From positions 177,680,312 through 177,744,082 of the forward strand of contig CM097886.1 in the NCBI GenBank assembly GCA_044892525.1: DNA of 63,771 nt, written 5' to 3'. This document shows, one piece after another, positions 1 to 63,771 of this stretch (positions are counted from its first letter, which is position 1; each line of letters starts with the position of its first letter). The notes under the pieces are model-generated. The model searched no databases and had not been told where the DNA came from. It was given only the letters and a program-made list of their open reading frames with translations. Both the position numbers and the translations under genes were made by a program. Origin of the DNA: Schmidtea polychroa (lineage: Eukaryota).

Positions 1-547
1 AAGCCGTGCCCAAAGAAGTCTAATCAGAGAACAATCCGAGGCACTGCATAAGGTTTACGTGCAGGCGGCTACAACCCGAAAAATAGTGCAGATTCCCATC
101 CGAGAGGCCGATGACATCTTTCCGCCTCATCACAACCTTTCCTCGAATCCATCTCCACCGTTCAAGAGACCGTGCCGAGACTGCGTCGAAACCGAATTGT
201 CCCCCAAGCGACCAGATGTTGTCATCACGGGCACCAGTAAGCCCCCCACTGCTAGTCCATCCGTATCAGTCACCCTTCTGCAAGTGGCATCTTCAAGCAA
301 ACCCAAGCGAAAACAACTCTCTCGTGCAGAGCGCAAGAAGAGACAGCGCGAGCGCGCTACTACAAAGCCAAACATCCCAGCAATGGAGGACTCAACCAAC
401 GGTGGCAACTCTCACGTGTCCATCGACCTAACAACGGGACCCTCGGCACGAATCATATCAGCCGCTGGCGTAATGTGGGAAGAGAACGCTTCCGAGTTTT
501 TCAACCTCGACGAATTATTCGCCGACGCTGAATGGGAGAAACAATAA
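1..547 (+). CDS. 3' part of LTR-encoded 250-aa protein (start upstream of window)
   Basis: Identical to the 3' part of 26007-26759; the listed 59..547 ORF is its tail. Confidence 0.65.
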   Translation, partial: SRAQRSLIREQSEALHKVYVQAATTRKIVQIPIREADDIFPPHHNLSSNPSPPFKRPCRDCVETELSPKRPDVVITGTSKPPTASPSVSVTLLQVASSSKPKRKQLSRAERKKRQRERATTKPNIPAMEDSTNGGNSHVSIDLTTGPSARIISAAGVMWEENASEFFNLDELFADAEWEKQ

Positions 548-670
548 AATCCCAGTGGCGGTCAGGATGAGGAACAAGGATCCGATCTATGTTGATTACG
601 ATGTTTTCTCTTCTTTCGATAAACGTTAGTAAAGTGTACAGCTGAATCCTTGTGTCATAACCTTGAAATT

Positions 671-676
671 AATAAA
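671..676 (+). terminator. Polyadenylation signal in LTR (also 26883-26888, 53095-53100)
   Basis: AATAAA followed by the GT-rich TCTTGTTGTCTT, ~125 nt after the stop of the LTR ORF and ~400 nt before the LTR end. Confidence 0.55.
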
Positions 677-1088
677 TCTTGTTGTCTTACACGTCTTCGT
701 TCATGAATAATTAGACTTTAATTAAGTGGGTCGAGTAGAGAACCCGCAAGATCTAGTGAGAAATTCCCAATTTGCATTCAGCGAATCCCGATAAGCGGTT
801 GTGTAAGGAAATGGACGTAAGCCCTTCTATCGGCAGTCGTGAATGGGAAGTCGAGGCCTCAGCAAGGAGTAGTTTTAAGGCAGAAGCTCACCTGCTTGCT
901 GGCGTCTCGCCTGCATAGTGCAGTACCAACGTGAAGTGATTCACGGGCACTATGTTGGAAGAAAGTTATGTGGGGTTTCACTCCAGGTTGACAAATCGGT
1001 GGCACCTTTTATTCGAGATGGACAATCAACCCTTAGACCCGTCAACATGGTAGAGTGGTCAGCCGAGGTGTAACCCCAACATGATTTT

Positions 1089-1106
1089 TGGGGGCTCAGC
1101 CGGGAT
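1089..1106 (+). promoter_or_regulatory. Primer-binding site, tRNA-Pro type
   Basis: TGGGGGCTCAGCCGGGAT matches the classical tRNA-Pro PBS TGGGGGCTCGTCCGGGAT at 16/18; it lies 7 nt after the LTR end and is absent after the terminal LTR. Confidence 0.8.
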
Positions 1107-1423
1107 CTACAGTCGATTGAAATTTCTATTAACGAATGCGAAATTCACCGGGATTTTCATAAAAAATTAAAGGGATTTATCACATCGATTTTCTGTTTTC
1201 GACCGACCATTGCTTGACGAATGCAAATTGACTATTGATTATTAAATTATATCAGGAACCAAGTAGAGAAAATCAAAATGTAGATAATAGAAAAATTAAG
1301 GATATATATAAATAAAGGAGATAAAGTAGTCAAGTTAAATAATTAACAATGGTTAAAGAAACCAATTAACGAATTAACTATTAATTTACTACATATTATT
1401 AAAACATTACTTTTCCAACAGCT

Positions 1424-1909
1424 ATGACAGAATTCGCGAACCAAATGCAACAACTGCTCAAGTTTATCGATATAGAAAACGACTCCCTAACAACACTGAC
1501 GCATAAAAGAGAAAAAATCAACGCGATATTACTACAAGCAATCGGACAAACACCAGTCGTACCTAATCATATGATATTAGCCACAGGCCTAAGTCGCCCA
1601 GATGGAAAAATAAACCCCGAAACCGTATATCAGTGGTATCAAGAGAGATTGAACCACCCAACATTAAATCTAGATTATCAGCGTCTAAAAGACTCACTAA
1701 ATACAATACCAGATGCAATCGAACAAAAAATACAGGAAAAAGTTAACCAATTACGAACTTGTATAGCCTGCAAACTCCGTCCTATTCGCGTATTATTCTT
1801 ACCGTGTGGACACCTCAGTCACTGTGAAGAGTGTGTAAAAGACCTAAAAAGATGCACGATGTGCAAATATGAAATAAAAGAGACCCATATGGTCTATTAT
1901 GGCGAATGA
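1424..1909 (+). CDS. 161-aa protein with C-terminal IAP/Mdm2-type RING-HC finger (no BIR)
   Basis: CIAC...LFLPCGHLSHCEEC...CTMC followed by the terminal hydrophobic tail HMVYY; acceptor-like CTTTTCCAACAG|ctATG upstream; AATAAA at 2014. Confidence 0.85.
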   Translation: MTEFANQMQQLLKFIDIENDSLTTLTHKREKINAILLQAIGQTPVVPNHMILATGLSRPDGKINPETVYQWYQERLNHPTLNLDYQRLKDSLNTIPDAIEQKIQEKVNQLRTCIACKLRPIRVLFLPCGHLSHCEECVKDLKRCTMCKYEIKETHMVYYGE

Positions 1910-2505
1910 AACGGCCGGCGATGTAACAGCAAGTATACGATGTTTGAACAAGAATGCATGAAATTGTTGAAGTAACACGTACTGTTAATGATTCAATCTT
2001 TATGTTTATGATAAATAAATTCGTCTTTAAAAAGTTTTGATGATTAGGACTAATAAAATTTGCATGACGAATGAATATTTGCGTGTTTGTTTTGTTTTAT
2101 TCTTTTTCTTCGGAATCAAATGAAGAGAGGGTTGAATAACGTGGAATTAGTCCCAATATAGACTGCAGGGGTACAAACCGAGCCACCTTCGGGCGGTACG
2201 TCTTATTGCAAGAACCCGTTGGGAGGGGATAACTGATCAACCCAAGTAAGAAGCGTAGGGCGGGGTACCATCGCATATGATGAGAAGTTTTTGCGACATG
2301 ACTGATCACCATGCCAATGTAGAAATGGATCATCGCGATCGTCGTGCGTTTTGAGCAAGGGGGGAAAGGGGAAACACTCCCAAGCGGTAAAGATTAAGTC
2401 GACAAATTAAAAGTAGACAGAGAAAATGGTAAACTAGAGTAAAAGAAGAAAAGAGAAATAGAAGCATGCAGAGCGAGGAATATTGAAGCCGAGCTGTCGA
2501 ATAAT

Positions 2506-3224
2506 CCAGCCGGTCAAGGAGGAAGACTGAGCTGTTGAATAGTGCCAGCCAGTCGTAAGGTCGAGTTGTGAAAAGTCCAACCGATCAGGAAGGAGGAAGA
2601 TTGAGCTGTTGAATAGTGCCAGCCAGTCGTAAGGTCGAGTTGTGAAAAGTCCAACCGATCAAGAAGGAGGAAGATTGAGCTGTTGAATAGTGCCAGCCAG
2701 TCGTAAGATCGAGTTGTTGAATAGTCCAACCGATCAGAAGGAAGAAGATTGAGCTGTTGAATAGTGCCAGCCAGTCGTAAGGTCGGGTTGTGAAAAGTCC
2801 AACCGATCAAGAAGGAGGAAGATTGAGCTGTTGAATAGTGCCAGCCAGTCGTAAGGTCGAGTTGTGAAAAGTCCAACCGATCAAGAAGGAGGAAGATTGA
2901 GCTGTTGAATAGTGCCAGCCAGTCGTAAGATCGAGTTGTTGAATAGTCCAACCGATCAGAAGGAAGAAGATTGAGCTGTTGAATAGTGCCAGCCAGTCGT
3001 AAGGTCGGGTTGTGAAAAGTCCAACCGATCAGGAAGGAGGAAGATTGAGCTGTTGAATAGTGCCAGCCAGTCGTAAGGTCGAGTTGTGAAAAGTCCAACC
3101 GATCAGGAAGGAGGAAGATTGAGCTGTTGAATAGTGCCAGCCAGTCGTAAGATCGAGTTGTTGAATAGTCTAACCGATCAGAAGGAAGAAGATTGAGCTG
3201 TTGAATAGTGCCAGCCAGTCGTAA
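2506..3224. repeat. 74-bp tandem repeat, ~9.7 units, with 222-bp (3-unit) higher-order period, in the pre-gag leader
   Basis: GAGCTGTTGAATAGTGCC recurs at 2529, 2603, 2677, 2751, 2825, 2899, 2973, 3047, 3121 and 3195; the variant unit (GATCGAGTTGTTGAATAGTC) is every third unit. Confidence 0.95.
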
Positions 3225-4533
3225 AGGCCTAGAAAAGCGAGAGATAGCAGTTAAGCTACAATGAGATAATATTTAAAATTACTAGTGATACGGAATATTA
3301 AAGCTAGCTAGAACAAATTGAATGTAATTTTGAAAATTCGAGTTTAGAGAGGAAATAAACGAGCTCGTGGAAAAGAAAACAAGATTATAAGGAAAAAGGA
3401 AAGGGAAGAAGGAAACGAATTAAAGAGATAATAGAAAATAAAGAATAGATGAAACAATGATAATGAGTAAAGAGGAAAGTAACTAACTAATTAAAGGGAT
3501 CCCAGTGAAGTAGAGAAACTCTACGGAATTTTTTTTTTGGGTAAACCGGGAAAATGTATTTTTATCGGTTCCAGAGTAGAACCGAGTGGGATAATAGTAA
3601 ATACGAAAAGTAAAACAGCGACAACAGCGCAAAGGAATAAGAAAACGAAGGGGGGTAATAAGCAGAGACCGACAACGACCTATTTTTACTATAATTGATA
3701 ACGAATAGATAATTATTACGACTTTATAGATAATTGTTACTACCCCATATAGATAATTTAAAATCGACGGAAAATACGGGCTGATGGGATATTATAAACC
3801 GCAGACAGGATTTCACAAAAGATAGGGGAAGCACAAACAGAAACCTAAAAGGTGTCTGTTTTTGAATGTTGTAGAAAGAATGATGAAGTCGTGTAAGCAA
3901 ATGCAACACGAGATCATTTTTTCATTTTAGATATCAAGCCAATCCAGCCAACCAAGACAATCCAGAACCTGCACAAAAGGAATTCGAAGAAAATCGACAA
4001 TCAACCAAGGATAAATCCATTCAGAACCCGCACCGAGAGACACAGCAACCGGAAGACTCCAGAACGGAAGAAGTATTAGCAGCCATCTGCCAAGGATTAG
4101 TAAATCTCCTCAGGATCTCAGTAGCAGATTCATACAGAATATTTATCGAAGGAAACACAATCAGAACCGAACGCGTCCGATTCAATAGCCGCTAATTACC
4201 AAGAAGCGTAAGAAAGGAATCACGGATAAACCCAATCTTAGATCTTCTAGTAAGCCAGGAGACGTATTATTTTCAGGAGACGAATTACAACAACTCAAAA
4301 GAGGACGATCCATTAAACATCAAAGAGGAATATCACAAGGATCCAGAAGAACCAATCAAGTACCCATATTTGACCAAGAAAATCTCGGATATACCCCTAG
4401 TCGATCTCGAAGTAGAGAAAGTCTGTCCGATATCACTAATAGTTTAGCAACGTCAACCGAGGAATTATCAGCCCAAAGTTTAGTCACATCGTTAGACAAT
4501 TTAAAAGAAACAGACGAACCTAGAACACCAATC

Positions 4534-5439
4534 ATGACGAATGTCGTAAAAACCGACGAGTATAAAGAGAAGTTCAGAGGAGAACCGTTCAACGGAAATG
4601 CAAACAAGCTAGCAACGTTCATAACTAATTTTGAAGTTTATATCACTGTGTGTGGATGGACACCCGAAGCAATTAGTAAAAGGATGCCGTTGTTTTTGTG
4701 CGATAGTGCATTAGAGGTATATTTAGAAGCTAAAGAGAGAGACACGAAATTAGAAAAGTGGGAAGATATTAAAACATTCCTGAAGAAAACCTTCGGAGCC
4801 AGTAAGCCAATCAACCAGGCGTTGGGCGAACTAGCAAATAGGAAACAAAGAGCAAACGAATCGATAACATTATATGCCAGTGAATTGCGGAGATTAGCAA
4901 AGAAAGCAATGAATGGAAAATTACCCGAAGAAAATCTGATCGGTTATTTCATAGAGGGATTACGCCGAGAAGAAGTAAGAGCCTCAGTAGGTTGTCAAAT
5001 GTGCAAAACATTAGAGGAAGCCATAGATTGGGCTACAAGATGCGAGCTCCACCTTCCAGCTCAAATGAATATTATGCAAGAGGAGGGAAGGATAGCGACA
5101 GCAATAGCGAAAGCAGATAACGGAGATAACAACAATCAAGAACCGAAAATGAATCAATTTATACCAGGAGCGCACCAAATTTTCAAACCACCACAAGGAC
5201 GATCAAACGGGAATAATGGTAATCGTAACAACCCGAATAATGAGAACAATTTCAATAATCGGCGAAATATGAACGATAACAAGCAGTGCCGAACATGCGG
5301 TAAACCAGGACACTGGGACAGAGATTGTTATAGAAATTCAAATTGTAATCGTTGCGGACGGCGTGGACATACCGAAAATGTATGCCAATTGCGAGGCTGT
5401 TTTAACTGTGGTCAGCCAGGTCACATCTCCAGAGATTGC
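4534..5439 (+). other. gag: Gag: capsid-like domain plus three CX2CX4HX4C zinc knuckles (5287-5439)
   Basis: PFNG...W..IK..LKKTF...LANRKQRANESITLYASELRRLA...YFIEGL pattern; CRTCGKPGHWDRDC, CNRCGRRGHTENVC, CFNCGQPGHISRDC. Confidence 0.92.
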
Positions 5440-8400
5440 CGAGAAAGGGGCCAACAACAACGACCACCACAGCGAAATAATAATTATGTAGCGAATCCGC
5501 AACGACAAAGTAACCCTAACGAAGGAAAACAAATGAACGTTATGCAGGAAATTTCGCAGATGAAACAGATGATGCAGCAAATGATGAGACCAAGACAAGA
5601 ATCAGCACCACAACAAACCCAGAATATACGTATGATGAGGAGTACCGAAAATCTCAACAATTATGAAGTGCATCAACATGTACAAGAATGGCAAAGGCTA
5701 CAGGCCGAGGAAGAGAGGATAAAACAAGAACGCAACCAACAACGACAAGAACAACCATTGCGAATAAATATGATGAGGTTAGTAAAAGACATGAAGAGCC
5801 AGTATTGCTACAATTACGGGAAAAGCCCAAGGGTAGTACCCATGACTGAACCAGAAAAGGTAAAAGAAATAACAACGGAAATGAAAACAGAGAATTCAAC
5901 CACGATTTTAAAAGGAAACCAGAGAATTCAGAAAATATTCTGGAAAAAGATAAAGGATAAAATCGAAAAAGAACATAATAAAGCGAAAACCGAGACAGAA
6001 GATGAAAATAACAAGAGCAAGGAACAAACCAGTCAACTAAACCACCGAATGCTACAAGAATCAGAATCGGAAGAAACAACAATATTCGAAAGAAAGAAAC
6101 TAAAGAGAGTACCAAGGATGAGAAACTTGCAAATCAATATGATGAAAAGGACAAAAGATGTAGCATCATCAGACGAAGAAGAAGATTATGTAAGTAGTTT
6201 GGGTGGAGAAATACTACAGCCGAATGAAATAAGCGAACCCCCAAAAGGGGAAATCAAAGAGGAAGAAAGCGGAAACGAGATAACCAGTGAAAGTGAAGAC
6301 GAAGATATCGAAATAAAGTTGAGAAAAGCAAGGGAGGAAGCGATAAAACAGGTAGCCGAAATACTCCCAGTAGTAGTGAGGAACCAAGAGTTCATCGACG
6401 TAATATCATTCAGGCGATTCGTGCAAAAAGTGATGAAATTGGAAAGAAACGAGAAAGATCTAATACCAAACGAGGAAAAATCAATTATAAAAAATTATAT
6501 GGAAAAAATGAAGCAGGCCGATACCACGCGGTATGTAATAAAAATTGGAACGAGTAGAGGACTTGAAAGAATGTGGATAAAAAATACAGTCACCGACGAA
6601 CTTTTCGATTGGATACGAGAACATTTGGGAAGTTCGAGAAAGAAAGAATATCTGTATCAATACCAAGGAGAACAGATCAAACCAGATAAGCACTTAGTAG
6701 ATGCACTAATATGGCCAGGAGAAACGCAAATACTGAAGTTGCATAAAGAAAAACAACCAGCCAACCTTTACGATTGGGCTAAAGATGCCAAGGCAGAATA
6801 TGATTTTAATATCAAATTGAAATTAGAACAAATAAAACAATGTACTCTGAGACGAAACCTGGATAAGCTGATCAAACAAATTCAAGAACAAGTAGAAGAC
6901 AACTGGGATTTACTCATCACCAGACGAGCCCCAGCCATGTACGAACTAATGAGCCGGTTGCGAGATACAGAAATGCTCCGAATGAGTGATTGGAGAACCA
7001 TAAATTTGATCCACAAATATGGAAGGTTAAAAGAAACCCAGCCACAGAGGTTGGAAATAACCATATGGTTACCGAACGAAGAAAAACGACGAATAAAAAT
7101 GAGCAATCAGAGTACAGTGGATGACTTGGTATCAAAAATAAACCAAGAGATAACGGAAAAGGTACGTAGCGAAAGTAGTGATGGTATGGTGGATGATGTA
7201 GTCATGATGTACGATAAGATAATATTACGAGCGGAGGACGACACCTCGTTAAGCGAAATGGGTATGTGGGACAATCATCAGATAATCAGGATAGTACCAA
7301 TGGATGAATTCCGAACAAGAGATGTAACATATCAAAAAGAAATACGAGACCGGATGAAAACGTTATATCAAAAATCTACAGAAATAATTGAAATCCACCA
7401 ACAATGGTTAAAAGAAAAAGAGCTACAAGGAAAAATCACGAAATTAAATACCAGATCCTGCAGACGAACCCCATGGGAAAGAGTATGGAATGCAGAAAGT
7501 AAGGAATGGGAAATCCGGAAAGGAACCTTCGTAGAAACAGACATTGGTGAGACAGAAAGTGAATCGGAGGAAGAAGAAGAGGAACCTCCAGAATATGAAG
7601 AGGAAGCAAGGGAACAGACATCAGATGACGAAAGCGAGACGGATGTCACATCAGAAAGCGAAAATGAAGCGAGACATATTCATGCAATGAGGAAAAAGGA
7701 ACGTGAATATGCTGATATGGACGGCGAGGAAGCGGCGGAAGCAAGAGAACGAGAAGAGAAAGAAAGATATAAACAATTAGGCGATATTTTAGCAATGGGA
7801 GCGAAAAATCAAAAACGCCAGGTAGTAGCGTTGGCTAATATCATCTTAAAAACATCAGAGAATATCCACAATCTGAGAGGAATGGCAAAGGCAATAGAGG
7901 AATACCGGCAATATAATGAATGGTATCCAGAACAGCTAGAACAAATTATTCGAAAATGGAGAAATCAGGAATGGGCACAAGACACCCAGGAGAGGTATCA
8001 CATCCGAATCAAGTATCCGGACAAGAGCATCGAGGAACTAGAGGTGCATCCAACAACAAAAATTAGAGAATTAAAAAAGAAATTAGCATATGAAACTCCA
8101 TTCCATCTGCAACTGTTCGGAAAATCACTAGACGATAATGCAGACGTCGGGATAACACCCATGAGATTGGAAGAGACAAATGTATTAACAATGGCAGAAA
8201 CGTTGGGAAAACCGTTAAAAAGGAAAAGTAAAATTACTAAACCAACAAAAGGCAGTTTGAGTACTCCAAGTCCGAACAAAGCACCAAGTAAATCTAATGA
8301 AACTGAAGAAGTTGAAGAGATAATCCTGGAAGATAGTGACGATGAACCAGGAGAAAGATCACCGCTATTAGTGAGATGGCCGACAGGAGCCGAAATGTGG

Positions 8401-11400
8401 ACTAATAACCAGCCATCAACGAGTTATCAACAACCAACGAAACTGAACATCAAAGAAATCATCGACAATACTACGGAAACCGAAACGGATGAACAATTCC
8501 AGAAGCAAAGAGAACCAACGAAAGTAACACCAGAAAGTCAAACCGACAAAATAATAGACGAATGGAATGAGTGGCTAAGAAATAACGATAGCTCATTACC
8601 CAGAACGGATAACGAAAGAAATCCGAATTACGAAAATACCAGAGAAGCCGGAACGATGATGGAAAAACGGGCAAAAGGAAGACCTAAGAAACAAGGAGAA
8701 AAGTCTGAGTTAAAAACCAAAGAACAATTAAAGCAAGAACAAGGGCAAGTTCGATTAGAAAAATTGGATAAAATAGTATGGGATCTAAAGGAAGCCCAAC
8801 CAACGATCGAAAGAGGAGAAAAATGGATACGAGAATTGTTAAAAGATATATTAATAATAACAAACCCACAACTTAGACGTTTGTGGCAACGGAAAGTAGC
8901 CAGTACGGAAGCTAGACAATTATGGCACACCATTTCGGGGATAATCCCAAAGTTAATCAAAGAGAAAACGAAAACCACCAAAACGGATTGGGATGAAACA
9001 AAGAGAGTGATTGAGCAGCTCACGACGAATGCAAATGATGACGAACATCACCTAGTGGTAATCACGTATTTGATGTATAATTTGATGGGACTAGCCGCGA
9101 GGAAAATACCAAATAAACAATTTGCAAATCATGTGGAAATGACCGTTTCAATCATAGAGAATACTATTGAACCACATATTATTCGTGCAGGAGGATGGAA
9201 AAGACTGATACAAGCGCCACGGAAAAATGAGCAAGAAAGATCGATGCAAGTTAGATTGAAAAAATTGTTAAATGAACTAGAATGGGAACTACCGATGAAA
9301 GATCCCGCAAGCAGAAAAGCATCAATAAATTCGTTAATGATGACTATGATGATATGGATGTTGTGCACAAGTGGAGCAACAGGTTTTACCATCTACGATT
9401 GTGATAATATGATAATGAGAGATAAATACTCATTGAGAGACATAGAAGAATGCAGACAAGCCTCACCCAACAAATTGGACATCGTGAGAACAAAAGTTAC
9501 TTACCATGTATATCAAGAATCAGATTTCATCAGAACGCAAGCAAGGGAATGCGTAGTATCAAAAAAGGTACTCGCATATTACTGTGGACAATATTCGTAT
9601 TCGACTCTTATACTACCCGGTCTGGATAAGGAAATCGTATCAATACAACGAGAGGATTGTAAAGAGCTATTTAGAACCGGAGCGCTAAAAATGCATAACG
9701 GAGTGACAATTCACGGACAAACTGGAATGATTAAAACCGAAAGTGTTTACGTAGCCGGAAAAGTAAAATCATCAGATGGGTCATGTAACGGAGGTACGTA
9801 TACGATCCGAGGCGAGGTAATATCGGGAGTTGTAGTGATCGAGTCTTACACGGTCGAATTAAAAGAATACGAAGCGCAATTTGACGCAAATAATTACCAA
9901 ATGAAGACCAACCCAGCGTGTAAAGCTACAGAAAACGTATGCAGGACAGGAGTATCAACTATAATCTATGAAGCTAATACCCAAAAATGCCGACTCCAAC
10001 TGTTAAAAAGTGCTTTGTTCAATGAAGTAAAAGGAGAAATATATGAGAACGAGAACGACGAGGATGGAAACGACAGAGTGAGAATGCGAAATGGAAAACC
10101 AATGCCACCATCTCCCAGAGAAAAGAGACTTTCAACGCAGAAGACACCAACAGCATTAATCACAGACGATCCAGATCTAGGTATGAGGTTTATCAAAGAG
10201 AAAGAAACCACCAAATGTGACAGTATAGTATATAAAACCAATTACGCAGGCATCTATATGTCGAGACAAATAATCGATAGAGCAGTGGGAAAGATAGCAA
10301 CGGAGGACGTAAAACTATACTTATATGCAAATAATAAAATGGATTTTCTATTTCATCGTGGACAAACGACCTTGCAAAAAGTATATTACGATCTGATACA
10401 AAACGATTGTTCATTGAATAAAGAAATATTGAAAACAAAGCTAGCTATTGCGATAACGCACCCAGATAACACGATGCCATCACTCCCATTACCAGATGGA
10501 CACTTTGGTAGAATGGTAGGAGAAGTGATGTACACATACCAGTGTACCAAGACGTATGCACGAATGCCAGAAAAATCCATACTACCCGAAAAGAGATGTG
10601 CAAATGAATTAGAAATCCGTTATAAAGGACAAAATCGATTCGTCCAACCAGTCACTAGAATTATGAATCCAGTGGGTTTCTACCCAAATCTCTTTAACTG
10701 TTCTAATGCATACGGACCTTTATATGAAAGGCCCGATGGGAAATGGATGATGTTACCGGGAAAAACCATATCCGAGGAGCCCAAGAAATTTGGATTAATA
10801 GAACTCGCCACAGAGCTGGATTTCAAACCTATAGACGTGTCAAACGGTGGTATGTATTCCCCAGAAGATCTAGAAACAGCACGACTTAACGTACTCTTCC
10901 CAGCCAGACGAGAATCCATTTTGTCTAATATGGTTACAATAACTGGGGGCACAAATTATCAATCAGGCCCGAATTACGAGCTGCTATTATCGCCAGACCA
11001 TTTTCAACAAGCTACGTCAAACATGATGAAAGCAATGTGGGGAAGATTCTTAGTTTTTGGACAAATGATGGCCGGGATATTAGGGATCATACTCATAATT
11101 CAGATAGTCAGAGTAATACTAACACAAATGTTAGCTTGTTTCGATATATACAAGCGGGAAAAGAAAGTTAACTGGAAAATGATAGTAGGTTTCTTACCAT
11201 TTTTAGCTAAGACCATGGTATTACATGGCCACTCAAAAGACATCCATCGGATAAAGCGATTGATAAAAATATTAACAAAGATTAAAGGAACCGACGAAGA
11301 AGTAGGCAGACGATTCCGGAAAGTAATGTACGATGAAGCAACAAGACGACAATTGAAAAAGAATAAGCCAAAATTCTTGGACCGATTTAGAAGCCAATCA

Positions 11401-14400
11401 TCTAACAGCGATAGTGACGACGATGATAACGGGAACGATAAATGTCTTTATCCAAACAGAAACCCAAACGAAAAACCAATGGAAACGGCACCATATTGGG
11501 AAAAGGAAAAGACAAACACCTGGATCGCCAATGGAAGCTATATACCACCGGATATCGTGGGACCACAAGCAGCTTTGACCATGACACAAAATATGTATCC
11601 GCAATTACCGAGCCAACCCGGTATGCATTATATGCCGACACGACGTACCAAAAGTGTAGATCAAGCAGATGACGTAAGAACAATCGCAGCAATGAGTCTG
11701 CCTGGAGGTCCAGCAGTAACAGTTATGATTCAAATCAATGGTAAAGAAACCAATGCTATGATAGACACAGGAGCTAATGTATCAGCGATAGCGATTAATC
11801 AAATTCCCAGTAAACACTGGAAAGATATCGAATCAACAACAATTCACATCATAGCATGTAGTAAAGAAACAGTGGACGTGGTCGGAAGATGGTGGACTAC
11901 ATTGAGATACCAGGACAACGAAATTGAAACGTATTTGGCAGTAATACCAAAACTTAGCGTACCATGCATAATCGGAACGGACCTGATGCCAGAATTATTA
12001 AAAGAAGTCGTAATAGACTTAACAACTATGTGTCTAAAAGACAAAACCGGTAGAATATGCAAAATGAATGCAGTAATCAGATGTCCAGAAAAAATAATAG
12101 TACCAGCGAAATCGCAGATGATTTGTCAGATAAAAGTGGATACGGGTATGGAAGGAGAAGTTATCTTTGAACCAAGCAAGTCATTCGAAAAGCGACGAGA
12201 ATTACCACTCGCAAGAGAAATAATCACCATAAACCAAGAAGGAGTGATACCGCTCAACATCACGAATTTCGAAGAGGAAGACAAAATCATTTATGAGAAC
12301 GAAAAATTGGGAAGATTGACCCCAATGATGGACATAGAATTACCGAAAGTGACCAACGAGATGATCAAAGATGATGAATTATGGACAATAGATAGTATGT
12401 TGTTGACGAATAATGAAAAGAAAAAATTACACCGATTGTTGGTAGAATATAAAGATATATTCGCCATCTCAGACTTAGACTTGGGTACATGCGATGTTAC
12501 CCTACATGCAATACCCCTCATAGATGAAACTCCAATTGCATTAAGACCATACAAGCTAGCAGAAATGCAAAAAGAAATAGCCGAAGCAGAAGTACAAAAG
12601 ATGCTGGACGCAAAAGTAATCGAACCAAGTTGCTCACCTTGGCAATTCCCAGTGGTCATGGTGAAAAAGAAGGATGGCTCCCAACGATTCTGTATCGATT
12701 ATCGGAAGTTAAACGCAGTGACCAAGAGAGATACCTATCCATTGCCGGACATCAATGAGATGTTATTGATGTTGCAAGGGGCAGCATATTTTACTTCTTT
12801 AGATCTAAAAAGTGGATACTGGCAGATTAAAGTCAAAGATGAGGACAAAGAGAAAACAGCTTTCACGTTGGGACGAGATCTATATCAATTCAGGAAAATG
12901 CCATTTGGACTGACCAACGCACCAGCATCATTTCAACGGTGTATGAACTTTGTCACCCATGGAATCAAACAATGTATGGTATATATTGATGATTTACTAA
13001 TCTATTCAGCGACATTTGAACAACATCTGGAAGATATCCGAAACGTATTTATTAGATTAAGACAGTGGAAACTCAAACTCAAACCATCAAAATGCGATTG
13101 GGCAAAGGAAAAAGTCACGTTTTTAGGACACATAGTGTCAGCTAAAGGAAAGGAGCCAGATCCAAGAAACATTGAGAAAATAAAAACATGTCCAGCACCG
13201 AAAACTGTCACCCAAGTTCAGGAATTTCTAGGATTATGCGGATACTATCGCAAATTTATCAAAAATTATGCAGGAATTGCAAAACCAATCCAGGAATTAG
13301 TAAAGAAGGATATTTCGTTCATTTGGGAAAAAGAACAACAACAGGCGTTCGAAACGCTGAGAGATAAACTAATCGAAGCACCTATCCTCGTACACCCAGA
13401 TTTTAAGAAGCCATTTCTATTGGCAACGGATGCAAGCGGGTACGCGGCAGGCGCGATTCTGGGACAATTAGACGATGAGGGAAAAGAGAGAGTAATCGGG
13501 TATTACAGTCGAACATTCAAAAAGCACGAAAAGAACTATTCGGTAACAGAACGAGAAGCATTGGCTATAATACAAGCTATCAAACACTTCCGATATTTAC
13601 TATGGGGACATGAGATATGCATAACCACAGATCATCAACCATTAGTGTGGTTAGGGCAACATAAAGAAGCGTCCAGTAGACTGATGCGATGGGCCATGCA
13701 ATTGCAAGAATACTCCCCATTTATAAAATTCAAAGCGGGAAGAGCAAATGCCAACGCCGATTGTATGTCAAGATTTATTTTCCCAGATTTGGTGGATTCC
13801 GAAATGCAACGCATATGCTTAATAGTAGCGGAAGATTTGGATTTCTGTCAATTACGAAAGGACCAACAAGAGGACGCGGAATTAAAACAAATTATCGATT
13901 ATGTAAAAACCGGAAAGACAGAGGTATATGCGAAAGACCAAAAATTAAAAGAACATATGGATAAACACCGACACCGATATATTATAGAGAAAGATTGGTT
14001 GCTGATAATGGATGGGGAAAAACGATTAATGTGTATACCGGAAAACCGACGAAAAGAGTTACTAACGCAATATCACGATGGGAGATTGGGAGGACATATG
14101 TCATCGAAAAAGACGTTAGCAAGAATGAAACAGAAATATTTTTGGCCTACGTTAACTGAAGATGTAACCGAATGGGTAAAAAATTGTCTAACTTGTGCAA
14201 CCAGGAAGAATACTGGATCGAAATGGAAAGCACCTTTAACGCCAATGCCAGTACCAATAGAACCAATGACAATGATATCCATGGACGTAGTTGGTCCACT
14301 ACCAGAGTCAGATAAAGGAAACGTTTACATTCTAGTGATCACAGACTTTCTTACGAAATTTCCAGAAGCATTCGCGATGCCAGACCAAAAAGCTAAAACA

Positions 14401-17400
14401 ATCGCAAAAATTTTGGTAGAAGAGATATGTTGCCGATATGGAACACCAAAACAAATCTTAACCGATCAGGGAACTAATTTTATGAGTGAGATAATGAGCG
14501 AAGTAACAAATTACTTCAAAATAGCAAAACTAAGAACATCTCCATACCACCCTCAAACCAATGGGATGACGGAAAGATTTAATGGAACACTTACACAAAT
14601 GTTATCAAACTACGTTGACCGTCACCAACGAGATTGGGACGAATATATAAACCTATGTCTTATGGCGTACAGAATGTCGATTCACGCATCAACGAAAATG
14701 AGCCCATTCAAATTAATGTACGGAAGAGAATGTAACATGCCAATGGACCTGGAATACCAACCACCGATATCGCAGTATATGGAGATCGATGATTATGTTA
14801 CGAAATTCAAGGAAAGAATGCAAGAAATTTGGGAAACTGCGGGATTAAATATCAAGTTCTACCAGGAAAGTTATAAAGATTTACACGATCGAAAGAAAAA
14901 CGTGAAGCAACATACGTTCCAAACAGGTGATTGGGTAATGATAGAAACCCCGGAATTAATTCCAGGAACCACAAAAAAGTTACAACGCAACGGAAAAGGA
15001 CCATATGAGATCTTATTCGTAGGCGAAACTAATGTAAGAGTGAAATTGGTAAATAACCCCTTTACCAGACCAATATACGTAAACGTGGCACGATGCAAAT
15101 CAATTCCAAAAACAGCCACTAGTCAACCAGAAGGCCGTACATTAACCACACGTTCGCAAACCTACCGAATGAACATGATGCAACAACTCGCAGAACCGAT
15201 CACTGGACGATTAGGTATCCAACCATCAGAAGCGGAAAAGATTGTAAAAGAGGTAAAAATTAAAATACCTGGATGGGCAAAAGATCGATTAGATTTCGAA
15301 ATATTAGGAGGATTATTGACGATGATCGAGAACTATGCAAATAGAGAAAGGACACACCCATTATTGCGAGTAGTCAAAAGCCAATGGCCAATATTATTTA
15401 CAATAACAGATCATTACGGAGACACACCATTACACAAACTCATGAAAGTAGGTAACAACGAGCAAATACTAGAAACAATAGAAGCATTTCACGACTGCAA
15501 GCGATCAACAGAACAAACAAACAACCAAGGTTACACACCATTAATGATAGCCGCAAACAAAGGCAAAACAAAAGACATTATAACCGCATTACTCGATACC
15601 GGATCGAAAATAACTACACAAGACCACGAGCGGAAAAACGCTCTACATCATGCTATCGAAGGGAGAAGTACCGAGGCGTTCACGTCATTGATGGAACTAC
15701 TATCATATGAGGACAATCGGGAAGTCGGAAACATGTATGATGGATTGTTAACAGCGATCAAAGAAAAACTGACGACAATTACCGGAATATTAATTACATG
15801 GAGAAATCCAATTCGAAACGATTATATGATCAACGTAAACGAAGCGTTCACGAGAGGAGAGAACACGCTGATGAGAGAAGCTATGAAAGGACATCAGTTA
15901 TTCGAAATCCCGAATCAATTACTAGAACGAGGGATAAAATTCACAAATCATAAAGACGAACAGTTAGCAAAAAAGCGAATCGACACATTCGAAAAATCCC
16001 TATTCCAATTTACTAACCAAGTACGAAATAAATATTGGGAAACGGTAAGTGTGTTATATATGATGGACACAATGAATAACATCCGCGAGAATTACCTGGA
16101 TATTATCCAAATACTTACAGCAGAGGAACGAATCAATAATCCAAACGGAAAGAAAACGAAAATAAGGTATGAGAAATCCAGGGAATCAAAGTCAACAACG
16201 AACCAAACGGTCACAAACAACGTCATCGAAACCAAATCAATGAGTATAGATCAAGAGGCAATAATACGCAAAGCAAAAGAAGTGTTCTTTGAGGAAATGC
16301 TAGAGCTGCCAGACGAAATAATATTGTCAAAAATAATAAAAGCCGTACACACATACGCAAGAGATCAAACCACGGATTTAGATATCGGGAAAATCAAAAC
16401 CTTCTTGCCTCGAGCATTTACGATGGTAACGAAGGATTCCAGAACACCCCTACAACAAGCAATACTAGCAGCGAAAGAAAATAGAGCAATAACGATCGTG
16501 AGAATCCTTGGAGAGATGGGCGAGGAAACCAACACGAAAAATGAACAAGGTGAAACCGCCATGATGTATGCAGCTATAACGAAAATACACCCAAAAACAC
16601 TCCACATCCTACATCAATCAGGATCGAAACTAGACGAAAAGTCCAATGAAGGAAATTCCACCTTGGACTGGGCAACCATACAGCCAAACTTAGAAATGAT
16701 CAGATTTATTTGCAAAAATGCGACAAAAGAAGAAGTCGAAAATATGTGCAAAAACACATCTCAGTTTCAATGGAATGCGGTACGGAAAAATCTAGAAGCA
16801 ATGAAATTATTATTAACCTGGAGAGTACCACAAAATAATAAATATGCGATAAATGTAAACGAATTCTACGAAAACGGAGAAAATGCGATGGTAAAGAATA
16901 CCCTAACTAAGGGGGGGACACCTAAAATAATTTTAATAGTATTAAATAGAGAAGACCTAAAATTCACGCAAAATCAGAACGAGCAACAACGAATTGGGAA
17001 ACATCGTCGTATGCAATTGAGAGAGTTAGTTAAAGAATGGAATAGAAAGAGACATGCTGCAACGGGTAGAAAAGAGTTTGAATTCGAAGCAAAATTAGCA
17101 AGAAACAGAGTGCTAACAGCATATCGCAGATTATTGAACGATATAAATGTCGAGGACGACATTTTAAACGACAGCGGGGGAGATAAACACGATGACAATA
17201 ACGGAAAAGGCCGAAAGGAGGATAAAGAGAAAAGAGAACAGGAGGAGGGTAAACCGGAAAACAAGGATTCGGATACGAAAAGAGAGGGAAACAGCCCGGG
17301 AACTAAGACCAAAGAGGAGGAAAAATCGAATAATGGAAAACAGAGGGTATGCCTACCTTTCACTAACAAAGAAATAGAGACAAATATGATATTAATGATA

Positions 17401-18387
17401 ATTATGCTTACCATGATAGAGTTAGTAACAGCTCAGGGAGGGACGAGAACGATAAAAGAAACCAAAGAAGCGGAGAATCAAGATAGCAAAGAGGATGAAC
17501 TAAAGCAAGAAAAGAAAAAGCAAGCACAAGAGCAGCAGTGGGATTTAAAGGAAGAATGGGACTTAAAGGAAAGGTGCATACTAGGAAGATGCATGTCTAG
17601 AGCGTATCAGAAACTAGTACTGATAAATGAGGCCACAGAACCAATAACAGAAGTAAGAATACAAGAAGCATACCGAAATCGAGACGGGAAGAGAATAACG
17701 AACGTCAAAGGAAAAGAGGTACACCTAGGAAAAGGTGGTGAAGTAGTAATAACGCAGATCCAACCTAGAAAAGAGCACAAAGTCTGTATTTCAAGATTAG
17801 GACCAGGCGAGAGATGCCATCAATATGTGACGCAGCAGCAGCCGCCGAAAGAATACACGGTTTGTATCTGGAGGAATGAATCAAAAAGAGAATGCCGACG
17901 ATACCCGGGGAAAAGAGGAAAGAAAAGAAAAAACCACGACGAAAAGAACGAAGGAGGAAAGCACAAGAAAACTGGTGAGGAAGCTCAGGACAACTATGTT
18001 TCGGAGGAAGAGATGGAAAAAATACAAAAGATGGCAAAGGAGGGTATGAACGAGGAAATAGCAAGAATACGGGAAATGATGAAAGGAAATGGCAAAAGAG
18101 GAAACGAGAAAAGTACAGAAGCGATATCAACATTAACAAACAAGGAAAAACCAGAGAGTATAAGCGTGAAGCAGATGATGTGGATCAGTGGGATAATAAT
18201 AACAGGGGCATTCCTAATCATAACGGGGGGAACAATAAAAATAATTAAGGATAAACGACATCGCGGAGAACTAGAGATGACTCGAATCAGAAATTTCCAA
18301 CATCGAGTGAAACGACCAAGTGATATCAAACAAGAACAGTGGGTGGAGGCCTGGAACGCTCAGCGCCCTCCAAACTCACGTATATAG
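4534..18387 (+). CDS. 4617-aa Gag-(UBL/Bcl-2-like)-Env-Pol-ankyrin-membrane polyprotein
   Basis: Single ORF containing zinc knuckles, DTG protease, YIDD RT, TDAS RNase H, HHCC/D,D35E integrase, ankyrin repeats and hydrophobic segments. Confidence 0.97.
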   Translation: MTNVVKTDEYKEKFRGEPFNGNANKLATFITNFEVYITVCGWTPEAISKRMPLFLCDSALEVYLEAKERDTKLEKWEDIKTFLKKTFGASKPINQALGELANRKQRANESITLYASELRRLAKKAMNGKLPEENLIGYFIEGLRREEVRASVGCQMCKTLEEAIDWATRCELHLPAQMNIMQEEGRIATAIAKADNGDNNNQEPKMNQFIPGAHQIFKPPQGRSNGNNGNRNNPNNENNFNNRRNMNDNKQCRTCGKPGHWDRDCYRNSNCNRCGRRGHTENVCQLRGCFNCGQPGHISRDCRERGQQQRPPQRNNNYVANPQRQSNPNEGKQMNVMQEISQMKQMMQQMMRPRQESAPQQTQNIRMMRSTENLNNYEVHQHVQEWQRLQAEEERIKQERNQQRQEQPLRINMMRLVKDMKSQYCYNYGKSPRVVPMTEPEKVKEITTEMKTENSTTILKGNQRIQKIFWKKIKDKIEKEHNKAKTETEDENNKSKEQTSQLNHRMLQESESEETTIFERKKLKRVPRMRNLQINMMKRTKDVASSDEEEDYVSSLGGEILQPNEISEPPKGEIKEEESGNEITSESEDEDIEIKLRKAREEAIKQVAEILPVVVRNQEFIDVISFRRFVQKVMKLERNEKDLIPNEEKSIIKNYMEKMKQADTTRYVIKIGTSRGLERMWIKNTVTDELFDWIREHLGSSRKKEYLYQYQGEQIKPDKHLVDALIWPGETQILKLHKEKQPANLYDWAKDAKAEYDFNIKLKLEQIKQCTLRRNLDKLIKQIQEQVEDNWDLLITRRAPAMYELMSRLRDTEMLRMSDWRTINLIHKYGRLKETQPQRLEITIWLPNEEKRRIKMSNQSTVDDLVSKINQEITEKVRSESSDGMVDDVVMMYDKIILRAEDDTSLSEMGMWDNHQIIRIVPMDEFRTRDVTYQKEIRDRMKTLYQKSTEIIEIHQQWLKEKELQGKITKLNTRSCRRTPWERVWNAESKEWEIRKGTFVETDIGETESESEEEEEEPPEYEEEAREQTSDDESETDVTSESENEARHIHAMRKKEREYADMDGEEAAEAREREEKERYKQLGDILAMGAKNQKRQVVALANIILKTSENIHNLRGMAKAIEEYRQYNEWYPEQLEQIIRKWRNQEWAQDTQERYHIRIKYPDKSIEELEVHPTTKIRELKKKLAYETPFHLQLFGKSLDDNADVGITPMRLEETNVLTMAETLGKPLKRKSKITKPTKGSLSTPSPNKAPSKSNETEEVEEIILEDSDDEPGERSPLLVRWPTGAEMWTNNQPSTSYQQPTKLNIKEIIDNTTETETDEQFQKQREPTKVTPESQTDKIIDEWNEWLRNNDSSLPRTDNERNPNYENTREAGTMMEKRAKGRPKKQGEKSELKTKEQLKQEQGQVRLEKLDKIVWDLKEAQPTIERGEKWIRELLKDILIITNPQLRRLWQRKVASTEARQLWHTISGIIPKLIKEKTKTTKTDWDETKRVIEQLTTNANDDEHHLVVITYLMYNLMGLAARKIPNKQFANHVEMTVSIIENTIEPHIIRAGGWKRLIQAPRKNEQERSMQVRLKKLLNELEWELPMKDPASRKASINSLMMTMMIWMLCTSGATGFTIYDCDNMIMRDKYSLRDIEECRQASPNKLDIVRTKVTYHVYQESDFIRTQARECVVSKKVLAYYCGQYSYSTLILPGLDKEIVSIQREDCKELFRTGALKMHNGVTIHGQTGMIKTESVYVAGKVKSSDGSCNGGTYTIRGEVISGVVVIESYTVELKEYEAQFDANNYQMKTNPACKATENVCRTGVSTIIYEANTQKCRLQLLKSALFNEVKGEIYENENDEDGNDRVRMRNGKPMPPSPREKRLSTQKTPTALITDDPDLGMRFIKEKETTKCDSIVYKTNYAGIYMSRQIIDRAVGKIATEDVKLYLYANNKMDFLFHRGQTTLQKVYYDLIQNDCSLNKEILKTKLAIAITHPDNTMPSLPLPDGHFGRMVGEVMYTYQCTKTYARMPEKSILPEKRCANELEIRYKGQNRFVQPVTRIMNPVGFYPNLFNCSNAYGPLYERPDGKWMMLPGKTISEEPKKFGLIELATELDFKPIDVSNGGMYSPEDLETARLNVLFPARRESILSNMVTITGGTNYQSGPNYELLLSPDHFQQATSNMMKAMWGRFLVFGQMMAGILGIILIIQIVRVILTQMLACFDIYKREKKVNWKMIVGFLPFLAKTMVLHGHSKDIHRIKRLIKILTKIKGTDEEVGRRFRKVMYDEATRRQLKKNKPKFLDRFRSQSSNSDSDDDDNGNDKCLYPNRNPNEKPMETAPYWEKEKTNTWIANGSYIPPDIVGPQAALTMTQNMYPQLPSQPGMHYMPTRRTKSVDQADDVRTIAAMSLPGGPAVTVMIQINGKETNAMIDTGANVSAIAINQIPSKHWKDIESTTIHIIACSKETVDVVGRWWTTLRYQDNEIETYLAVIPKLSVPCIIGTDLMPELLKEVVIDLTTMCLKDKTGRICKMNAVIRCPEKIIVPAKSQMICQIKVDTGMEGEVIFEPSKSFEKRRELPLAREIITINQEGVIPLNITNFEEEDKIIYENEKLGRLTPMMDIELPKVTNEMIKDDELWTIDSMLLTNNEKKKLHRLLVEYKDIFAISDLDLGTCDVTLHAIPLIDETPIALRPYKLAEMQKEIAEAEVQKMLDAKVIEPSCSPWQFPVVMVKKKDGSQRFCIDYRKLNAVTKRDTYPLPDINEMLLMLQGAAYFTSLDLKSGYWQIKVKDEDKEKTAFTLGRDLYQFRKMPFGLTNAPASFQRCMNFVTHGIKQCMVYIDDLLIYSATFEQHLEDIRNVFIRLRQWKLKLKPSKCDWAKEKVTFLGHIVSAKGKEPDPRNIEKIKTCPAPKTVTQVQEFLGLCGYYRKFIKNYAGIAKPIQELVKKDISFIWEKEQQQAFETLRDKLIEAPILVHPDFKKPFLLATDASGYAAGAILGQLDDEGKERVIGYYSRTFKKHEKNYSVTEREALAIIQAIKHFRYLLWGHEICITTDHQPLVWLGQHKEASSRLMRWAMQLQEYSPFIKFKAGRANANADCMSRFIFPDLVDSEMQRICLIVAEDLDFCQLRKDQQEDAELKQIIDYVKTGKTEVYAKDQKLKEHMDKHRHRYIIEKDWLLIMDGEKRLMCIPENRRKELLTQYHDGRLGGHMSSKKTLARMKQKYFWPTLTEDVTEWVKNCLTCATRKNTGSKWKAPLTPMPVPIEPMTMISMDVVGPLPESDKGNVYILVITDFLTKFPEAFAMPDQKAKTIAKILVEEICCRYGTPKQILTDQGTNFMSEIMSEVTNYFKIAKLRTSPYHPQTNGMTERFNGTLTQMLSNYVDRHQRDWDEYINLCLMAYRMSIHASTKMSPFKLMYGRECNMPMDLEYQPPISQYMEIDDYVTKFKERMQEIWETAGLNIKFYQESYKDLHDRKKNVKQHTFQTGDWVMIETPELIPGTTKKLQRNGKGPYEILFVGETNVRVKLVNNPFTRPIYVNVARCKSIPKTATSQPEGRTLTTRSQTYRMNMMQQLAEPITGRLGIQPSEAEKIVKEVKIKIPGWAKDRLDFEILGGLLTMIENYANRERTHPLLRVVKSQWPILFTITDHYGDTPLHKLMKVGNNEQILETIEAFHDCKRSTEQTNNQGYTPLMIAANKGKTKDIITALLDTGSKITTQDHERKNALHHAIEGRSTEAFTSLMELLSYEDNREVGNMYDGLLTAIKEKLTTITGILITWRNPIRNDYMINVNEAFTRGENTLMREAMKGHQLFEIPNQLLERGIKFTNHKDEQLAKKRIDTFEKSLFQFTNQVRNKYWETVSVLYMMDTMNNIRENYLDIIQILTAEERINNPNGKKTKIRYEKSRESKSTTNQTVTNNVIETKSMSIDQEAIIRKAKEVFFEEMLELPDEIILSKIIKAVHTYARDQTTDLDIGKIKTFLPRAFTMVTKDSRTPLQQAILAAKENRAITIVRILGEMGEETNTKNEQGETAMMYAAITKIHPKTLHILHQSGSKLDEKSNEGNSTLDWATIQPNLEMIRFICKNATKEEVENMCKNTSQFQWNAVRKNLEAMKLLLTWRVPQNNKYAINVNEFYENGENAMVKNTLTKGGTPKIILIVLNREDLKFTQNQNEQQRIGKHRRMQLRELVKEWNRKRHAATGRKEFEFEAKLARNRVLTAYRRLLNDINVEDDILNDSGGDKHDDNNGKGRKEDKEKREQEEGKPENKDSDTKREGNSPGTKTKEEEKSNNGKQRVCLPFTNKEIETNMILMIIMLTMIELVTAQGGTRTIKETKEAENQDSKEDELKQEKKKQAQEQQWDLKEEWDLKERCILGRCMSRAYQKLVLINEATEPITEVRIQEAYRNRDGKRITNVKGKEVHLGKGGEVVITQIQPRKEHKVCISRLGPGERCHQYVTQQQPPKEYTVCIWRNESKRECRRYPGKRGKKRKNHDEKNEGGKHKKTGEEAQDNYVSEEEMEKIQKMAKEGMNEEIARIREMMKGNGKRGNEKSTEAISTLTNKEKPESISVKQMMWISGIIITGAFLIITGGTIKIIKDKRHRGELEMTRIRNFQHRVKRPSDIKQEQWVEAWNAQRPPNSRI
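6529..8193 (+). other. Three ubiquitin-like (beta-grasp) domains within the polyprotein (6529-6750, 7051-7302, 7996-8193)
   Basis: The third is clearest: IRIKYPDKSIEELEVHPTTKIRELKKKL...LQLFGKSLDD resembles ubiquitin TLEVEPSDTIENVKAKI...LIFAGKQLED. The other two have the same length and strand/helix pattern. Confidence 0.55.
8749..9213 (+). other. Bcl-2-like helical domain within the polyprotein
   Basis: ~155-aa all-helical segment ending in BH2-like IEPHIIRAGGWKRL (9166-9207; cf. Bcl-xL LEPWIQENGGWDTF); the BH1 NWGR motif is degenerate. Confidence 0.55.
9337..11230 (+). other. env: Envelope glycoprotein, chuvirus-G / gB-like type, with internal signal peptide and C-terminal TM
   Basis: Signal MMTMMIWMLCTSGATG|FTIYDC; Cys pattern YDC..YSL..IEEC..YQ..ECVV..YYCG..C..G..SCNGG; furin-like REKR at 10117-10128; TM at ~11047-11120 and a second hydrophobic stretch at ~11179-11223. 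Confidence 0.8.
11695..12066 (+). other. Aspartic protease
   Basis: AMIDTGANVSAI (D at 11764) and CIIGTD motifs. Confidence 0.93.
12430..13773 (+). other. pol: Reverse transcriptase and RNase H
   Basis: SPW..PVVMVKKKDGS.RFCIDYRKLN, LDLKSGYWQI, MPFGLTNAPASFQR, YIDD (12982), TDAS (13426), EALAI, TDHQPL, NADCMSR. Confidence 0.97.
14071..15110 (+). other. Integrase (HHCC, D,D35E, GPY module)
   Basis: H..H...CLTC (14074-14196); D 14284, D 14464, E 14572 (35-residue spacing); GPY at 14998. Confidence 0.96.
15400..17000 (+). other. Two ankyrin-repeat modules (internal ~340-aa duplication) after integrase
   Basis: GDTPLH, GYTPLMIAA, KNALHHA, RTPLQQA, GETAMMYAA and GNSTLDWA motifs; LITWR..INVNE..GEN vs LLTWR..INVNE..GEN offset by 1020 nt. 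Confidence 0.85.
17386..18387 (+). other. C-terminal type-I membrane protein module (internal signal, Cys-containing beta ectodomain, TM, tail)
   Basis: Signal-like MILMIIMLTMIELVTA|Q (17386-17433); FN3-like ITQIQPRKEHKVCISR; TM MMWISGIIITGAFLIITGGTI (~18175-18240). Confidence 0.6.
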
Positions 18388-18547
18388 AAAGGAATATGAC
18401 TGTATATAATTGTAAAAAGTAAGTATATCTTATGTATATAACAGTACTATATCTTTATATAAGCGCGGTATCAATATTATACAATAACGGGAATCATAAA
18501 ATAAAATTAAATTTACATAAGAGCTGAAAAGTGTATATAAATTAGGA

Positions 18548-18907
18548 ATGGATCAAGGAAATAACGAAATGAACCACGATACAGTAACTGAAGAATTATG
18601 GAAGCAACAATGTGCCGTATTAGCACAATTAGTGTCCAATTTGCAAGAACAAGGACTGACGATGCACAGAAACCTGATCGAGAGTATGAACAGAGGATTT
18701 AGTTATTTGAAGATAATTGAAGACCAGAGGTTAAAAATCGAACAAATGCAAAGAGGGATAGAGAGGATAACCCAATATAGCCGTCGACAGGAAATTGAAA
18801 TAGACAGAATGATGGAGGAAGCAGAACAGACAGAAATAGAAGACTGGTCGGAATGGCTAATGAATAGAGAGGAGAGCGGACACGAAGCCGACTCTTCCGA
18901 ACCCTAA
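18548..18907 (+). CDS. 119-aa coiled-coil/acidic accessory protein
   Basis: Same strand and codon style as the element; AG|gaATG upstream; flanked by AT-rich spacers. Confidence 0.6.
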   Translation: MDQGNNEMNHDTVTEELWKQQCAVLAQLVSNLQEQGLTMHRNLIESMNRGFSYLKIIEDQRLKIEQMQRGIERITQYSRRQEIEIDRMMEEAEQTEIEDWSEWLMNREESGHEADSSEP

Positions 18908-18992
18908 ACCAAACCTAGCTCAAAATGTAAATAATTGTAAATAAAATATCGAACCTGTATCGATAAGAACTATTTGTACATATAATTATAGA

Positions 18993-20381
18993 ATGGATAA
19001 ACGACAAAGAGAAGAGTTCAGAGAGATTGTCGAGCAAGTCCGAAAATCTACAACGATCAGAATACACAAACATGTTATGTGCGGAATATGTGAAAAGTTG
19101 TTAAAGGAACCTCACCAAACGCAATGTGGATGCAGAGTATGTAAAGAATGTATCAGTGAAGCAATAAAGAATAGACCACAGAAGTGCCCGGTGTGTAAAG
19201 AGACACTAATATCGAGTTTAGAAGACACTAACGAGGATAAAGCCGCAGTGAAAGACGTGTTAAACACCAACCTGGGATGCAAAAATGCCCCATGCGAATG
19301 GAAAGGAGTAATATGGAAGGTAGTACAACATATGGGAGAATGTATGTACCGAATTGGCCAGTGTGAAAGGTGCCATAAAACCATTCGAGCAAGCGAAGAA
19401 AAAGAGCATCAAAGGCAGTGTGAAGAGAGATTGGAAAGATGTGAACACTGTGGAGAAATAGATACGTGGATAAATCTCACCCTCAAACATCACAATGTCC
19501 AAGAGGAGAGAGTATGTGCGGAGTTCAGTGGGGAATGCCCAAACGGATGTAACCAAGGGGAAATAATGAAGGTGGCACAGCATCTAAGGGAATGCGAAAA
19601 GAAAAGAATGACATGTGTACTAGGTAGATGGGGTTGTCAGAAATTACTACACCGAGGTGAGTTACCACATCATTTAGTAGAAAATGCTTCAACTCACGCA
19701 GAAATGTGGTCGACTGCGTTACAAGAAAGCGAAGAGAAAGTAAAACAAATGGAGATAGAGATAACATCGTTGAAAGTGTTAGTCAAAGAACTACTAGAAG
19801 AAAGGGAAGCGTTCGAAGAAGCCCGAGCAAACATAAAGATGCAAATAAACCGAACAGAAATTAGTAATAATCAGGCCAAGGAGCTACATCAGAAAATACG
19901 GGAAATAAATCTAAATGAGATAACCCCAACAGCACCCTACATATGGAAAATAACGGGAGTAAAAGAAAGAATACGAAAAGCAAAAACCGGAGAAGAGACA
20001 AGAATAACAAGTCCTACATTCCATTCTTGGAAAAATGGGTACAAAATGAAAATGAAGATATATCCCAACGGGGACGGAACCGGATTAGATACGCACTTTT
20101 CGATTTTCTTTCTGTTATGTAAAGGAGAATACGACGAAATATTAGAATGGCCGTTCCAGGCAAAAATCGATATTACTCTGATGAACAACCGAAGTATACA
20201 TGAGCAAAGCTTCAAAACAACGGGGAATCAAATAGCTTACCAGAGGCCCCTCAACGAAGAAGGATCAGCAACAGGAGCACCTACGTTCATCTCACAACAA
20301 AGAGTAGAAGATATGGCGAGAAATGATACCATATATATCAAGATGACCGTGAGGAAAGAGGAGAAGGGTAGAACGGAGTAA
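18993..20381 (+). CDS. TRAF-family protein (RING - zinc fingers - coiled coil - MATH), intronless
   Basis: RING CGIC..LLKEP.QTQCGCRVCKEC..CPVC; TRAF zinc fingers; MATH YIWKI..SPTF..GYKM..YPNGDG.G..TH.S.F..L.KGEYD.IL.WPF. Confidence 0.95.
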   Translation: MDKRQREEFREIVEQVRKSTTIRIHKHVMCGICEKLLKEPHQTQCGCRVCKECISEAIKNRPQKCPVCKETLISSLEDTNEDKAAVKDVLNTNLGCKNAPCEWKGVIWKVVQHMGECMYRIGQCERCHKTIRASEEKEHQRQCEERLERCEHCGEIDTWINLTLKHHNVQEERVCAEFSGECPNGCNQGEIMKVAQHLRECEKKRMTCVLGRWGCQKLLHRGELPHHLVENASTHAEMWSTALQESEEKVKQMEIEITSLKVLVKELLEEREAFEEARANIKMQINRTEISNNQAKELHQKIREINLNEITPTAPYIWKITGVKERIRKAKTGEETRITSPTFHSWKNGYKMKMKIYPNGDGTGLDTHFSIFFLLCKGEYDEILEWPFQAKIDITLMNNRSIHEQSFKTTGNQIAYQRPLNEEGSATGAPTFISQQRVEDMARNDTIYIKMTVRKEEKGRTE

Positions 20382-20574
20382 CCAATCGAATAATGTTGTA
20401 TATAATAATCTGTATATATCGGTGTATATAACCAATAAAATATTATATAATAATAGTATGAAAACCATAAATACGAAAACCCAAAAATGATGCGAAAATT
20501 TCCCAAGAAACAGTAAATAATGAATAAATTCCTTTTTCATAATAAAAAGATTAATCGATGTCTATGATTTAGAG

Positions 20575-21630
20575 ATGACACAAGAGAAAATAACCGAAAC
20601 TGCGATAGCCCCAACCAATGTCAACAAGACACAAATTCCCCGAGAACATAACAAAAAATGGAACAAAGTAATGTTCCAACTAACTAATCTCACCCGAAAT
20701 CACATCGAAGAAACTAGAGAAGATGAGAATAGTCAATACCAATGGTTAATACACAACTTAAGAGCGGAAGCAGAAGCATGCAAAAGAGCATCAAAATGGG
20801 CGTCACTAGAAAATACCCGCCAAGAAGCACACAGCCACTACTTAAAGCAGCTAGTGCAGGAAGCGAGAAAGAGACTTACCGATGAGAACACCAAGCGCGA
20901 AGCGGAAAAACAAATAGAAGACAGGAAAATGATGCACTTAGTGGCAGAAGCGAGGAAATGGAAAAGACAAAACAGAGAAATGAAAAAAGAGATGAAAGAA
21001 TTGCCCATGAGACTCGGATATGAAAGCGAACAAGGTAAATGGGAGGAGAATTTAATAATAAAGGAAGAATTGAAAAGGTTGAGAAAGGTCGCCGCCCGAA
21101 GCCAAACCTGGCAAACAAAGGCTATGGAGTTTGAGCGACATTTGGCAATGAAGTGCGACATAAGAGAGCACGAGAATGCCGCAATGGAAGAGATGATAAC
21201 CCAACAAGCGGGACGGGTTGTGGAATTAGTAAATCAGGTAGAAGAGATGAAAAGAGACCTTAATGGATTACAAGGATCGCTGGAACAAAGAAACATGGTC
21301 CTAGCGGGAAAAAACAGAAAATTAGAAAACGAAAGGAAAATGTACACCGAAAATATTAAAAACTTAGAAATAGAAATTGAAAAATGGAAGGGCGACGAGA
21401 AAATCAAGGCCCTAGACAAACAGATAGAGGCGCAAGATGAAGAGACAAGGTATCTCACCTATCTGCTCGACGAGGAATTGAATATCACTCGAGCTCTAAG
21501 AGACGAAGTTAGTGAATTGAGAGCTCAAATTCCCCAATATTACCTACCATACGACCCTATTGCGATACAGTTACATTCCGCGGTCGATAGTGATGAAGGT
21601 TATGTAGGCCAGGAGGAAACCTTCGTATGA
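20575..21630 (+). CDS. 351-aa long coiled-coil accessory protein
   Basis: E/K/R-rich heptad pattern; TTTAG|agATG upstream. Confidence 0.75.
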   Translation: MTQEKITETAIAPTNVNKTQIPREHNKKWNKVMFQLTNLTRNHIEETREDENSQYQWLIHNLRAEAEACKRASKWASLENTRQEAHSHYLKQLVQEARKRLTDENTKREAEKQIEDRKMMHLVAEARKWKRQNREMKKEMKELPMRLGYESEQGKWEENLIIKEELKRLRKVAARSQTWQTKAMEFERHLAMKCDIREHENAAMEEMITQQAGRVVELVNQVEEMKRDLNGLQGSLEQRNMVLAGKNRKLENERKMYTENIKNLEIEIEKWKGDEKIKALDKQIEAQDEETRYLTYLLDEELNITRALRDEVSELRAQIPQYYLPYDPIAIQLHSAVDSDEGYVGQEETFV

Positions 21631-21798
21631 GGGTGGATGAAAAAATGAAAAACTAAAAACCGGGACGTATATCCCAAACAAAAAAATTAAAGTATTGTAA
21701 AAGTATTCAAGGGACTGTAACCCAAACTATTAAATTTTATATCAATGTATACGTATAAGTCGCACTATAGCGCACCATTAACTGTACATATTATAGAT

Positions 21799-22497
21799 AT
21801 GAAAATCGAGGAAATGATAGAAATTATGAGCGACGTAGAAGAGGGAGAGATTGAGGCAGAAACAACAGAAACACAAACGCTAAAGGCCGAGTTACGGGAA
21901 GAGAAATACGAAAACGGGAGATTAATAAACAAATACCTGGAGGACCGGAAAATGATAAAGGTGTTAAAGAAAGAGTGCGAAGCGTTGGGGGAAATAAAAA
22001 GAGAAACGGAAGAGGAAAATGAATGGCTACACGAACAAAGGAAGCGAGGGAAAAACTGGGAAAAGATAGCGGAAGAGCTATGGAAAGAGAGGGCAAGCTT
22101 CAAAGCAAAGGAGGTAATCCAAGACTACTGGAAAACTGAGGCGAAGGAGCGCCAAACAGCTATAAATAAATTAAAACGACAACTAGAAGAAAACCAACGG
22201 GAAAGTAAAGAAATGAGGAAGTGGGTCCGCAAATATAGAGAAATAGAAAGAAAACATCAACAACAAAATTACCTGCAAGAAAACGAACAAGATCTCCTAC
22301 AAATCGAGCTAAAAAGAAACCTTGAAAAGAAAAGGGAAGAAATTAGACGCTTGGAAAAAGAAATTAGACATCTAAAGAGAGAAGCCCGTGAAAAAGACCG
22401 ACAATTGGAAATGCTGCCCGAGTTAAGACACAGGGTAATTAAAGCAGAGTCCACCTTGATGAGAATCGGTGAAAATAATCCAAATCAGAACCATTAA
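21799..22497 (+). CDS. ~232-aa coiled-coil accessory protein (likely start 21799, not 21745)
   Basis: The charged helical sequence starts at MKIEEM, preceded by TTATAG|at; the 18 upstream codons look like AT-rich spacer. Confidence 0.7.
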   Translation: MKIEEMIEIMSDVEEGEIEAETTETQTLKAELREEKYENGRLINKYLEDRKMIKVLKKECEALGEIKRETEEENEWLHEQRKRGKNWEKIAEELWKERASFKAKEVIQDYWKTEAKERQTAINKLKRQLEENQRESKEMRKWVRKYREIERKHQQQNYLQENEQDLLQIELKRNLEKKREEIRRLEKEIRHLKREAREKDRQLEMLPELRHRVIKAESTLMRIGENNPNQNH

Positions 22498-22552
22498 ATT
22501 AAGGGTCATTAAAACCAATTGTAAATAAACATAATGAATGTATAATAGTATC

Positions 22553-23206
22553 ATGCGAGGCGAGATGATGATAACAATGATGGTATTGATGATTCTGATG
22601 GAGAACAAACAATTAAACGCCCAACCGAAAATCGTACGAGATTACCGCAATCAAAATCAAGAACCTAAACAAGAATCCGGCAAATGCACATACCCTATGA
22701 CCGTAAAAACCCATATCATCCAAACCATTCAATCAACCCGATCCCACATCAACAACATCCAAACAATGTGTAAAAAGAACCCCATTTGTAAAATGATAAA
22801 CAAACAAATCTTCGAACAAAGCCAACAGATCGACCAGTTGGAACAACAAATGCAACAAGAGGATTTTGAAAATCTTGTAGAAAAGCCAAAAACACCTCCC
22901 GAGATCAATGACACCCATTATCTCATATATGTGGTGATCGCAGAGACCCTCCTCCTATGTCTACCAATATTCATGAAAATTTACGAAATTCGAAATAGAT
23001 GTAGAGTCTCGACATCAATAAGAGTAACCTCGAACCAAAATCCTCAAGAAGTGCCCCTGACAAATCTTAACCCAACCCCATTCCGACCTCGAACCCCGAG
23101 TAATCAACCAATCCAGCCGAAATCTAATAGTCAGACCTATCTCAACATCAATACCCAAACCAACCAACAGCCGCCAGCAGAAGCATCAATGGTTAACAGT
23201 TCATAA
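22553..23206 (+). CDS. ~217-aa type-I membrane protein (signal, small Cys/helical ectodomain, TM, P/N/Q-rich tail)
   Basis: Signal MMITMMVLMILM..NA|Q; TM YLIYVVIAETLLLCLPIFM; ATAATAG|tatcATG at 22553; AATAAA at 23313. Confidence 0.7.
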   Translation: MRGEMMITMMVLMILMENKQLNAQPKIVRDYRNQNQEPKQESGKCTYPMTVKTHIIQTIQSTRSHINNIQTMCKKNPICKMINKQIFEQSQQIDQLEQQMQQEDFENLVEKPKTPPEINDTHYLIYVVIAETLLLCLPIFMKIYEIRNRCRVSTSIRVTSNQNPQEVPLTNLNPTPFRPRTPSNQPIQPKSNSQTYLNINTQTNQQPPAEASMVNSS

Positions 23207-23768
23207 ACTCTAACTCAAACATTTGTGTTATTATATGTGGAAACTTTTATTGTATGTACAAACTATCACCTTAAGTGATACTTGCTTGATCTTGCTTTGA
23301 CCTAGATCTTACAATAAAAATTTTATCATTGTTGTATAATTTTCGTGTTCGTGTTATATTTTTTTTTGAATGAATGAATTAAGTTAATTATGCAATTGCG
23401 GGACGCAATTTTGATGGGTCCCCGAGTGATTTGTTGGGCTGAGTCGAAAATTTAATCGTTGAAAAATAGGAAAGTAGGGAAGTAGAACATTAAGAAAAAT
23501 AATAATAAAATAAATAAAATCAGAAATAAAATAGAATAAGATATAAGGAAAATAATAATTAAGACATAAGAATTAAAACAAAAAATAAAATTAAGAAAAG
23601 ATTAAAATAGAACAAGTTGACAAATAAATAAAGAGGAATTCAAGAAATAATAAGGAAATTAAGGAAATAAATAGAAAAACATATTAAAAATAAAGAAAAT
23701 AAGGAAAAAACAACCTAAAAACAAGAAAATTATATTAAATTAATAGAAATAAGCGGTACTCAACTCTG

Positions 23769-23856
23769 ATTGGTCCGCACAAATAAGAATTTGATATATA
23801 TACAACTACCAAAAACATTAAATTTACTGTTAACCCCGAGCATTTCATAGGTAAGA
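23769..23856 (+). promoter_or_regulatory. Candidate Pol II promoter and first splice donor (also +26212)
   Basis: ATTGG (reverse CCAAT) at 23769, TATATATA at 23795-23802, then AG|GTAAGA at 23850/23851, downstream of a ~300-bp A-rich tract. Confidence 0.45.
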
Positions 23857-26006
23857 AAAATGTTTACTGTTACTGTTAACCCCGAGCATTTCATAGGATC
23901 GACACTACTAGCCAAGCAACCGTCATTCAGAAAACTCCACGACTATTCAAAACCAGTTCAGAGACCGAAATACCATTCATCACAATCATCGACATCCAAC
24001 GGACCACCATTAGAACTATTTTGGAACGAACAACATTGAATTTTGACTCAGCCTAACAATAGTAAGGGGTATTTCATTTGTTTATAGATTTATTTAAGTA
24101 TTTGCAAAGCTAATAGTAATGTTAAATATTAACGATTAAATATTTTAGTTAACTCTCTTCATTTGATTCTCCATTTTAATAACTTTAACGTATTGATGGA
24201 ATTTGTATTATTTAAGTATTTCAGAATTAATAAAATATTTTTATCCAGATGTCCGTATTTTATTTGAATTAAAGATTTTATAAATTTTCATTTAACGAGT
24301 AACGTGGAGTTGAGATACTCCATGTCATGGTATGAGGTGCCTTCGGGAGCTCAGCCGGTGGACATGGAGTATTTCAATCACGCAGCTAGATTGGGCCGAA
24401 ATGTGAAGGCTTCTTCACGGGTCCTATCGCTGAAGATGCGACTAAATTATCACAAGGGGTCATGGTTAAAAGAATCGCTGGCAGACAATGATTTTCACAG
24501 AGATAGTCGTACGAATGAAGGGATTTTCAAGGATTTACACAGTGACTGAGGGCGTCGCATTCCTTTTTCTTTCGTCAAGTCGTTTTCGTAAATCTTACCC
24601 CTATTGAAAAATGAGATCCAGACAACGATTTAGTGAACTTCGTCAAAAATAACGACATCTCATAGTACGCTTCATCTGGAAACATGGTTTCATCAAGTTA
24701 ATTGCGACAACGTCTATTTGCCGGACTCAGTAGAACTAATTTCGTATGAAATTCCGTTATCATAGACCCAATGTCATCTAGCCTGTCCAGATTGTATGTC
24801 AGGTTACGAAAGTATCCTAAAAACTTTAACTAACTCGAACCTGAAAAATGCGAGATTCTACGAAAACCTCTCTAATATTATAATCAGAAAGTTTTTATAG
24901 ACTTAGCTATTTAAAAATTATAAACGGTAAAATATCACCAAATTTAATTAATAACATTTATTTCTACAATAAGAGCCAGGTCTTCACTGTATACATCCAA
25001 ATTATTGAACCTGAGAGAAAATTTCGAATGGCTAAGGGCAGGTTTCATCGAGACGGCATTACATCTGAATAGGAAAATCCGAGTAGAATGACGAGAGTAG
25101 TAATATGCTTCAGTATTTGGTAGCATTATTCCCTCGACGATCACTGAAAAGATCCAATAAATTTCCAAACGATGGTGATCATTCACACAAGTTGATAAGG
25201 GTAAAATTCCGCGATGAGAACTGACGGCAGCATAAATCATGATTCAAATAAATCACTGTGCAGAGAAAATCATATGACAGCAGGATCGATGAAATCACCG
25301 TGAAAATGGCATACACCAAGTGAGTGAGATAAGATAGTAGCCATACACGAATCTATGTGGTGAGAGCACAGAATATCAGACTAGCATACATAATAGTCGC
25401 GACACGTGACATTCACAATAGGTCGATAATGTAATCAACTAGTCGACAGTAGTATCCGTAAATTTGGACATGTGTTATGACCGATGAGATATCCCATTAG
25501 GGTGTTCAAGTAATGGCTGATGTAAACTCATCACATATTCTCAGACAAATGGTAGACAATATAGATAATCACATTCACTACCGAATTAAAAGTGCACTTC
25601 CAATAACAAATTTCGAATCAAAAAATATGTTGAGAATAGCGATAGTAATTTGTTTTTAATAAATTTAAATAGATAATTTATAGCAAGGTGTAGTCGCATA
25701 CTATAATGTCCCTCTACTAAAGCATTATTATATTGTTTCACCAATATTATATTTACCCCCTATTAATTATTACGCCCCTCATGTATACGGTTAGATCAAT
25801 AGAGAGTCAAAGTTAATAGCATGCGTCAAACCGATGGCCTTTGGTTAAATAAATTGTTTCAACAAATAAGATCCGTGGTAAAACCGGATTGTAGAATAAG
25901 TTTTCCTTCTTTTCGTCGGTCAAGCATCCACGAATGGCCGTAGGTCGTATCTAATTTATTCTAAAATCGTACGTTCTACGTTTCATTAGTATTATTTATA
26001 GCAAGC

Positions 26007-26759
26007 ATGCTACCAACCACTAAATCAGCATTACGGCCGTGCTTCTCGTGCGCGGATAAAAATACGGTGATAAAGGACCTACAAACTCAGATTGGACGTT
26101 ACAAGAGGAAGATAGACGAGCTGGAGGGGACATGGTTTAGTCCCGCTCGGATGAAAGAGATCCAAAAGAAGCTCGATCGTAGCGAGCATTGCCGGGACGC
26201 GCTAATATCTGAAAGCCGTGCCCAAAGAAGTCTAATCAGAGAACAATCCGAGGCACTGCATAAGGTTTACGTGCAGGCGGCTACAACCCGAAAAATAGTG
26301 CAGATTCCCATCCGAGAGGCCGATGACATCTTTCCGCCTCATCACAACCTTTCCTCGAATCCATCTCCACCGTTCAAGAGACCGTGCCGAGACTGCGTCG
26401 AAACCGAATTGTCCCCCAAGCGACCAGATGTTGTCATCACGGGCACCAGTAAGCCCCCCACTGCTAGTCCATCCGTATCAGTCACCCTTCTGCAAGTGGC
26501 ATCTTCAAGCAAACCCAAGCGAAAACAACTCTCTCGTGCAGAGCGCAAGAAGAGACAGCGCGAGCGCGCTACTACAAAGCCAAACATCCCAGCAATGGAG
26601 GACTCAACCAACGGTGGCAACTCTCACGTGTCCATCGACCTAACAACGGGACCCTCGGCACGAATCATATCAGCCGCTGGCGTAATGTGGGAAGAGAACG
26701 CTTCCGAGTTTTTCAACCTCGACGAATTATTCGCCGACGCTGAATGGGAGAAACAATAA
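26007..26759 (+). CDS. 250-aa protein, probably within the LTR: CxxC + coiled coil, basic NLS-like tract, acidic/aromatic C-terminus
   Basis: CFSC; KPKRKQLSRAERKKRQRER; EFFNLDELFADAEWEKQ; TTTATAG|caagcATG upstream. Confidence 0.7.
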   Translation: MLPTTKSALRPCFSCADKNTVIKDLQTQIGRYKRKIDELEGTWFSPARMKEIQKKLDRSEHCRDALISESRAQRSLIREQSEALHKVYVQAATTRKIVQIPIREADDIFPPHHNLSSNPSPPFKRPCRDCVETELSPKRPDVVITGTSKPPTASPSVSVTLLQVASSSKPKRKQLSRAERKKRQRERATTKPNIPAMEDSTNGGNSHVSIDLTTGPSARIISAAGVMWEENASEFFNLDELFADAEWEKQ

Positions 26760-27300
26760 AATCCCAGTGGCGGTCAGGATGAGGAACAAGGATCCGATCT
26801 ATGTTGATTACGATGTTTTCTCTTCTTTCGATAAACGTTAGTAAAGTGTACAGCTGAATCCTTGTGTCATAACCTTGAAATTAATAAATCTTGTTGTCTT
26901 ACACGTCTTCGTTCATGAATAATTAGACTTTAATTAAGTGGGTCGAGTAGAGAACCCGCAAGATCTAGTGAGAAATTCCCAATTTGCATTCAGCGAATCC
27001 CGATAAGCGGTTGTGTAAGGAAATGGACGTAAGCCCTTCTATCGGCAGTCGTGAATGGGAAGTCGAGGCCTCAGCAAGGAGTAGTTTTAAGGCAGAAGCT
27101 CACCTGCTTGCTGGCGTCTCGCCTGCATAGTGCAGTACCAACGTGAAGTGATTCACGGGCACTATGTTGGAAGAAAGTTATGTGGGGTTTCACTCCAGGT
27201 TGACAAATCGGTGGCACCTTTTATTCGAGATGGACAATCAACCCTTAGACCCGTCAACATGGTAGAGTGGTCAGCCGAGGTGTAACCCCAACATGATTTT

Positions 27301-27318
27301 TGGGGGCTCAGCCGGGAT
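27301..27318 (+). promoter_or_regulatory. Primer-binding site, tRNA-Pro type (copy 2)
   Basis: Identical to 1089-1106. Confidence 0.8.
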
Positions 27319-27635
27319 CTACAGTCGATTGAAATTTCTATTAACGAATGCGAAATTCACCGGGATTTTCATAAAAAATTAAAGGGATTTATCACATCGA
27401 TTTTCTGTTTTCGACCGACCATTGCTTGACGAATGCAAATTGACTATTGATTATTAAATTATATCAGGAACCAAGTAGAGAAAATCAAAATGTAGATAAT
27501 AGAAAAATTAAGGATATATATAAATAAAGGAGATAAAGTAGTCAAGTTAAATAATTAACAATGGTTAAAGAAACCAATTAACGAATTAACTATTAATTTA
27601 CTACATATTATTAAAACATTACTTTTCCAACAGCT

Positions 27636-28121
27636 ATGACAGAATTCGCGAACCAAATGCAACAACTGCTCAAGTTTATCGATATAGAAAACGACTCCCT
27701 AACAACACTGACGCATAAAAGAGAAAAAATCAACGCGATATTACTACAAGCAATCGGACAAACACCAGTCGTACCTAATCATATGATATTAGCCACAGGC
27801 CTAAGTCGCCCAGATGGAAAAATAAACCCCGAAACCGTATATCAGTGGTATCAAGAGAGATTGAACCACCCAACATTAAATCTAGATTATCAGCGTCTAA
27901 AAGACTCACTAAATACAATACCAGATGCAATCGAACAAAAAATACAGGAAAAAGTTAACCAATTACGAACTTGTATAGCCTGCAAACTCCGTCCTATTCG
28001 CGTATTATTCTTACCGTGTGGACACCTCAGTCACTGTGAAGAGTGTGTAAAAGACCTAAAAAGATGCACGATGTGCAAATATGAAATAAAAGAGACCCAT
28101 ATGGTCTATTATGGCGAATGA
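27636..28121 (+). CDS. IAP-type RING protein (copy 2)
   Basis: Identical translation to 1424-1909. Confidence 0.85.
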   Translation: MTEFANQMQQLLKFIDIENDSLTTLTHKREKINAILLQAIGQTPVVPNHMILATGLSRPDGKINPETVYQWYQERLNHPTLNLDYQRLKDSLNTIPDAIEQKIQEKVNQLRTCIACKLRPIRVLFLPCGHLSHCEECVKDLKRCTMCKYEIKETHMVYYGE

Positions 28122-28717
28122 AACGGCCGGCGATGTAACAGCAAGTATACGATGTTTGAACAAGAATGCATGAAATTGTTGAAGTAACACGTACTGTTAA
28201 TGATTCAATCTTTATGTTTATGATAAATAAATTCGTCTTTAAAAAGTTTTGATGATTAGGACTAATAAAATTTGCATGACGAATGAATATTTGCGTGTTT
28301 GTTTTGTTTTATTCTTTTTCTTCGGAATCAAATGAAGAGAGGGTTGAATAACGTGGAATTAGTCCCAATATAGACTGCAGGGGTACAAACCGAGCCACCT
28401 TCGGGCGGTACGTCTTATTGCAAGAACCCGTTGGGAGGGGATAACTGATCAACCCAAGTAAGAAGCGTAGGGCGGGGTACCATCGCATATGATGAGAAGT
28501 TTTTGCGACATGACTGATCACCATGCCAATGTAGAAATGGATCATCGCGATCGTCGTGCGTTTTGAGCAAGGGGGGAAAGGGGAAACACTCCCAAGCGGT
28601 AAAGATTAAGTCGACAAATTAAAAGTAGACAGAGAAAATGGTAAACTAGAGTAAAAGAAGAAAAGAGAAATAGAAGCATGCAGAGCGAGGAATATTGAAG
28701 CCGAGCTGTCGAATAAT

Positions 28718-29436
28718 CCAGCCGGTCAAGGAGGAAGACTGAGCTGTTGAATAGTGCCAGCCAGTCGTAAGGTCGAGTTGTGAAAAGTCCAACCGATCAG
28801 GAAGGAGGAAGATTGAGCTGTTGAATAGTGCCAGCCAGTCGTAAGGTCGAGTTGTGAAAAGTCCAACCGATCAAGAAGGAGGAAGATTGAGCTGTTGAAT
28901 AGTGCCAGCCAGTCGTAAGATCGAGTTGTTGAATAGTCCAACCGATCAGAAGGAAGAAGATTGAGCTGTTGAATAGTGCCAGCCAGTCGTAAGGTCGGGT
29001 TGTGAAAAGTCCAACCGATCAAGAAGGAGGAAGATTGAGCTGTTGAATAGTGCCAGCCAGTCGTAAGGTCGAGTTGTGAAAAGTCCAACCGATCAAGAAG
29101 GAGGAAGATTGAGCTGTTGAATAGTGCCAGCCAGTCGTAAGATCGAGTTGTTGAATAGTCCAACCGATCAGAAGGAAGAAGATTGAGCTGTTGAATAGTG
29201 CCAGCCAGTCGTAAGGTCGGGTTGTGAAAAGTCCAACCGATCAGGAAGGAGGAAGATTGAGCTGTTGAATAGTGCCAGCCAGTCGTAAGGTCGAGTTGTG
29301 AAAAGTCCAACCGATCAGGAAGGAGGAAGATTGAGCTGTTGAATAGTGCCAGCCAGTCGTAAGATCGAGTTGTTGAATAGTCTAACCGATCAGAAGGAAG
29401 AAGATTGAGCTGTTGAATAGTGCCAGCCAGTCGTAA
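28718..29436. repeat. 74-bp tandem repeat (copy 2)
   Basis: Same array at +26212. Confidence 0.95.
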
Positions 29437-30745
29437 AGGCCTAGAAAAGCGAGAGATAGCAGTTAAGCTACAATGAGATAATATTTAAAATTACTAGTGA
29501 TACGGAATATTAAAGCTAGCTAGAACAAATTGAATGTAATTTTGAAAATTCGAGTTTAGAGAGGAAATAAACGAGCTCGTGGAAAAGAAAACAAGATTAT
29601 AAGGAAAAAGGAAAGGGAAGAAGGAAACGAATTAAAGAGATAATAGAAAATAAAGAATAGATGAAACAATGATAATGAGTAAAGAGGAAAGTAACTAACT
29701 AATTAAAGGGATCCCAGTGAAGTAGAGAAACTCTACGGAATTTTTTTTTTGGGTAAACCGGGAAAATGTATTTTTATCGGTTCCAGAGTAGAACCGAGTG
29801 GGATAATAGTAAATACGAAAAGTAAAACAGCGACAACAGCGCAAAGGAATAAGAAAACGAAGGGGGGTAATAAGCAGAGACCGACAACGACCTATTTTTA
29901 CTATAATTGATAACGAATAGATAATTATTACGACTTTATAGATAATTGTTACTACCCCATATAGATAATTTAAAATCGACGGAAAATACGGGCTGATGGG
30001 ATATTATAAACCGCAGACAGGATTTCACAAAAGATAGGGGAAGCACAAACAGAAACCTAAAAGGTGTCTGTTTTTGAATGTTGTAGAAAGAATGATGAAG
30101 TCGTGTAAGCAAATGCAACACGAGATCATTTTTTCATTTTAGATATCAAGCCAATCCAGCCAACCAAGACAATCCAGAACCTGCACAAAAGGAATTCGAA
30201 GAAAATCGACAATCAACCAAGGATAAATCCATTCAGAACCCGCACCGAGAGACACAGCAACCGGAAGACTCCAGAACGGAAGAAGTATTAGCAGCCATCT
30301 GCCAAGGATTAGTAAATCTCCTCAGGATCTCAGTAGCAGATTCATACAGAATATTTATCGAAGGAAACACAATCAGAACCGAACGCGTCCGATTCAATAG
30401 CCGCTAATTACCAAGAAGCGTAAGAAAGGAATCACGGATAAACCCAATCTTAGATCTTCTAGTAAGCCAGGAGACGTATTATTTTCAGGAGACGAATTAC
30501 AACAACTCAAAAGAGGACGATCCATTAAACATCAAAGAGGAATATCACAAGGATCCAGAAGAACCAATCAAGTACCCATATTTGACCAAGAAAATCTCGG
30601 ATATACCCCTAGTCGATCTCGAAGTAGAGAAAGTCTGTCCGATATCACTAATAGTTTAGCAACGTCAACCGAGGAATTATCAGCCCAAAGTTTAGTCACA
30701 TCGTTAGACAATTTAAAAGAAACAGACGAACCTAGAACACCAATC

Positions 30746-33700
30746 ATGACGAATGTCGTAAAAACCGACGAGTATAAAGAGAAGTTCAGAGGAGAACCGT
30801 TCAACGGAAATGCAAACAAGCTAGCAACGTTCATAACTAATTTTGAAGTTTATATCACTGTGTGTGGATGGACACCCGAAGCAATTAGTAAAAGGATGCC
30901 GTTGTTTTTGTGCGATAGTGCATTAGAGGTATATTTAGAAGCTAAAGAGAGAGACACGAAATTAGAAAAGTGGGAAGATATTAAAACATTCCTGAAGAAA
31001 ACCTTCGGAGCCAGTAAGCCAATCAACCAGGCGTTGGGCGAACTAGCAAATAGGAAACAAAGAGCAAACGAATCGATAACATTATATGCCAGTGAATTGC
31101 GGAGATTAGCAAAGAAAGCAATGAATGGAAAATTACCCGAAGAAAATCTGATCGGTTATTTCATAGAGGGATTACGCCGAGAAGAAGTAAGAGCCTCAGT
31201 AGGTTGTCAAATGTGCAAAACATTAGAGGAAGCCATAGATTGGGCTACAAGATGCGAGCTCCACCTTCCAGCTCAAATGAATATTATGCAAGAGGAGGGA
31301 AGGATAGCGACAGCAATAGCGAAAGCAGATAACGGAGATAACAACAATCAAGAACCGAAAATGAATCAATTTATACCAGGAGCGCACCAAATTTTCAAAC
31401 CACCACAAGGACGATCAAACGGGAATAATGGTAATCGTAACAACCCGAATAATGAGAACAATTTCAATAATCGGCGAAATATGAACGATAACAAGCAGTG
31501 CCGAACATGCGGTAAACCAGGACACTGGGACAGAGATTGTTATAGAAATTCAAATTGTAATCGTTGCGGACGGCGTGGACATACCGAAAATGTATGCCAA
31601 TTGCGAGGCTGTTTTAACTGTGGTCAGCCAGGTCACATCTCCAGAGATTGCCGAGAAAGGGGCCAACAACAACGACCACCACAGCGAAATAATAATTATG
31701 TAGCGAATCCGCAACGACAAAGTAACCCTAACGAAGGAAAACAAATGAACGTTATGCAGGAAATTTCGCAGATGAAACAGATGATGCAGCAAATGATGAG
31801 ACCAAGACAAGAATCAGCACCACAACAAACCCAGAATATACGTATGATGAGGAGTACCGAAAATCTCAACAATTATGAAGTGCATCAACATGTACAAGAA
31901 TGGCAAAGGCTACAGGCCGAGGAAGAGAGGATAAAACAAGAACGCAACCAACAACGACAAGAACAACCATTGCGAATAAATATGATGAGGTTAGTAAAAG
32001 ACATGAAGAGCCAGTATTGCTACAATTACGGGAAAAGCCCAAGGGTAGTACCCATGACTGAACCAGAAAAGGTAAAAGAAATAACAACGGAAATGAAAAC
32101 AGAGAATTCAACCACGATTTTAAAAGGAAACCAGAGAATTCAGAAAATATTCTGGAAAAAGATAAAGGATAAAATCGAAAAAGAACATAATAAAGCGAAA
32201 ACCGAGACAGAAGATGAAAATAACAAGAGCAAGGAACAAACCAGTCAACTAAACCACCGAATGCTACAAGAATCAGAATCGGAAGAAACAACAATATTCG
32301 AAAGAAAGAAACTAAAGAGAGTACCAAGGATGAGAAACTTGCAAATCAATATGATGAAAAGGACAAAAGATGTAGCATCATCAGACGAAGAAGAAGATTA
32401 TGTAAGTAGTTTGGGTGGAGAAATACTACAGCCGAATGAAATAAGCGAACCCCCAAAAGGGGAAATCAAAGAGGAAGAAAGCGGAAACGAGATAACCAGT
32501 GAAAGTGAAGACGAAGATATCGAAATAAAGTTGAGAAAAGCAAGGGAGGAAGCGATAAAACAGGTAGCCGAAATACTCCCAGTAGTAGTGAGGAACCAAG
32601 AGTTCATCGACGTAATATCATTCAGGCGATTCGTGCAAAAAGTGATGAAATTGGAAAGAAACGAGAAAGATCTAATACCAAACGAGGAAAAATCAATTAT
32701 AAAAAATTATATGGAAAAAATGAAGCAGGCCGATACCACGCGGTATGTAATAAAAATTGGAACGAGTAGAGGACTTGAAAGAATGTGGATAAAAAATACA
32801 GTCACCGACGAACTTTTCGATTGGATACGAGAACATTTGGGAAGTTCGAGAAAGAAAGAATATCTGTATCAATACCAAGGAGAACAGATCAAACCAGATA
32901 AGCACTTAGTAGATGCACTAATATGGCCAGGAGAAACGCAAATACTGAAGTTGCATAAAGAAAAACAACCAGCCAACCTTTACGATTGGGCTAAAGATGC
33001 CAAGGCAGAATATGATTTTAATATCAAATTGAAATTAGAACAAATAAAACAATGTACTCTGAGACGAAACCTGGATAAGCTGATCAAACAAATTCAAGAA
33101 CAAGTAGAAGACAACTGGGATTTACTCATCACCAGACGAGCCCCAGCCATGTACGAACTAATGAGCCGGTTGCGAGATACAGAAATGCTCCGAATGAGTG
33201 ATTGGAGAACCATAAATTTGATCCACAAATATGGAAGGTTAAAAGAAACCCAGCCACAGAGGTTGGAAATAACCATATGGTTACCGAACGAAGAAAAACG
33301 ACGAATAAAAATGAGCAATCAGAGTACAGTGGATGACTTGGTATCAAAAATAAACCAAGAGATAACGGAAAAGGTACGTAGCGAAAGTAGTGATGGTATG
33401 GTGGATGATGTAGTCATGATGTACGATAAGATAATATTACGAGCGGAGGACGACACCTCGTTAAGCGAAATGGGTATGTGGGACAATCATCAGATAATCA
33501 GGATAGTACCAATGGATGAATTCCGAACAAGAGATGTAACATATCAAAAAGAAATACGAGACCGGATGAAAACGTTATATCAAAAATCTACAGAAATAAT
33601 TGAAATCCACCAACAATGGTTAAAAGAAAAAGAGCTACAAGGAAAAATCACGAAATTAAATACCAGATCCTGCAGACGAACCCCATGGGAAAGAGTATGG

Positions 33701-36700
33701 AATGCAGAAAGTAAGGAATGGGAAATCCGGAAAGGAACCTTCGTAGAAACAGACATTGGTGAGACAGAAAGTGAATCGGAGGAAGAAGAAGAGGAACCTC
33801 CAGAATATGAAGAGGAAGCAAGGGAACAGACATCAGATGACGAAAGCGAGACGGATGTCACATCAGAAAGCGAAAATGAAGCGAGACATATTCATGCAAT
33901 GAGGAAAAAGGAACGTGAATATGCTGATATGGACGGCGAGGAAGCGGCGGAAGCAAGAGAACGAGAAGAGAAAGAAAGATATAAACAATTAGGCGATATT
34001 TTAGCAATGGGAGCGAAAAATCAAAAACGCCAGGTAGTAGCGTTGGCTAATATCATCTTAAAAACATCAGAGAATATCCACAATCTGAGAGGAATGGCAA
34101 AGGCAATAGAGGAATACCGGCAATATAATGAATGGTATCCAGAACAGCTAGAACAAATTATTCGAAAATGGAGAAATCAGGAATGGGCACAAGACACCCA
34201 GGAGAGGTATCACATCCGAATCAAGTATCCGGACAAGAGCATCGAGGAACTAGAGGTGCATCCAACAACAAAAATTAGAGAATTAAAAAAGAAATTAGCA
34301 TATGAAACTCCATTCCATCTGCAACTGTTCGGAAAATCACTAGACGATAATGCAGACGTCGGGATAACACCCATGAGATTGGAAGAGACAAATGTATTAA
34401 CAATGGCAGAAACGTTGGGAAAACCGTTAAAAAGGAAAAGTAAAATTACTAAACCAACAAAAGGCAGTTTGAGTACTCCAAGTCCGAACAAAGCACCAAG
34501 TAAATCTAATGAAACTGAAGAAGTTGAAGAGATAATCCTGGAAGATAGTGACGATGAACCAGGAGAAAGATCACCGCTATTAGTGAGATGGCCGACAGGA
34601 GCCGAAATGTGGACTAATAACCAGCCATCAACGAGTTATCAACAACCAACGAAACTGAACATCAAAGAAATCATCGACAATACTACGGAAACCGAAACGG
34701 ATGAACAATTCCAGAAGCAAAGAGAACCAACGAAAGTAACACCAGAAAGTCAAACCGACAAAATAATAGACGAATGGAATGAGTGGCTAAGAAATAACGA
34801 TAGCTCATTACCCAGAACGGATAACGAAAGAAATCCGAATTACGAAAATACCAGAGAAGCCGGAACGATGATGGAAAAACGGGCAAAAGGAAGACCTAAG
34901 AAACAAGGAGAAAAGTCTGAGTTAAAAACCAAAGAACAATTAAAGCAAGAACAAGGGCAAGTTCGATTAGAAAAATTGGATAAAATAGTATGGGATCTAA
35001 AGGAAGCCCAACCAACGATCGAAAGAGGAGAAAAATGGATACGAGAATTGTTAAAAGATATATTAATAATAACAAACCCACAACTTAGACGTTTGTGGCA
35101 ACGGAAAGTAGCCAGTACGGAAGCTAGACAATTATGGCACACCATTTCGGGGATAATCCCAAAGTTAATCAAAGAGAAAACGAAAACCACCAAAACGGAT
35201 TGGGATGAAACAAAGAGAGTGATTGAGCAGCTCACGACGAATGCAAATGATGACGAACATCACCTAGTGGTAATCACGTATTTGATGTATAATTTGATGG
35301 GACTAGCCGCGAGGAAAATACCAAATAAACAATTTGCAAATCATGTGGAAATGACCGTTTCAATCATAGAGAATACTATTGAACCACATATTATTCGTGC
35401 AGGAGGATGGAAAAGACTGATACAAGCGCCACGGAAAAATGAGCAAGAAAGATCGATGCAAGTTAGATTGAAAAAATTGTTAAATGAACTAGAATGGGAA
35501 CTACCGATGAAAGATCCCGCAAGCAGAAAAGCATCAATAAATTCGTTAATGATGACTATGATGATATGGATGTTGTGCACAAGTGGAGCAACAGGTTTTA
35601 CCATCTACGATTGTGATAATATGATAATGAGAGATAAATACTCATTGAGAGACATAGAAGAATGCAGACAAGCCTCACCCAACAAATTGGACATCGTGAG
35701 AACAAAAGTTACTTACCATGTATATCAAGAATCAGATTTCATCAGAACGCAAGCAAGGGAATGCGTAGTATCAAAAAAGGTACTCGCATATTACTGTGGA
35801 CAATATTCGTATTCGACTCTTATACTACCCGGTCTGGATAAGGAAATCGTATCAATACAACGAGAGGATTGTAAAGAGCTATTTAGAACCGGAGCGCTAA
35901 AAATGCATAACGGAGTGACAATTCACGGACAAACTGGAATGATTAAAACCGAAAGTGTTTACGTAGCCGGAAAAGTAAAATCATCAGATGGGTCATGTAA
36001 CGGAGGTACGTATACGATCCGAGGCGAGGTAATATCGGGAGTTGTAGTGATCGAGTCTTACACGGTCGAATTAAAAGAATACGAAGCGCAATTTGACGCA
36101 AATAATTACCAAATGAAGACCAACCCAGCGTGTAAAGCTACAGAAAACGTATGCAGGACAGGAGTATCAACTATAATCTATGAAGCTAATACCCAAAAAT
36201 GCCGACTCCAACTGTTAAAAAGTGCTTTGTTCAATGAAGTAAAAGGAGAAATATATGAGAACGAGAACGACGAGGATGGAAACGACAGAGTGAGAATGCG
36301 AAATGGAAAACCAATGCCACCATCTCCCAGAGAAAAGAGACTTTCAACGCAGAAGACACCAACAGCATTAATCACAGACGATCCAGATCTAGGTATGAGG
36401 TTTATCAAAGAGAAAGAAACCACCAAATGTGACAGTATAGTATATAAAACCAATTACGCAGGCATCTATATGTCGAGACAAATAATCGATAGAGCAGTGG
36501 GAAAGATAGCAACGGAGGACGTAAAACTATACTTATATGCAAATAATAAAATGGATTTTCTATTTCATCGTGGACAAACGACCTTGCAAAAAGTATATTA
36601 CGATCTGATACAAAACGATTGTTCATTGAATAAAGAAATATTGAAAACAAAGCTAGCTATTGCGATAACGCACCCAGATAACACGATGCCATCACTCCCA

Positions 36701-39700
36701 TTACCAGATGGACACTTTGGTAGAATGGTAGGAGAAGTGATGTACACATACCAGTGTACCAAGACGTATGCACGAATGCCAGAAAAATCCATACTACCCG
36801 AAAAGAGATGTGCAAATGAATTAGAAATCCGTTATAAAGGACAAAATCGATTCGTCCAACCAGTCACTAGAATTATGAATCCAGTGGGTTTCTACCCAAA
36901 TCTCTTTAACTGTTCTAATGCATACGGACCTTTATATGAAAGGCCCGATGGGAAATGGATGATGTTACCGGGAAAAACCATATCCGAGGAGCCCAAGAAA
37001 TTTGGATTAATAGAACTCGCCACAGAGCTGGATTTCAAACCTATAGACGTGTCAAACGGTGGTATGTATTCCCCAGAAGATCTAGAAACAGCACGACTTA
37101 ACGTACTCTTCCCAGCCAGACGAGAATCCATTTTGTCTAATATGGTTACAATAACTGGGGGCACAAATTATCAATCAGGCCCGAATTACGAGCTGCTATT
37201 ATCGCCAGACCATTTTCAACAAGCTACGTCAAACATGATGAAAGCAATGTGGGGAAGATTCTTAGTTTTTGGACAAATGATGGCCGGGATATTAGGGATC
37301 ATACTCATAATTCAGATAGTCAGAGTAATACTAACACAAATGTTAGCTTGTTTCGATATATACAAGCGGGAAAAGAAAGTTAACTGGAAAATGATAGTAG
37401 GTTTCTTACCATTTTTAGCTAAGACCATGGTATTACATGGCCACTCAAAAGACATCCATCGGATAAAGCGATTGATAAAAATATTAACAAAGATTAAAGG
37501 AACCGACGAAGAAGTAGGCAGACGATTCCGGAAAGTAATGTACGATGAAGCAACAAGACGACAATTGAAAAAGAATAAGCCAAAATTCTTGGACCGATTT
37601 AGAAGCCAATCATCTAACAGCGATAGTGACGACGATGATAACGGGAACGATAAATGTCTTTATCCAAACAGAAACCCAAACGAAAAACCAATGGAAACGG
37701 CACCATATTGGGAAAAGGAAAAGACAAACACCTGGATCGCCAATGGAAGCTATATACCACCGGATATCGTGGGACCACAAGCAGCTTTGACCATGACACA
37801 AAATATGTATCCGCAATTACCGAGCCAACCCGGTATGCATTATATGCCGACACGACGTACCAAAAGTGTAGATCAAGCAGATGACGTAAGAACAATCGCA
37901 GCAATGAGTCTGCCTGGAGGTCCAGCAGTAACAGTTATGATTCAAATCAATGGTAAAGAAACCAATGCTATGATAGACACAGGAGCTAATGTATCAGCGA
38001 TAGCGATTAATCAAATTCCCAGTAAACACTGGAAAGATATCGAATCAACAACAATTCACATCATAGCATGTAGTAAAGAAACAGTGGACGTGGTCGGAAG
38101 ATGGTGGACTACATTGAGATACCAGGACAACGAAATTGAAACGTATTTGGCAGTAATACCAAAACTTAGCGTACCATGCATAATCGGAACGGACCTGATG
38201 CCAGAATTATTAAAAGAAGTCGTAATAGACTTAACAACTATGTGTCTAAAAGACAAAACCGGTAGAATATGCAAAATGAATGCAGTAATCAGATGTCCAG
38301 AAAAAATAATAGTACCAGCGAAATCGCAGATGATTTGTCAGATAAAAGTGGATACGGGTATGGAAGGAGAAGTTATCTTTGAACCAAGCAAGTCATTCGA
38401 AAAGCGACGAGAATTACCACTCGCAAGAGAAATAATCACCATAAACCAAGAAGGAGTGATACCGCTCAACATCACGAATTTCGAAGAGGAAGACAAAATC
38501 ATTTATGAGAACGAAAAATTGGGAAGATTGACCCCAATGATGGACATAGAATTACCGAAAGTGACCAACGAGATGATCAAAGATGATGAATTATGGACAA
38601 TAGATAGTATGTTGTTGACGAATAATGAAAAGAAAAAATTACACCGATTGTTGGTAGAATATAAAGATATATTCGCCATCTCAGACTTAGACTTGGGTAC
38701 ATGCGATGTTACCCTACATGCAATACCCCTCATAGATGAAACTCCAATTGCATTAAGACCATACAAGCTAGCAGAAATGCAAAAAGAAATAGCCGAAGCA
38801 GAAGTACAAAAGATGCTGGACGCAAAAGTAATCGAACCAAGTTGCTCACCTTGGCAATTCCCAGTGGTCATGGTGAAAAAGAAGGATGGCTCCCAACGAT
38901 TCTGTATCGATTATCGGAAGTTAAACGCAGTGACCAAGAGAGATACCTATCCATTGCCGGACATCAATGAGATGTTATTGATGTTGCAAGGGGCAGCATA
39001 TTTTACTTCTTTAGATCTAAAAAGTGGATACTGGCAGATTAAAGTCAAAGATGAGGACAAAGAGAAAACAGCTTTCACGTTGGGACGAGATCTATATCAA
39101 TTCAGGAAAATGCCATTTGGACTGACCAACGCACCAGCATCATTTCAACGGTGTATGAACTTTGTCACCCATGGAATCAAACAATGTATGGTATATATTG
39201 ATGATTTACTAATCTATTCAGCGACATTTGAACAACATCTGGAAGATATCCGAAACGTATTTATTAGATTAAGACAGTGGAAACTCAAACTCAAACCATC
39301 AAAATGCGATTGGGCAAAGGAAAAAGTCACGTTTTTAGGACACATAGTGTCAGCTAAAGGAAAGGAGCCAGATCCAAGAAACATTGAGAAAATAAAAACA
39401 TGTCCAGCACCGAAAACTGTCACCCAAGTTCAGGAATTTCTAGGATTATGCGGATACTATCGCAAATTTATCAAAAATTATGCAGGAATTGCAAAACCAA
39501 TCCAGGAATTAGTAAAGAAGGATATTTCGTTCATTTGGGAAAAAGAACAACAACAGGCGTTCGAAACGCTGAGAGATAAACTAATCGAAGCACCTATCCT
39601 CGTACACCCAGATTTTAAGAAGCCATTTCTATTGGCAACGGATGCAAGCGGGTACGCGGCAGGCGCGATTCTGGGACAATTAGACGATGAGGGAAAAGAG

Positions 39701-42700
39701 AGAGTAATCGGGTATTACAGTCGAACATTCAAAAAGCACGAAAAGAACTATTCGGTAACAGAACGAGAAGCATTGGCTATAATACAAGCTATCAAACACT
39801 TCCGATATTTACTATGGGGACATGAGATATGCATAACCACAGATCATCAACCATTAGTGTGGTTAGGGCAACATAAAGAAGCGTCCAGTAGACTGATGCG
39901 ATGGGCCATGCAATTGCAAGAATACTCCCCATTTATAAAATTCAAAGCGGGAAGAGCAAATGCCAACGCCGATTGTATGTCAAGATTTATTTTCCCAGAT
40001 TTGGTGGATTCCGAAATGCAACGCATATGCTTAATAGTAGCGGAAGATTTGGATTTCTGTCAATTACGAAAGGACCAACAAGAGGACGCGGAATTAAAAC
40101 AAATTATCGATTATGTAAAAACCGGAAAGACAGAGGTATATGCGAAAGACCAAAAATTAAAAGAACATATGGATAAACACCGACACCGATATATTATAGA
40201 GAAAGATTGGTTGCTGATAATGGATGGGGAAAAACGATTAATGTGTATACCGGAAAACCGACGAAAAGAGTTACTAACGCAATATCACGATGGGAGATTG
40301 GGAGGACATATGTCATCGAAAAAGACGTTAGCAAGAATGAAACAGAAATATTTTTGGCCTACGTTAACTGAAGATGTAACCGAATGGGTAAAAAATTGTC
40401 TAACTTGTGCAACCAGGAAGAATACTGGATCGAAATGGAAAGCACCTTTAACGCCAATGCCAGTACCAATAGAACCAATGACAATGATATCCATGGACGT
40501 AGTTGGTCCACTACCAGAGTCAGATAAAGGAAACGTTTACATTCTAGTGATCACAGACTTTCTTACGAAATTTCCAGAAGCATTCGCGATGCCAGACCAA
40601 AAAGCTAAAACAATCGCAAAAATTTTGGTAGAAGAGATATGTTGCCGATATGGAACACCAAAACAAATCTTAACCGATCAGGGAACTAATTTTATGAGTG
40701 AGATAATGAGCGAAGTAACAAATTACTTCAAAATAGCAAAACTAAGAACATCTCCATACCACCCTCAAACCAATGGGATGACGGAAAGATTTAATGGAAC
40801 ACTTACACAAATGTTATCAAACTACGTTGACCGTCACCAACGAGATTGGGACGAATATATAAACCTATGTCTTATGGCGTACAGAATGTCGATTCACGCA
40901 TCAACGAAAATGAGCCCATTCAAATTAATGTACGGAAGAGAATGTAACATGCCAATGGACCTGGAATACCAACCACCGATATCGCAGTATATGGAGATCG
41001 ATGATTATGTTACGAAATTCAAGGAAAGAATGCAAGAAATTTGGGAAACTGCGGGATTAAATATCAAGTTCTACCAGGAAAGTTATAAAGATTTACACGA
41101 TCGAAAGAAAAACGTGAAGCAACATACGTTCCAAACAGGTGATTGGGTAATGATAGAAACCCCGGAATTAATTCCAGGAACCACAAAAAAGTTACAACGC
41201 AACGGAAAAGGACCATATGAGATCTTATTCGTAGGCGAAACTAATGTAAGAGTGAAATTGGTAAATAACCCCTTTACCAGACCAATATACGTAAACGTGG
41301 CACGATGCAAATCAATTCCAAAAACAGCCACTAGTCAACCAGAAGGCCGTACATTAACCACACGTTCGCAAACCTACCGAATGAACATGATGCAACAACT
41401 CGCAGAACCGATCACTGGACGATTAGGTATCCAACCATCAGAAGCGGAAAAGATTGTAAAAGAGGTAAAAATTAAAATACCTGGATGGGCAAAAGATCGA
41501 TTAGATTTCGAAATATTAGGAGGATTATTGACGATGATCGAGAACTATGCAAATAGAGAAAGGACACACCCATTATTGCGAGTAGTCAAAAGCCAATGGC
41601 CAATATTATTTACAATAACAGATCATTACGGAGACACACCATTACACAAACTCATGAAAGTAGGTAACAACGAGCAAATACTAGAAACAATAGAAGCATT
41701 TCACGACTGCAAGCGATCAACAGAACAAACAAACAACCAAGGTTACACACCATTAATGATAGCCGCAAACAAAGGCAAAACAAAAGACATTATAACCGCA
41801 TTACTCGATACCGGATCGAAAATAACTACACAAGACCACGAGCGGAAAAACGCTCTACATCATGCTATCGAAGGGAGAAGTACCGAGGCGTTCACGTCAT
41901 TGATGGAACTACTATCATATGAGGACAATCGGGAAGTCGGAAACATGTATGATGGATTGTTAACAGCGATCAAAGAAAAACTGACGACAATTACCGGAAT
42001 ATTAATTACATGGAGAAATCCAATTCGAAACGATTATATGATCAACGTAAACGAAGCGTTCACGAGAGGAGAGAACACGCTGATGAGAGAAGCTATGAAA
42101 GGACATCAGTTATTCGAAATCCCGAATCAATTACTAGAACGAGGGATAAAATTCACAAATCATAAAGACGAACAGTTAGCAAAAAAGCGAATCGACACAT
42201 TCGAAAAATCCCTATTCCAATTTACTAACCAAGTACGAAATAAATATTGGGAAACGGTAAGTGTGTTATATATGATGGACACAATGAATAACATCCGCGA
42301 GAATTACCTGGATATTATCCAAATACTTACAGCAGAGGAACGAATCAATAATCCAAACGGAAAGAAAACGAAAATAAGGTATGAGAAATCCAGGGAATCA
42401 AAGTCAACAACGAACCAAACGGTCACAAACAACGTCATCGAAACCAAATCAATGAGTATAGATCAAGAGGCAATAATACGCAAAGCAAAAGAAGTGTTCT
42501 TTGAGGAAATGCTAGAGCTGCCAGACGAAATAATATTGTCAAAAATAATAAAAGCCGTACACACATACGCAAGAGATCAAACCACGGATTTAGATATCGG
42601 GAAAATCAAAACCTTCTTGCCTCGAGCATTTACGATGGTAACGAAGGATTCCAGAACACCCCTACAACAAGCAATACTAGCAGCGAAAGAAAATAGAGCA

Positions 42701-44599
42701 ATAACGATCGTGAGAATCCTTGGAGAGATGGGCGAGGAAACCAACACGAAAAATGAACAAGGTGAAACCGCCATGATGTATGCAGCTATAACGAAAATAC
42801 ACCCAAAAACACTCCACATCCTACATCAATCAGGATCGAAACTAGACGAAAAGTCCAATGAAGGAAATTCCACCTTGGACTGGGCAACCATACAGCCAAA
42901 CTTAGAAATGATCAGATTTATTTGCAAAAATGCGACAAAAGAAGAAGTCGAAAATATGTGCAAAAACACATCTCAGTTTCAATGGAATGCGGTACGGAAA
43001 AATCTAGAAGCAATGAAATTATTATTAACCTGGAGAGTACCACAAAATAATAAATATGCGATAAATGTAAACGAATTCTACGAAAACGGAGAAAATGCGA
43101 TGGTAAAGAATACCCTAACTAAGGGGGGGACACCTAAAATAATTTTAATAGTATTAAATAGAGAAGACCTAAAATTCACGCAAAATCAGAACGAGCAACA
43201 ACGAATTGGGAAACATCGTCGTATGCAATTGAGAGAGTTAGTTAAAGAATGGAATAGAAAGAGACATGCTGCAACGGGTAGAAAAGAGTTTGAATTCGAA
43301 GCAAAATTAGCAAGAAACAGAGTGCTAACAGCATATCGCAGATTATTGAACGATATAAATGTCGAGGACGACATTTTAAACGACAGCGGGGGAGATAAAC
43401 ACGATGACAATAACGGAAAAGGCCGAAAGGAGGATAAAGAGAAAAGAGAACAGGAGGAGGGTAAACCGGAAAACAAGGATTCGGATACGAAAAGAGAGGG
43501 AAACAGCCCGGGAACTAAGACCAAAGAGGAGGAAAAATCGAATAATGGAAAACAGAGGGTATGCCTACCTTTCACTAACAAAGAAATAGAGACAAATATG
43601 ATATTAATGATAATTATGCTTACCATGATAGAGTTAGTAACAGCTCAGGGAGGGACGAGAACGATAAAAGAAACCAAAGAAGCGGAGAATCAAGATAGCA
43701 AAGAGGATGAACTAAAGCAAGAAAAGAAAAAGCAAGCACAAGAGCAGCAGTGGGATTTAAAGGAAGAATGGGACTTAAAGGAAAGGTGCATACTAGGAAG
43801 ATGCATGTCTAGAGCGTATCAGAAACTAGTACTGATAAATGAGGCCACAGAACCAATAACAGAAGTAAGAATACAAGAAGCATACCGAAATCGAGACGGG
43901 AAGAGAATAACGAACGTCAAAGGAAAAGAGGTACACCTAGGAAAAGGTGGTGAAGTAGTAATAACGCAGATCCAACCTAGAAAAGAGCACAAAGTCTGTA
44001 TTTCAAGATTAGGACCAGGCGAGAGATGCCATCAATATGTGACGCAGCAGCAGCCGCCGAAAGAATACACGGTTTGTATCTGGAGGAATGAATCAAAAAG
44101 AGAATGCCGACGATACCCGGGGAAAAGAGGAAAGAAAAGAAAAAACCACGACGAAAAGAACGAAGGAGGAAAGCACAAGAAAACTGGTGAGGAAGCTCAG
44201 GACAACTATGTTTCGGAGGAAGAGATGGAAAAAATACAAAAGATGGCAAAGGAGGGTATGAACGAGGAAATAGCAAGAATACGGGAAATGATGAAAGGAA
44301 ATGGCAAAAGAGGAAACGAGAAAAGTACAGAAGCGATATCAACATTAACAAACAAGGAAAAACCAGAGAGTATAAGCGTGAAGCAGATGATGTGGATCAG
44401 TGGGATAATAATAACAGGGGCATTCCTAATCATAACGGGGGGAACAATAAAAATAATTAAGGATAAACGACATCGCGGAGAACTAGAGATGACTCGAATC
44501 AGAAATTTCCAACATCGAGTGAAACGACCAAGTGATATCAAACAAGAACAGTGGGTGGAGGCCTGGAACGCTCAGCGCCCTCCAAACTCACGTATATAG
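30746..44599 (+). CDS. 4617-aa polyprotein (copy 2)
   Basis: Identical translation to 4534-18387. Confidence 0.97.
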   Translation: MTNVVKTDEYKEKFRGEPFNGNANKLATFITNFEVYITVCGWTPEAISKRMPLFLCDSALEVYLEAKERDTKLEKWEDIKTFLKKTFGASKPINQALGELANRKQRANESITLYASELRRLAKKAMNGKLPEENLIGYFIEGLRREEVRASVGCQMCKTLEEAIDWATRCELHLPAQMNIMQEEGRIATAIAKADNGDNNNQEPKMNQFIPGAHQIFKPPQGRSNGNNGNRNNPNNENNFNNRRNMNDNKQCRTCGKPGHWDRDCYRNSNCNRCGRRGHTENVCQLRGCFNCGQPGHISRDCRERGQQQRPPQRNNNYVANPQRQSNPNEGKQMNVMQEISQMKQMMQQMMRPRQESAPQQTQNIRMMRSTENLNNYEVHQHVQEWQRLQAEEERIKQERNQQRQEQPLRINMMRLVKDMKSQYCYNYGKSPRVVPMTEPEKVKEITTEMKTENSTTILKGNQRIQKIFWKKIKDKIEKEHNKAKTETEDENNKSKEQTSQLNHRMLQESESEETTIFERKKLKRVPRMRNLQINMMKRTKDVASSDEEEDYVSSLGGEILQPNEISEPPKGEIKEEESGNEITSESEDEDIEIKLRKAREEAIKQVAEILPVVVRNQEFIDVISFRRFVQKVMKLERNEKDLIPNEEKSIIKNYMEKMKQADTTRYVIKIGTSRGLERMWIKNTVTDELFDWIREHLGSSRKKEYLYQYQGEQIKPDKHLVDALIWPGETQILKLHKEKQPANLYDWAKDAKAEYDFNIKLKLEQIKQCTLRRNLDKLIKQIQEQVEDNWDLLITRRAPAMYELMSRLRDTEMLRMSDWRTINLIHKYGRLKETQPQRLEITIWLPNEEKRRIKMSNQSTVDDLVSKINQEITEKVRSESSDGMVDDVVMMYDKIILRAEDDTSLSEMGMWDNHQIIRIVPMDEFRTRDVTYQKEIRDRMKTLYQKSTEIIEIHQQWLKEKELQGKITKLNTRSCRRTPWERVWNAESKEWEIRKGTFVETDIGETESESEEEEEEPPEYEEEAREQTSDDESETDVTSESENEARHIHAMRKKEREYADMDGEEAAEAREREEKERYKQLGDILAMGAKNQKRQVVALANIILKTSENIHNLRGMAKAIEEYRQYNEWYPEQLEQIIRKWRNQEWAQDTQERYHIRIKYPDKSIEELEVHPTTKIRELKKKLAYETPFHLQLFGKSLDDNADVGITPMRLEETNVLTMAETLGKPLKRKSKITKPTKGSLSTPSPNKAPSKSNETEEVEEIILEDSDDEPGERSPLLVRWPTGAEMWTNNQPSTSYQQPTKLNIKEIIDNTTETETDEQFQKQREPTKVTPESQTDKIIDEWNEWLRNNDSSLPRTDNERNPNYENTREAGTMMEKRAKGRPKKQGEKSELKTKEQLKQEQGQVRLEKLDKIVWDLKEAQPTIERGEKWIRELLKDILIITNPQLRRLWQRKVASTEARQLWHTISGIIPKLIKEKTKTTKTDWDETKRVIEQLTTNANDDEHHLVVITYLMYNLMGLAARKIPNKQFANHVEMTVSIIENTIEPHIIRAGGWKRLIQAPRKNEQERSMQVRLKKLLNELEWELPMKDPASRKASINSLMMTMMIWMLCTSGATGFTIYDCDNMIMRDKYSLRDIEECRQASPNKLDIVRTKVTYHVYQESDFIRTQARECVVSKKVLAYYCGQYSYSTLILPGLDKEIVSIQREDCKELFRTGALKMHNGVTIHGQTGMIKTESVYVAGKVKSSDGSCNGGTYTIRGEVISGVVVIESYTVELKEYEAQFDANNYQMKTNPACKATENVCRTGVSTIIYEANTQKCRLQLLKSALFNEVKGEIYENENDEDGNDRVRMRNGKPMPPSPREKRLSTQKTPTALITDDPDLGMRFIKEKETTKCDSIVYKTNYAGIYMSRQIIDRAVGKIATEDVKLYLYANNKMDFLFHRGQTTLQKVYYDLIQNDCSLNKEILKTKLAIAITHPDNTMPSLPLPDGHFGRMVGEVMYTYQCTKTYARMPEKSILPEKRCANELEIRYKGQNRFVQPVTRIMNPVGFYPNLFNCSNAYGPLYERPDGKWMMLPGKTISEEPKKFGLIELATELDFKPIDVSNGGMYSPEDLETARLNVLFPARRESILSNMVTITGGTNYQSGPNYELLLSPDHFQQATSNMMKAMWGRFLVFGQMMAGILGIILIIQIVRVILTQMLACFDIYKREKKVNWKMIVGFLPFLAKTMVLHGHSKDIHRIKRLIKILTKIKGTDEEVGRRFRKVMYDEATRRQLKKNKPKFLDRFRSQSSNSDSDDDDNGNDKCLYPNRNPNEKPMETAPYWEKEKTNTWIANGSYIPPDIVGPQAALTMTQNMYPQLPSQPGMHYMPTRRTKSVDQADDVRTIAAMSLPGGPAVTVMIQINGKETNAMIDTGANVSAIAINQIPSKHWKDIESTTIHIIACSKETVDVVGRWWTTLRYQDNEIETYLAVIPKLSVPCIIGTDLMPELLKEVVIDLTTMCLKDKTGRICKMNAVIRCPEKIIVPAKSQMICQIKVDTGMEGEVIFEPSKSFEKRRELPLAREIITINQEGVIPLNITNFEEEDKIIYENEKLGRLTPMMDIELPKVTNEMIKDDELWTIDSMLLTNNEKKKLHRLLVEYKDIFAISDLDLGTCDVTLHAIPLIDETPIALRPYKLAEMQKEIAEAEVQKMLDAKVIEPSCSPWQFPVVMVKKKDGSQRFCIDYRKLNAVTKRDTYPLPDINEMLLMLQGAAYFTSLDLKSGYWQIKVKDEDKEKTAFTLGRDLYQFRKMPFGLTNAPASFQRCMNFVTHGIKQCMVYIDDLLIYSATFEQHLEDIRNVFIRLRQWKLKLKPSKCDWAKEKVTFLGHIVSAKGKEPDPRNIEKIKTCPAPKTVTQVQEFLGLCGYYRKFIKNYAGIAKPIQELVKKDISFIWEKEQQQAFETLRDKLIEAPILVHPDFKKPFLLATDASGYAAGAILGQLDDEGKERVIGYYSRTFKKHEKNYSVTEREALAIIQAIKHFRYLLWGHEICITTDHQPLVWLGQHKEASSRLMRWAMQLQEYSPFIKFKAGRANANADCMSRFIFPDLVDSEMQRICLIVAEDLDFCQLRKDQQEDAELKQIIDYVKTGKTEVYAKDQKLKEHMDKHRHRYIIEKDWLLIMDGEKRLMCIPENRRKELLTQYHDGRLGGHMSSKKTLARMKQKYFWPTLTEDVTEWVKNCLTCATRKNTGSKWKAPLTPMPVPIEPMTMISMDVVGPLPESDKGNVYILVITDFLTKFPEAFAMPDQKAKTIAKILVEEICCRYGTPKQILTDQGTNFMSEIMSEVTNYFKIAKLRTSPYHPQTNGMTERFNGTLTQMLSNYVDRHQRDWDEYINLCLMAYRMSIHASTKMSPFKLMYGRECNMPMDLEYQPPISQYMEIDDYVTKFKERMQEIWETAGLNIKFYQESYKDLHDRKKNVKQHTFQTGDWVMIETPELIPGTTKKLQRNGKGPYEILFVGETNVRVKLVNNPFTRPIYVNVARCKSIPKTATSQPEGRTLTTRSQTYRMNMMQQLAEPITGRLGIQPSEAEKIVKEVKIKIPGWAKDRLDFEILGGLLTMIENYANRERTHPLLRVVKSQWPILFTITDHYGDTPLHKLMKVGNNEQILETIEAFHDCKRSTEQTNNQGYTPLMIAANKGKTKDIITALLDTGSKITTQDHERKNALHHAIEGRSTEAFTSLMELLSYEDNREVGNMYDGLLTAIKEKLTTITGILITWRNPIRNDYMINVNEAFTRGENTLMREAMKGHQLFEIPNQLLERGIKFTNHKDEQLAKKRIDTFEKSLFQFTNQVRNKYWETVSVLYMMDTMNNIRENYLDIIQILTAEERINNPNGKKTKIRYEKSRESKSTTNQTVTNNVIETKSMSIDQEAIIRKAKEVFFEEMLELPDEIILSKIIKAVHTYARDQTTDLDIGKIKTFLPRAFTMVTKDSRTPLQQAILAAKENRAITIVRILGEMGEETNTKNEQGETAMMYAAITKIHPKTLHILHQSGSKLDEKSNEGNSTLDWATIQPNLEMIRFICKNATKEEVENMCKNTSQFQWNAVRKNLEAMKLLLTWRVPQNNKYAINVNEFYENGENAMVKNTLTKGGTPKIILIVLNREDLKFTQNQNEQQRIGKHRRMQLRELVKEWNRKRHAATGRKEFEFEAKLARNRVLTAYRRLLNDINVEDDILNDSGGDKHDDNNGKGRKEDKEKREQEEGKPENKDSDTKREGNSPGTKTKEEEKSNNGKQRVCLPFTNKEIETNMILMIIMLTMIELVTAQGGTRTIKETKEAENQDSKEDELKQEKKKQAQEQQWDLKEEWDLKERCILGRCMSRAYQKLVLINEATEPITEVRIQEAYRNRDGKRITNVKGKEVHLGKGGEVVITQIQPRKEHKVCISRLGPGERCHQYVTQQQPPKEYTVCIWRNESKRECRRYPGKRGKKRKNHDEKNEGGKHKKTGEEAQDNYVSEEEMEKIQKMAKEGMNEEIARIREMMKGNGKRGNEKSTEAISTLTNKEKPESISVKQMMWISGIIITGAFLIITGGTIKIIKDKRHRGELEMTRIRNFQHRVKRPSDIKQEQWVEAWNAQRPPNSRI

Positions 44600-44759
44600 A
44601 AAGGAATATGACTGTATATAATTGTAAAAAGTAAGTATATCTTATGTATATAACAGTACTATATCTTTATATAAGCGCGGTATCAATATTATACAATAAC
44701 GGGAATCATAAAATAAAATTAAATTTACATAAGAGCTGAAAAGTGTATATAAATTAGGA

Positions 44760-45119
44760 ATGGATCAAGGAAATAACGAAATGAACCACGATACAGTAAC
44801 TGAAGAATTATGGAAGCAACAATGTGCCGTATTAGCACAATTAGTGTCCAATTTGCAAGAACAAGGACTGACGATGCACAGAAACCTGATCGAGAGTATG
44901 AACAGAGGATTTAGTTATTTGAAGATAATTGAAGACCAGAGGTTAAAAATCGAACAAATGCAAAGAGGGATAGAGAGGATAACCCAATATAGCCGTCGAC
45001 AGGAAATTGAAATAGACAGAATGATGGAGGAAGCAGAACAGACAGAAATAGAAGACTGGTCGGAATGGCTAATGAATAGAGAGGAGAGCGGACACGAAGC
45101 CGACTCTTCCGAACCCTAA
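44760..45119 (+). CDS. 119-aa accessory protein (copy 2)
   Basis: Identical translation. Confidence 0.6.
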   Translation: MDQGNNEMNHDTVTEELWKQQCAVLAQLVSNLQEQGLTMHRNLIESMNRGFSYLKIIEDQRLKIEQMQRGIERITQYSRRQEIEIDRMMEEAEQTEIEDWSEWLMNREESGHEADSSEP

Positions 45120-45204
45120 ACCAAACCTAGCTCAAAATGTAAATAATTGTAAATAAAATATCGAACCTGTATCGATAAGAACTATTTGTACATATAATTA
45201 TAGA

Positions 45205-46593
45205 ATGGATAAACGACAAAGAGAAGAGTTCAGAGAGATTGTCGAGCAAGTCCGAAAATCTACAACGATCAGAATACACAAACATGTTATGTGCGGAATA
45301 TGTGAAAAGTTGTTAAAGGAACCTCACCAAACGCAATGTGGATGCAGAGTATGTAAAGAATGTATCAGTGAAGCAATAAAGAATAGACCACAGAAGTGCC
45401 CGGTGTGTAAAGAGACACTAATATCGAGTTTAGAAGACACTAACGAGGATAAAGCCGCAGTGAAAGACGTGTTAAACACCAACCTGGGATGCAAAAATGC
45501 CCCATGCGAATGGAAAGGAGTAATATGGAAGGTAGTACAACATATGGGAGAATGTATGTACCGAATTGGCCAGTGTGAAAGGTGCCATAAAACCATTCGA
45601 GCAAGCGAAGAAAAAGAGCATCAAAGGCAGTGTGAAGAGAGATTGGAAAGATGTGAACACTGTGGAGAAATAGATACGTGGATAAATCTCACCCTCAAAC
45701 ATCACAATGTCCAAGAGGAGAGAGTATGTGCGGAGTTCAGTGGGGAATGCCCAAACGGATGTAACCAAGGGGAAATAATGAAGGTGGCACAGCATCTAAG
45801 GGAATGCGAAAAGAAAAGAATGACATGTGTACTAGGTAGATGGGGTTGTCAGAAATTACTACACCGAGGTGAGTTACCACATCATTTAGTAGAAAATGCT
45901 TCAACTCACGCAGAAATGTGGTCGACTGCGTTACAAGAAAGCGAAGAGAAAGTAAAACAAATGGAGATAGAGATAACATCGTTGAAAGTGTTAGTCAAAG
46001 AACTACTAGAAGAAAGGGAAGCGTTCGAAGAAGCCCGAGCAAACATAAAGATGCAAATAAACCGAACAGAAATTAGTAATAATCAGGCCAAGGAGCTACA
46101 TCAGAAAATACGGGAAATAAATCTAAATGAGATAACCCCAACAGCACCCTACATATGGAAAATAACGGGAGTAAAAGAAAGAATACGAAAAGCAAAAACC
46201 GGAGAAGAGACAAGAATAACAAGTCCTACATTCCATTCTTGGAAAAATGGGTACAAAATGAAAATGAAGATATATCCCAACGGGGACGGAACCGGATTAG
46301 ATACGCACTTTTCGATTTTCTTTCTGTTATGTAAAGGAGAATACGACGAAATATTAGAATGGCCGTTCCAGGCAAAAATCGATATTACTCTGATGAACAA
46401 CCGAAGTATACATGAGCAAAGCTTCAAAACAACGGGGAATCAAATAGCTTACCAGAGGCCCCTCAACGAAGAAGGATCAGCAACAGGAGCACCTACGTTC
46501 ATCTCACAACAAAGAGTAGAAGATATGGCGAGAAATGATACCATATATATCAAGATGACCGTGAGGAAAGAGGAGAAGGGTAGAACGGAGTAA
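45205..46593 (+). CDS. TRAF-family protein (copy 2)
   Basis: Identical translation. Confidence 0.95.
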   Translation: MDKRQREEFREIVEQVRKSTTIRIHKHVMCGICEKLLKEPHQTQCGCRVCKECISEAIKNRPQKCPVCKETLISSLEDTNEDKAAVKDVLNTNLGCKNAPCEWKGVIWKVVQHMGECMYRIGQCERCHKTIRASEEKEHQRQCEERLERCEHCGEIDTWINLTLKHHNVQEERVCAEFSGECPNGCNQGEIMKVAQHLRECEKKRMTCVLGRWGCQKLLHRGELPHHLVENASTHAEMWSTALQESEEKVKQMEIEITSLKVLVKELLEEREAFEEARANIKMQINRTEISNNQAKELHQKIREINLNEITPTAPYIWKITGVKERIRKAKTGEETRITSPTFHSWKNGYKMKMKIYPNGDGTGLDTHFSIFFLLCKGEYDEILEWPFQAKIDITLMNNRSIHEQSFKTTGNQIAYQRPLNEEGSATGAPTFISQQRVEDMARNDTIYIKMTVRKEEKGRTE

Positions 46594-46786
46594 CCAATCG
46601 AATAATGTTGTATATAATAATCTGTATATATCGGTGTATATAACCAATAAAATATTATATAATAATAGTATGAAAACCATAAATACGAAAACCCAAAAAT
46701 GATGCGAAAATTTCCCAAGAAACAGTAAATAATGAATAAATTCCTTTTTCATAATAAAAAGATTAATCGATGTCTATGATTTAGAG

Positions 46787-47842
46787 ATGACACAAGAGAA
46801 AATAACCGAAACTGCGATAGCCCCAACCAATGTCAACAAGACACAAATTCCCCGAGAACATAACAAAAAATGGAACAAAGTAATGTTCCAACTAACTAAT
46901 CTCACCCGAAATCACATCGAAGAAACTAGAGAAGATGAGAATAGTCAATACCAATGGTTAATACACAACTTAAGAGCGGAAGCAGAAGCATGCAAAAGAG
47001 CATCAAAATGGGCGTCACTAGAAAATACCCGCCAAGAAGCACACAGCCACTACTTAAAGCAGCTAGTGCAGGAAGCGAGAAAGAGACTTACCGATGAGAA
47101 CACCAAGCGCGAAGCGGAAAAACAAATAGAAGACAGGAAAATGATGCACTTAGTGGCAGAAGCGAGGAAATGGAAAAGACAAAACAGAGAAATGAAAAAA
47201 GAGATGAAAGAATTGCCCATGAGACTCGGATATGAAAGCGAACAAGGTAAATGGGAGGAGAATTTAATAATAAAGGAAGAATTGAAAAGGTTGAGAAAGG
47301 TCGCCGCCCGAAGCCAAACCTGGCAAACAAAGGCTATGGAGTTTGAGCGACATTTGGCAATGAAGTGCGACATAAGAGAGCACGAGAATGCCGCAATGGA
47401 AGAGATGATAACCCAACAAGCGGGACGGGTTGTGGAATTAGTAAATCAGGTAGAAGAGATGAAAAGAGACCTTAATGGATTACAAGGATCGCTGGAACAA
47501 AGAAACATGGTCCTAGCGGGAAAAAACAGAAAATTAGAAAACGAAAGGAAAATGTACACCGAAAATATTAAAAACTTAGAAATAGAAATTGAAAAATGGA
47601 AGGGCGACGAGAAAATCAAGGCCCTAGACAAACAGATAGAGGCGCAAGATGAAGAGACAAGGTATCTCACCTATCTGCTCGACGAGGAATTGAATATCAC
47701 TCGAGCTCTAAGAGACGAAGTTAGTGAATTGAGAGCTCAAATTCCCCAATATTACCTACCATACGACCCTATTGCGATACAGTTACATTCCGCGGTCGAT
47801 AGTGATGAAGGTTATGTAGGCCAGGAGGAAACCTTCGTATGA
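46787..47842 (+). CDS. 351-aa coiled-coil protein (copy 2)
   Basis: Identical translation. Confidence 0.75.
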   Translation: MTQEKITETAIAPTNVNKTQIPREHNKKWNKVMFQLTNLTRNHIEETREDENSQYQWLIHNLRAEAEACKRASKWASLENTRQEAHSHYLKQLVQEARKRLTDENTKREAEKQIEDRKMMHLVAEARKWKRQNREMKKEMKELPMRLGYESEQGKWEENLIIKEELKRLRKVAARSQTWQTKAMEFERHLAMKCDIREHENAAMEEMITQQAGRVVELVNQVEEMKRDLNGLQGSLEQRNMVLAGKNRKLENERKMYTENIKNLEIEIEKWKGDEKIKALDKQIEAQDEETRYLTYLLDEELNITRALRDEVSELRAQIPQYYLPYDPIAIQLHSAVDSDEGYVGQEETFV

Positions 47843-48010
47843 GGGTGGATGAAAAAATGAAAAACTAAAAACCGGGACGTATATCCCAAACAAAAAAATT
47901 AAAGTATTGTAAAAGTATTCAAGGGACTGTAACCCAAACTATTAAATTTTATATCAATGTATACGTATAAGTCGCACTATAGCGCACCATTAACTGTACA
48001 TATTATAGAT

Positions 48011-48709
48011 ATGAAAATCGAGGAAATGATAGAAATTATGAGCGACGTAGAAGAGGGAGAGATTGAGGCAGAAACAACAGAAACACAAACGCTAAAGGCC
48101 GAGTTACGGGAAGAGAAATACGAAAACGGGAGATTAATAAACAAATACCTGGAGGACCGGAAAATGATAAAGGTGTTAAAGAAAGAGTGCGAAGCGTTGG
48201 GGGAAATAAAAAGAGAAACGGAAGAGGAAAATGAATGGCTACACGAACAAAGGAAGCGAGGGAAAAACTGGGAAAAGATAGCGGAAGAGCTATGGAAAGA
48301 GAGGGCAAGCTTCAAAGCAAAGGAGGTAATCCAAGACTACTGGAAAACTGAGGCGAAGGAGCGCCAAACAGCTATAAATAAATTAAAACGACAACTAGAA
48401 GAAAACCAACGGGAAAGTAAAGAAATGAGGAAGTGGGTCCGCAAATATAGAGAAATAGAAAGAAAACATCAACAACAAAATTACCTGCAAGAAAACGAAC
48501 AAGATCTCCTACAAATCGAGCTAAAAAGAAACCTTGAAAAGAAAAGGGAAGAAATTAGACGCTTGGAAAAAGAAATTAGACATCTAAAGAGAGAAGCCCG
48601 TGAAAAAGACCGACAATTGGAAATGCTGCCCGAGTTAAGACACAGGGTAATTAAAGCAGAGTCCACCTTGATGAGAATCGGTGAAAATAATCCAAATCAG
48701 AACCATTAA
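48011..48709 (+). CDS. ~232-aa coiled-coil protein (copy 2)
   Basis: Identical translation. Confidence 0.7.
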   Translation: MKIEEMIEIMSDVEEGEIEAETTETQTLKAELREEKYENGRLINKYLEDRKMIKVLKKECEALGEIKRETEEENEWLHEQRKRGKNWEKIAEELWKERASFKAKEVIQDYWKTEAKERQTAINKLKRQLEENQRESKEMRKWVRKYREIERKHQQQNYLQENEQDLLQIELKRNLEKKREEIRRLEKEIRHLKREAREKDRQLEMLPELRHRVIKAESTLMRIGENNPNQNH

Positions 48710-48764
48710 ATTAAGGGTCATTAAAACCAATTGTAAATAAACATAATGAATGTATAATAGTATC

Positions 48765-49418
48765 ATGCGAGGCGAGATGATGATAACAATGATGGTATTG
48801 ATGATTCTGATGGAGAACAAACAATTAAACGCCCAACCGAAAATCGTACGAGATTACCGCAATCAAAATCAAGAACCTAAACAAGAATCCGGCAAATGCA
48901 CATACCCTATGACCGTAAAAACCCATATCATCCAAACCATTCAATCAACCCGATCCCACATCAACAACATCCAAACAATGTGTAAAAAGAACCCCATTTG
49001 TAAAATGATAAACAAACAAATCTTCGAACAAAGCCAACAGATCGACCAGTTGGAACAACAAATGCAACAAGAGGATTTTGAAAATCTTGTAGAAAAGCCA
49101 AAAACACCTCCCGAGATCAATGACACCCATTATCTCATATATGTGGTGATCGCAGAGACCCTCCTCCTATGTCTACCAATATTCATGAAAATTTACGAAA
49201 TTCGAAATAGATGTAGAGTCTCGACATCAATAAGAGTAACCTCGAACCAAAATCCTCAAGAAGTGCCCCTGACAAATCTTAACCCAACCCCATTCCGACC
49301 TCGAACCCCGAGTAATCAACCAATCCAGCCGAAATCTAATAGTCAGACCTATCTCAACATCAATACCCAAACCAACCAACAGCCGCCAGCAGAAGCATCA
49401 ATGGTTAACAGTTCATAA
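48765..49418 (+). CDS. Type-I membrane protein (copy 2)
   Basis: Identical translation. Confidence 0.7.
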   Translation: MRGEMMITMMVLMILMENKQLNAQPKIVRDYRNQNQEPKQESGKCTYPMTVKTHIIQTIQSTRSHINNIQTMCKKNPICKMINKQIFEQSQQIDQLEQQMQQEDFENLVEKPKTPPEINDTHYLIYVVIAETLLLCLPIFMKIYEIRNRCRVSTSIRVTSNQNPQEVPLTNLNPTPFRPRTPSNQPIQPKSNSQTYLNINTQTNQQPPAEASMVNSS

Positions 49419-49643
49419 ACTCTAACTCAAACATTTGTGTTATTATATGTGGAAACTTTTATTGTATGTACAAACTATCACCTTAAGTGATACTTGCTTG
49501 ATCTTGCTTTGACCTAGATCTTACAATAAAAATTTTATCATTGTTGTATAATTTTCGTGTTCGTGTTATATTTTTTTTTGAATGAATGAATTAAGTTAAT
49601 TATGCAATTGCGGGACGCAATTTTGATGGGTCCCCGAGTGATT

Positions 49644-52600
49644 TGTTGGGCTGAGTCGAAAATTTAATCGTTGAAAAATAGGAAAGTAGGGAAGTAGAAC
49701 ATTAAGAAAAATAATAATAAAATAAATAAAATCAGAAATAAAATAGAATAAGATATAAGGAAAATAATAATTAAGACATAAGAATTAAAACAAAAAATAA
49801 AATTAAGAAAAGATTAAAATAGAACAAGTTGACAAATAAATAAAGAGGAATTCAAGAAATAATAAGGAAATTAAGGAAATAAATAGAAAAACATATTAAA
49901 AATAAAGAAAATAAGGAAAAAACAACCTAAAAACAAGAAAATTATATTAAATTAATAGAAATAAGCGGTACTCAACTCTGATTGGTCCGCACAAATAAGA
50001 ATTTGATATATATACAACTACCAAAAACATTAAATTTACTGTTAACCCCGAGCATTTCATAGGTAAGAAAAATGTTTACTGTTACTGTTAACCCCGAGCA
50101 TTTCATAGGATCGACACTACTAGCCAAGCAACCGTCATTCAGAAAACTCCACGACTATTCAAAACCAGTTCAGAGACCGAAATACCATTCATCACAATCA
50201 TCGACATCCAACGGACCACCATTAGAACTATTTTGGAACGAACAACATTGAATTTTGACTCAGCCTAACAATAGTAAGGGGTATTTCATTTGTTTATAGA
50301 TTTATTTAAGTATTTGCAAAGCTAATAGTAATGTTAAATATTAACGATTAAATATTTTAGTTAACTCTCTTCATTTGATTCTCCATTTTAATAACTTTAA
50401 CGTATTGATGGAATTTGTATTATTTAAGTATTTCAGAATTAATAAAATATTTTTATCCAGATGTCCGTATTTTATTTGAATTAAAGATTTTATAAATTTT
50501 CATTTAACGAGTAACGTGGAGTTGAGATACTCCATGTCATGGTATGAGGTGCCTTCGGGAGCTCAGCCGGTGGACATGGAGTATTTCAATCACGCAGCTA
50601 GATTGGGCCGAAATGTGAAGGCTTCTTCACGGGTCCTATCGCTGAAGATGCGACTAAATTATCACAAGGGGTCATGGTTAAAAGAATCGCTGGCAGACAA
50701 TGATTTTCACAGAGATAGTCGTACGAATGAAGGGATTTTCAAGGATTTACACAGTGACTGAGGGCGTCGCATTCCTTTTTCTTTCGTCAAGTCGTTTTCG
50801 TAAATCTTACCCCTATTGAAAAATGAGATCCAGACAACGATTTAGTGAACTTCGTCAAAAATAACGACATCTCATAGTACGCTTCATCTGGAAACATGGT
50901 TTCATCAAGTTAATTGCGACAACGTCTATTTGCCGGACTCAGTAGAACTAATTTCGTATGAAATTCCGTTATCATAGACCCAATGTCATCTAGCCTGTCC
51001 AGATTGTATGTCAGGTTACGAAAGTATCCTAAAAACTTTAACTAACTCGAACCTGAAAAATGCGAGATTCTACGAAAACCTCTCTAATATTATAATCAGA
51101 AAGTTTTTATAGACTTAGCTATTTAAAAATTATAAACGGTAAAATATCACCAAATTTAATTAATAACATTTATTTCTACAATAAGAGCCAGGTCTTCACT
51201 GTATACATCCAAATTATTGAACCTGAGAGAAAATTTCGAATGGCTAAGGGCAGGTTTCATCGAGACGGCATTACATCTGAATAGGAAAATCCGAGTAGAA
51301 TGACGAGAGTAGTAATATGCTTCAGTATTTGGTAGCATTATTCCCTCGACGATCACTGAAAAGATCCAATAAATTTCCAAACGATGGTGATCATTCACAC
51401 AAGTTGATAAGGGTAAAATTCCGCGATGAGAACTGACGGCAGCATAAATCATGATTCAAATAAATCACTGTGCAGAGAAAATCATATGACAGCAGGATCG
51501 ATGAAATCACCGTGAAAATGGCATACACCAAGTGAGTGAGATAAGATAGTAGCCATACACGAATCTATGTGGTGAGAGCACAGAATATCAGACTAGCATA
51601 CATAATAGTCGCGACACGTGACATTCACAATAGGTCGATAATGTAATCAACTAGTCGACAGTAGTATCCGTAAATTTGGACATGTGTTATGACCGATGAG
51701 ATATCCCATTAGGGTGTTCAAGTAATGGCTGATGTAAACTCATCACATATTCTCAGACAAATGGTAGACAATATAGATAATCACATTCACTACCGAATTA
51801 AAAGTGCACTTCCAATAACAAATTTCGAATCAAAAAATATGTTGAGAATAGCGATAGTAATTTGTTTTTAATAAATTTAAATAGATAATTTATAGCAAGG
51901 TGTAGTCGCATACTATAATGTCCCTCTACTAAAGCATTATTATATTGTTTCACCAATATTATATTTACCCCCTATTAATTATTACGCCCCTCATGTATAC
52001 GGTTAGATCAATAGAGAGTCAAAGTTAATAGCATGCGTCAAACCGATGGCCTTTGGTTAAATAAATTGTTTCAACAAATAAGATCCGTGGTAAAACCGGA
52101 TTGTAGAATAAGTTTTCCTTCTTTTCGTCGGTCAAGCATCCACGAATGGCCGTAGGTCGTATCTAATTTATTCTAAAATCGTACGTTCTACGTTTCATTA
52201 GTATTATTTATAGCAAGCATGCTACCAACCACTAAATCAGCATTACGGCCGTGCTTCTCGTGCGCGGATAAAAATACGGTGATAAAGGACCTACAAACTC
52301 AGATTGGACGTTACAAGAGGAAGATAGACGAGCTGGAGGGGACATGGTTTAGTCCCGCTCGGATGAAAGAGATCCAAAAGAAGCTCGATCGTAGCGAGCA
52401 TTGCCGGGACGCGCTAATATCTGAAAGCCGTGCCCAAAGAAGTCTAATCAGAGAACAATCCGAGGCACTGCATAAGGTTTACGTGCAGGCGGCTACAACC
52501 CGAAAAATAGTGCAGATTCCCATCCGAGAGGCCGATGACATCTTTCCGCCTCATCACAACCTTTCCTCGAATCCATCTCCACCGTTCAAGAGACCGTGCC

Positions 52601-53505
52601 GAGACTGCGTCGAAACCGAATTGTCCCCCAAGCGACCAGATGTTGTCATCACGGGCACCAGTAAGCCCCCCACTGCTAGTCCATCCGTATCAGTCACCCT
52701 TCTGCAAGTGGCATCTTCAAGCAAACCCAAGCGAAAACAACTCTCTCGTGCAGAGCGCAAGAAGAGACAGCGCGAGCGCGCTACTACAAAGCCAAACATC
52801 CCAGCAATGGAGGACTCAACCAACGGTGGCAACTCTCACGTGTCCATCGACCTAACAACGGGACCCTCGGCACGAATCATATCAGCCGCTGGCGTAATGT
52901 GGGAAGAGAACGCTTCCGAGTTTTTCAACCTCGACGAATTATTCGCCGACGCTGAATGGGAGAAACAATAAAATCCCAGTGGCGGTCAGGATGAGGAACA
53001 AGGATCCGATCTATGTTGATTACGATGTTTTCTCTTCTTTCGATAAACGTTAGTAAAGTGTACAGCTGAATCCTTGTGTCATAACCTTGAAATTAATAAA
53101 TCTTGTTGTCTTACACGTCTTCGTTCATGAATAATTAGACTTTAATTAAGTGGGTCGAGTAGAGAACCCGCAAGATCTAGTGAGAAATTCCCAATTTGCA
53201 TTCAGCGAATCCCGATAAGCGGTTGTGTAAGGAAATGGACGTAAGCCCTTCTATCGGCAGTCGTGAATGGGAAGTCGAGGCCTCAGCAAGGAGTAGTTTT
53301 AAGGCAGAAGCTCACCTGCTTGCTGGCGTCTCGCCTGCATAGTGCAGTACCAACGTGAAGTGATTCACGGGCACTATGTTGGAAGAAAGTTATGTGGGGT
53401 TTCACTCCAGGTTGACAAATCGGTGGCACCTTTTATTCGAGATGGACAATCAACCCTTAGACCCGTCAACATGGTAGAGTGGTCAGCCGAGGTGTAACCC
53501 CAACA
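49644..53505 (+). repeat. LTR copy 3 (terminal 3' LTR; 5' start tentative)
   Basis: Same as 23432-27293 at +26212. It is followed by unique sequence GAATG... (candidate target-site duplication; the partner is outside the window). Confidence 0.55.
52219..52971 (+). CDS. 250-aa LTR-associated protein (copy 3)
   Basis: Identical translation. Confidence 0.7.
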   Translation: MLPTTKSALRPCFSCADKNTVIKDLQTQIGRYKRKIDELEGTWFSPARMKEIQKKLDRSEHCRDALISESRAQRSLIREQSEALHKVYVQAATTRKIVQIPIREADDIFPPHHNLSSNPSPPFKRPCRDCVETELSPKRPDVVITGTSKPPTASPSVSVTLLQVASSSKPKRKQLSRAERKKRQRERATTKPNIPAMEDSTNGGNSHVSIDLTTGPSARIISAAGVMWEENASEFFNLDELFADAEWEKQ

Positions 53506-54219
53506 GAATGCAGCTACAGCCGAACCAAAAAGGCCGTTGTAACCGCAAATAATTCAGTTTAAAAATATTTATCACCAACTGGGCTGGTCACCAAGAAGTA
53601 TTTTTGAGCAGATACACTACACTGTCTACAGTGCAGTCAACCACCACTCCGGGTTAATATATCATTTTACTTCTTGTATTTGCAGGTCGTGGACCTCATA
53701 TTTTAACATAGATGCTGGATTGTTTGGGATCTCGTGTTGAAATTGTCAACCACGGGGATCTCAATCAATCCTTCTAAGTCATTGAAAAGGAAATCATATA
53801 TACACATACAAAATCATATATTAACAAACAAAATCTTACTTCTTTCAACGCTGTTTAAAAATCAATTCAACAAATTAGAATAACACCAATGATTCGTCTT
53901 CACAAAGAGTGAGTTTCACCTTTGATATAGGTAGTCTTTGACACAAATAGTGATTATCACTTTTGGCGAAAAGAGAGTGTTTTGTGACTGAAATGCATCG
54001 GTATATATACCTTATTTTTGGTGTGCGAGTTTGTCTGCATATATTAGTGCAGTAAAACAAATCGGAATTATTTCAATTCTAGAATTTTTTATTTTCGATT
54101 TTTACTAATTTTCTTGGCGATTTTTTCGCAATTATTTTTATTTTATTTTTCAAAATTTTATTTTGTAATTATTTTCTGCCAAATTTGCCTCCATGATAGA
54201 TTTTGGGCATTCCCAGCGC

Positions 54220-54960
54220 ATTCCATTTTTAACTTAATCTACTTTTACTACTGGATAATGCACCTGGACATCCACCACACCTATGCGACTTACATCCGAA
54301 CATTCAAATTATGTATCTGCCTCCAAATACTACGAGTGTTTTGCAGCCCATGAATTAGGGTGCTATAGCTACATTTAAGGCCTATTATTTAAAAATTACA
54401 TTTACTCAAGCAATTATGGCTCTTGAAGATGGGATTACTTTAAAAGAATTTTGGTCAAAGTATAATATTCTTCATGGAATTAAAATCATAGCAAGTGATG
54501 GAAAGAATCAAGCCTTGTATAAGCGGAATATGGAAAAAGTTAACAAAAAGATTTGAGGAATGTACAAGTTCGTCGTTTGAAAAAGAAGTTGACATTGAGG
54601 AAATTACAGATCAGATCGTAGATCTTGGTCGGCAACTTAATCTTGAAGTTGTCAGTGAAGATATTAACCAACTCATTGCACACCAATTGGATGACCTAAC
54701 GAATGAAGATTTATTGGAATTTGAAGCACAATGTGTTGCAGAAAACGAAGATAAAAGCAAATCAGATGAAGAAGTCCACAAAAAAAATTCTCAACAAAAG
54801 AAATGAGTGCTGCTCTTACCAAATTAATAAGGGAATGTTAAAATTACAACAAATGGATGCAAATGAAGAGCGATTCTCAGAAATAAATAGGCTGATTCAG
54901 GAAAATTTGGCTCGAAACTAGTCTACTATTGGGATTTGCACTGGGTATCACAAAGCTTTT
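54220..54960 (+). pseudogene. Degenerate pogo/Tigger (DDE_1) transposase, C-terminal half
   Basis: LLLLDNAPGHP...YLPPNTTSVLQPMN*GAIATFKAYY (stop at 54356), then a frameshift into IWKKL...EITDQIVDLGRQLNLEV..D...LTNEDLLEFE. Confidence 0.85.
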
Positions 54961-56253
54961 GCTGTTTACATCCGTAAAAAAAAATTTACACATTATAAAA
55001 AATATTAATACATTAGCTAATTTTAACCAAACCTTCAAAATCCGGGGCGTAAAATAAAAAAACACTCCCAATTGCTGTATTTAATTCCAAAATTTTTAGT
55101 AACATTAAATTAAGCTTTTTTTCAAAAACCAAAATAGATTAAAATAAAAATATAATTTTGAACAAAATAACAATGAAGTTTTATATTATATTAATGACAA
55201 AAATTATAAAGATGAATACAATATCTCATACGATATGCTCCATTATCATTATACCACTTGACCGTAAAGGATCTCTCGATTAAGCCTTCTAATCATGAAG
55301 CCATTGAATATTATGAACAAAAGCTGAAAAGAAAATTAAAGATTAATAGATCCAAATTATGACATTCCCATTAGTTGAGATATTCTGAATTTCTTCTCGT
55401 TTAAAAACAATTGCGGTTGGCATTTAAGCATTTTAGCAGATGTAATAACAGCATTTAACTTTTCCATCTTAATGAATGATTTTTCCGTTTGTATTTCAGC
55501 AATCTCAACCCTTTTCTCTAAGCCACCAAGATCGAATTTTCAGCACTTTTCCAATCGCAATTTTACATTCGGAAAACATCAAAATGTTTCTTTACAATTT
55601 TTATCATTATACATAATATGAAATTAATTTATAATCAATGTTTGGAATTTAAATTTAAAGATTTTTAAATATAATTTAAAATCAATAAATGATTTTAATT
55701 TAGTTCTACATTTGAATTTTGTATAATTTATTTATAGCAAATTTAGAAAGAAGTTCTCTAGGCTCAATACTTGACTTTTCCAGGGTTTTTGTGGCTCCAG
55801 ACAAATAAGTAGAGATTTTTTGTTTCACAGTAGTATCAGAGTAAATATCAACATTATCAATTGCAAATATTGATTTTCTAATAATACACAATAAAGGTGA
55901 AATATTTCAAGTACATTTTATAGCTGCACTGGATGATGAATATCTGTTAAAATGAATTATTATACACAACCGCAAAAATGCTGATGAAATGAAATTTTTA
56001 TCTTAATAATTTTTATAATAAAAAAATAATTAAAAAAATCAATAAAAATTGATAATAAATATAAATAAAAATTAATAATAAATAAAATAAAAATTAATTA
56101 AAAAATCAATAATTAATATAAATATAAAATTTAAAAATAAAAAAAATCAATAAAAATTGATAATAAATATAAATAAAAATTAATAAAAATTGACAATAAA
56201 TATAAATAAAAAATTAAATTTTAATAATAAAAAAATAAAAATTGTAAACTCAC

Positions 56254-56722
56254 TAAAATGAAACTTAAAACGAATATTGAAATAGATAAGAAATACAGCA
56301 TTTTCGATACGACATCTCGTAAAATATTCCAACATCCCTGAAAATTGAAATAAGAAAAGGAAAGAAGAACTCAGAATACTTTGCTATATATAAATTGACT
56401 ATGATCCTCTGGCCTTGAAAGTGAACAAGCTGTGATATTAAGGAAATGCTCATTTCCTCTAGTACAGCAAGACAACGGCACCTCGCCTTCTTTCGGAAAT
56501 TCATTTGTTGGCGAATTGTACCATTTTGTAGACTTATAATCGGCGCCACTGTCAATTCCACAGCATTGGTGCTACAAATACACATTGACAATATATTTAT
56601 TCATCACTATTTCAGTCGATTACTTTCGGTTGGAATTCATCCCATAATCTTGAGTAGCTACCGTCAATTCCGTATTTATTGACGAATTCCTTTCTCAAAT
56701 GGCTAATGACTGTGTTTTGGAC
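56254..56722 (-). CDS. Host tetraspanin, three phase-0 exons (56722-56624, 56571-56380, 56337-56254) encoding the large extracellular loop and start of TM4
   Basis: The spliced product reads ...SRLWDEFQPK|HQCCGIDSGADY...W...VPLSCC...C...IYSK|GCWNIL... with CCG, PxSCC and GC motifs; GT-AG introns of 52 and 42 nt. Other exons were not resolved. Confidence 0.85.
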
Positions 56723-57379
56723 CTACACACATTAGGACGATAAATAAACTCGGATTCAACTAGTTCAAAATAAAAGTTTCCTTTCTGAGAAATGCTGATA
56801 TCAAAATCCCTCCTAAATACTCTTCTACTTAATTACCATTTAATGCTATCTTTCCTATCTTCCCTACAAATTCCTCAATATACCATCTATATATTATCTA
56901 TGACACTTATCTAATTGTATATTGTTAAATTTGACAACGTCTGATTGATAAACGAAATCAACACCATAATTTTTGAAAACTAGAAACAATTAAAATTCTT
57001 TTTATTGTAATTAAAGATTGACAAGGACTATCTTATAGTTGAAATTTTTTTCATTAAATACATTATTCGCAGCAAAAGGCTTAAATTATCACTTTATTGT
57101 TGTAATTAAATTAATTAATATATTTTTAATTTCAAAATCGAATAATCAATTTTATAAATTTATACAAAATTTTGTACAATGCGATGTTTAATTACCATAA
57201 TTTTCTTTATTTAATTTTAATTTGCTCTTAATCCACAAATTTTACCATATCTTCATTGACCAAACACCAAATCAGATTAAAGAAAGACAAAGAACAGCTC
57301 TCCCCTAAATACTGATTTACTAGAAAAGAAAGATTTTCAACTTCGCAGCAGGTCATTCAGAACTAAAATAATATTCGCA

Positions 57380-57830
57380 GGATTAAAAAGGTGGAAATGA
57401 AGCGCTAGATAAACAACTGGCAGATTGGGTTAAAGTTCTTAGGATAGGGATTTTATTATTACCGAAAATCTTTTCAAAATTAAGGCGATTGAGTTTCCCA
57501 AGAGTTTTAAAATTTTAAATTTTGTAGCCAGTAATGGATGACTCTAGATTCATAACGAGAAACAATATTGAATTAAGAGTTCTGGTTGGCGAGACGTGCG
57601 AGTTTTATATATCTAAATGCACTGCTACGATTAATATATTAAAAAGTAAGTTAGAAAAATACGAGATGAGAAATATATTTAATATCGGTGGAAAAGATTC
57701 AGTTAAACTATATTTGGTACGAGGGTCGCCTTCATAAGGCGTTTGAGCCAAAGAAGAAATTAGCCATCGATCTGGCCGCCACGCTACAGTATAGAAAAAG
57801 AAACGACTGGGTCACTGAATTTTTTGGAAA
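57380..57830 (+). pseudogene. Degenerate pogo/Tigger transposase, CENP-B-type HTH region
   Basis: EALDKQLADWV...KAIEF...FVASNG*L/SRFITRNNIELRVLVGE...KYEMRNIFN, with stops and frameshifts. Confidence 0.7.
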
Positions 57831-58415
57831 GATAAAGAAACTGGTTGACAATATTCAGTGACACAAGTTAACAACGCCTGACAACATAAAATTTAAGACA
57901 GAAACAAAGAAAGAATTAAAATTTAGAGAGTTGAAATCTTTGCAAACAGCTAAAAAAGTTATTATAAAGATGGAGATCCAGAAAGAATTATCTAATGAGC
58001 AGTTATGGACTTCGCTATACGAAAGGAAGTCATATGCAGAATTGGTTAGAAAATCACAACCAAATTCAAACTAGTTTTTAATACACAGCCGGAATTCAAG
58101 ATCTGATTAAGCCAAAAGTAGAGGAAAATACAATAACAAAAAATAACTTTGAAGATCAGAGAAAATTCGTGTAGGTATTTGGATAGAAAATAAAATTAAG
58201 ATAGTGTTTCCAAGATACTGGAGCTAAAACAAATGTTATTATGAGAATATTATCGAAAGGTTGAGAATGTTAGATAAAATAGGAAAATATAACACGAGAG
58301 TCACTTGTAATAAGAAACAGAAAAAGAAAGAACTTAGAATATATATTATAAGAACTTTTTCATTCAATTTCACCACTGATTTCGTTTTCCATTTAATTTA
58401 ATAAAAAGAGCTTGA

Positions 58416-58417
<2 letters not shown>

Positions 58418-58466
<49 letters not shown>
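58418..58466. repeat. (TA)n microsatellite, ~24 units
   Basis: Directly visible. Confidence 0.97.
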
Positions 58467-58469
<3 letters not shown>

Positions 58470-60049
58470 TGACTTTGATTTTTTGTGCACAAGCTGTGAT
58501 ATTTATATCGACTCCCAGATGAGAAAGTTAATTGATAAAAATGCGGTAGTTTTTATGAAACACAAATGTGTTCGGTTTATCTATTAATGAGTCAGTTAAT
58601 CTCTGTCTGCTTGTGTTCCATTTTATAAACCAAATGACTAACACTCAACACAGAACAAATTTATTGACTCTCGATACAATTTACTAAATCGTCACAATAT
58701 TTGAACTTCTCTTTCCAAAATAAATTCTGACGCTTAAGAAAGAGAAAACCCAATGAGTAATCGTCCTTTGGTAATTCCATTTTAGTAAACAACTTGCAAT
58801 TCATCACTTTTTCAACTCTCTTTTTATACTGTTGTTAAGATGATAATTCGAGTGATATCGGGGAACTATTTCCGAATTTCCATTATAATTGTTATAATAA
58901 TAAATTAATCTTGCCAGTCTTTCCACCTCACACTTGGGTCGCTTTTGTCAACAATTATTTTGGTGATTATTTGGGATTCCGACATAATTCGGCTATTTAC
59001 ACATCTCGGGCTTCCCATTAGCAAATTAATTAATTTTATTTTTGGGTTCGTATCACGATTTGGCATTCAGCCATACCTTTCAGATATAAGAATGTCTAGA
59101 TTTTCGGGGATTAAGTTCCATAACGGAAAGAAATTATGGATATACTTAGTGGTGCACAAATCTTTAGTAGTAATGATATTGGTAATGCATAAAGAATCGA
59201 AACTTAAAACAGTCTTTCTACAAAAGCTGGACAATATTGTAAGCCGCATATTATTTGGAATCGCAGTTGCTTGCTCCAGTTACTTTTCAAAAATTAAAGA
59301 CCGAAGTGTTGCGTAATCTTTTCTGGAAAGAAGCAGCGATTTACTTGGAATCCTCGTACCGAGTTCAGACAACAACAAGCGAAATACCGACGTGGTCAAC
59401 TTAAGTGTAAGCCCTGTATACGAAAACAGCAAGAAAGGTACAGTTTAGATCTACCTATAACCCATTACAGTGAAATTTACAATAAATGATTCAGCATAAT
59501 GAAAGTATATTCCAACTACCAAGCTTTAACTTGTACAGAAATAGTTGAATAACAAGAGCATATATTTTTAACATCAGTAAGTTCCTCTTTGATCTAGTTA
59601 ACTCCTTTGGAACTGTATTTTATGTTTTTTTCCTTCTTATTTAACATTAAAGATAAATTATATTCTCAATAAATTTTGAATTAAATGATTAATTAAAATA
59701 ATGAATTACATTCAAATAAATATCAATAAATAAATTAAGCCTTTGGCTGCGAATTATATATTTAAGTTTAATTTTTTATCTTTTTCCTTTTTCCTACTTC
59801 TCATTGGTTAAAAATAATAAAATTTTTCTCTGAAAAATTTAAAATTTAAAATTTTTAAAGCTTCTATAATTATCTCATAGAAACCTACTTTAATAAATAA
59901 TATCTTAAAATATTTATAAAATATAGTTTCCAATAACTATTTATATACGCAATTTAAATACGTTTAAAAATGTTTCTATTTTGATTTTTATTCCTAATTA
60001 TCTTTTAAAAGTATATTTGATCTATTTATTTCTATATTATTTTAAACCT

Positions 60050-62086
60050 ATTATTTTTTAATTTAATTTTTTAAAGGCTATTCTCAAAGTCAAAAATAAC
60101 AAATCAAACTGATGATTTCACTGATCTCTTCTTTAGTATTACTGTTGACCGCCTGTTTATTATGAAAATTGCTTCTTTGAATCTGATATTTTTTGGATCT
60201 TTCCATTGGCTAAAATTTTGATTGAAATATTTTTTCTTTCCTTCCTTGGTTGACATTGTTGGAGATGCCTGTTTACCGAGGATTTTCCACCAGGATCTAG
60301 ATGTTCTTTAACTCTTTGGTGCAAGGTCTTCTTTTTTGTGTTAATTCCCTAGGTCTTCTTGGGGTGGAATTCATTTTTTCAATGTCCTCACCTTGATATC
60401 CGTTTCTATGTAGGATTTAATTGAAATTTGATTGTTGTTTATAGTTCTCGTTTTCTTCAGTACATCTACTGGCTATCTTTGTACTTTCTGTAAGTATGGA
60501 AGCTCTGATCTTTGGTGCATAAACATTTCTTTGCGAGCTGTTTTTCTGTAGAACCCGTATGTTGGAGTATTTGCTTTATTTTTAATTCTCAAATCCAATA
60601 ATTTGAGGGATCCATCTTCTTCCGGATATTCGATTTCGAACTTAATATCTCGATGAGCCGCATTGAATGTATGAAATATTTCCTCCGCTTCTTTTCTGCT
60701 CTTGGTCCTGATAAAGATATCATCTACATATCTTGCATAGAAACCGATGAATTATACGGTCCTCATTGTTTATCGTTCGAGGTTATCCATAAAGATGATT
60801 GCTAGCAGTCCTGATATGCTAGAACCCATAGGCAGACCTTTAAATTGTTTATAGACATTTTGTTCAAAGGTAAAATAGGTGTTCTCGAGGATAACAGTAA
60901 GTAGTTTGGTGATATTCTCGGTATTCATTTCCTTTATTAACAAGTTGCTTTCTCTTAATTTCTTTTCTAAACATTTAATATCATCTTTTGGTTCGATAGA
61001 TGTGTATAGTGATACGACATCAAGACTGAATGGGTATTTGAATTCTCTGTGAGTAGTTCTGTTTATATTTAATCTTGTCATGAGGCAGTTGCTGCTTAGC
61101 AGATGATGTGGTATCGTGTCCAATAATGGTTTCAACATCTTTGAAGGGAGCCAACTCGTTTGAGTTGTTGGCCCATTTGTATTGGATACTATTGACCTAA
61201 TTTATAAGTTTTTATTAGTTGGTAGAAGTTGGGAAACATCGGAATTTTTTGTAACGAAGCTTTTGTTTATTCTGTTATTGAGGCCCATTTCCACAGCAAT
61301 GGTTTTCCATACTTTGTTGATCTCATTTCGATGGTGTTTGCTGACATGCGGTTAACTTTCTTGTATGTGCCGATGTTGTCAAGGTATTCGCAATCTGCTT
61401 CATAGTAACGGTTTTTCTCTATAATGCAAAATCCGCTCCCCTTGTCACTTAGTAAATAAGCGTATGGTTTCCTTTTAAGGGATTTTAATATTGCTTGTTC
61501 ATTTTTCGTTAGGTTTGAGAGATATTGTTTCCTTTTTCTTTCTCAACTTTATGATTTTGCGACAAACCTTTGAAGGTGTCGAATCTAATTCTGCATCAGG
61601 ATTTGGTTGATAAAGTTTATCTGTGTTTATACCTTGTCTTTGTACCTCATAGATAAATTCTTTTGGGTGGTTATTCAAATACGTTTTCAAAATGTTTTCT
61701 TGATTCTTTTGTTCCCGATGAGTTTTTCCGCACATACTTCTAATTAAATTTGTTAAAATATATTTTTTGATGTTTTGATCTTTGTTGAGAATCTGAGATA
61801 AGTGGATGTTGTCAACTGTTGTAGGATAGATCTTTGTTTCCTTACAACGGCGAAGAAAATTTATTTGGCAGAACAATTTCGCAATTTTCTCGTTGATTCT
61901 CACTAAATTTTTAAGTATTTTGCCCGGCTCAGGCCATTTGAAAGTATAAAGTGATAATTTCCTGGTAGCAACATTTATTAAATTTAAAACAATTAAATGA
62001 TAATTATTTATTAATTTAAGAGTTTTGCTGCGAATAATAAATTCCAGGAAATTGACAAGGGCGAAAATAGTCGAAAATTTTTTCAT
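60050..62086 (-). mobile_element. Degenerate Penelope-like retroelement (RT and end of GIY-YIG domain), adjacent to the gap
   Basis: SLDVVSLYTSI, FTFEQNVYKQFKGLPMGSSISGLLAIIFM, RYVDD (60719-60730), KEAIFII (~60150-60180) and N-terminal FLRRCKETKIYP; multiple frameshifts. Confidence 0.85.
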
Positions 62087-62118
62087 TTGTATTAAACATG
62101 TTTCGCAGCAAGGCTTAA

Positions 62119-62297
62119 NNNNNNNNNNNNNNNNNNNNNNNNNNNNNNNNNNNNNNNNNNNNNNNNNNNNNNNNNNNNNNNNNNNNNNNNNNNNNNNNNN
62201 NNNNNNNNNNNNNNNNNNNNNNNNNNNNNNNNNNNNNNNNNNNNNNNNNNNNNNNNNNNNNNNNNNNNNNNNNNNNNNNNNNNNNNNNNNNNNNNNN
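62119..62297. other. Assembly gap (179 N)
   Basis: Run of N. Confidence 0.99.
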
Positions 62298-62311
62298 TTA
62301 ATTTATTATTA

Positions 62312-63771
62312 TAGGGTTTTCCGACCTATTTAGACACTTTAACGATCAAATTAGACATTTCAAAAAAGTGATATATATTTCACAATCAATTTAGACAATT
62401 TTCCAATCAATTTAGACAATCAATTAAAGAATACTTATTAAAAAATTTAAAATATGTCTACATTCCCTCTGCATTTGATACCCATGAATAATAACGAAGA
62501 AACAGCGGTAAATGACGTAAATGACCGGCACATAAACAATAACGTTATTGACACAAACGAGCCATCATCCCCGGGGGTGAATGCTGTGAGGGACGAATCA
62601 AATAATGCCTCTGTTGAATTGGAAACGACTGTCAGTGTAGATTCGAGTGTAAAAAAGTATGATACAATTGACCAGCACGCAAGAGAGCGTGTGATTTCGC
62701 TTTATTCTCAGAACATTACGATTTCCAGCATATCTGAAATGGTCGCAATTAAAAGAACAAGTGTATGTAATATCGTAAAAAGATGGGAATCTGAAGGAAG
62801 AATAACACCACTGAAAAGGGGCGGCGATAAAAGATCGAAATTGACGCCGAGTGAAAAACAAACTATTAAAGAATGGGTTGATGAAAACCCAATTCTGACA
62901 CTGAAAAACTTGGTTGAGATGACGATAAATAATATTGGGAAAAATGTATCTATCCCCACCATTGATCGTTGTTTACGCAATTTCCATTATACTTTGAAAT
63001 GCGTAACACTTTCACCGGTTAAGAGAAACGATCCTACGACATTGGAGAAGAAAAAAAAAAGACGTATCTACGCTGAGAGATTTTTAAGTATGCTTTTAAA
63101 TAATGATGATAAAGCATTTGTATTTGTGGATGAAGTTGGGTTCCAGGTTTGCACAAGAGTCAAACGGGGGAGGAGTTTAGTTGGTACAAGTGTCATTGTA
63201 AATACACCGGCGACAAGATCTCGCAACATTTCCGTTATTGCAGCAGTATCAAAGTATGGAACTCTAAAGTATGAAATAAATCCAGGTCCTATAAACGGGG
63301 AGAAATTTTTGAGTTATATGGTAGAGTTAAACAATTTATCGATAAACAAAGGAATTACAGATCCAATTTTTATCATCGACAACGCTCGTATACATCATTG
63401 TGCTCGTTTTATTTCCATATGTGAAGCTGAAAACATCAAAGTTGTATATCTACCCCCCTACTCTCCATTTCTTAACATTATTGAGAATTGTTTCAGTAAA
63501 TGGAAGAATCATGTGCTCAGAGGTAATGCAAACAACGAAAATGAATTAAATGATTTGATTATGGCAGGATTTGACATCCTAACAAGCGAAGATTGTGGAG
63601 GGTATTTCAGGAGAATGTTAACTTATATCGAAAGAAGTAAAAATATGGAATTGATATATGAATAAAAATGTTGTGGATTTGCCAAACTTATTCTTAATTT
63701 TATTGTCTAAATTGATTGTGAAATATATATCACTTTTTTGAAATGTCTAATTTGATCGTTAAAGTGTCTAA
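62312..63771 (+). mobile_element. Tc1/IS630-superfamily DNA transposon with TIRs (right end cut by window)
   Basis: 62330-62399 is the exact 70-bp reverse complement of 63702-63771; TTAGACA direct repeats inside the TIR; left end probably after a TA at ~62310-62313. Confidence 0.92.
62454..63665 (+). CDS. DD34E Tc1-type transposase, 403 aa, intact
   Basis: N-terminal HTH; FVDEVGF; FIIDNARIH...LPPYSPFLNIIE with 34 residues between D and E. Confidence 0.93.
   Translation: MSTFPLHLIPMNNNEETAVNDVNDRHINNNVIDTNEPSSPGVNAVRDESNNASVELETTVSVDSSVKKYDTIDQHARERVISLYSQNITISSISEMVAIKRTSVCNIVKRWESEGRITPLKRGGDKRSKLTPSEKQTIKEWVDENPILTLKNLVEMTINNIGKNVSIPTIDRCLRNFHYTLKCVTLSPVKRNDPTTLEKKKKRRIYAERFLSMLLNNDDKAFVFVDEVGFQVCTRVKRGRSLVGTSVIVNTPATRSRNISVIAAVSKYGTLKYEINPGPINGEKFLSYMVELNNLSINKGITDPIFIIDNARIHHCARFISICEAENIKVVYLPPYSPFLNIIENCFSKWKNHVLRGNANNENELNDLIMAGFDILTSEDCGGYFRRMLTYIERSKNMELIYE

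Follow-up and report, generated by a model that had tools for sequence, protein, structure and literature searches.

Overall structure of the element

The window, a 63,771-nucleotide stretch of Schmidtea polychroa DNA, holds a giant LTR retrotransposon in tandem (Table 1). With the upstream flank included, the monomer measures 30,074 bp and comprises an internal region of 22,350 bp and LTRs of 3,862 bp that end in TGTTGG...CCAACA, i.e., of the TG...CA type. The first-pass annotation had read one large LTR unit of ~26–30 kb, which agrees with this structure, and had started it at position 1; the first LTR begins upstream of the window, so that position lies inside the LTR. The tRNA-Pro primer site was the same in the sampled copies and in a BIR-bearing family of the same genome, and no clear polypurine tract was found upstream of the 3' LTR. 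The element is confirmed as a real multi-copy LTR retrotransposon unit.

Table 1. Features of the element in window coordinates.
Feature	Position	Strand	Details
First LTR, 3' part	1..1081	+	Identity to the other two LTRs; LTR start 2,781 bp upstream of window
Primer-binding site, 18 nt	1089..1106	+	Complementary to host tRNA-Pro(TGG) 3' end plus CCA; 7 nt behind LTR
Accessory RING ORF, 161 aa	1424..1909	+	C-terminal cIAP/XIAP-type RING, no BIR; dN/dS 0.11
74-bp tandem repeat, 9.6 copies	2516..3224	.	Leader region; repeat detection
Polyprotein frame, 4,732 codons stop to stop	4189..18387	+	ORF scan; 4,617 aa from first ATG at 4534
Gag	4687..5439	+	Retrotrans_gag and three CCHC knuckles; Pfam/motif
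Three ubiquitin-like (Ubl) domains	6520..8205	+	6520–6756, 7039–7311, 7987–8205; Gly-Gly end in none
Bcl-2-fold domain	8749..9270	+	Remote homology; BH2-like GGW kept, BH1 NWGR motif absent
Env, Monjiviricetes-type fusion ectodomain	9322..11238	+	14 Cys, REKR site, TM helix aa 2293–2311, probable signal peptide
Pol: protease, reverse transcriptase, RNase H, integrase	11722..14553	+	Gypsy order; Pfam
Two ankyrin blocks	15256..17088	+	Related by internal duplication (26% identical, E = 5e-16)
Second predicted type I membrane protein	17386..18387	+	Signal, all-beta Ig/FN3-like domain 17560–17910, TM helix, short tail
Accessory ORF, 119 aa	18548..18907	+	No family; dN/dS 0.12
Full-length TRAF, 462 aa	18993..20381	+	RING, Zn fingers, coiled coil, MATH
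Accessory ORF CC1, coiled-coil-like, 351 aa	20575..21630	+	dN/dS 0.11
Accessory ORF CC2, coiled-coil-like	21799..22497	+	Upstream ATG at 21745; dN/dS 0.10
Small predicted type I membrane protein	22538..23206	+	Fastest-changing ORF, dN/dS 0.40
Second LTR, 3,862 bp	23432..27293	+	Common to both units; LTR identity
Predicted promoter and leader	23769..23856	+	Inverted CCAAT 23769, TATA 23795, splice donor AG/GTAAG 23851
ORF within LTR, 250 aa	26007..26759	+	Basic NLS-like stretch; dN/dS 0.11
Second internal region	27294..49643	+	Identical to first; self-identity
Third LTR	49644..53505	+	Then target-site duplication GAAT at 53506–53509

Two identical units are arranged as an LTR-internal-LTR-internal-LTR dimer in which the middle LTR is common to both. 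The repeat period is 26,212 bp, positions 1–27293 being identical to 26213–53505, and a single 4-bp target-site duplication, GAAT, bounds the whole dimer, which is probably the product of an unequal LTR-LTR recombination that followed insertion. The 0 differences between the units over 27,293 bp would also suit an assembly duplication of a single element, a reading that touches the dimer only and not the element. We consider it somewhat unlikely, given three further pairs spaced 26.2–26.4 kb in the dimer's own family and two pairs spaced 29.2–29.8 kb in the BIR-bearing family; the latter pairs show a 0.14% difference, not expected of an assembly copy.

The polyprotein

The 4,732-codon frame encodes, in order, Gag, three Ubl domains, a Bcl-2 fold, a fusion protein, Pol, two ankyrin blocks, and a second membrane protein. 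Singly, the Ubl domains give weak matches (the third against Pfam ubiquitin, E = 0.003), and a profile of 11 clade Ubl domains matches ISG15/ubiquitin at E = 1e-9, with single-domain chains at 1e-6 to 1e-5. The Bcl-2-like assignment is remote: Pfam gives E = 0.03, hhalign 87%, and a profile in which two rows were drawn from a Bcl-2 search matches Bcl-xL at E = 5e-5. All 38 listed Foldseek rows for this region are Bcl-2-family structures (E = 0.03–0.17, model pLDDT 54); a single-sequence PDB search of the region returned no match, and the ESM Atlas held no usable match for either this domain or the beta domain of the second membrane protein.

Env, which matches Pfam Monjiviricetes_fusion (PF24664) at E = 8e-71, is a mononegavirus-type fusion protein placed in frame between the Bcl-2-like domain and the protease; its signal peptide was called by eye and falls below the hydropathy cut-off used. 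Between the protease and the reverse transcriptase, no Pfam match to a dUTPase-like domain was obtained at aa 2620–2730, a region that is nevertheless conserved (dN/dS 0.08); PMC6431247 used HHpred. The ankyrins match Pfam at E = 7e-17. The first-pass annotation had read ankyrin modules and set them beside IkB-like ankyrin proteins; of the 164 PDB matches of the first block, the best 60 contain no IkB protein. The Ig/FN3-like call on the predicted C-terminal membrane protein, which is found clade-wide, is a remote one (Foldseek E = 0.005, model pLDDT 63). The literature search found no paper on Burro transcripts or splicing or on a second membrane protein of Burro, a weak negative, as Grohme 2018 and Lee 2026 may describe these or the family itself. 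None of 5,141 candidate full-length database polyproteins carried the cargo region.

The accessory ORFs

Seven small ORFs accompany the polyprotein, among them one that encodes a full TRAF and one with a cIAP-type RING. The best PDB matches of the RING ORF are the RINGs of cIAP2, cIAP1, and XIAP (E = 2e-10), and a six-frame search of the element found no BIR pattern, nor do its ORFs match a Pfam BIR. The TRAF has a MATH domain (E = 4e-27) and resembles TRAF2, TRAF1, and TRAF3 most closely in the PDB; in the alignment, the TRAF2-type serine triad is replaced by Q-I-A. The Env, TRAF, IAP-type RING, Bcl-2-like, and ubiquitin-like modules read in the first-pass annotation were thus all recovered, and the structural matches proposed as a check (Foldseek on models, and profiles) hold, that of Bcl-2 remotely.

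Predicted expression signals

The CCAAT-TATA-AG/GTA arrangement is conserved in all 17 main-subfamily LTRs, with constant spacing from CCAAT and TATA to the donor downstream, and the donor keeps this spacing in two of the three diverged-subfamily LTRs. A YAG lies 1–5 nt upstream of the ATG in 7/7 accessory ORFs (of the second ATG in 2), against a background of 0.18–0.21 (joint P ~5e-5). TGTA occurs 17 times in five spacers where 3.4 are expected, with a similar excess in two diverged families. Taken by itself, the poly(A) hexamer is a weak signal (8/8 here, P = 0.005; 5/6 and 4/6 in the other two families), and poly(A)-like signals lie 25–70 nt upstream of the next acceptor. We propose that a single transcript starts from the CCAAT-TATA promoter, which lies ~360 bp inside the LTR. 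Its short leader exon would be joined to an acceptor immediately upstream of every accessory ORF, all of which would have a poly(A) signal of their own; RNA left unspliced would be the genome. These splice and poly(A) sites, predicted at exact positions, are new and could be tested with one RNA data set.

The accessory ORFs might instead form an operon split by spliced-leader trans-splicing rather than by cis-splicing from the LTR leader, as trans-splicing is reported to occur in flatworms and the poly(A)-like signals just before the next acceptor look operon-like. We judge this quite improbable in view of the fixed donor position in the main subfamily and in two of the three diverged LTRs. 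In addition, flatworm spliced leaders end in AUG, and where the spacing is 1, 2, 4, or 5 nt this AUG would not be in frame with the ORF.

Complex retroviruses and the adenovirus major late unit use one promoter, a common leader, and many acceptors, and the element would do the same if the prediction of cis-splicing holds; it would then also share with complex retroviruses accessory proteins aimed at host pathways and an ORF in the LTR. It differs from them in its Gypsy-type reverse transcriptase and an Env that is not of retroviral type, and having a predicted poly(A) signal after each ORF is a trait of adenovirus type rather than of retroviral type.

Copies, age, and selection

The TRAF region is 83–100% identical at 150/150 scored places in the genome, and the 4,732-codon frame was counted by eye at 59 of these 150, the window's two included. 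In 20 copies chosen for long open frames and a spread of TRAF divergence, the RING ORF and the LTR ORF are always present, the LTR pairs are 97.8–100% identical (20/20, best alignment), and a 4-bp target duplication bounds 18. The family is young, multi-copy, and recently inserted.

Selection was measured as pooled pairwise dN/dS, which ignores the tree, and is purifying on the cargo (mostly 0.01–0.16) rather than neutral. Within the main subfamily, values were 0.01–0.04 for Env, 0.03 for RT, 0.03–0.08 for Ubl, 0.10 for Bcl-2, 0.08–0.09 for ankyrin, 0.10 for the TRAF RING-Zn part, 0.13 for MATH, and 0.11 for the RING ORF; the TRAF coiled coil, at 0.40 with an interval of 0.13–1.89, is indistinguishable from 1. 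Dispersed copies carry the cargo too, and purifying selection acts on it, so we reject the view that it is one-off host DNA lying between LTRs. Such selection on the cargo modules and Env in a very recently inserted family is new, being absent from section 7 of PMC6431247.

The accessory alleles are mosaic, in that copies 98.6% identical in RT are only 83% identical in MATH and 82% in CC2. MATH is the most variable region among copies (83–100%), and its dN/dS is 0.1–0.39 even in the predicted binding loop. Positive selection on TRAF was considered and rejected: the MATH excess reflects a recombinant block with near-saturated synonymous sites.

Relationship to the Burro elements

The element has Ty3/Gypsy (Metaviridae) features, namely TG...CA LTRs, primer site, target duplication, Gypsy pol order, and a Gypsy-type RT, and it most likely belongs to the planarian Burro group, a placement by description and an in-genome proxy rather than by named Burro sequences. 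Burro elements are described in PMC6431247 as ~30 kb in total with an internal region of up to 25 kb, with MATH_TRAF, BIR, ankyrin, BCL2-like, and Ubi2/SUMO-like cargo, env in frame between gag and pol and resembling mononegavirus fusion proteins, and a dUTPase-like domain between protease and RT. The total length, the giant single ORF from Gag with CCHC knuckles through Pol, and the Env placement all recur here, as do ankyrin and MATH_TRAF modules and, at the level of remote homology, BCL2-like and ubiquitin/SUMO-like ones. The cargo combination, which the first-pass annotation had not known in an LTR element, is therefore not novel: it is already known from Burro through Arkhipova and Yushenova 2019 (PMC6431247) and will be of little surprise to transposon specialists. 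Found here from sequence in addition are the predicted clade-wide Ig/FN3-like membrane protein, the mosaic accessory alleles, and the putative one-promoter, many-spliced-mRNA signals.

In an RT tree of Gypsy-type rows only, without a BEL or retroviral outgroup, the element is sister (100/100) to the BIR-bearing family (L197–L200, L204–L207; RT 87% identical), which has the Burro1 layout of MATH in the polyprotein, Ubl, Bcl-2, Env, and a separate BIR-RING ORF. The pair falls within an 18-row clade (99/96) holding most env-in-polyprotein elements, with two env-bearing rows outside it. The two families are 79% identical in the RT-integrase region and have the same primer site and spacer signals, a C-terminal membrane protein, and homologues of the RING, 119-aa, TRAF, and CC1 ORFs in conserved order. 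The sister differs in its polyprotein MATH, its 392-aa BIR-RING ORF, its single ankyrin block, and more beta-domains in the C-terminal protein.

With Burro1/GYPSM1 of Schmidtea mediterranea (Jurka 2007 and Grohme 2018, as described in PMC6431247), the element shares a length of ~30 kb, one ORF of 4.6–4.9k aa, a Gag with three CCHC knuckles, Ubl and BCL2-like domains followed by a mononegavirus-type Env in frame before the protease, ankyrins, TRAF/MATH, coiled-coil ORFs, and many copies. It differs in having three Ubl domains and two ankyrin blocks, with no dUTPase-like domain detected by Pfam; the Burro1 hallmarks of MATH in ORF1 and BIR (B-IAP) are likewise missing, though both occur in the sister family, and its MATH lies only in the downstream full-length TRAF ORF. 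The element may be a counterpart of Burro-2, -3, or -4. BIR-RING, the only module with a reported function in Burro1, is the module that the element lacks, and such a close sister family without BIR offers a new, natural comparison for whether the Burro1 pro-survival effect needs BIR.

A Burro-like element of Dugesia tigrina is similarly described with ORF1 lacking MATH, TRAF in an accessory ORF, and env between gag and pol, but with the TRAF ORF upstream and two Gag knuckles (PMC6431247). Here TRAF is downstream, the RING ORF upstream, and the knuckles are three. We know of no comparable cargo in Anakin-type Pao elements, which are BEL/Pao and not Gypsy. Carrying chuvirus glycoproteins, they too are LTR elements that took a negative-strand-virus-type glycoprotein (PMC7642597).

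Proposed role of the cargo

Given the observed structure, domains, copy spread, recent insertion, selection, and mosaic alleles, we favor, at a probability of roughly 0.7, a recently transposed giant Gypsy family whose Env, cell-death, and ubiquitin modules are under selection and likely keep the host cell alive during replication. The polyprotein would cross the ER at two internal signal sequences and would therefore leave Gag, Ubl, Bcl-2, Pol, and ankyrins cytosolic and the fusion protein and Ig/FN3-like glycoprotein lumenal, the protease then releasing the parts. tRNA-Pro would prime reverse transcription, integrase would leave the 4-bp duplication, co-packaged RNAs may recombine and swap accessory blocks, and Env would enable cell-to-cell spread. 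The Bcl-2 fold, RING E3, and TRAF would damp death or stress signalling and, because BIR and the BH1 motif are absent, would act via ubiquitination or scaffolding and not by direct caspase binding or classical BH3 capture.

The cargo could alternatively serve a purely intracellular element in the assembly, trafficking, and stability of its own particle, with Ubl as spacers, other modules as scaffolds or an E3 for its own proteins, and Env confined to the secretory path or touching cells. The missing BIR and BH1 motif, the replaced serine triad, and the Ubl domains without Gly-Gly would all fit, and purifying selection is evidence of use, not of purpose. Several independent captures from one pathway (Bcl-2, cIAP RING, TRAF, and BIR in the sister family) make this improbable, as does the report that the BIR-RING of Burro1, which has the sister's layout, guards stem cells from caspase-mediated apoptosis (Lee 2026, as cited in PMC13465017). 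Also in favor of a survival role, knockdown of host TRAF is reported to increase cleaved caspase-3 (PMC7586133).

Of the annotated toolkit for death, ubiquitin, and NF-kB, the death-type and ubiquitin-like modules stand; NF-kB is probably not a target, the ankyrins being generic. Poxviruses have Bcl-2-fold signalling inhibitors, which the fold without BH1 resembles. A poxvirus-like kit of IkB-like ankyrins and TRAF that shuts down immune transcription, to which the TRAF2/3-like protein and the seven divergent RHD genes of S. mediterranea (PMC13563047) would lend themselves, is highly improbable given the ankyrin matches and planarians without clear NF-kB, none being evident in S. mediterranea (PMC13563047) and neither NF-kB nor IkB detected in two planarians (PMC4484250). 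An own-genome search for a Rel homology domain, run without a positive control, found nothing.

Beyond the favored survival role, we tentatively raise the possibility that the Burro clade consists of endogenous viruses that are complex and infectious, with RNA genomes of 26 kb, at least eight spliced mRNAs from one promoter, solo LTRs that are complete genes, death-signalling blocks swapped during stem-cell spread, and a two-protein entry machine. The latter would pair the negative-strand-virus-type fusion protein with a separate Ig/FN3-like protein, encoded at the other end of the polyprotein, that serves for attachment or as a decoy. An open and constrained Env is compatible with an infectious enveloped virus but is not proof of one; the predicted second membrane protein common to the clade is new and bears on whether Burro elements are infectious.

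Architecture of the element and its tandem dimer

The giant LTR element with cargo described in the first-pass annotation stands: it is real and active-looking, and we assign its identity with high confidence. The first base of the window already lies within an LTR, and self-comparison gave zero mismatches between 1-27293 and 26213-53505. With the upstream DNA included, the LTR measures 3,862 bp, starts with TGTTGG and ends with CCAACA; the first LTR begins 2,781 bp upstream of the window, and the 30,074-bp monomer has an internal region of 22,350 bp. An 18-nt site, 7 bases past the LTR, is complementary to the host tRNA-Pro(TGG) plus CCA, and no clear polypurine tract was seen in the element. 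A large tandem array of tRNA-Pro(TGG) genes, with a period of 475 bp, lies near 130.9 Mb of C1 (G000; loci L183-L186), and the tRNA 3'-end pattern has 2,186 matches across the genome.

A single 4-bp duplication, GAAT, brackets the entire LTR-internal-LTR-internal-LTR dimer. The match lists contain further pairs one unit apart, three in the same family and two in a second family of this genome, the BIR family. In two of those pairs both units carry the same shortened frame, which suggests that the duplication followed insertion, through unequal LTR-LTR recombination. The dimer at the window locus itself may be an assembly duplication.

Features of the element and its surroundings, in window coordinates
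Feature	Position	Size	Remark
RING ORF	1424-1909	161 aa	cIAP-type; upstream of polyprotein
Polyprotein frame	4189-18387	4,732 codons	
End of Bcl-2 fold to probable Env signal peptide	9270-9381		
119-aa ORF	18548-18907	119 aa	
TRAF ORF			full-length
CC1	20575-21630		coiled-coil-like
CC2	21799-22497		coiled-coil-like
Small membrane ORF	22538-23206		
LTR	23432-27293	3,862 bp	
LTR ORF	26007-26759	250 aa	within LTR
Tc1/mariner-like DNA transposon	62330-63771	404-codon frame	perfect 70-bp inverted repeats; HTH and DDE_3 domains

Copies and selection

Across the host genome (781 Mb), 150 of 778 candidate places were scored for the Bcl-2 region and match it at 94-100% identity; 59 of these 150 hold the 4,732-codon frame (counted by eye). 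For the TRAF region, 150 of 1,498 were scored and match at 83-100%. We sampled 20 copies for long open frames and a range of TRAF divergence, 17 from the main subfamily and three from a diverged one. The two LTRs of each copy share 97.8-100% identity, and a 4-bp duplication flanks 18 of the copies, the remaining two being not scorable. The RING, TRAF and LTR ORFs are present in all 20; CC1, CC2 and the small membrane ORF passed the filter in 18, 18 and 16, respectively. Pooled pairwise dN/dS within the main subfamily is 0.01-0.16 across all polyprotein parts (0.01-0.04 for Env) and 0.10-0.13 for TRAF RING-Zn, MATH, RING, CC1, CC2, the 119-aa ORF and the LTR ORF; it reaches 0.40 in the small membrane ORF (0.23-0.77) and in the short TRAF coiled coil (0.13-1.89). 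The cargo thus recurs in dispersed copies at low dN/dS, and it therefore belongs to the element and is maintained.

Copies are mosaics: in RT and Env some of them match the window at 98.6%, yet at 83% in MATH and 82% in CC2. MATH was also tested for positive selection, and none was found. The LTR alleles of the sampled copies (L157-L176) diverge strongly from that of the window, with best alignments of 65-78% identity in most; RT is ~98% identical in such copies, and the divergent alleles retain the promoter motifs, the LTR ORF and a block of 150 bp.

Modules of the polyprotein

The polyprotein runs through Retrotrans_gag, three CCHC knuckles, a cargo region, Monjiviricetes_fusion (the Env; E 8e-71), protease, RT, RNase H, integrase and ankyrins, and the structural matches of the modules hold. 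The cargo region contains three ubiquitin-like segments, singly weak (best Pfam E 0.003) and all without a Gly-Gly end; a profile built on 11 such segments, drawn from five families of the host genome, matches domains of ISG15, ubiquitin and ubiquilin. The ankyrins form two blocks related by internal duplication. Motifs such as I-N-M-M and M-N-I-M recur at domain borders (aa 293, 480, 526, 649, 1164, 3209 and 3661) and are likely protease sites. In related proteins from other assemblies (P0121-P0124, P0133, P0027), Env is followed by two or three aspartic-protease domains in tandem.

The segment preceding Env is, from profile and fold comparisons, a remote Bcl-2 relative. It has a Pfam E of 0.03 and an hhalign score of 87% against seven Bcl-2 ORFs of the host genome; a seven-row profile, two rows of which came from a Bcl-2 search, matches Bcl-xL at E 5e-5. 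All 38 listed Foldseek rows for a pLDDT-54 model are Bcl-xL, Bcl-2 or BAX structures (E 0.03-0.17), and the BH1 motif NWGR is absent from the segment. In all families examined, the Bcl-2 fold ends ~20-50 residues upstream of the probable Env signal peptide, which once cleaved could conceivably act as a Bcl-2 tail anchor. Stand-alone Bcl-2 ORFs of 150-180 codons (e.g., loci L133 and L134) are dispersed in multiple copies and are probably carried by another repeat family; in many of them the match contains a single TAG.

The polyprotein closes with a stretch resembling a signal sequence, followed by an all-beta domain and then a TM helix. The all-beta domain falls among Ig/FN3-type sandwiches with no family named (Foldseek E 0.005-0.03), and a profile search gave Tie2 and NCAM2 at E 0.3-0.5. 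By eye, the same ending was recognised in four more families of the host genome and in four further relatives.

Accessory ORFs and predicted expression

Seven small ORFs surround the polyprotein frame, and the BIR pattern is absent from every frame of the element. YAG lies 1-5 nt upstream of an ATG in all seven (the first ATG in five, the second in two), against backgrounds of 33/179 and 15/72 (joint P about 5e-5). With the same script, the diverged subfamily has YAG within 6 nt in 4/5 downstream ORFs and in its RING ORF, and the BIR family in 3/4. Poly(A) signals include TGTA ahead of AATAAA; TGTA words number 17 in five spacers, with 3.4 expected, and 17 and 19 in the spacers of two other families, with 4.2 and 3.3 expected. 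The distances between an inverted CCAAT, a TATA box and an AG/GTA donor are conserved in 17/17 main-subfamily LTRs and 2/3 diverged-subfamily LTRs. The simplest reading is one LTR promoter and one short leader exon, which would be joined to many acceptors and followed by many poly(A) sites; the rival is SL trans-splicing of the accessory ORFs. Common-leader splicing is the likely mode predicted from these conserved signals; the predicted leader exon would end at 23850, with acceptors ahead of 1424, 18548, 18993 (TRAF), 20575, 21799, 22553 and 26007.

Relationship to Burro

The first-pass annotation knew of no LTR element with this cargo combination; it is already in print for Burro. PMC6431247 describes planarian Burro/GYPSM1 as >30 kb, with an ORF1 of 4,873 aa, motifs of MATH_TRAF, BIR, ankyrin, BCL2-like and Ubi2/SUMO-like type, and, between gag and pol, an in-frame env matching mononegavirus fusion proteins. 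The BIR family of the host genome has Burro1's published layout, with MATH inside the polyprotein and a 392-aa BIR-RING ORF at no fewer than 149 scored places. Its RT is 87% identical to that of the window element and sister to it at 100/100. A clade of 18 rows, supported at 99/96, holds both along with other elements that carry env in the polyprotein; outside it lie two env-bearing rows, and four loci were left out of the tree for stops or short matches. From these comparisons, the window element is best filed in the Burro group and not as Burro1. Its likeness to Burro also suggests that the host is a planarian.

In one BIR-family locus (L198), the upstream RING ORF occurs twice (1629-2078 and 7873-8322), 6.2 kb apart, which suggests a rearranged junction. 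A smaller env-bearing family (L119:4713-6809) has a ~3,050-codon ORF with Ubl and Bcl-2, and a second ORF of ~700 codons that overlaps the pol end and resembles a DEDD exonuclease by eye, with no Pfam match.

Possible roles of the cargo

The NF-kB half of the initial NF-kB/apoptosis label is weak; a survival role fits better, since host TRAFs affect planarian cell survival (PMC7586133). In S. mediterranea, no clear NF-kB and only divergent RHD genes were reported (PMC13563047), and a table covering two planarians records neither NF-kB nor IkB as detected (PMC4484250). A search of the host genome for the Rel homology domain, which had no positive control and so carries little weight, gave no match. 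The ankyrin blocks match generic ankyrins, and none of the best 60 of 164 matches of the first block is IkB. By analogy and from selection, the cargo is likely used for host-cell survival. That Burro elements are integrated proviruses meddling with apoptosis and ubiquitination has already been proposed (PMC6431247). Infectivity appears plausible because Env has an open frame under strong constraint; infectious particles carrying two glycoproteins are possible but less likely than not. The Burro1 BIR-RING protein is described as guarding stem cells from caspase-mediated apoptosis (Lee 2026, as cited in PMC13465017), and BURRO1 RNA is reported to rise upon smedwi-2 knockdown (PMC8532177).

Follow-up and report, generated by a model that had tools for sequence, protein, structure and literature searches.

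The window, i.e. the whole stretch of 63,771 nucleotides analysed here, carries a Burro-like Gypsy element of 30 kb as a tandem pair. We favour, at a rough probability of 0.55, a reading in which each open reading frame (ORF) of this element is expressed by cis-splicing: one leader encoded in the long terminal repeat (LTR) would be joined to whichever acceptor is selected, and most mRNA 3′ ends would fall at three poly(A) sites (Table 1). Transcription would start at about 23823, and a TATA-linked first exon of 28 nt with a donor in the LTR would be joined to a conserved AG before each ORF. The packaged genome would be spliced only across a 46-nt mini-intron, so that minus-strand strong-stop cDNA would end in a copy of exon 1 and, at the first strand transfer, overwrite the 3′ end of the intron, thereby renewing intron and donor in each cycle. 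Other transcripts would skip to acceptors at 26002, 1422, 3931/4277 (Gag-Env-Pol) and five 3′ acceptors; mRNA 3′ ends would lie mainly in the LTR, after the RING ORF and before the 3′ LTR, and not after each ORF. Two features speak against cis-splicing: a competing acceptor lies 46 nt from the donor, and the 3′ acceptors are 21–25 kb away. The composite picture is put forward tentatively, at slightly less than even odds: a genome spliced inside R, an intron rebuilt from its own strong-stop cDNA each cycle, a kept donor feeding eight ORFs (Gag-Env-Pol included) over at most 25 kb, and Pumilio sites in each of the 3′ spacers that link the cargo genes to a translational regulator of the host.

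Table 1. Features of the element, in order of position in the window; numbers of copies or variants are given as fractions.
Feature	Position	Strand	Remarks
Primer-binding-site-like stretch	1089..1106	+	just after LTR; from sequence
RING ORF, 161 aa	1424..1909	+	PF13920; ORF and acceptor together 1399..1909, AG ends 1421
AATAAA at 2014 and 2052	2014..2110	+	U/GU-rich tract after 2052
Gag-upstream acceptor	3915..3930	+	T-rich; conserved 7/7 copies; no ATG from there to 4534
Second gag-upstream acceptor	4261..4276	+	conserved 7/7 copies; donor-like GTAAG at 4250 precedes
Polyprotein, 4617 aa	4534..18387	+	Gag-(Ub/Bcl2-like, weak)-Env-PR-RT-RH-IN-Ank; Pfam domains
Spacer 1	18388..18547	+	GTAAGT 18419; AATAAA 18500; acceptor AAG in family, here TAG ending 18545; TGTAHATA 18401, 18433, 18532
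119-aa ORF	18548..18907	+	no Pfam match
Spacer 2	18908..18992	+	AATAAA 18940 (27/30); acceptor ending 18991 (29/29); TGTAHATA 18926, 18936, 18975
TRAF-like ORF, 462 aa	18993..20381	+	RING + MATH; PF21355/PF22486
Spacer 3	20382..20574	+	AATAAA 20434, 20523, 20541; acceptor ending 20572 (29/29); TGTAHATA 20397, 20411, 20423
351-aa ORF	20575..21630	+	coiled-coil-like by eye; no Pfam match over cut-off
Spacer 4	21631..21798	+	short hairpin-like palindromes; acceptor ending 21796 (29/29); in-frame ATG 21745; TGTAHATA 21783
232-aa ORF	21799..22497	+	250 aa from 21745
Spacer 5	22498..22552	+	AATAAA 22524; acceptor ending 22548 (28/29); in-frame ATG 22538; TGTAHATA 22520, overlapping AATAAA 22524
217-aa ORF	22553..23206	+	222 aa from 22538
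AATAAA 23313, before LTR	23313..23375	+	T-richest downstream tract of 53 in unit
Conserved pre-LTR motif	23394..23431	+	common to a gag-only family
LTR, 3862 bp, TGTTGGG...CCCCAACA	23432..27293	+	identical copies end at 1081 and 53505
Promoter-like region	23769..23802	+	reverse CCAAT (ATTGG, 23769), TATA (23795); putative activity
Leader exon 1, ~28 nt	23823..23850	+	no ATG; ends CATAG; probable start, placed where duplication begins
Mini-intron, 46 nt	23851..23896	+	GT..AG; last 27 nt (23870-23896) copy exon 1
LTR-internal ORF, 250 aa	26007..26759	+	ORF and acceptor together 25979..26759, AG ends 26001
AATAAA, likely LTR poly(A) signal	26883..26888	+	downstream T 0.40, rank 4 of 53

The element is about 30 kb long (30074 bp, consisting of a 22350-bp internal region between two multi-kb LTRs of 3862 bp), and a 4-bp target duplication, GAAT, is found on both sides of the whole tandem array. 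The primer-binding-site-like stretch is presumably of tRNA-Pro identity. The first 17 nt of the pre-LTR motif have 668 exact matches in G000. The polyprotein is a single ORF with Gag, CCHC and PR-RT-RH-IN, all in Gypsy order, and with a mononegavirus-like fusion protein (Env; PF24664, E=7e-71) in frame between gag and pol. It also has an ankyrin domain (PF12796) and weak matches under the cut-off to BCL2-like (PF00452, E=0.033) and ubiquitin-like (PF00240, E=0.003) domains. The best RT relatives among the matches listed are 56–61% identical, and no Burro sequence came up for comparison; an IMG/VR search gave no relatives, an Rfam scan of positions 1–28000 gave no match and a tRNA gene search found none.

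The LTR leader carries evidence of splicing. The donor AG|GTAAGA proposed in the preliminary description, with its GT at 23851, is present and conserved, and the footprint of a duplicated exon suggests that it is used. Two copies of exon 1, with an intron of 44–53 nt ending in an exon-1 copy, are found in 74 of 92 distinct LTR leader segments. Within one LTR the two copies are identical over 22 nt in 71 of these 74, a pattern that spans 30 exon types and would be expected from reverse transcription of a spliced genome. All 74 have GTAAG or GTAAA as donor (GTR being part of the search definition), and 72 have a TATA 54–57 nt 5′ of it. In 31 LTRs of the window type, 2 variants are found of the 14 nt that precede the copy-1 core, and 9 of those that precede the copy-2 core; in subtype pairs that are 75–79% identical right after copy 2, the segment from U3 to copy 2 is 98–100% identical in four of five cases and 95% in the fifth. 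A G at the junction is found in 14 of 48 cases (7.6 expected, p=0.014). Exon-2 starts that recur downstream in other LTRs are preceded by AG in 7 of 11 classes, which adds little since five of these represent one related event. Single-copy leaders (14/92) could equally arise by repeat-mediated deletion.

Acceptor-type sites are found before the ORFs. All seven AG|n-ATG contexts listed previously exist, with first exonic bases at 1422, 18546, 18992, 20573, 21797, 22549 and 26002, and YAG lies within 5 nt of the ATG at 7/7 of these chosen starts, compared with 98/594 other ATGs (binomial p=3e-6). The claim that an acceptor directly precedes every start holds less generally when only first ATGs are taken and gag is added: 5/8 (p=0.004), or 4/8 (p=0.03) with the 119-aa site discounted. 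The chosen starts 21799 and 22553 are not first ATGs: upstream ATG 21745 is conserved in 29/30 non-redundant copies (in frame and open in 23/30), and ATG 22538 in 26/30 (in frame and open in 26/30). At the 119-aa site, AAG occurs in 17/21 upstream variants and TAG in 4/21, the TAG|GA of the window being the minority form. In diverged copies YAG is kept before the LTR ORF (20/20 upstream variants, within 10 nt of the ATG), the RING ORF (8/8, exactly 2 nt 5′ of the ATG), the TRAF ORF (14/15), the 351-aa ORF (24/24), the 250-aa ORF starting at 21745 (19/19) and the 222-aa ORF (23/24), these copies being kin and not independent events. In a distant ankyrin-bearing relative (RT 56%), YAG lies 0–1 nt 5′ of the ATG in two of three downstream ORFs. 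The first ATG after each acceptor is the ORF's own in 9/9 cases; without processing, the ORFs would sit 2.2–24.9 kb and 42–580 ATGs downstream of the start site. Tracts are T-rich at the LTR, RING and gag acceptors and poor in pyrimidines at the 119-aa and 222-aa acceptors (0.35; non-coding YAG median 0.45). Conservation across subfamilies and the exon-duplication footprint support both the acceptors in front of accessory ORFs and a shared LTR leader whose donor is at 23850/23851.

The proposal of one poly(A) site per ORF fared less well and seems weakly supported. Six of the listed AATAAA positions are as given and the seventh is at 18500 rather than 18502; the hexamers are partly conserved, but U/GU-rich downstream tracts occur only at 2052, 23313 and 26883. 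Downstream T content is 0.18–0.36 at internal AATAAA, versus 0.58–0.60 at 2052 and 23313. The seven AATAAA in six spacers are not clearly above chance (shuffle mean 3.7, p=0.07), and the hexamer is present in 339 of 1008 non-coding 130-nt windows. The 23313 site is likely the common 3′ end of cassette mRNAs, its spacer having AATAAA in 24/30 copies and ATTAAA in a distant subfamily. Conservation of AATAAA at 18940 and 20523 (26/30) means that internal polyadenylation may also occur. The spacer counts of 30 derive from 56 cassettes, from which 6 incomplete ones and then 20 of the remaining 50, redundant at 97%, were dropped.

These spacers also bear on an alternative that we consider unlikely, in which the LTR-proximal ORFs are cis-spliced and the five 3′ ORFs form a flatworm-type operon, the RNA being cleaved at the poly(A) signal of each spacer and a spliced leader (SL) added in trans at the AG that follows. 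All on one strand and AT-rich, the 3′ spacers are 55–193 nt long and each has an acceptor; AATAAA lies 19–46 nt 5′ of the AG in spacers 1, 2, 3 and 5. As far as published accounts go, candidate operons of flatworms are called at spacings of ≤300 nt, with a peak near 100 nt in Macrostomum, SL and cis-splicing often use the same acceptors (PMC12582326, PMC8629364), and SL trans-splicing is reported in Schmidtea (PMC10899757). Against this, the internal AATAAA are without U-rich downstream tracts, the window copy of spacer 4 has no AATAAA, and an ATG-free leader with a donor is encoded by the element itself. Flatworm SLs have AUG as their last bases; the AG-ATG gap is a multiple of 3 at none of the 7 sites in the window and in 5 of 18 gap classes of the family, indicating no selection for frame, which counts weakly against the operon model.

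A different signal in the spacers is TGTAHATA, with 11 occurrences in the 3′ spacers and none elsewhere on the sense strand of the unit (shuffle mean 0.24). These enriched, sense-strand, conserved UGUAHAUA elements match the Pumilio-type binding consensus, and a host PUF protein has the residues of the canonical PUF code in eight repeats. The clusters may be Pumilio sites acting on cassette mRNAs. Degeneracy at position 5 is not clearly above that at other positions. A general CFIm signal is a less favoured reading of UGUA, because the planarian sites described in PMC5068929 are without it. The preliminary description did not include the mini-intron of the leader, the acceptors upstream of gag or the eleven TGTAHATA, which are the strongest spacer signal.

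It is improbable that the 3′ cassette has an internal promoter in foamy-virus style, whether this were TATATAG at 18381, followed by a second leader donor in the GTAAGT of 18419, or TATA-like words in each spacer. GTAAGT is found in spacer 1 in 29/30 copies with the TATA-like word 38 nt upstream, and foamy viruses possess such a promoter, according to PMC7828637. Yet the exon would be only about 9 nt, versus the 54–57-nt TATA-donor distance in the LTR; the motif is also present as TGTAAATA and TGTACATA, neither of which is a TATA box; TATA-like words adjoining acceptors are too close to the ATG; seven ATGs precede the AG of spacer 3; and the 18419 donor is joined near an ATG in no genomic copy. 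A search for a synonymous-site signal of such a promoter, an uninformative test, found none.

Equally improbable is that the AGs reflect translation-start context or general spacer conservation, with re-initiation or internal ribosome entry giving access to the ORFs on long RNAs. Several AGs give a purine at −3, and the AT-rich 3′ spacers are conserved as a whole, with 20.7% of dinucleotides invariant and 8/24 other AGs retained in 28/29 copies or more. Yet the AG shifts 0–10 nt relative to the ATG across the family and stays YAG with T/C exchange while upstream sequence turns over, which is not expected from a Kozak effect, the LTR, RING and gag sites have T-rich tracts and the leader carries a splicing footprint. 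AG is fully kept at 3/4 YAG acceptors versus 2/24 other spacer AGs (Fisher p=0.011).

Neither the sequencing contigs nor the genomic copies showed a junction between leader and ORF. The contigs, four sets of uncertain kind, cover 17300–23490, a stretch outside which the leader lies; their six joints include no sense-strand GT..AG intron (24 of 207 loose ends were listed). One joint (18860 to 18992), in one contig from a run of uncertain kind, has its 3′ side at the TRAF acceptor but starts with TG. A contig starting at 18546 was discarded as splice evidence because a variant base at 18545 explains its start. Genomic fossils of the window-type leader followed by C or T were absent among 70 matches; those followed by A and non-C gave one exact match among 283, a 4-nt duplication. 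Patterns for the donor-like sites 18419, 3893 and 4250 gave no matches in a search without positive control, and a distant-leader/LTR-ORF pattern gave two, versus one in the control, both outside element context. Two internally deleted element copies have breakpoints away from predicted splice sites.

No description of such an expression scheme was found in the literature covered; Grohme 2018 and Lee et al. 2026, which may describe transcripts, were outside its scope. Burro and GYPSM1 are giant Gypsy-like elements of dugesiid planarians with a single ORF of ~4,900–5,100 aa containing Gag, CCHC and PR-RT-RH-IN (PMC6431247). In the anatomy given in that account, they share with the window element a length near 30 kb, a single very long ORF containing Gag, CCHC knuckles, PR-RT-RH-IN and ankyrin, an in-frame mononegavirus-like Env, TRAF/MATH cargo, tandem repeats and accessory ORFs; this anatomy points to a planarian host. 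The window polyprotein, likened to them by this published description, is somewhat shorter (4617 aa), and its TRAF/MATH is a separate ORF downstream. One Burro element is reported to support stem cells via an anti-apoptotic gene, and the Burro1 B-IAP gene (BIR + RING) is attributed to Lee et al. 2026, both as cited in PMC13465017. Unlike B-IAP, the 161-aa ORF has RING only, and no BIR domain was found by Pfam in any of the 8 ORFs scanned. As Burro elements are abundant in planarian genomes, the expression and dosing of RING/TRAF cargo matters, and the exact predicted junctions, 3′ ends and Pumilio-type sites are now given for testing.

A single round of reverse transcription is expected to remove introns that the packaged RNA of a retroelement has spliced out; an intron that carries a donor and is rewritten each cycle would, if true, be a way round this. 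By analogy only, the proposed scheme resembles the major late unit of adenovirus, a DNA virus whose tripartite leader is joined to many distant acceptors in nested 3′-coterminal families. Flatworm SL operons, as described in PMC12582326 and PMC8629364, likewise have same-strand genes separated by spacers of <300 nt, every downstream gene being preceded by an acceptor, whereas here the leader with its donor is encoded by the element. Cer1 of C. elegans is an LTR retrotransposon whose accessory protein, CERV, is also made by way of splicing at conserved acceptors; according to PMC10309623 it has a single multi-exon accessory gene and its genome is unspliced, whereas the window element has seven separate ORFs, each preceded by an acceptor. 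The complex retroviruses, and foamy viruses in particular, are similar in their LTR leader with a major donor serving several acceptors, small non-coding first exons and a replication polyprotein made from spliced mRNA; their genomic RNA is described as unspliced, with an R of 15–250 nt (PMC7828637, PMC12789967), whereas the genome of the window element appears to be spliced inside R, with the intron rebuilt, and about 3.5 kb of its LTR, encoding an ORF, lies downstream of the start.

The seven AG-ATG contexts that the preliminary description had placed at the accessory start codons are present as described. All of the chosen starts (7/7) have a YAG within 5 nt of the ATG, compared with 98/594 of the remaining ATGs (p=3e-6); when only first ATGs are taken, gag included, the count is 5/8 (p=0.004). 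That description skipped two conserved ATGs (21745 and 22538) that are mostly in frame and whose status is ambiguous because they are located within conserved TGTA words. The acceptor feature is real, and it recurs across the family. In a survey of 56 cassettes (the five 3′ ORFs with their spacers; nucleotide identity down to about 68%), in which distinct 30-nt upstream variants were counted, YAG was found within 6 nt of the ATG in 14/15 variants of the TRAF ORF, where the single miss looks mis-mapped, and in 24/24, 19/19 and 23/24 variants of the 351-aa, 250-aa and 222-aa ORFs. At the 119-aa ORF the AG was kept in 21/21 variants, but as YAG in only 4/21. In 20/20 variants of the LTR ORF a YAG stands no more than 10 nt from the ATG (background 178/604), and in 8/8 variants of the RING ORF it stands exactly 2 nt before the ATG; these two acceptors mostly follow pyrimidine tracts, the sequences upstream being otherwise unrelated. 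Across 30 non-redundant cassettes, the acceptor AG was kept in 29/29, 29/29, 29/29 and 28/29 other rows, whereas only 2/24 other spacer AGs were fully and 8/24 nearly kept (p=0.011 and 0.024), conservation counts that overstate independence, cassette copies being kin. A YAG also lies 0-1 nt before 2/3 downstream ORFs (background 39/286) in a distant ankyrin-bearing Gypsy relative from a metagenome (locus L240, 7283-11518). One of its three downstream ORFs encodes an RNase T-type exonuclease.

An exon of about 28 nt devoid of ATG, placed behind CCAAT and TATA words, would provide the common leader. The 46-nt intron that follows its GT donor at 23851 ends in a repeat of the exon. Among 92 distinct leader segments (137 records), the exon is present twice in 74 and once in 14, the remaining 4 being diverged or interrupted. 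Over 22 nt, 71/74 two-copy leaders show no difference between their copies, though the 30 exon types differ strongly among themselves; the introns measure 44-53 nt, and TATA and donor are 54-57 nt apart in 72/74. Variation is concentrated just 5′ of copy 2, with 9 variants versus 2 at copy 1 (31 LTRs), alongside a mild G excess (14/48 versus 7.6 expected). In 4/5 pairs, subtypes with 98-100% identical U3 through copy 2 drop to 75-79% right after it. Strong-stop synthesis and first transfer are standard steps of reverse transcription (PMC12789967). Given these steps, the two-copy pattern is the footprint expected of spliced genomic RNA: such RNA would give cDNA ending in exon 1, and the tail of the intron would be replaced. 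Judged from DNA, this pattern is the best indication that the donor at 23851 is probably used. Transcription start at copy 2 and plain tandem duplication of the leader explain neither why the copies change in concert nor where the variable junction lies. At six comparison loci (L045, L178, L184, L197, L226 and L230), 4-7-nt tandem repeats of the exon 3′ end stand right after a leader copy, perhaps through strand-transfer slippage.

Upstream of gag, omitted from the preliminary description, two acceptors ending at 3930 and 4276 are shared by 7/7 copies, and in the window the first ATG after either of them is the one at 4534. Donor-like GTAAG words, conserved in 5-7 of 7 copies, stand 38 and 27 nt ahead of them (3893-3930, 4250-4276); these stretches are too short or borderline as introns, and no genomic copies lacking them were found. 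Ahead of its ATG the gag frame stays open for 85 codons (4198-4533), change there being third-position-biased (27/22/48 variable sites by codon position), and an in-frame ACG at 4222 in purine/G context is present in the copies viewed. Open frame and ACG suggest a putative N-terminally extended Gag with a non-AUG start.

The proposal that most ORFs end before a poly(A) signal of their own fared less well: six spacers hold 7 AATAAA versus 3.7 in shuffles (p=0.07). Among the 53 AATAAA of the unit, downstream T is richest at 23313 (0.60) and 2052 (0.58), 26883 being fourth, and reaches only 0.18-0.36 in the spacers. AATAAA is nonetheless conserved at 18940 (27/30) and 20523 (26/30), and less so at 18500 and 22524 (15/30 each at aligned columns). 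A GTAAGT at 18419, kept in 29/30 cassettes, may be a U1 site suppressing cleavage at 18500, or an internal-promoter donor. TGTA[ACT]ATA is the Pumilio consensus; the sense strand of the unit contains 11 such words, every one of them inside the five 3′ spacers (mean 0.24 and maximum 3 in 2000 shuffles). 30 cassettes have 8-12 per cassette in spacers and 0-2 in coding parts, and a PUF gene with canonical repeat residues is present in the host. A generic 3′-end role of UGUA is disfavoured, since planarian poly(A) sites are reported without upstream UGUA (PMC5068929). Spacers 2 (18946-18963) and 4 (21660-21775) also contain conserved short palindromes with CTGTA/CTATA-like loops.

Cis-splicing from the common leader, with mostly nested 3′ ends, is the best reading (probability roughly 0.55). 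No leader-to-accessory-ORF junction was found in sequencing contigs, nor genomic fossils of one in pattern searches of the genome; most such RNAs are expected to be fossil-free because the primer site would be missing. A leader-to-LTR-ORF splice would retain this site, and for the two leader types tested no fossil was found. Resolution of the 3′ cassette by spliced-leader trans-splicing is a real if tentative rival, because planarians trans-splice and flatworm operon spacers are equally short. Expression from an internal promoter, for which GTAAGT might serve as donor, is improbable, and a translation-only reading equally so.

Features of the element in the window
Feature	Size	Location
LTR		23432-27293
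RING ORF	161 aa	internal region
Polyprotein Gag-Env-PR-RT-RH-IN-ankyrin	4617 aa	internal region
Five 3′ ORFs, TRAF-like protein among them		internal region
ORF	250 aa	within LTR

Positions 1-53505 comprise two units of 26,212 bp arranged head to tail; 27,293 bp are identical (100%) between them, and a 4-bp target duplication encloses the whole array. Such identical units sharing an LTR would reflect either a tandem duplication of very recent date or one introduced by the assembly. Copies are numerous in the genome: searches gave 668 exact matches to the pre-LTR motif and, for the TRAF MATH region, 82 to 100% in the best 150 of 1510 candidates. Burro RNA is reported to increase upon smedwi-2 RNAi in planarians (PMC8532177). 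A 74-bp repeat array (about 9.6 copies, 2490-3224; no Rfam match) lies between the RING ORF and gag, and a Tc1/mariner-type element with a 403-aa DDE_3 ORF and 70-bp inverted repeats occupies 62330-63771. A frequent family of about 12-13 kb (L084 3219-5501 and similar loci) shares the pre-LTR motif and the primer site of the window element and carries one 760-aa Gag-like ORF and a remnant of the 119-aa ORF. It is likely non-autonomous; no pol was found in the stretches examined, and no exon duplication in its leader. A T-rich acceptor precedes its ATG by about 430 nt, and the 5 copies viewed have no other ATG in that interval. No description of the common-leader scheme was found in the searched literature, a scope outside which two primary Burro papers fall. 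The kind of element is already known: its architecture agrees with the published outline of the planarian Burro/GYPSM1 elements (PMC6431247).

What the first reader, a model, noticed from the sequence alone, without database searches (positions are those of the whole stretch)
8749..9213. Bcl-2-like domain embedded immediately before the Env signal peptide
Seen: a helical ~155-aa block with BH2-like IEPHIIRAGGWKRL; BH1 lacks NWGR. Established: viral Bcl-2 folds are often highly diverged, and some poxviral ones inhibit NF-kB rather than apoptosis. Inference: the following hydrophobic signal (9337-9384) could double as a C-terminal membrane anchor, mimicking tail-anchored Bcl-2 proteins.
Basis: partly seen in the sequence, partly recalled or inferred. 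Interest (0 to 1): 0.7.

Follow-up and report, generated by a model that had tools for sequence, protein, structure and literature searches.

The report
Bcl-2-like cargo of giant planarian retroelement
A giant virus-like jumping gene carries a real but much-altered copy of the cell-death regulator Bcl-2 just before its envelope protein, a feature already in print for flatworm "Burro" elements; the envelope's signal peptide likely tethers it to the ER membrane, where it probably helps the host cell survive.

Summary
Real, but largely known. The block lies in the 4,732-aa Gag-Env-Pol frame of a 30-kb Gypsy LTR element, present twice in tandem here and in at least 150 near-identical copies in the genome. 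Alone it is a weak Pfam Bcl-2 hit (E 0.022). A profile built only from sister elements matches Bcl-xL without gaps over 69 residues (E 1-3e-5). The fold model is only suggestive (pLDDT 63). A BCL2-like motif before an in-frame env is published for planarian Burro elements (PMC6431247), and this scan found it before on other DNA of this genome. Added here: all 7 lineages examined keep the order Bcl-2, 23-53-aa linker, signal peptide, Env, and two of them were found through Env alone. All 7 have lost the W and G of NWGR; the window's copy also lacks R. Signal-peptidase cleavage would leave the signal on the Bcl-2 side as an ER anchor, as in HCV core; this is inferred. Function is untested.

The parts
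8749..9213 (+). Diverged Bcl-2-like domain inside the polyprotein (aa 1521-1675)
   Evidence: model
8824..8859 (+). Helix WIRELLKDILII, likely alpha1/BH4-like; the helix before it would be an extra N-terminal helix
   Evidence: aligned helix; likeness to BH4 is by eye against a recalled motif, and no profile alignment reached it
9007..9210 (+). alpha4-alpha8 core that aligns to Bcl-xL; includes the central hydrophobic helix alpha5
   Evidence: model helix 101-120, pLDDT 70-79 over residues 101-150
9031..9054 (+). BH1 position, ANDDEHHL: W, G and R of NWGR absent in either alignment register
9166..9207 (+). BH2-like motif IEPHIIRAGGWKRL; GGW invariant in all aligned lineages
9214..9333 (+). Linker, predicted partly helical; length varies between lineages
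9334..9384 (+). Internal Env signal peptide with small residues at -3/-1; would stay on the Bcl-2 side after cleavage
   Evidence: cleavage site inferred from the pattern, no signal-peptide predictor was available
9385..11121 (+). Env: Monjiviricetes-type fusion glycoprotein ectodomain and transmembrane helix (11065-11121)
4189..18387 (+). 4,732-aa open frame (first Met at 4534): Gag, CCHC knuckles, ubiquitin-like region, Bcl-2-like, Env, PR, RT, RNase H, IN, ankyrin repeats
7966..8238 (+). Ubiquitin-like domain upstream of the Bcl-2 block (weak hit; two more suspected by eye at about 6481-6753 and 6961-7278, not confirmed by Pfam)
   Evidence: ubiquitin E 0.0043, below cut-off
18945..20381 (+). 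Accessory TRAF-like ORF (RING plus MATH)
1403..1909 (+). Accessory RING ORF (C3HC4_3 type); no BIR hit
23432..27293 (+). Shared middle LTR, 3,862 bp, TG...CA; identical LTRs end at 1081 and 53505; 4-bp target duplication GAAT around the tandem
34961..35425 (+). Identical second copy of the Bcl-2-like domain in the tandem unit (ORF 30401-44599)

Best explanation
The block is a diverged Bcl-2 homologue inside the single Gag-Env-Pol polyprotein of a Burro-type LTR retroelement, likely left tethered to the ER by the Env signal peptide and probably acting as a pro-survival factor through a non-canonical surface. Shown: homology, position, open frame in most copies, conserved order in 7 lineages, loss of NWGR. 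Inferred: (1) one ancestral capture of a Bcl-2 gene; (2) the internal signal inserts in the ER and signal peptidase cuts before FTIYDC, so the Gag-Ubl-Bcl-2 piece ends in a membrane helix with its N-terminus in the cytosol, the topology of a tail anchor; (3) the element's protease frees Bcl-2 plus anchor from Gag; (4) the domain dampens death signalling in the cell that expresses the element, together with the TRAF-like and RING ORFs.
For: Profiles built only from element copies hit Bcl-xL at E 3e-5 and 1e-5 over 69 gapless columns and the genome's own Bcl-2 genes at 93-95% probability. All 40 listed Foldseek PDB rows are Bcl-2-family (39 by title, 4k5b recalled as Bcl-w). The order Bcl-2, linker, hydrophobic signal, xxxYDC holds in 6 lineages of G000 and in outside protein P0003, at 17-30% identity to the window's domain; the lineages of L148 and L151 were found with the Env profile alone. 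In L148 the hydrophobic segment starts 23 aa after GGW, close to the 16-24 aa of stop-terminated Bcl-2 tails on Polinton-like elements of this genome. Only 5 of 150 listed copies have a stop in the domain; window vs L070 shows 73 synonymous against 15 non-synonymous differences. The seven element rows form one clade (93/94). Precedent for the topology: HCV core ends in the E1 signal peptide and is ER-anchored by it (PMC5402940, start of abstract). Burro1 has a reported anti-apoptotic cargo, B-IAP (second-hand through PMC13465017). Poxviral DPV022 binds Bak, Bax and Bim without recognisable BH motifs (PMC11209288).
Confidence: 0.45

Rival explanations
1. The domain is a Bcl-2-fold signalling adaptor, like poxviral NF-kB inhibitors, that binds TRAF/IKK/TIR-type partners and does not touch apoptosis directly.
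For: Uniform loss of NWGR with an acidic or polar residue at the Gly position; no LxxxGD BH3 motif seen in the aligned alpha2 region; the element also carries TRAF-like, RING, ubiquitin-like and ankyrin modules. The poxviral precedent is recalled.
Against: Sequence is closest to cellular Bcl-xL/Bcl-2 and keeps BH2; no poxviral NF-kB inhibitor was recognised among the listed fold hits, which is weak given the model.
Confidence: 0.2
2. The signal serves Env only; the Bcl-2 domain is cut free in the linker by the element's protease or by signal-peptide peptidase, or Env is made from its own start, so the domain works as a soluble protein.
For: Short hydrophobic core with C/T/S/G at its end; variable linker; in HCV the anchor is later cut by signal-peptide peptidase (PMC5402940 abstract); Met residues open the hydrophobic core in several lineages.
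Against: L057 has no Met between GGW and YDC, so its signal is internal unless splicing supplies a start; the domain abuts the signal in 7 of 7 lineages; cores in L148 and L151 are long enough to span a membrane (KD19 2.0-2.4).
Confidence: 0.2
3. The domain has become a structural part of the particle: a matrix-like, membrane-proximal spacer that holds the Gag precursor at the ER through the signal anchor, with no role in death signalling.
For: It is fixed between Gag and the signal in one frame, so it is made 1:1 with Gag and Env; the BH3-groove signature is lost; it is constrained like the structural domains.
Against: BH2 GGW and the alpha5 pattern are kept across lineages of about 20% identity; other cargo points to death and ubiquitin signalling.
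Confidence: 0.12
4. Chance likeness of a generic helical region to Bcl-2.
For: The single sequence is below the Pfam cut-off and has no PDB hit; VIA prefers four-helix bundles.
Against: Profile E-values of 1e-5 against PDB, 10 of 10 members hitting Pfam Bcl-2, and an independent published annotation.
Confidence: 0.03

Closest known systems
BCL2-like motif of Burro/GYPSM1 giant Gypsy LTR elements of planarians (Grohme 2018 and Jurka 2007 as described in Arkhipova and Yushenova 2019, PMC6431247)
   Same: About 30 kb with LTRs, one giant ORF (4,732 aa here, 4,873 and 5,140 aa there), Gag with CCHC knuckles, ubiquitin-like and BCL2-like motifs before an in-frame env between gag and pol, ankyrin repeats, MATH/TRAF cargo.
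   Different: Here MATH/TRAF is a separate downstream ORF and no BIR was detected in the ORFs scanned. The review says nothing of a signal anchor (word search). No sequence comparison to named Burro families was possible.
GAG-ENV-POL, HSV/gB-type errantiviruses of flatworms, nematodes and bryozoans (PMC13524379)
   Same: Env between gag and pol, with an ectodomain flanked by a signal peptide and a transmembrane helix.
   Different: The main text has no occurrence of 'Bcl'; supplements not seen.
Cellular Bcl-xL/Bcl-2
   Same: Gapless alpha4-alpha8 alignment, BH2 GGW, central hydrophobic helix, a C-terminal hydrophobic segment.
   Different: NWGR lost; first Trp of BH2 is His in the window; part of a polyprotein; the anchor is a cleavable signal, predicted co-translational and ER-directed.
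HCV core-E1 junction (PMC5402940)
   Same: A cytosolic protein ends in the envelope's signal peptide and is ER-anchored by it after signal peptidase cleavage.
   Different: Analogy of topology only; there the anchored protein is the capsid protein and is later released.
Viral Bcl-2 proteins of dsDNA viruses (PMC11209288, PMC7719400)
   Same: Diverged Bcl-2 carried by a mobile genome, with eroded BH motifs.
   Different: They are free-standing genes of DNA viruses; this one is a polyprotein domain of a retroelement.

Membership tests
Bcl-2 family | Sequence homology over BH1-BH2 (alpha4-alpha8) | tested here: met
   profile E 1-3e-5 to Bcl-xL, hhalign 93-95% to host genes; the single sequence is under the Pfam cut-off
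Bcl-2 family | Helical bundle around a central hydrophobic alpha5 | tested here: inconclusive
Bcl-2 family | BH2 motif with GGW | tested here: met
Canonical pro-survival Bcl-2 proteins | BH1 NWGR with the Arg that binds the BH3 Asp | tested here: not met
   ANDDEHHL in the window; W and G lost in 7 of 7 lineages, R/K kept in 4 of 7
Canonical pro-survival Bcl-2 proteins | Binds BH3 peptides and blocks apoptosis | not testable with these tools
   needs bench work
Bax/Bak-type effectors | BH3 motif LxxxGD in alpha2 | tested here: not met
   not seen in the aligned region of any lineage; motif recalled, alpha2 assignment inferred
Tail-anchored Bcl-2 proteins | C-terminal membrane helix shortly after BH2, followed by a stop, inserted after translation | tested here: not met
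   the frame runs on into Env; a C-terminal helix would arise only by cleavage. It may work like a tail anchor without being one.
Burro-type giant Gypsy elements | About 30 kb LTR element with one giant ORF, env in frame between gag and pol | tested here: met
   30,074 bp with both LTRs
Burro-type giant Gypsy elements | BCL2-like, ubiquitin-like, ankyrin and MATH/TRAF cargo | tested here: met
   (ubiquitin hit weak)
Burro-type giant Gypsy elements | BIR domain (B-IAP) | tested here: inconclusive
   RING ORF at 1403-1909 but no BIR hit in the 12 proteins scanned; short or spliced exons not examined
Burro-type giant Gypsy elements | RT phylogeny or identity to named Burro1-4 | not tested
   no Burro reference sequence available from the tools

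The most novel reading that the evidence does not exclude
An ancestral flatworm retroelement fused a captured Bcl-2 gene to its envelope gene so that one hydrophobic helix does two jobs: signal peptide for Env and membrane anchor for an ER-resident Bcl-2 that has given up the BH3 groove for a new target. The gene may share a source with Bcl-2 genes carried by Polinton-like elements of the same genome, making Bcl-2 a cargo traded among unrelated mobile elements that keep regenerating stem cells alive.
Probability: 0.25. Interest if true: 0.65.

Novelty: new member of a known kind. Interest (0 to 1): 0.3.

Why it matters
Bcl-2 mimics are typical of large DNA viruses; a retroelement that keeps one in every lineage examined suggests that controlling host cell death matters for these high-copy elements. 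Since Burro1's IAP cargo is reported to protect planarian stem cells, the Bcl-2 domain is an obvious second candidate and is easy to test by expression. The motif itself is in print, so the gain here is the conserved signal-anchor layout, the uniform loss of NWGR, and a lead on origin.

Tried and rejected
Single-sequence AlphaFold: pLDDT 45.5, not used for fold search. phmmer of the domain against PDB: 0 hits; L148's domain alone gave only E>=0.34. Homologue searches of the 5.8-billion collection: 0 hits among 554 and 5,114 candidates (length-limited). The 1.84-billion library gave 1 hit, P0003. The ESM Atlas gave no answer in 5 tries. Complex prediction of the domain with residues 38-72 of the host Bcl-2-family exon in L021: no answer, score 0.01, alignment not used; no evidence either way. 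BFVD search: no E<=0.001, top row herpesviral BALF1 at E 0.53, mixed with unrelated rows. Expression: no RNA holder listed; contigs of four runs (two guessed RNA, two of unknown kind) cover the stretch in 30, 30, 30 and 12 of 30 bins, which shows presence only. The idea that the Env signal is the captured gene's own tail: not supported beyond a short post-BH2 likeness to L036 (23 bits); the signal resembles the element's other Met-rich signals. Origin tree: the link to host gene L032 and Polinton-borne copies is weak (70/82, long-branch warning; L148 and L151 lineages not included). L043 and L034 were left out of host alignment A4 (5 of 7 rows kept). Grohme 2018 and Lee 2026 could not be read.

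Full report
Context. The stretch lies in an open frame of 4,732 codons, 4189-18387. Pfam places Gag, CCHC knuckles, a Monjiviricetes-type fusion glycoprotein (E 8e-71), protease, RT, RNase H, integrase and ankyrin repeats in it, in that order, and finds TRAF-like and RING ORFs beside it. Positions 1-27293 equal 26213-53505 letter for letter. With the upstream flank this resolves as LTR-body-LTR-body-LTR, with 3,862-bp LTRs and a 4-bp target duplication; one unit with both LTRs is 30,074 bp. The genome search listed 150 of 733 candidates at 94-100% identity; about 59 of the 150 (counted by eye) lie in a 4,732-aa frame and 5 have a stop inside the domain. The family is young and high-copy.

Observation. 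Alone the domain is a weak Bcl-2 hit: E 0.022, under the cut-off, and no PDB hit.

Homology. A Pfam Bcl-2 search of the genome (150 of 909 candidates scored), searches with P0003 and L075 and a search with the Env profile (68 of 2,580 candidates scored) gave five more element lineages: L051/L057, L071, L075, L148 and L151. P0003, the single hit among 1.84 billion proteins (E 3e-6), is a seventh. They are 17-30% identical to the window's domain. Profiles made only from these element rows match Bcl-xL without gaps over 69 columns (E 3e-5 with 15 rows, 1e-5 with 10 rows; all 60 listed hits Bcl-2-family) and match five host Bcl-2 exons at 93-95% probability. Ten of 10 rows hit Pfam Bcl-2 at E<=0.1. 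Support covers alpha4-alpha8 only.

Motifs. GGW is invariant. At BH1 the window has no W, G or R in either register. Across the seven lineages W and G are always gone and R/K is kept in four. The NWGR Arg makes the hallmark contact with the BH3 Asp, and ORFV125 keeps G and R (PMC7719400, one passage read); DPV022 binds Bak, Bax and Bim without recognisable BH motifs (PMC11209288, passages). That the Gly is needed for Bax binding in Bcl-xL is recalled. Canonical BH3 binding is therefore doubtful but not excluded.

The anchor. In 7 of 7 lineages the order is BH2, linker, hydrophobic segment, small residues at -3/-1, then xxxYDC. GGW to YDC is 48-76 aa and GGW to the hydrophobic segment about 23-53 aa. 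The segment follows a long cytosolic polypeptide in the same frame, so cleavage by signal peptidase would leave it as the C-terminal helix of the Gag-Ubl-Bcl-2 piece, N-terminus in the cytosol. HCV core is anchored this way and later released by signal-peptide peptidase (PMC5402940, start of abstract). Against a lasting anchor: the window's segment is weak (KD19 1.27 against 1.96-2.43 in the five other G000 lineages), though the stop-terminated tails of Polinton-borne Bcl-2 genes score as low (1.03-1.24). The linker is the most relaxed part in one comparison. L057 has no Met between GGW and YDC, which argues against a separate Env start in that lineage.

Selection. Window against L070: 73 synonymous and 15 non-synonymous differences, dN 0.042, synonymous sites near saturation; Env 0.060, RT 0.011, upstream spacer 0.071. 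L051 against L057: dN/dS 0.12 domain, 0.32 linker, 0.11 signal, 0.026 Env, 0.15 upstream. The domain is kept as protein, but no more than its neighbours.

Origin. Of 11 non-retroelement Bcl-2 loci scored, some only partial exons, the element profile prefers L032 (29.6 bits), a gene in ordinary host surroundings, then L043 (24.4), L034 (20.8) and L036 (18.4; 23.8 with the tail). L036 and L043 are multi-copy and sit in elements with A32-type ATPase, integrase and capsid- and PolB-like ORFs, read as Polinton-like (capsid and PolB by eye, no Pfam hit). In an 18-row tree the 7 element rows form a clade (93/94) and join L032 and the Polinton-borne genes weakly (70/82, long-branch warning). One capture is likely; the donor is open.

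What is known. Arkhipova and Yushenova 2019 (PMC6431247; passages covering the Burro section) describe planarian Burro elements with a BCL2-like motif, ubiquitin-like, MATH/TRAF, BIR and ankyrin domains and env in frame between BCL2 and protease, and call for experiments. The host is thus likely a planarian, by architecture. A 2026 study reports that Burro1's B-IAP protects stem cells; I saw this only as cited in PMC13465017 (passages). BURRO1 is transcribed when PIWI control is lost (PMC8532177, passages). PMC13524379 (passages) covers GAG-ENV-POL elements and does not mention Bcl in its main text. I found no printed statement of the signal-anchor idea (searches; word search), but Grohme 2018, Lee 2026 and all supplements went unread. 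Earlier notes of this scan reached the same reading on other copies in this genome, the anchor idea included; they are not independent support.

Verdict. A real, diverged Bcl-2 homologue in a Burro-type element: new member of a known kind. Homology about 0.95; at least transient ER anchoring about 0.7; pro-survival role about 0.5; the whole mechanism 0.45. Interest 0.3.

Noticed in passing
L036-L041, L049, L050 and L043-L048; flanks L133-L140: Two multi-copy families of Bcl-2 genes with their own hydrophobic tail and stop codon sit in Polinton-like elements (A32-type ATPase, integrase, capsid- and PolB-like ORFs). One family has a short intron, the other none. Bcl-2 is thus cargo of two unrelated mobile-element classes in this genome.
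   Followed up: partly
window 1-53505: Two units identical over 27,293 bases share a middle LTR. Either a very recent tandem or an assembly duplication; similar tandems are suggested at other loci (about 26 kb spacing, and L051/L142).
   Followed up: partly
window 17380-18222: The polyprotein ends with a second signal-like segment (aa 4398-4418) and a transmembrane helix (aa 4660-4678): a likely second type I membrane protein after integrase and the ankyrin repeats.
   Followed up: no
window 22538-23206: Accessory ORF with a Met-rich signal-like start and a hydrophobic helix; no significant Pfam hit.
   Followed up: no
window 20524-22497: Two coiled-coil accessory ORFs (368 and 258 aa) without significant Pfam hits.
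   Followed up: no
window 8677-8691 and L051 about 3790-3815: AT-hook-like GRP(K/R)K motif just upstream of the Bcl-2 domain in two lineages (motif recalled).
   Followed up: no
window 2368-3333: 74-bp tandem array in the 5' internal region, between the RING ORF and gag.
   Followed up: no
window 1082-1106: Primer-binding-site-like sequence after the LTR, resembling a tRNA-Pro site (recalled, not checked).
   Followed up: no
L021-L027 (G000:C4, 89.9-90.8 Mb): Seven near-identical copies of a canonical NWGR-bearing Bcl-2-family gene clustered within 1 Mb.
   Followed up: no
window 62451-63665: Tc1/mariner-type DDE transposase ORF outside the LTR element.
   Followed up: no
L142:1700-3865: The shorter sister element (L051 lineage) has a 722-aa downstream ORF, exonuclease-like by eye, with no Pfam hit.
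   Followed up: no

Follow-up and report, generated by a model that had tools for sequence, protein, structure and literature searches.

The window analysed here is a 63,771-nt stretch of Schmidtea polychroa DNA (GCA_044892525.1, contig CM097886.1, positions 177,680,312-177,744,082 of the forward strand), and all coordinates refer to it. It contains two 26,212-bp units with zero mismatches across 27,293 bp, each of which carries the same TRAF gene (Table 1). Three identical 3,862-bp LTRs (TG...CA) delimit the two units, and GAAT flanks the outer two. One unit plus one LTR gives a full element of 30,074 bp, in agreement with the length (~30 kb) and the long LTRs of Burro, also called GYPSM1. 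Burro/GYPSM1 are giant Ty3/gypsy LTR elements of Schmidtea mediterranea (Jurka 2007 and Grohme 2018, via PMC6431247), and the account in PMC6431247 gives them ~30 kb, LTRs, accessory ORFs, and one giant gag-env-pol-ankyrin ORF. The polyprotein of the window has the same hallmark: gag, CCHC knuckles, and a mononegavirus-type fusion glycoprotein (env) are followed in frame by protease, RT, RNase H, integrase, and ankyrin repeats. Pfam detected neither a MATH domain in the 4617-aa polyprotein nor Bcl-2-like or ubiquitin-like modules in its aa 690-1689; the published Burro assignments used HHpred.

Table 1. Features of the window
Feature	Positions	Strand	Remarks
LTR1, 3' part	1..1081	+	starts 2781 bases left of the window
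161-aa accessory ORF, C-terminal C3HC4 RING	1424..1909	+	orthologue in Burro1
74-bp tandem repeat, leader	2368..3333	+
4617-aa polyprotein	4534..18387	+	ORF list, Pfam
119-aa accessory ORF	18548..18907	+	precedes the TRAF in Burro1 as well
TAG, candidate splice acceptor	18989..18991	+	follows an AT-rich spacer; a single base separates it from the TRAF ATG
Full-length TRAF ORF, copy 1	18993..20381	+	462 aa, no intron; ORF list, Pfam, structure matches
RING, C4C4 type	19080..19196	+	ligands C30, C33, C45, C47, C50, C53, C65, C68
Zinc fingers, aa 96-235	19278..19697	+	4 clear CCHC and a probable fifth
Coiled coil (TRAF-N), aa 232-307	19686..19913	+	single predicted helix
MATH / TRAF-C, aa 316-455	19938..20357	+	Pfam, solved-structure alignment, Foldseek
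351-aa coiled-coil-like accessory ORF	20575..21630	+	homologue in Burro1
250-aa coiled-coil-like accessory ORF	21745..22497	+
222-aa accessory ORF, hydrophobic stretches	22538..23206	+
LTR2, 3862 bp, TG...CA	23432..27293	+	common to both units; includes a 250-aa ORF
Primer-binding site-like 18-mer	27301..27318	+	directly after LTR2; presumably of the tRNA-Pro type
Polyprotein, second copy	30746..44599	+
TRAF ORF, second tandem unit	45205..46593	+	identical to copy 1
LTR3	49644..53505	+	followed by GAAT, which also precedes LTR1 (4-bp target-site duplication)

The mismatch-free repetition (1-53505) reflects a tandem that arose very recently or else a duplication made during assembly. Pairs of TRAF matches 26-30 kb apart recur at other loci, so tandems may be frequent in these element families. 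The ORF within the LTR (26007-26759) has homologues in the LTRs of related families. Outside the tandem, positions 62330-63771 hold a Tc1/mariner-type DNA transposon whose inverted ends are perfect over 70 bp and whose DDE_3 ORF (62454-63665) encodes 403 aa, and the reverse strand of 60770-62086 contains other retroelement fragments with a weak RT match, which we take from a motif to be Penelope-like.

The TRAF ORF starts 605 bp past the stop codon of the polyprotein, and the 3' LTR lies 3 kb downstream. Pfam assigned a C3HC4-type RING (aa 30-68) and a MATH domain (aa 316-453). The zf-TRAF model gave no score on the window TRAF in Pfam and scored on its Burro1 orthologue. Residues 28-154 align with TRAF6 and TRAF5 across their RING and zinc fingers (E 5e-16 and 5e-15, respectively), and the Cys/His pattern indicates four clear fingers and a probable fifth, with conserved finger ligands. 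The closest solved relatives are the TRAF domains of TRAF2, 1, 3, and 5 (E ~1e-28 to 1e-24), together with the TRAF6 and TRAF5 RING-finger fragments. An AlphaFold model based on a 66-sequence alignment (mean pLDDT 92.4) has one long helix (232-307) followed by a beta-sandwich (316-455), which Foldseek matched to TRAF domains of known structure. The ORF accordingly has what characterizes the TRAF family, namely a coiled coil with a C-terminal MATH domain, an eight-ligand RING, and a run of zinc fingers, and the description of an intact four-module TRAF in an earlier note, which had been made from the window alone, holds by Pfam, TRAF5/6 alignment, and AlphaFold. A search of a representative protein database returned 6223 matches at E<=0.001; another search, with 0 of 4232 candidates, was evidently a miss.

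Copies, sibling families, and selection

The first 23 bases of the TRAF ORF have 145 exact matches in the genome, which represent the window family. A sister subfamily has 106 exact start-site matches of its own and Burro1 another 103; reversed-pattern controls gave 0. The sum over the three element groups is 354, a count of start sites and not of proven intact genes. When the protein was searched against its own genome, the best 92 of 2006 candidates were all full length and 95-100% identical, and 91 of these 92 were free of stop codons. Collinearity with the element was found in 50/50 copies examined (30 with 1.5-kb flanks, including the two of the window, and 20 with 5-kb flanks). The start matches and the 92/92 full-length scored matches bear out the proposal that the TRAF is element-borne and multicopy. 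The gene is neither confined to this locus nor missing from sibling families, which together would have spoken against its capture by an element; capture stands.

The TRAF of the sister subfamily is 69% identical to that of the window and occupies the same position in the element, and further alleles are 86-90% identical. A third family fits Burro1, with a 4791-aa frame containing an internal MATH domain and with a BIR-RING ORF (loci L062, L075-L077). Its TRAF occupies the corresponding place, is complete (474 aa), and is only 29% identical to the window TRAF, whereas the RT cores of the two families are 92% identical. The in-frame ORF1 MATH and the BIR-RING accessory ORF that together mark Burro1 occur in this sister family and are both lacking in the window family, which is therefore not Burro1. 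In Burro1, the BIR-RING IAP directly follows the orthologous TRAF (L077:2071-4814); the window family has the TRAF without the IAP.

Two observations concern rearranged copies. In one copy (L115/L146), a deletion fuses the TRAF in frame onto the end of the polyprotein, a natural example of how an accessory ORF enters the polyprotein. The copies L080-L099 and L165-L184 are mosaic, with dS varying widely between adjacent ORFs and between TRAF domains (for example, 0.8-0.9 for MATH versus 0.07-0.15 for the coiled coil), a pattern pointing to frequent recombination between subfamilies.

For the selection analysis, the window TRAF was compared with 20 fetched copies. The 17 most diverged gave dN/dS values of 0.12-0.22, similar to those of the integrase-ankyrin region (0.07-0.22), and the three nearest copies gave 0.23-0.43 at dS <=0.06. 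Five of six further alleles gave 0.11-0.13; the sixth (L167) was excluded, as an in-frame indel broke the ungapped comparison. Between subfamilies, dN was 0.185 and dS >2, and the RING segment was 76-80% identical versus 61-69% for the other parts. The element TRAF is kept under purifying selection, with a dN/dS of ~0.1-0.2. Given the low dN/dS and the invariant RING ligands, the TRAF protein is useful to the element. Purifying selection means that the protein matters to the element and does not indicate a specific role.

RING, receptor-binding groove, and expression

The RING motif reads C45-G-C47-R-V-C50, as the earlier note had seen, versus CGHRFC in TRAF6 and TRAF5. C47 (codon 19131-19133) occupies the His position of TRAF5/TRAF6, a residue that most TRAFs have as His, and the ligand spacing is that of TRAF6. 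The note had treated this exchange as a peculiarity of the element, a view that did not survive comparison with host planarian TRAFs and those of other animals, which have the same Cys. CGC is present in seven of the eight single-exon host TRAFs (loci L034, L037, L038, L042, L047, L111, and L112; the eighth has CGV), and the intron-bearing host TRAF cluster on contig 2 reads CGCRFC. The accessory TRAF of Burro1 has CGCRLC. Among 150 database matches, the motif was visible in 98, with Cys in 17 and His in 81; the named proteins with Cys include Dendrocoelum TRAF-2, -4, and -5 and, from three genera of echinoderms, TRAF3-like proteins. Cys normally serves as a zinc ligand, and RINGs built of Cys only, such as that of CNOT4, are active ligases. 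Loss of function through the His-to-Cys exchange was considered and ruled out, since the Cys is common to TRAFs of the host and of other animals. The suggestion of a RING-defective dominant negative likewise finds no support: the eight ligands are invariant in all 50 element copies inspected, and the RING is the best-conserved part between subfamilies. A RING that is both shared with the host and well conserved gives no ground for the dominant-negative reading. The sequences compared identify the Cys-type RING as a normal planarian TRAF trait and no innovation of the element, which removes a false lead.

The receptor-binding groove differs from that of classic TRAFs. The hot spots listed for TRAF2 in the excerpted part of PMC6125299 are F410, L432, F447, F456, and C469, the serines S453-S455, and R393 and Y395. 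By alignment, the element counterparts are F372, I394, F407, Y416, and A429, Q413-I414-A415, and K355 and Y357. The hydrophobic pocket and the counterpart of Y395 are largely kept, and the serine triad of the TRAF1/2/3/5-type receptor binders is absent: its positions read QIA in the window TRAF and QMC, QLC, or LVC in other element lineages. Host planarian TRAFs lack the full serine triad too, and keep part of it. The K/R-P-D loop is lost in element TRAFs and mostly kept in those of the host. Because the serine loop is altered, we infer that the partners of the element TRAF would differ from classic PxQE-motif binders.

An AT-rich spacer precedes each accessory ORF, and 5/7 accessory ORFs have a YAG no more than 5 nt from their first ATG, against a background rate of 17% over every ATG of the unit (binomial p 0.002). 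The accessory ORFs of Burro1 show the same proportion (5/7), and the AG before the TRAF ATG is kept in nearly all copies seen. TGTAnATA and AATAAA follow the preceding stop codons in an operon-like manner (accessory ORFs; loci L077 and L075). Cis- or trans-splicing of the accessory ORFs would be possible with this layout, and the TRAF is likely expressed from a spliced subgenomic RNA that uses the AG before the ATG. In one run presumed to be RNA, contigs covered 30/30 bins of 17500-23480, spacers included, and contained no GT..AG joint in this interval; coverage this even speaks neither for nor against transcription or splicing, and the LTR and the leader lay outside the test.

Origin of the element TRAF and the host TRAF family

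The phylogeny with host TRAFs that the earlier note had called for placed the element TRAFs as derived from or sister to planarian TRAFs. In an IQ-TREE tree of 35 proteins, the three element TRAFs formed one clade (100/98) inside a triclad-type TRAF group (100/100), to which several unnamed records belong solely by their place in the tree. A grouping of the element TRAFs with three outgroup TRAFs was rejected (p-AU 0.004), and one two-capture arrangement was disfavoured (p-AU 0.044). A tree that puts the element TRAFs outside every triclad TRAF sampled was not rejected (p-AU 0.35). A FastTree version agreed with the IQ-TREE trees and carries a long-branch warning. In a MATH-only tree, the accessory TRAFs were joined by the in-frame MATH of Burro1 (94/92), and this grouping suggests a duplication that took place later, inside the element lineage.

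The best named full-length relatives are triclad host TRAFs, i.e., Dendrocoelum TRAF-2, -4, and -5, Dugesia TRAF2-like A, and the single-exon genes of this genome. They share with the element TRAF the Cys-type RING, the single-exon layout, and the length, but are only ~27-31% identical to it, and they differ from it in codon use, which is element-like in the element TRAF, and in its altered receptor-binding loop. At third codon positions, A3 is 0.44 in the TRAF versus 0.45 in the element polyprotein, and 0.29-0.38 in host TRAFs; element-like third positions therefore fit an old capture. Taken together, the sequences make it likely that the element TRAF was captured once, long ago, from the flatworm TRAF family. 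The host-to-element direction is likely on the grounds of prior likelihood and of the other host-type cargo of the element.

Template switching onto a host mRNA is the usual route of mRNA capture by LTR elements and would be the route here. The intronless state of the ORF, from which the earlier note had concluded retro-capture, is real, but the missing introns are no proof of mRNA capture because related host genes are mostly single-exon. All eight full-length host TRAFs found in the donor-type clade have a single exon. They occur in pairs or groups (contig 4, 28.36-28.40 Mb; contig 2, 16.2 and 29.2 Mb), and an intron-bearing array lies on contig 2 at 114-121 Mb. Nearly every clustered host TRAF has a Cys-type RING. 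The host genes have low GC, stand in tandem clusters, and have partner proteins in Dendrocoelum and Dugesia.

Planarian TRAF expansion is known from transcriptomes (PMC6109357, PMC8807557, and PMC7586133), and a term search of the available text of PMC7586133 found no 'transpos'. The earlier note had proposed that multicopy elements account for part of such expansions. The copies exist, at ~350 near-identical loci, but no host TRAF fell inside the element clade among the genes sampled for the 35-protein and MATH-only trees; the genome searches behind this sample score the ~90 best matches. By number of loci the elements predominate: among the best 150 MATH matches, a ranked sample of which the first 30 were inspected, 123 lie in long Burro1-type frames and 27 in host-type loci. 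Proximity within 20 kb of a Gypsy pol, put forward as a check, proved a poor discriminator: the host loci L042 and L047 have decayed RT or env pieces nearby and L038 has a truncated gag, and these pieces do not stand in element order. On this sample, the elements supply many copies of few sequences and leave the diversity of host genes unexplained. Genome-based TRAF counts in this species include hundreds of element copies of few sequence types, and host TRAF diversity stems from elsewhere, namely from tandem clusters of host genes.

Predicted role of the element TRAF

The account that we favour, and regard as rather probable, is that the TRAF is standing cargo from one old capture, maintained by selection and predicted to act as a ligase-adaptor tuning survival or immune signalling of the host. 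A host TRAF mRNA would have been joined to the element by template switching, and a spliced subgenomic RNA would now yield the protein in cells replicating the element. There, the coiled coil and the MATH domain would drive formation of TRAF trimers, the active RING would provide ubiquitin-ligase function, and the altered serine loop would redirect binding to non-PxQE partners. The most likely benefit would be a host cell that stays alive or whose defences stay quiet, which agrees with reports of IAP and Bcl-2-like cargo in Burro. Planarian host TRAFs are needed for cell and tissue survival and are TBK1-induced, according to the excerpted parts of PMC8807557 and PMC13563047. A TRAF of a fish virus is instead reported to promote apoptosis (PMC3352826), so the effect of the element TRAF may have either sign.

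We consider an active ligase-adaptor with changed partners the better-than-even choice over a decoy or a role in particle assembly. A decoy, or dominant negative, would join host TRAF trimers or take their partners and block signalling, with its changed groove leaving mixed trimers unresponsive. The lineage-dependent triad (QIA, QMC, QLC, or LVC) and the loss of the host-type K/R-P-D loop would suit such a protein, and the high copy number could supply a titrating dose. We nevertheless deem it unlikely: its His-to-Cys basis is a trait of the host lineage, the full triad is absent from host planarian TRAFs as well, and ligands kept in 50/50 copies of a RING that is the most conserved part (76-80% versus 61-69%) are unexpected for a dead RING.

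Less probable still is a function in the particle cycle, in which ubiquitin tagging would serve assembly, budding, or polyprotein turnover and not host signalling. The element does possess a fusion protein of the env type along with another RING ORF, the Burro1 polyprotein MATH groups with the accessory TRAFs (94/92), and one copy has an in-frame TRAF-polyprotein fusion. A four-module TRAF would, however, exceed the needs of such a task, and the TRAF diverges far faster than the RT (29% versus 92% identity to Burro1), as host-facing genes tend to. The reverse direction of transfer, in which an ancient element TRAF seeded the single-exon Cys-RING TRAFs of triclads and the host expansion is domesticated cargo, strikes us as very improbable. 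It draws on the single exon of 8/8 full-length host members found and on the sister-to-all-triclads tree, which was not rejected (p-AU 0.35), but zero host genes are nested among element TRAFs in both trees, the best tree puts the element clade inside the triclad group, and the host genes go with Dendrocoelum and Dugesia partners, have low GC, and lack collinear element neighbours. Least credible is neutral hitchhiking with a young element: many copies are >98% identical, so that an open frame alone is expected, but the selection tests refute it, with dN/dS ~0.1-0.2 at dS 0.1 to >2 and a TRAF kept in a family at 29% identity.

The active ligase-adaptor that we favour would extend known cargo and is no new system, since TRAF-C cargo in Burro is already published. 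PMC6431247 lists MATH_TRAF_C for Burro1-4 and for a Dugesia tigrina element that has it in an accessory ORF, and the window element carries it as an accessory ORF. In contrast to the account in PMC6431247, which gives a MATH domain only, the window has a whole TRAF, accessory and downstream of the polyprotein. We found no paper describing a full-length Burro TRAF in the Burro and errantivirus literature; Grohme 2018, Lee 2026, or the supplements may contain one. Relative to the literature found, Grohme 2018 and Lee 2026 aside, the complete architecture, the selection, the single old capture, and the host-shared RING appear to be new. Two known cases are comparable. The B-IAP of Burro1 (Lee et al., Dev Cell 2026), as cited in the excerpt of PMC13465017, is likewise a host-type cell-death gene in an accessory ORF; its function was tested and stem-cell protection was reported, whereas the role of the element TRAF is a prediction. 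ISKNV ORF111L, the TRAF of a megalocytivirus, is a 296-aa protein most similar to the TRAFs of fish; it binds TRADD and triggers apoptosis (PMC3352826). It too is a TRAF captured by a mobile genome and has RING, coiled coil, and MATH, but its carrier is a fish DNA virus, and the likeness considered here is one of domain content.

Besides the IAP, whose function was tested, the giant retroelements of planarians would have a full TRAF as cargo for manipulating the host, and this TRAF offers a direct target for RNAi. More tentatively, Burro may carry a virus-style module: an active TRAF with a retuned, lineage-variable groove and its own spliced RNA, which rewires the TRAF/TBK1 survival signalling of planarians. 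If so, the ~350 element copies could outnumber the host TRAF genes, and studies of planarian immunity and regeneration would have credited host genes with TRAF expression and RNAi signal that come in part from the retroelement.
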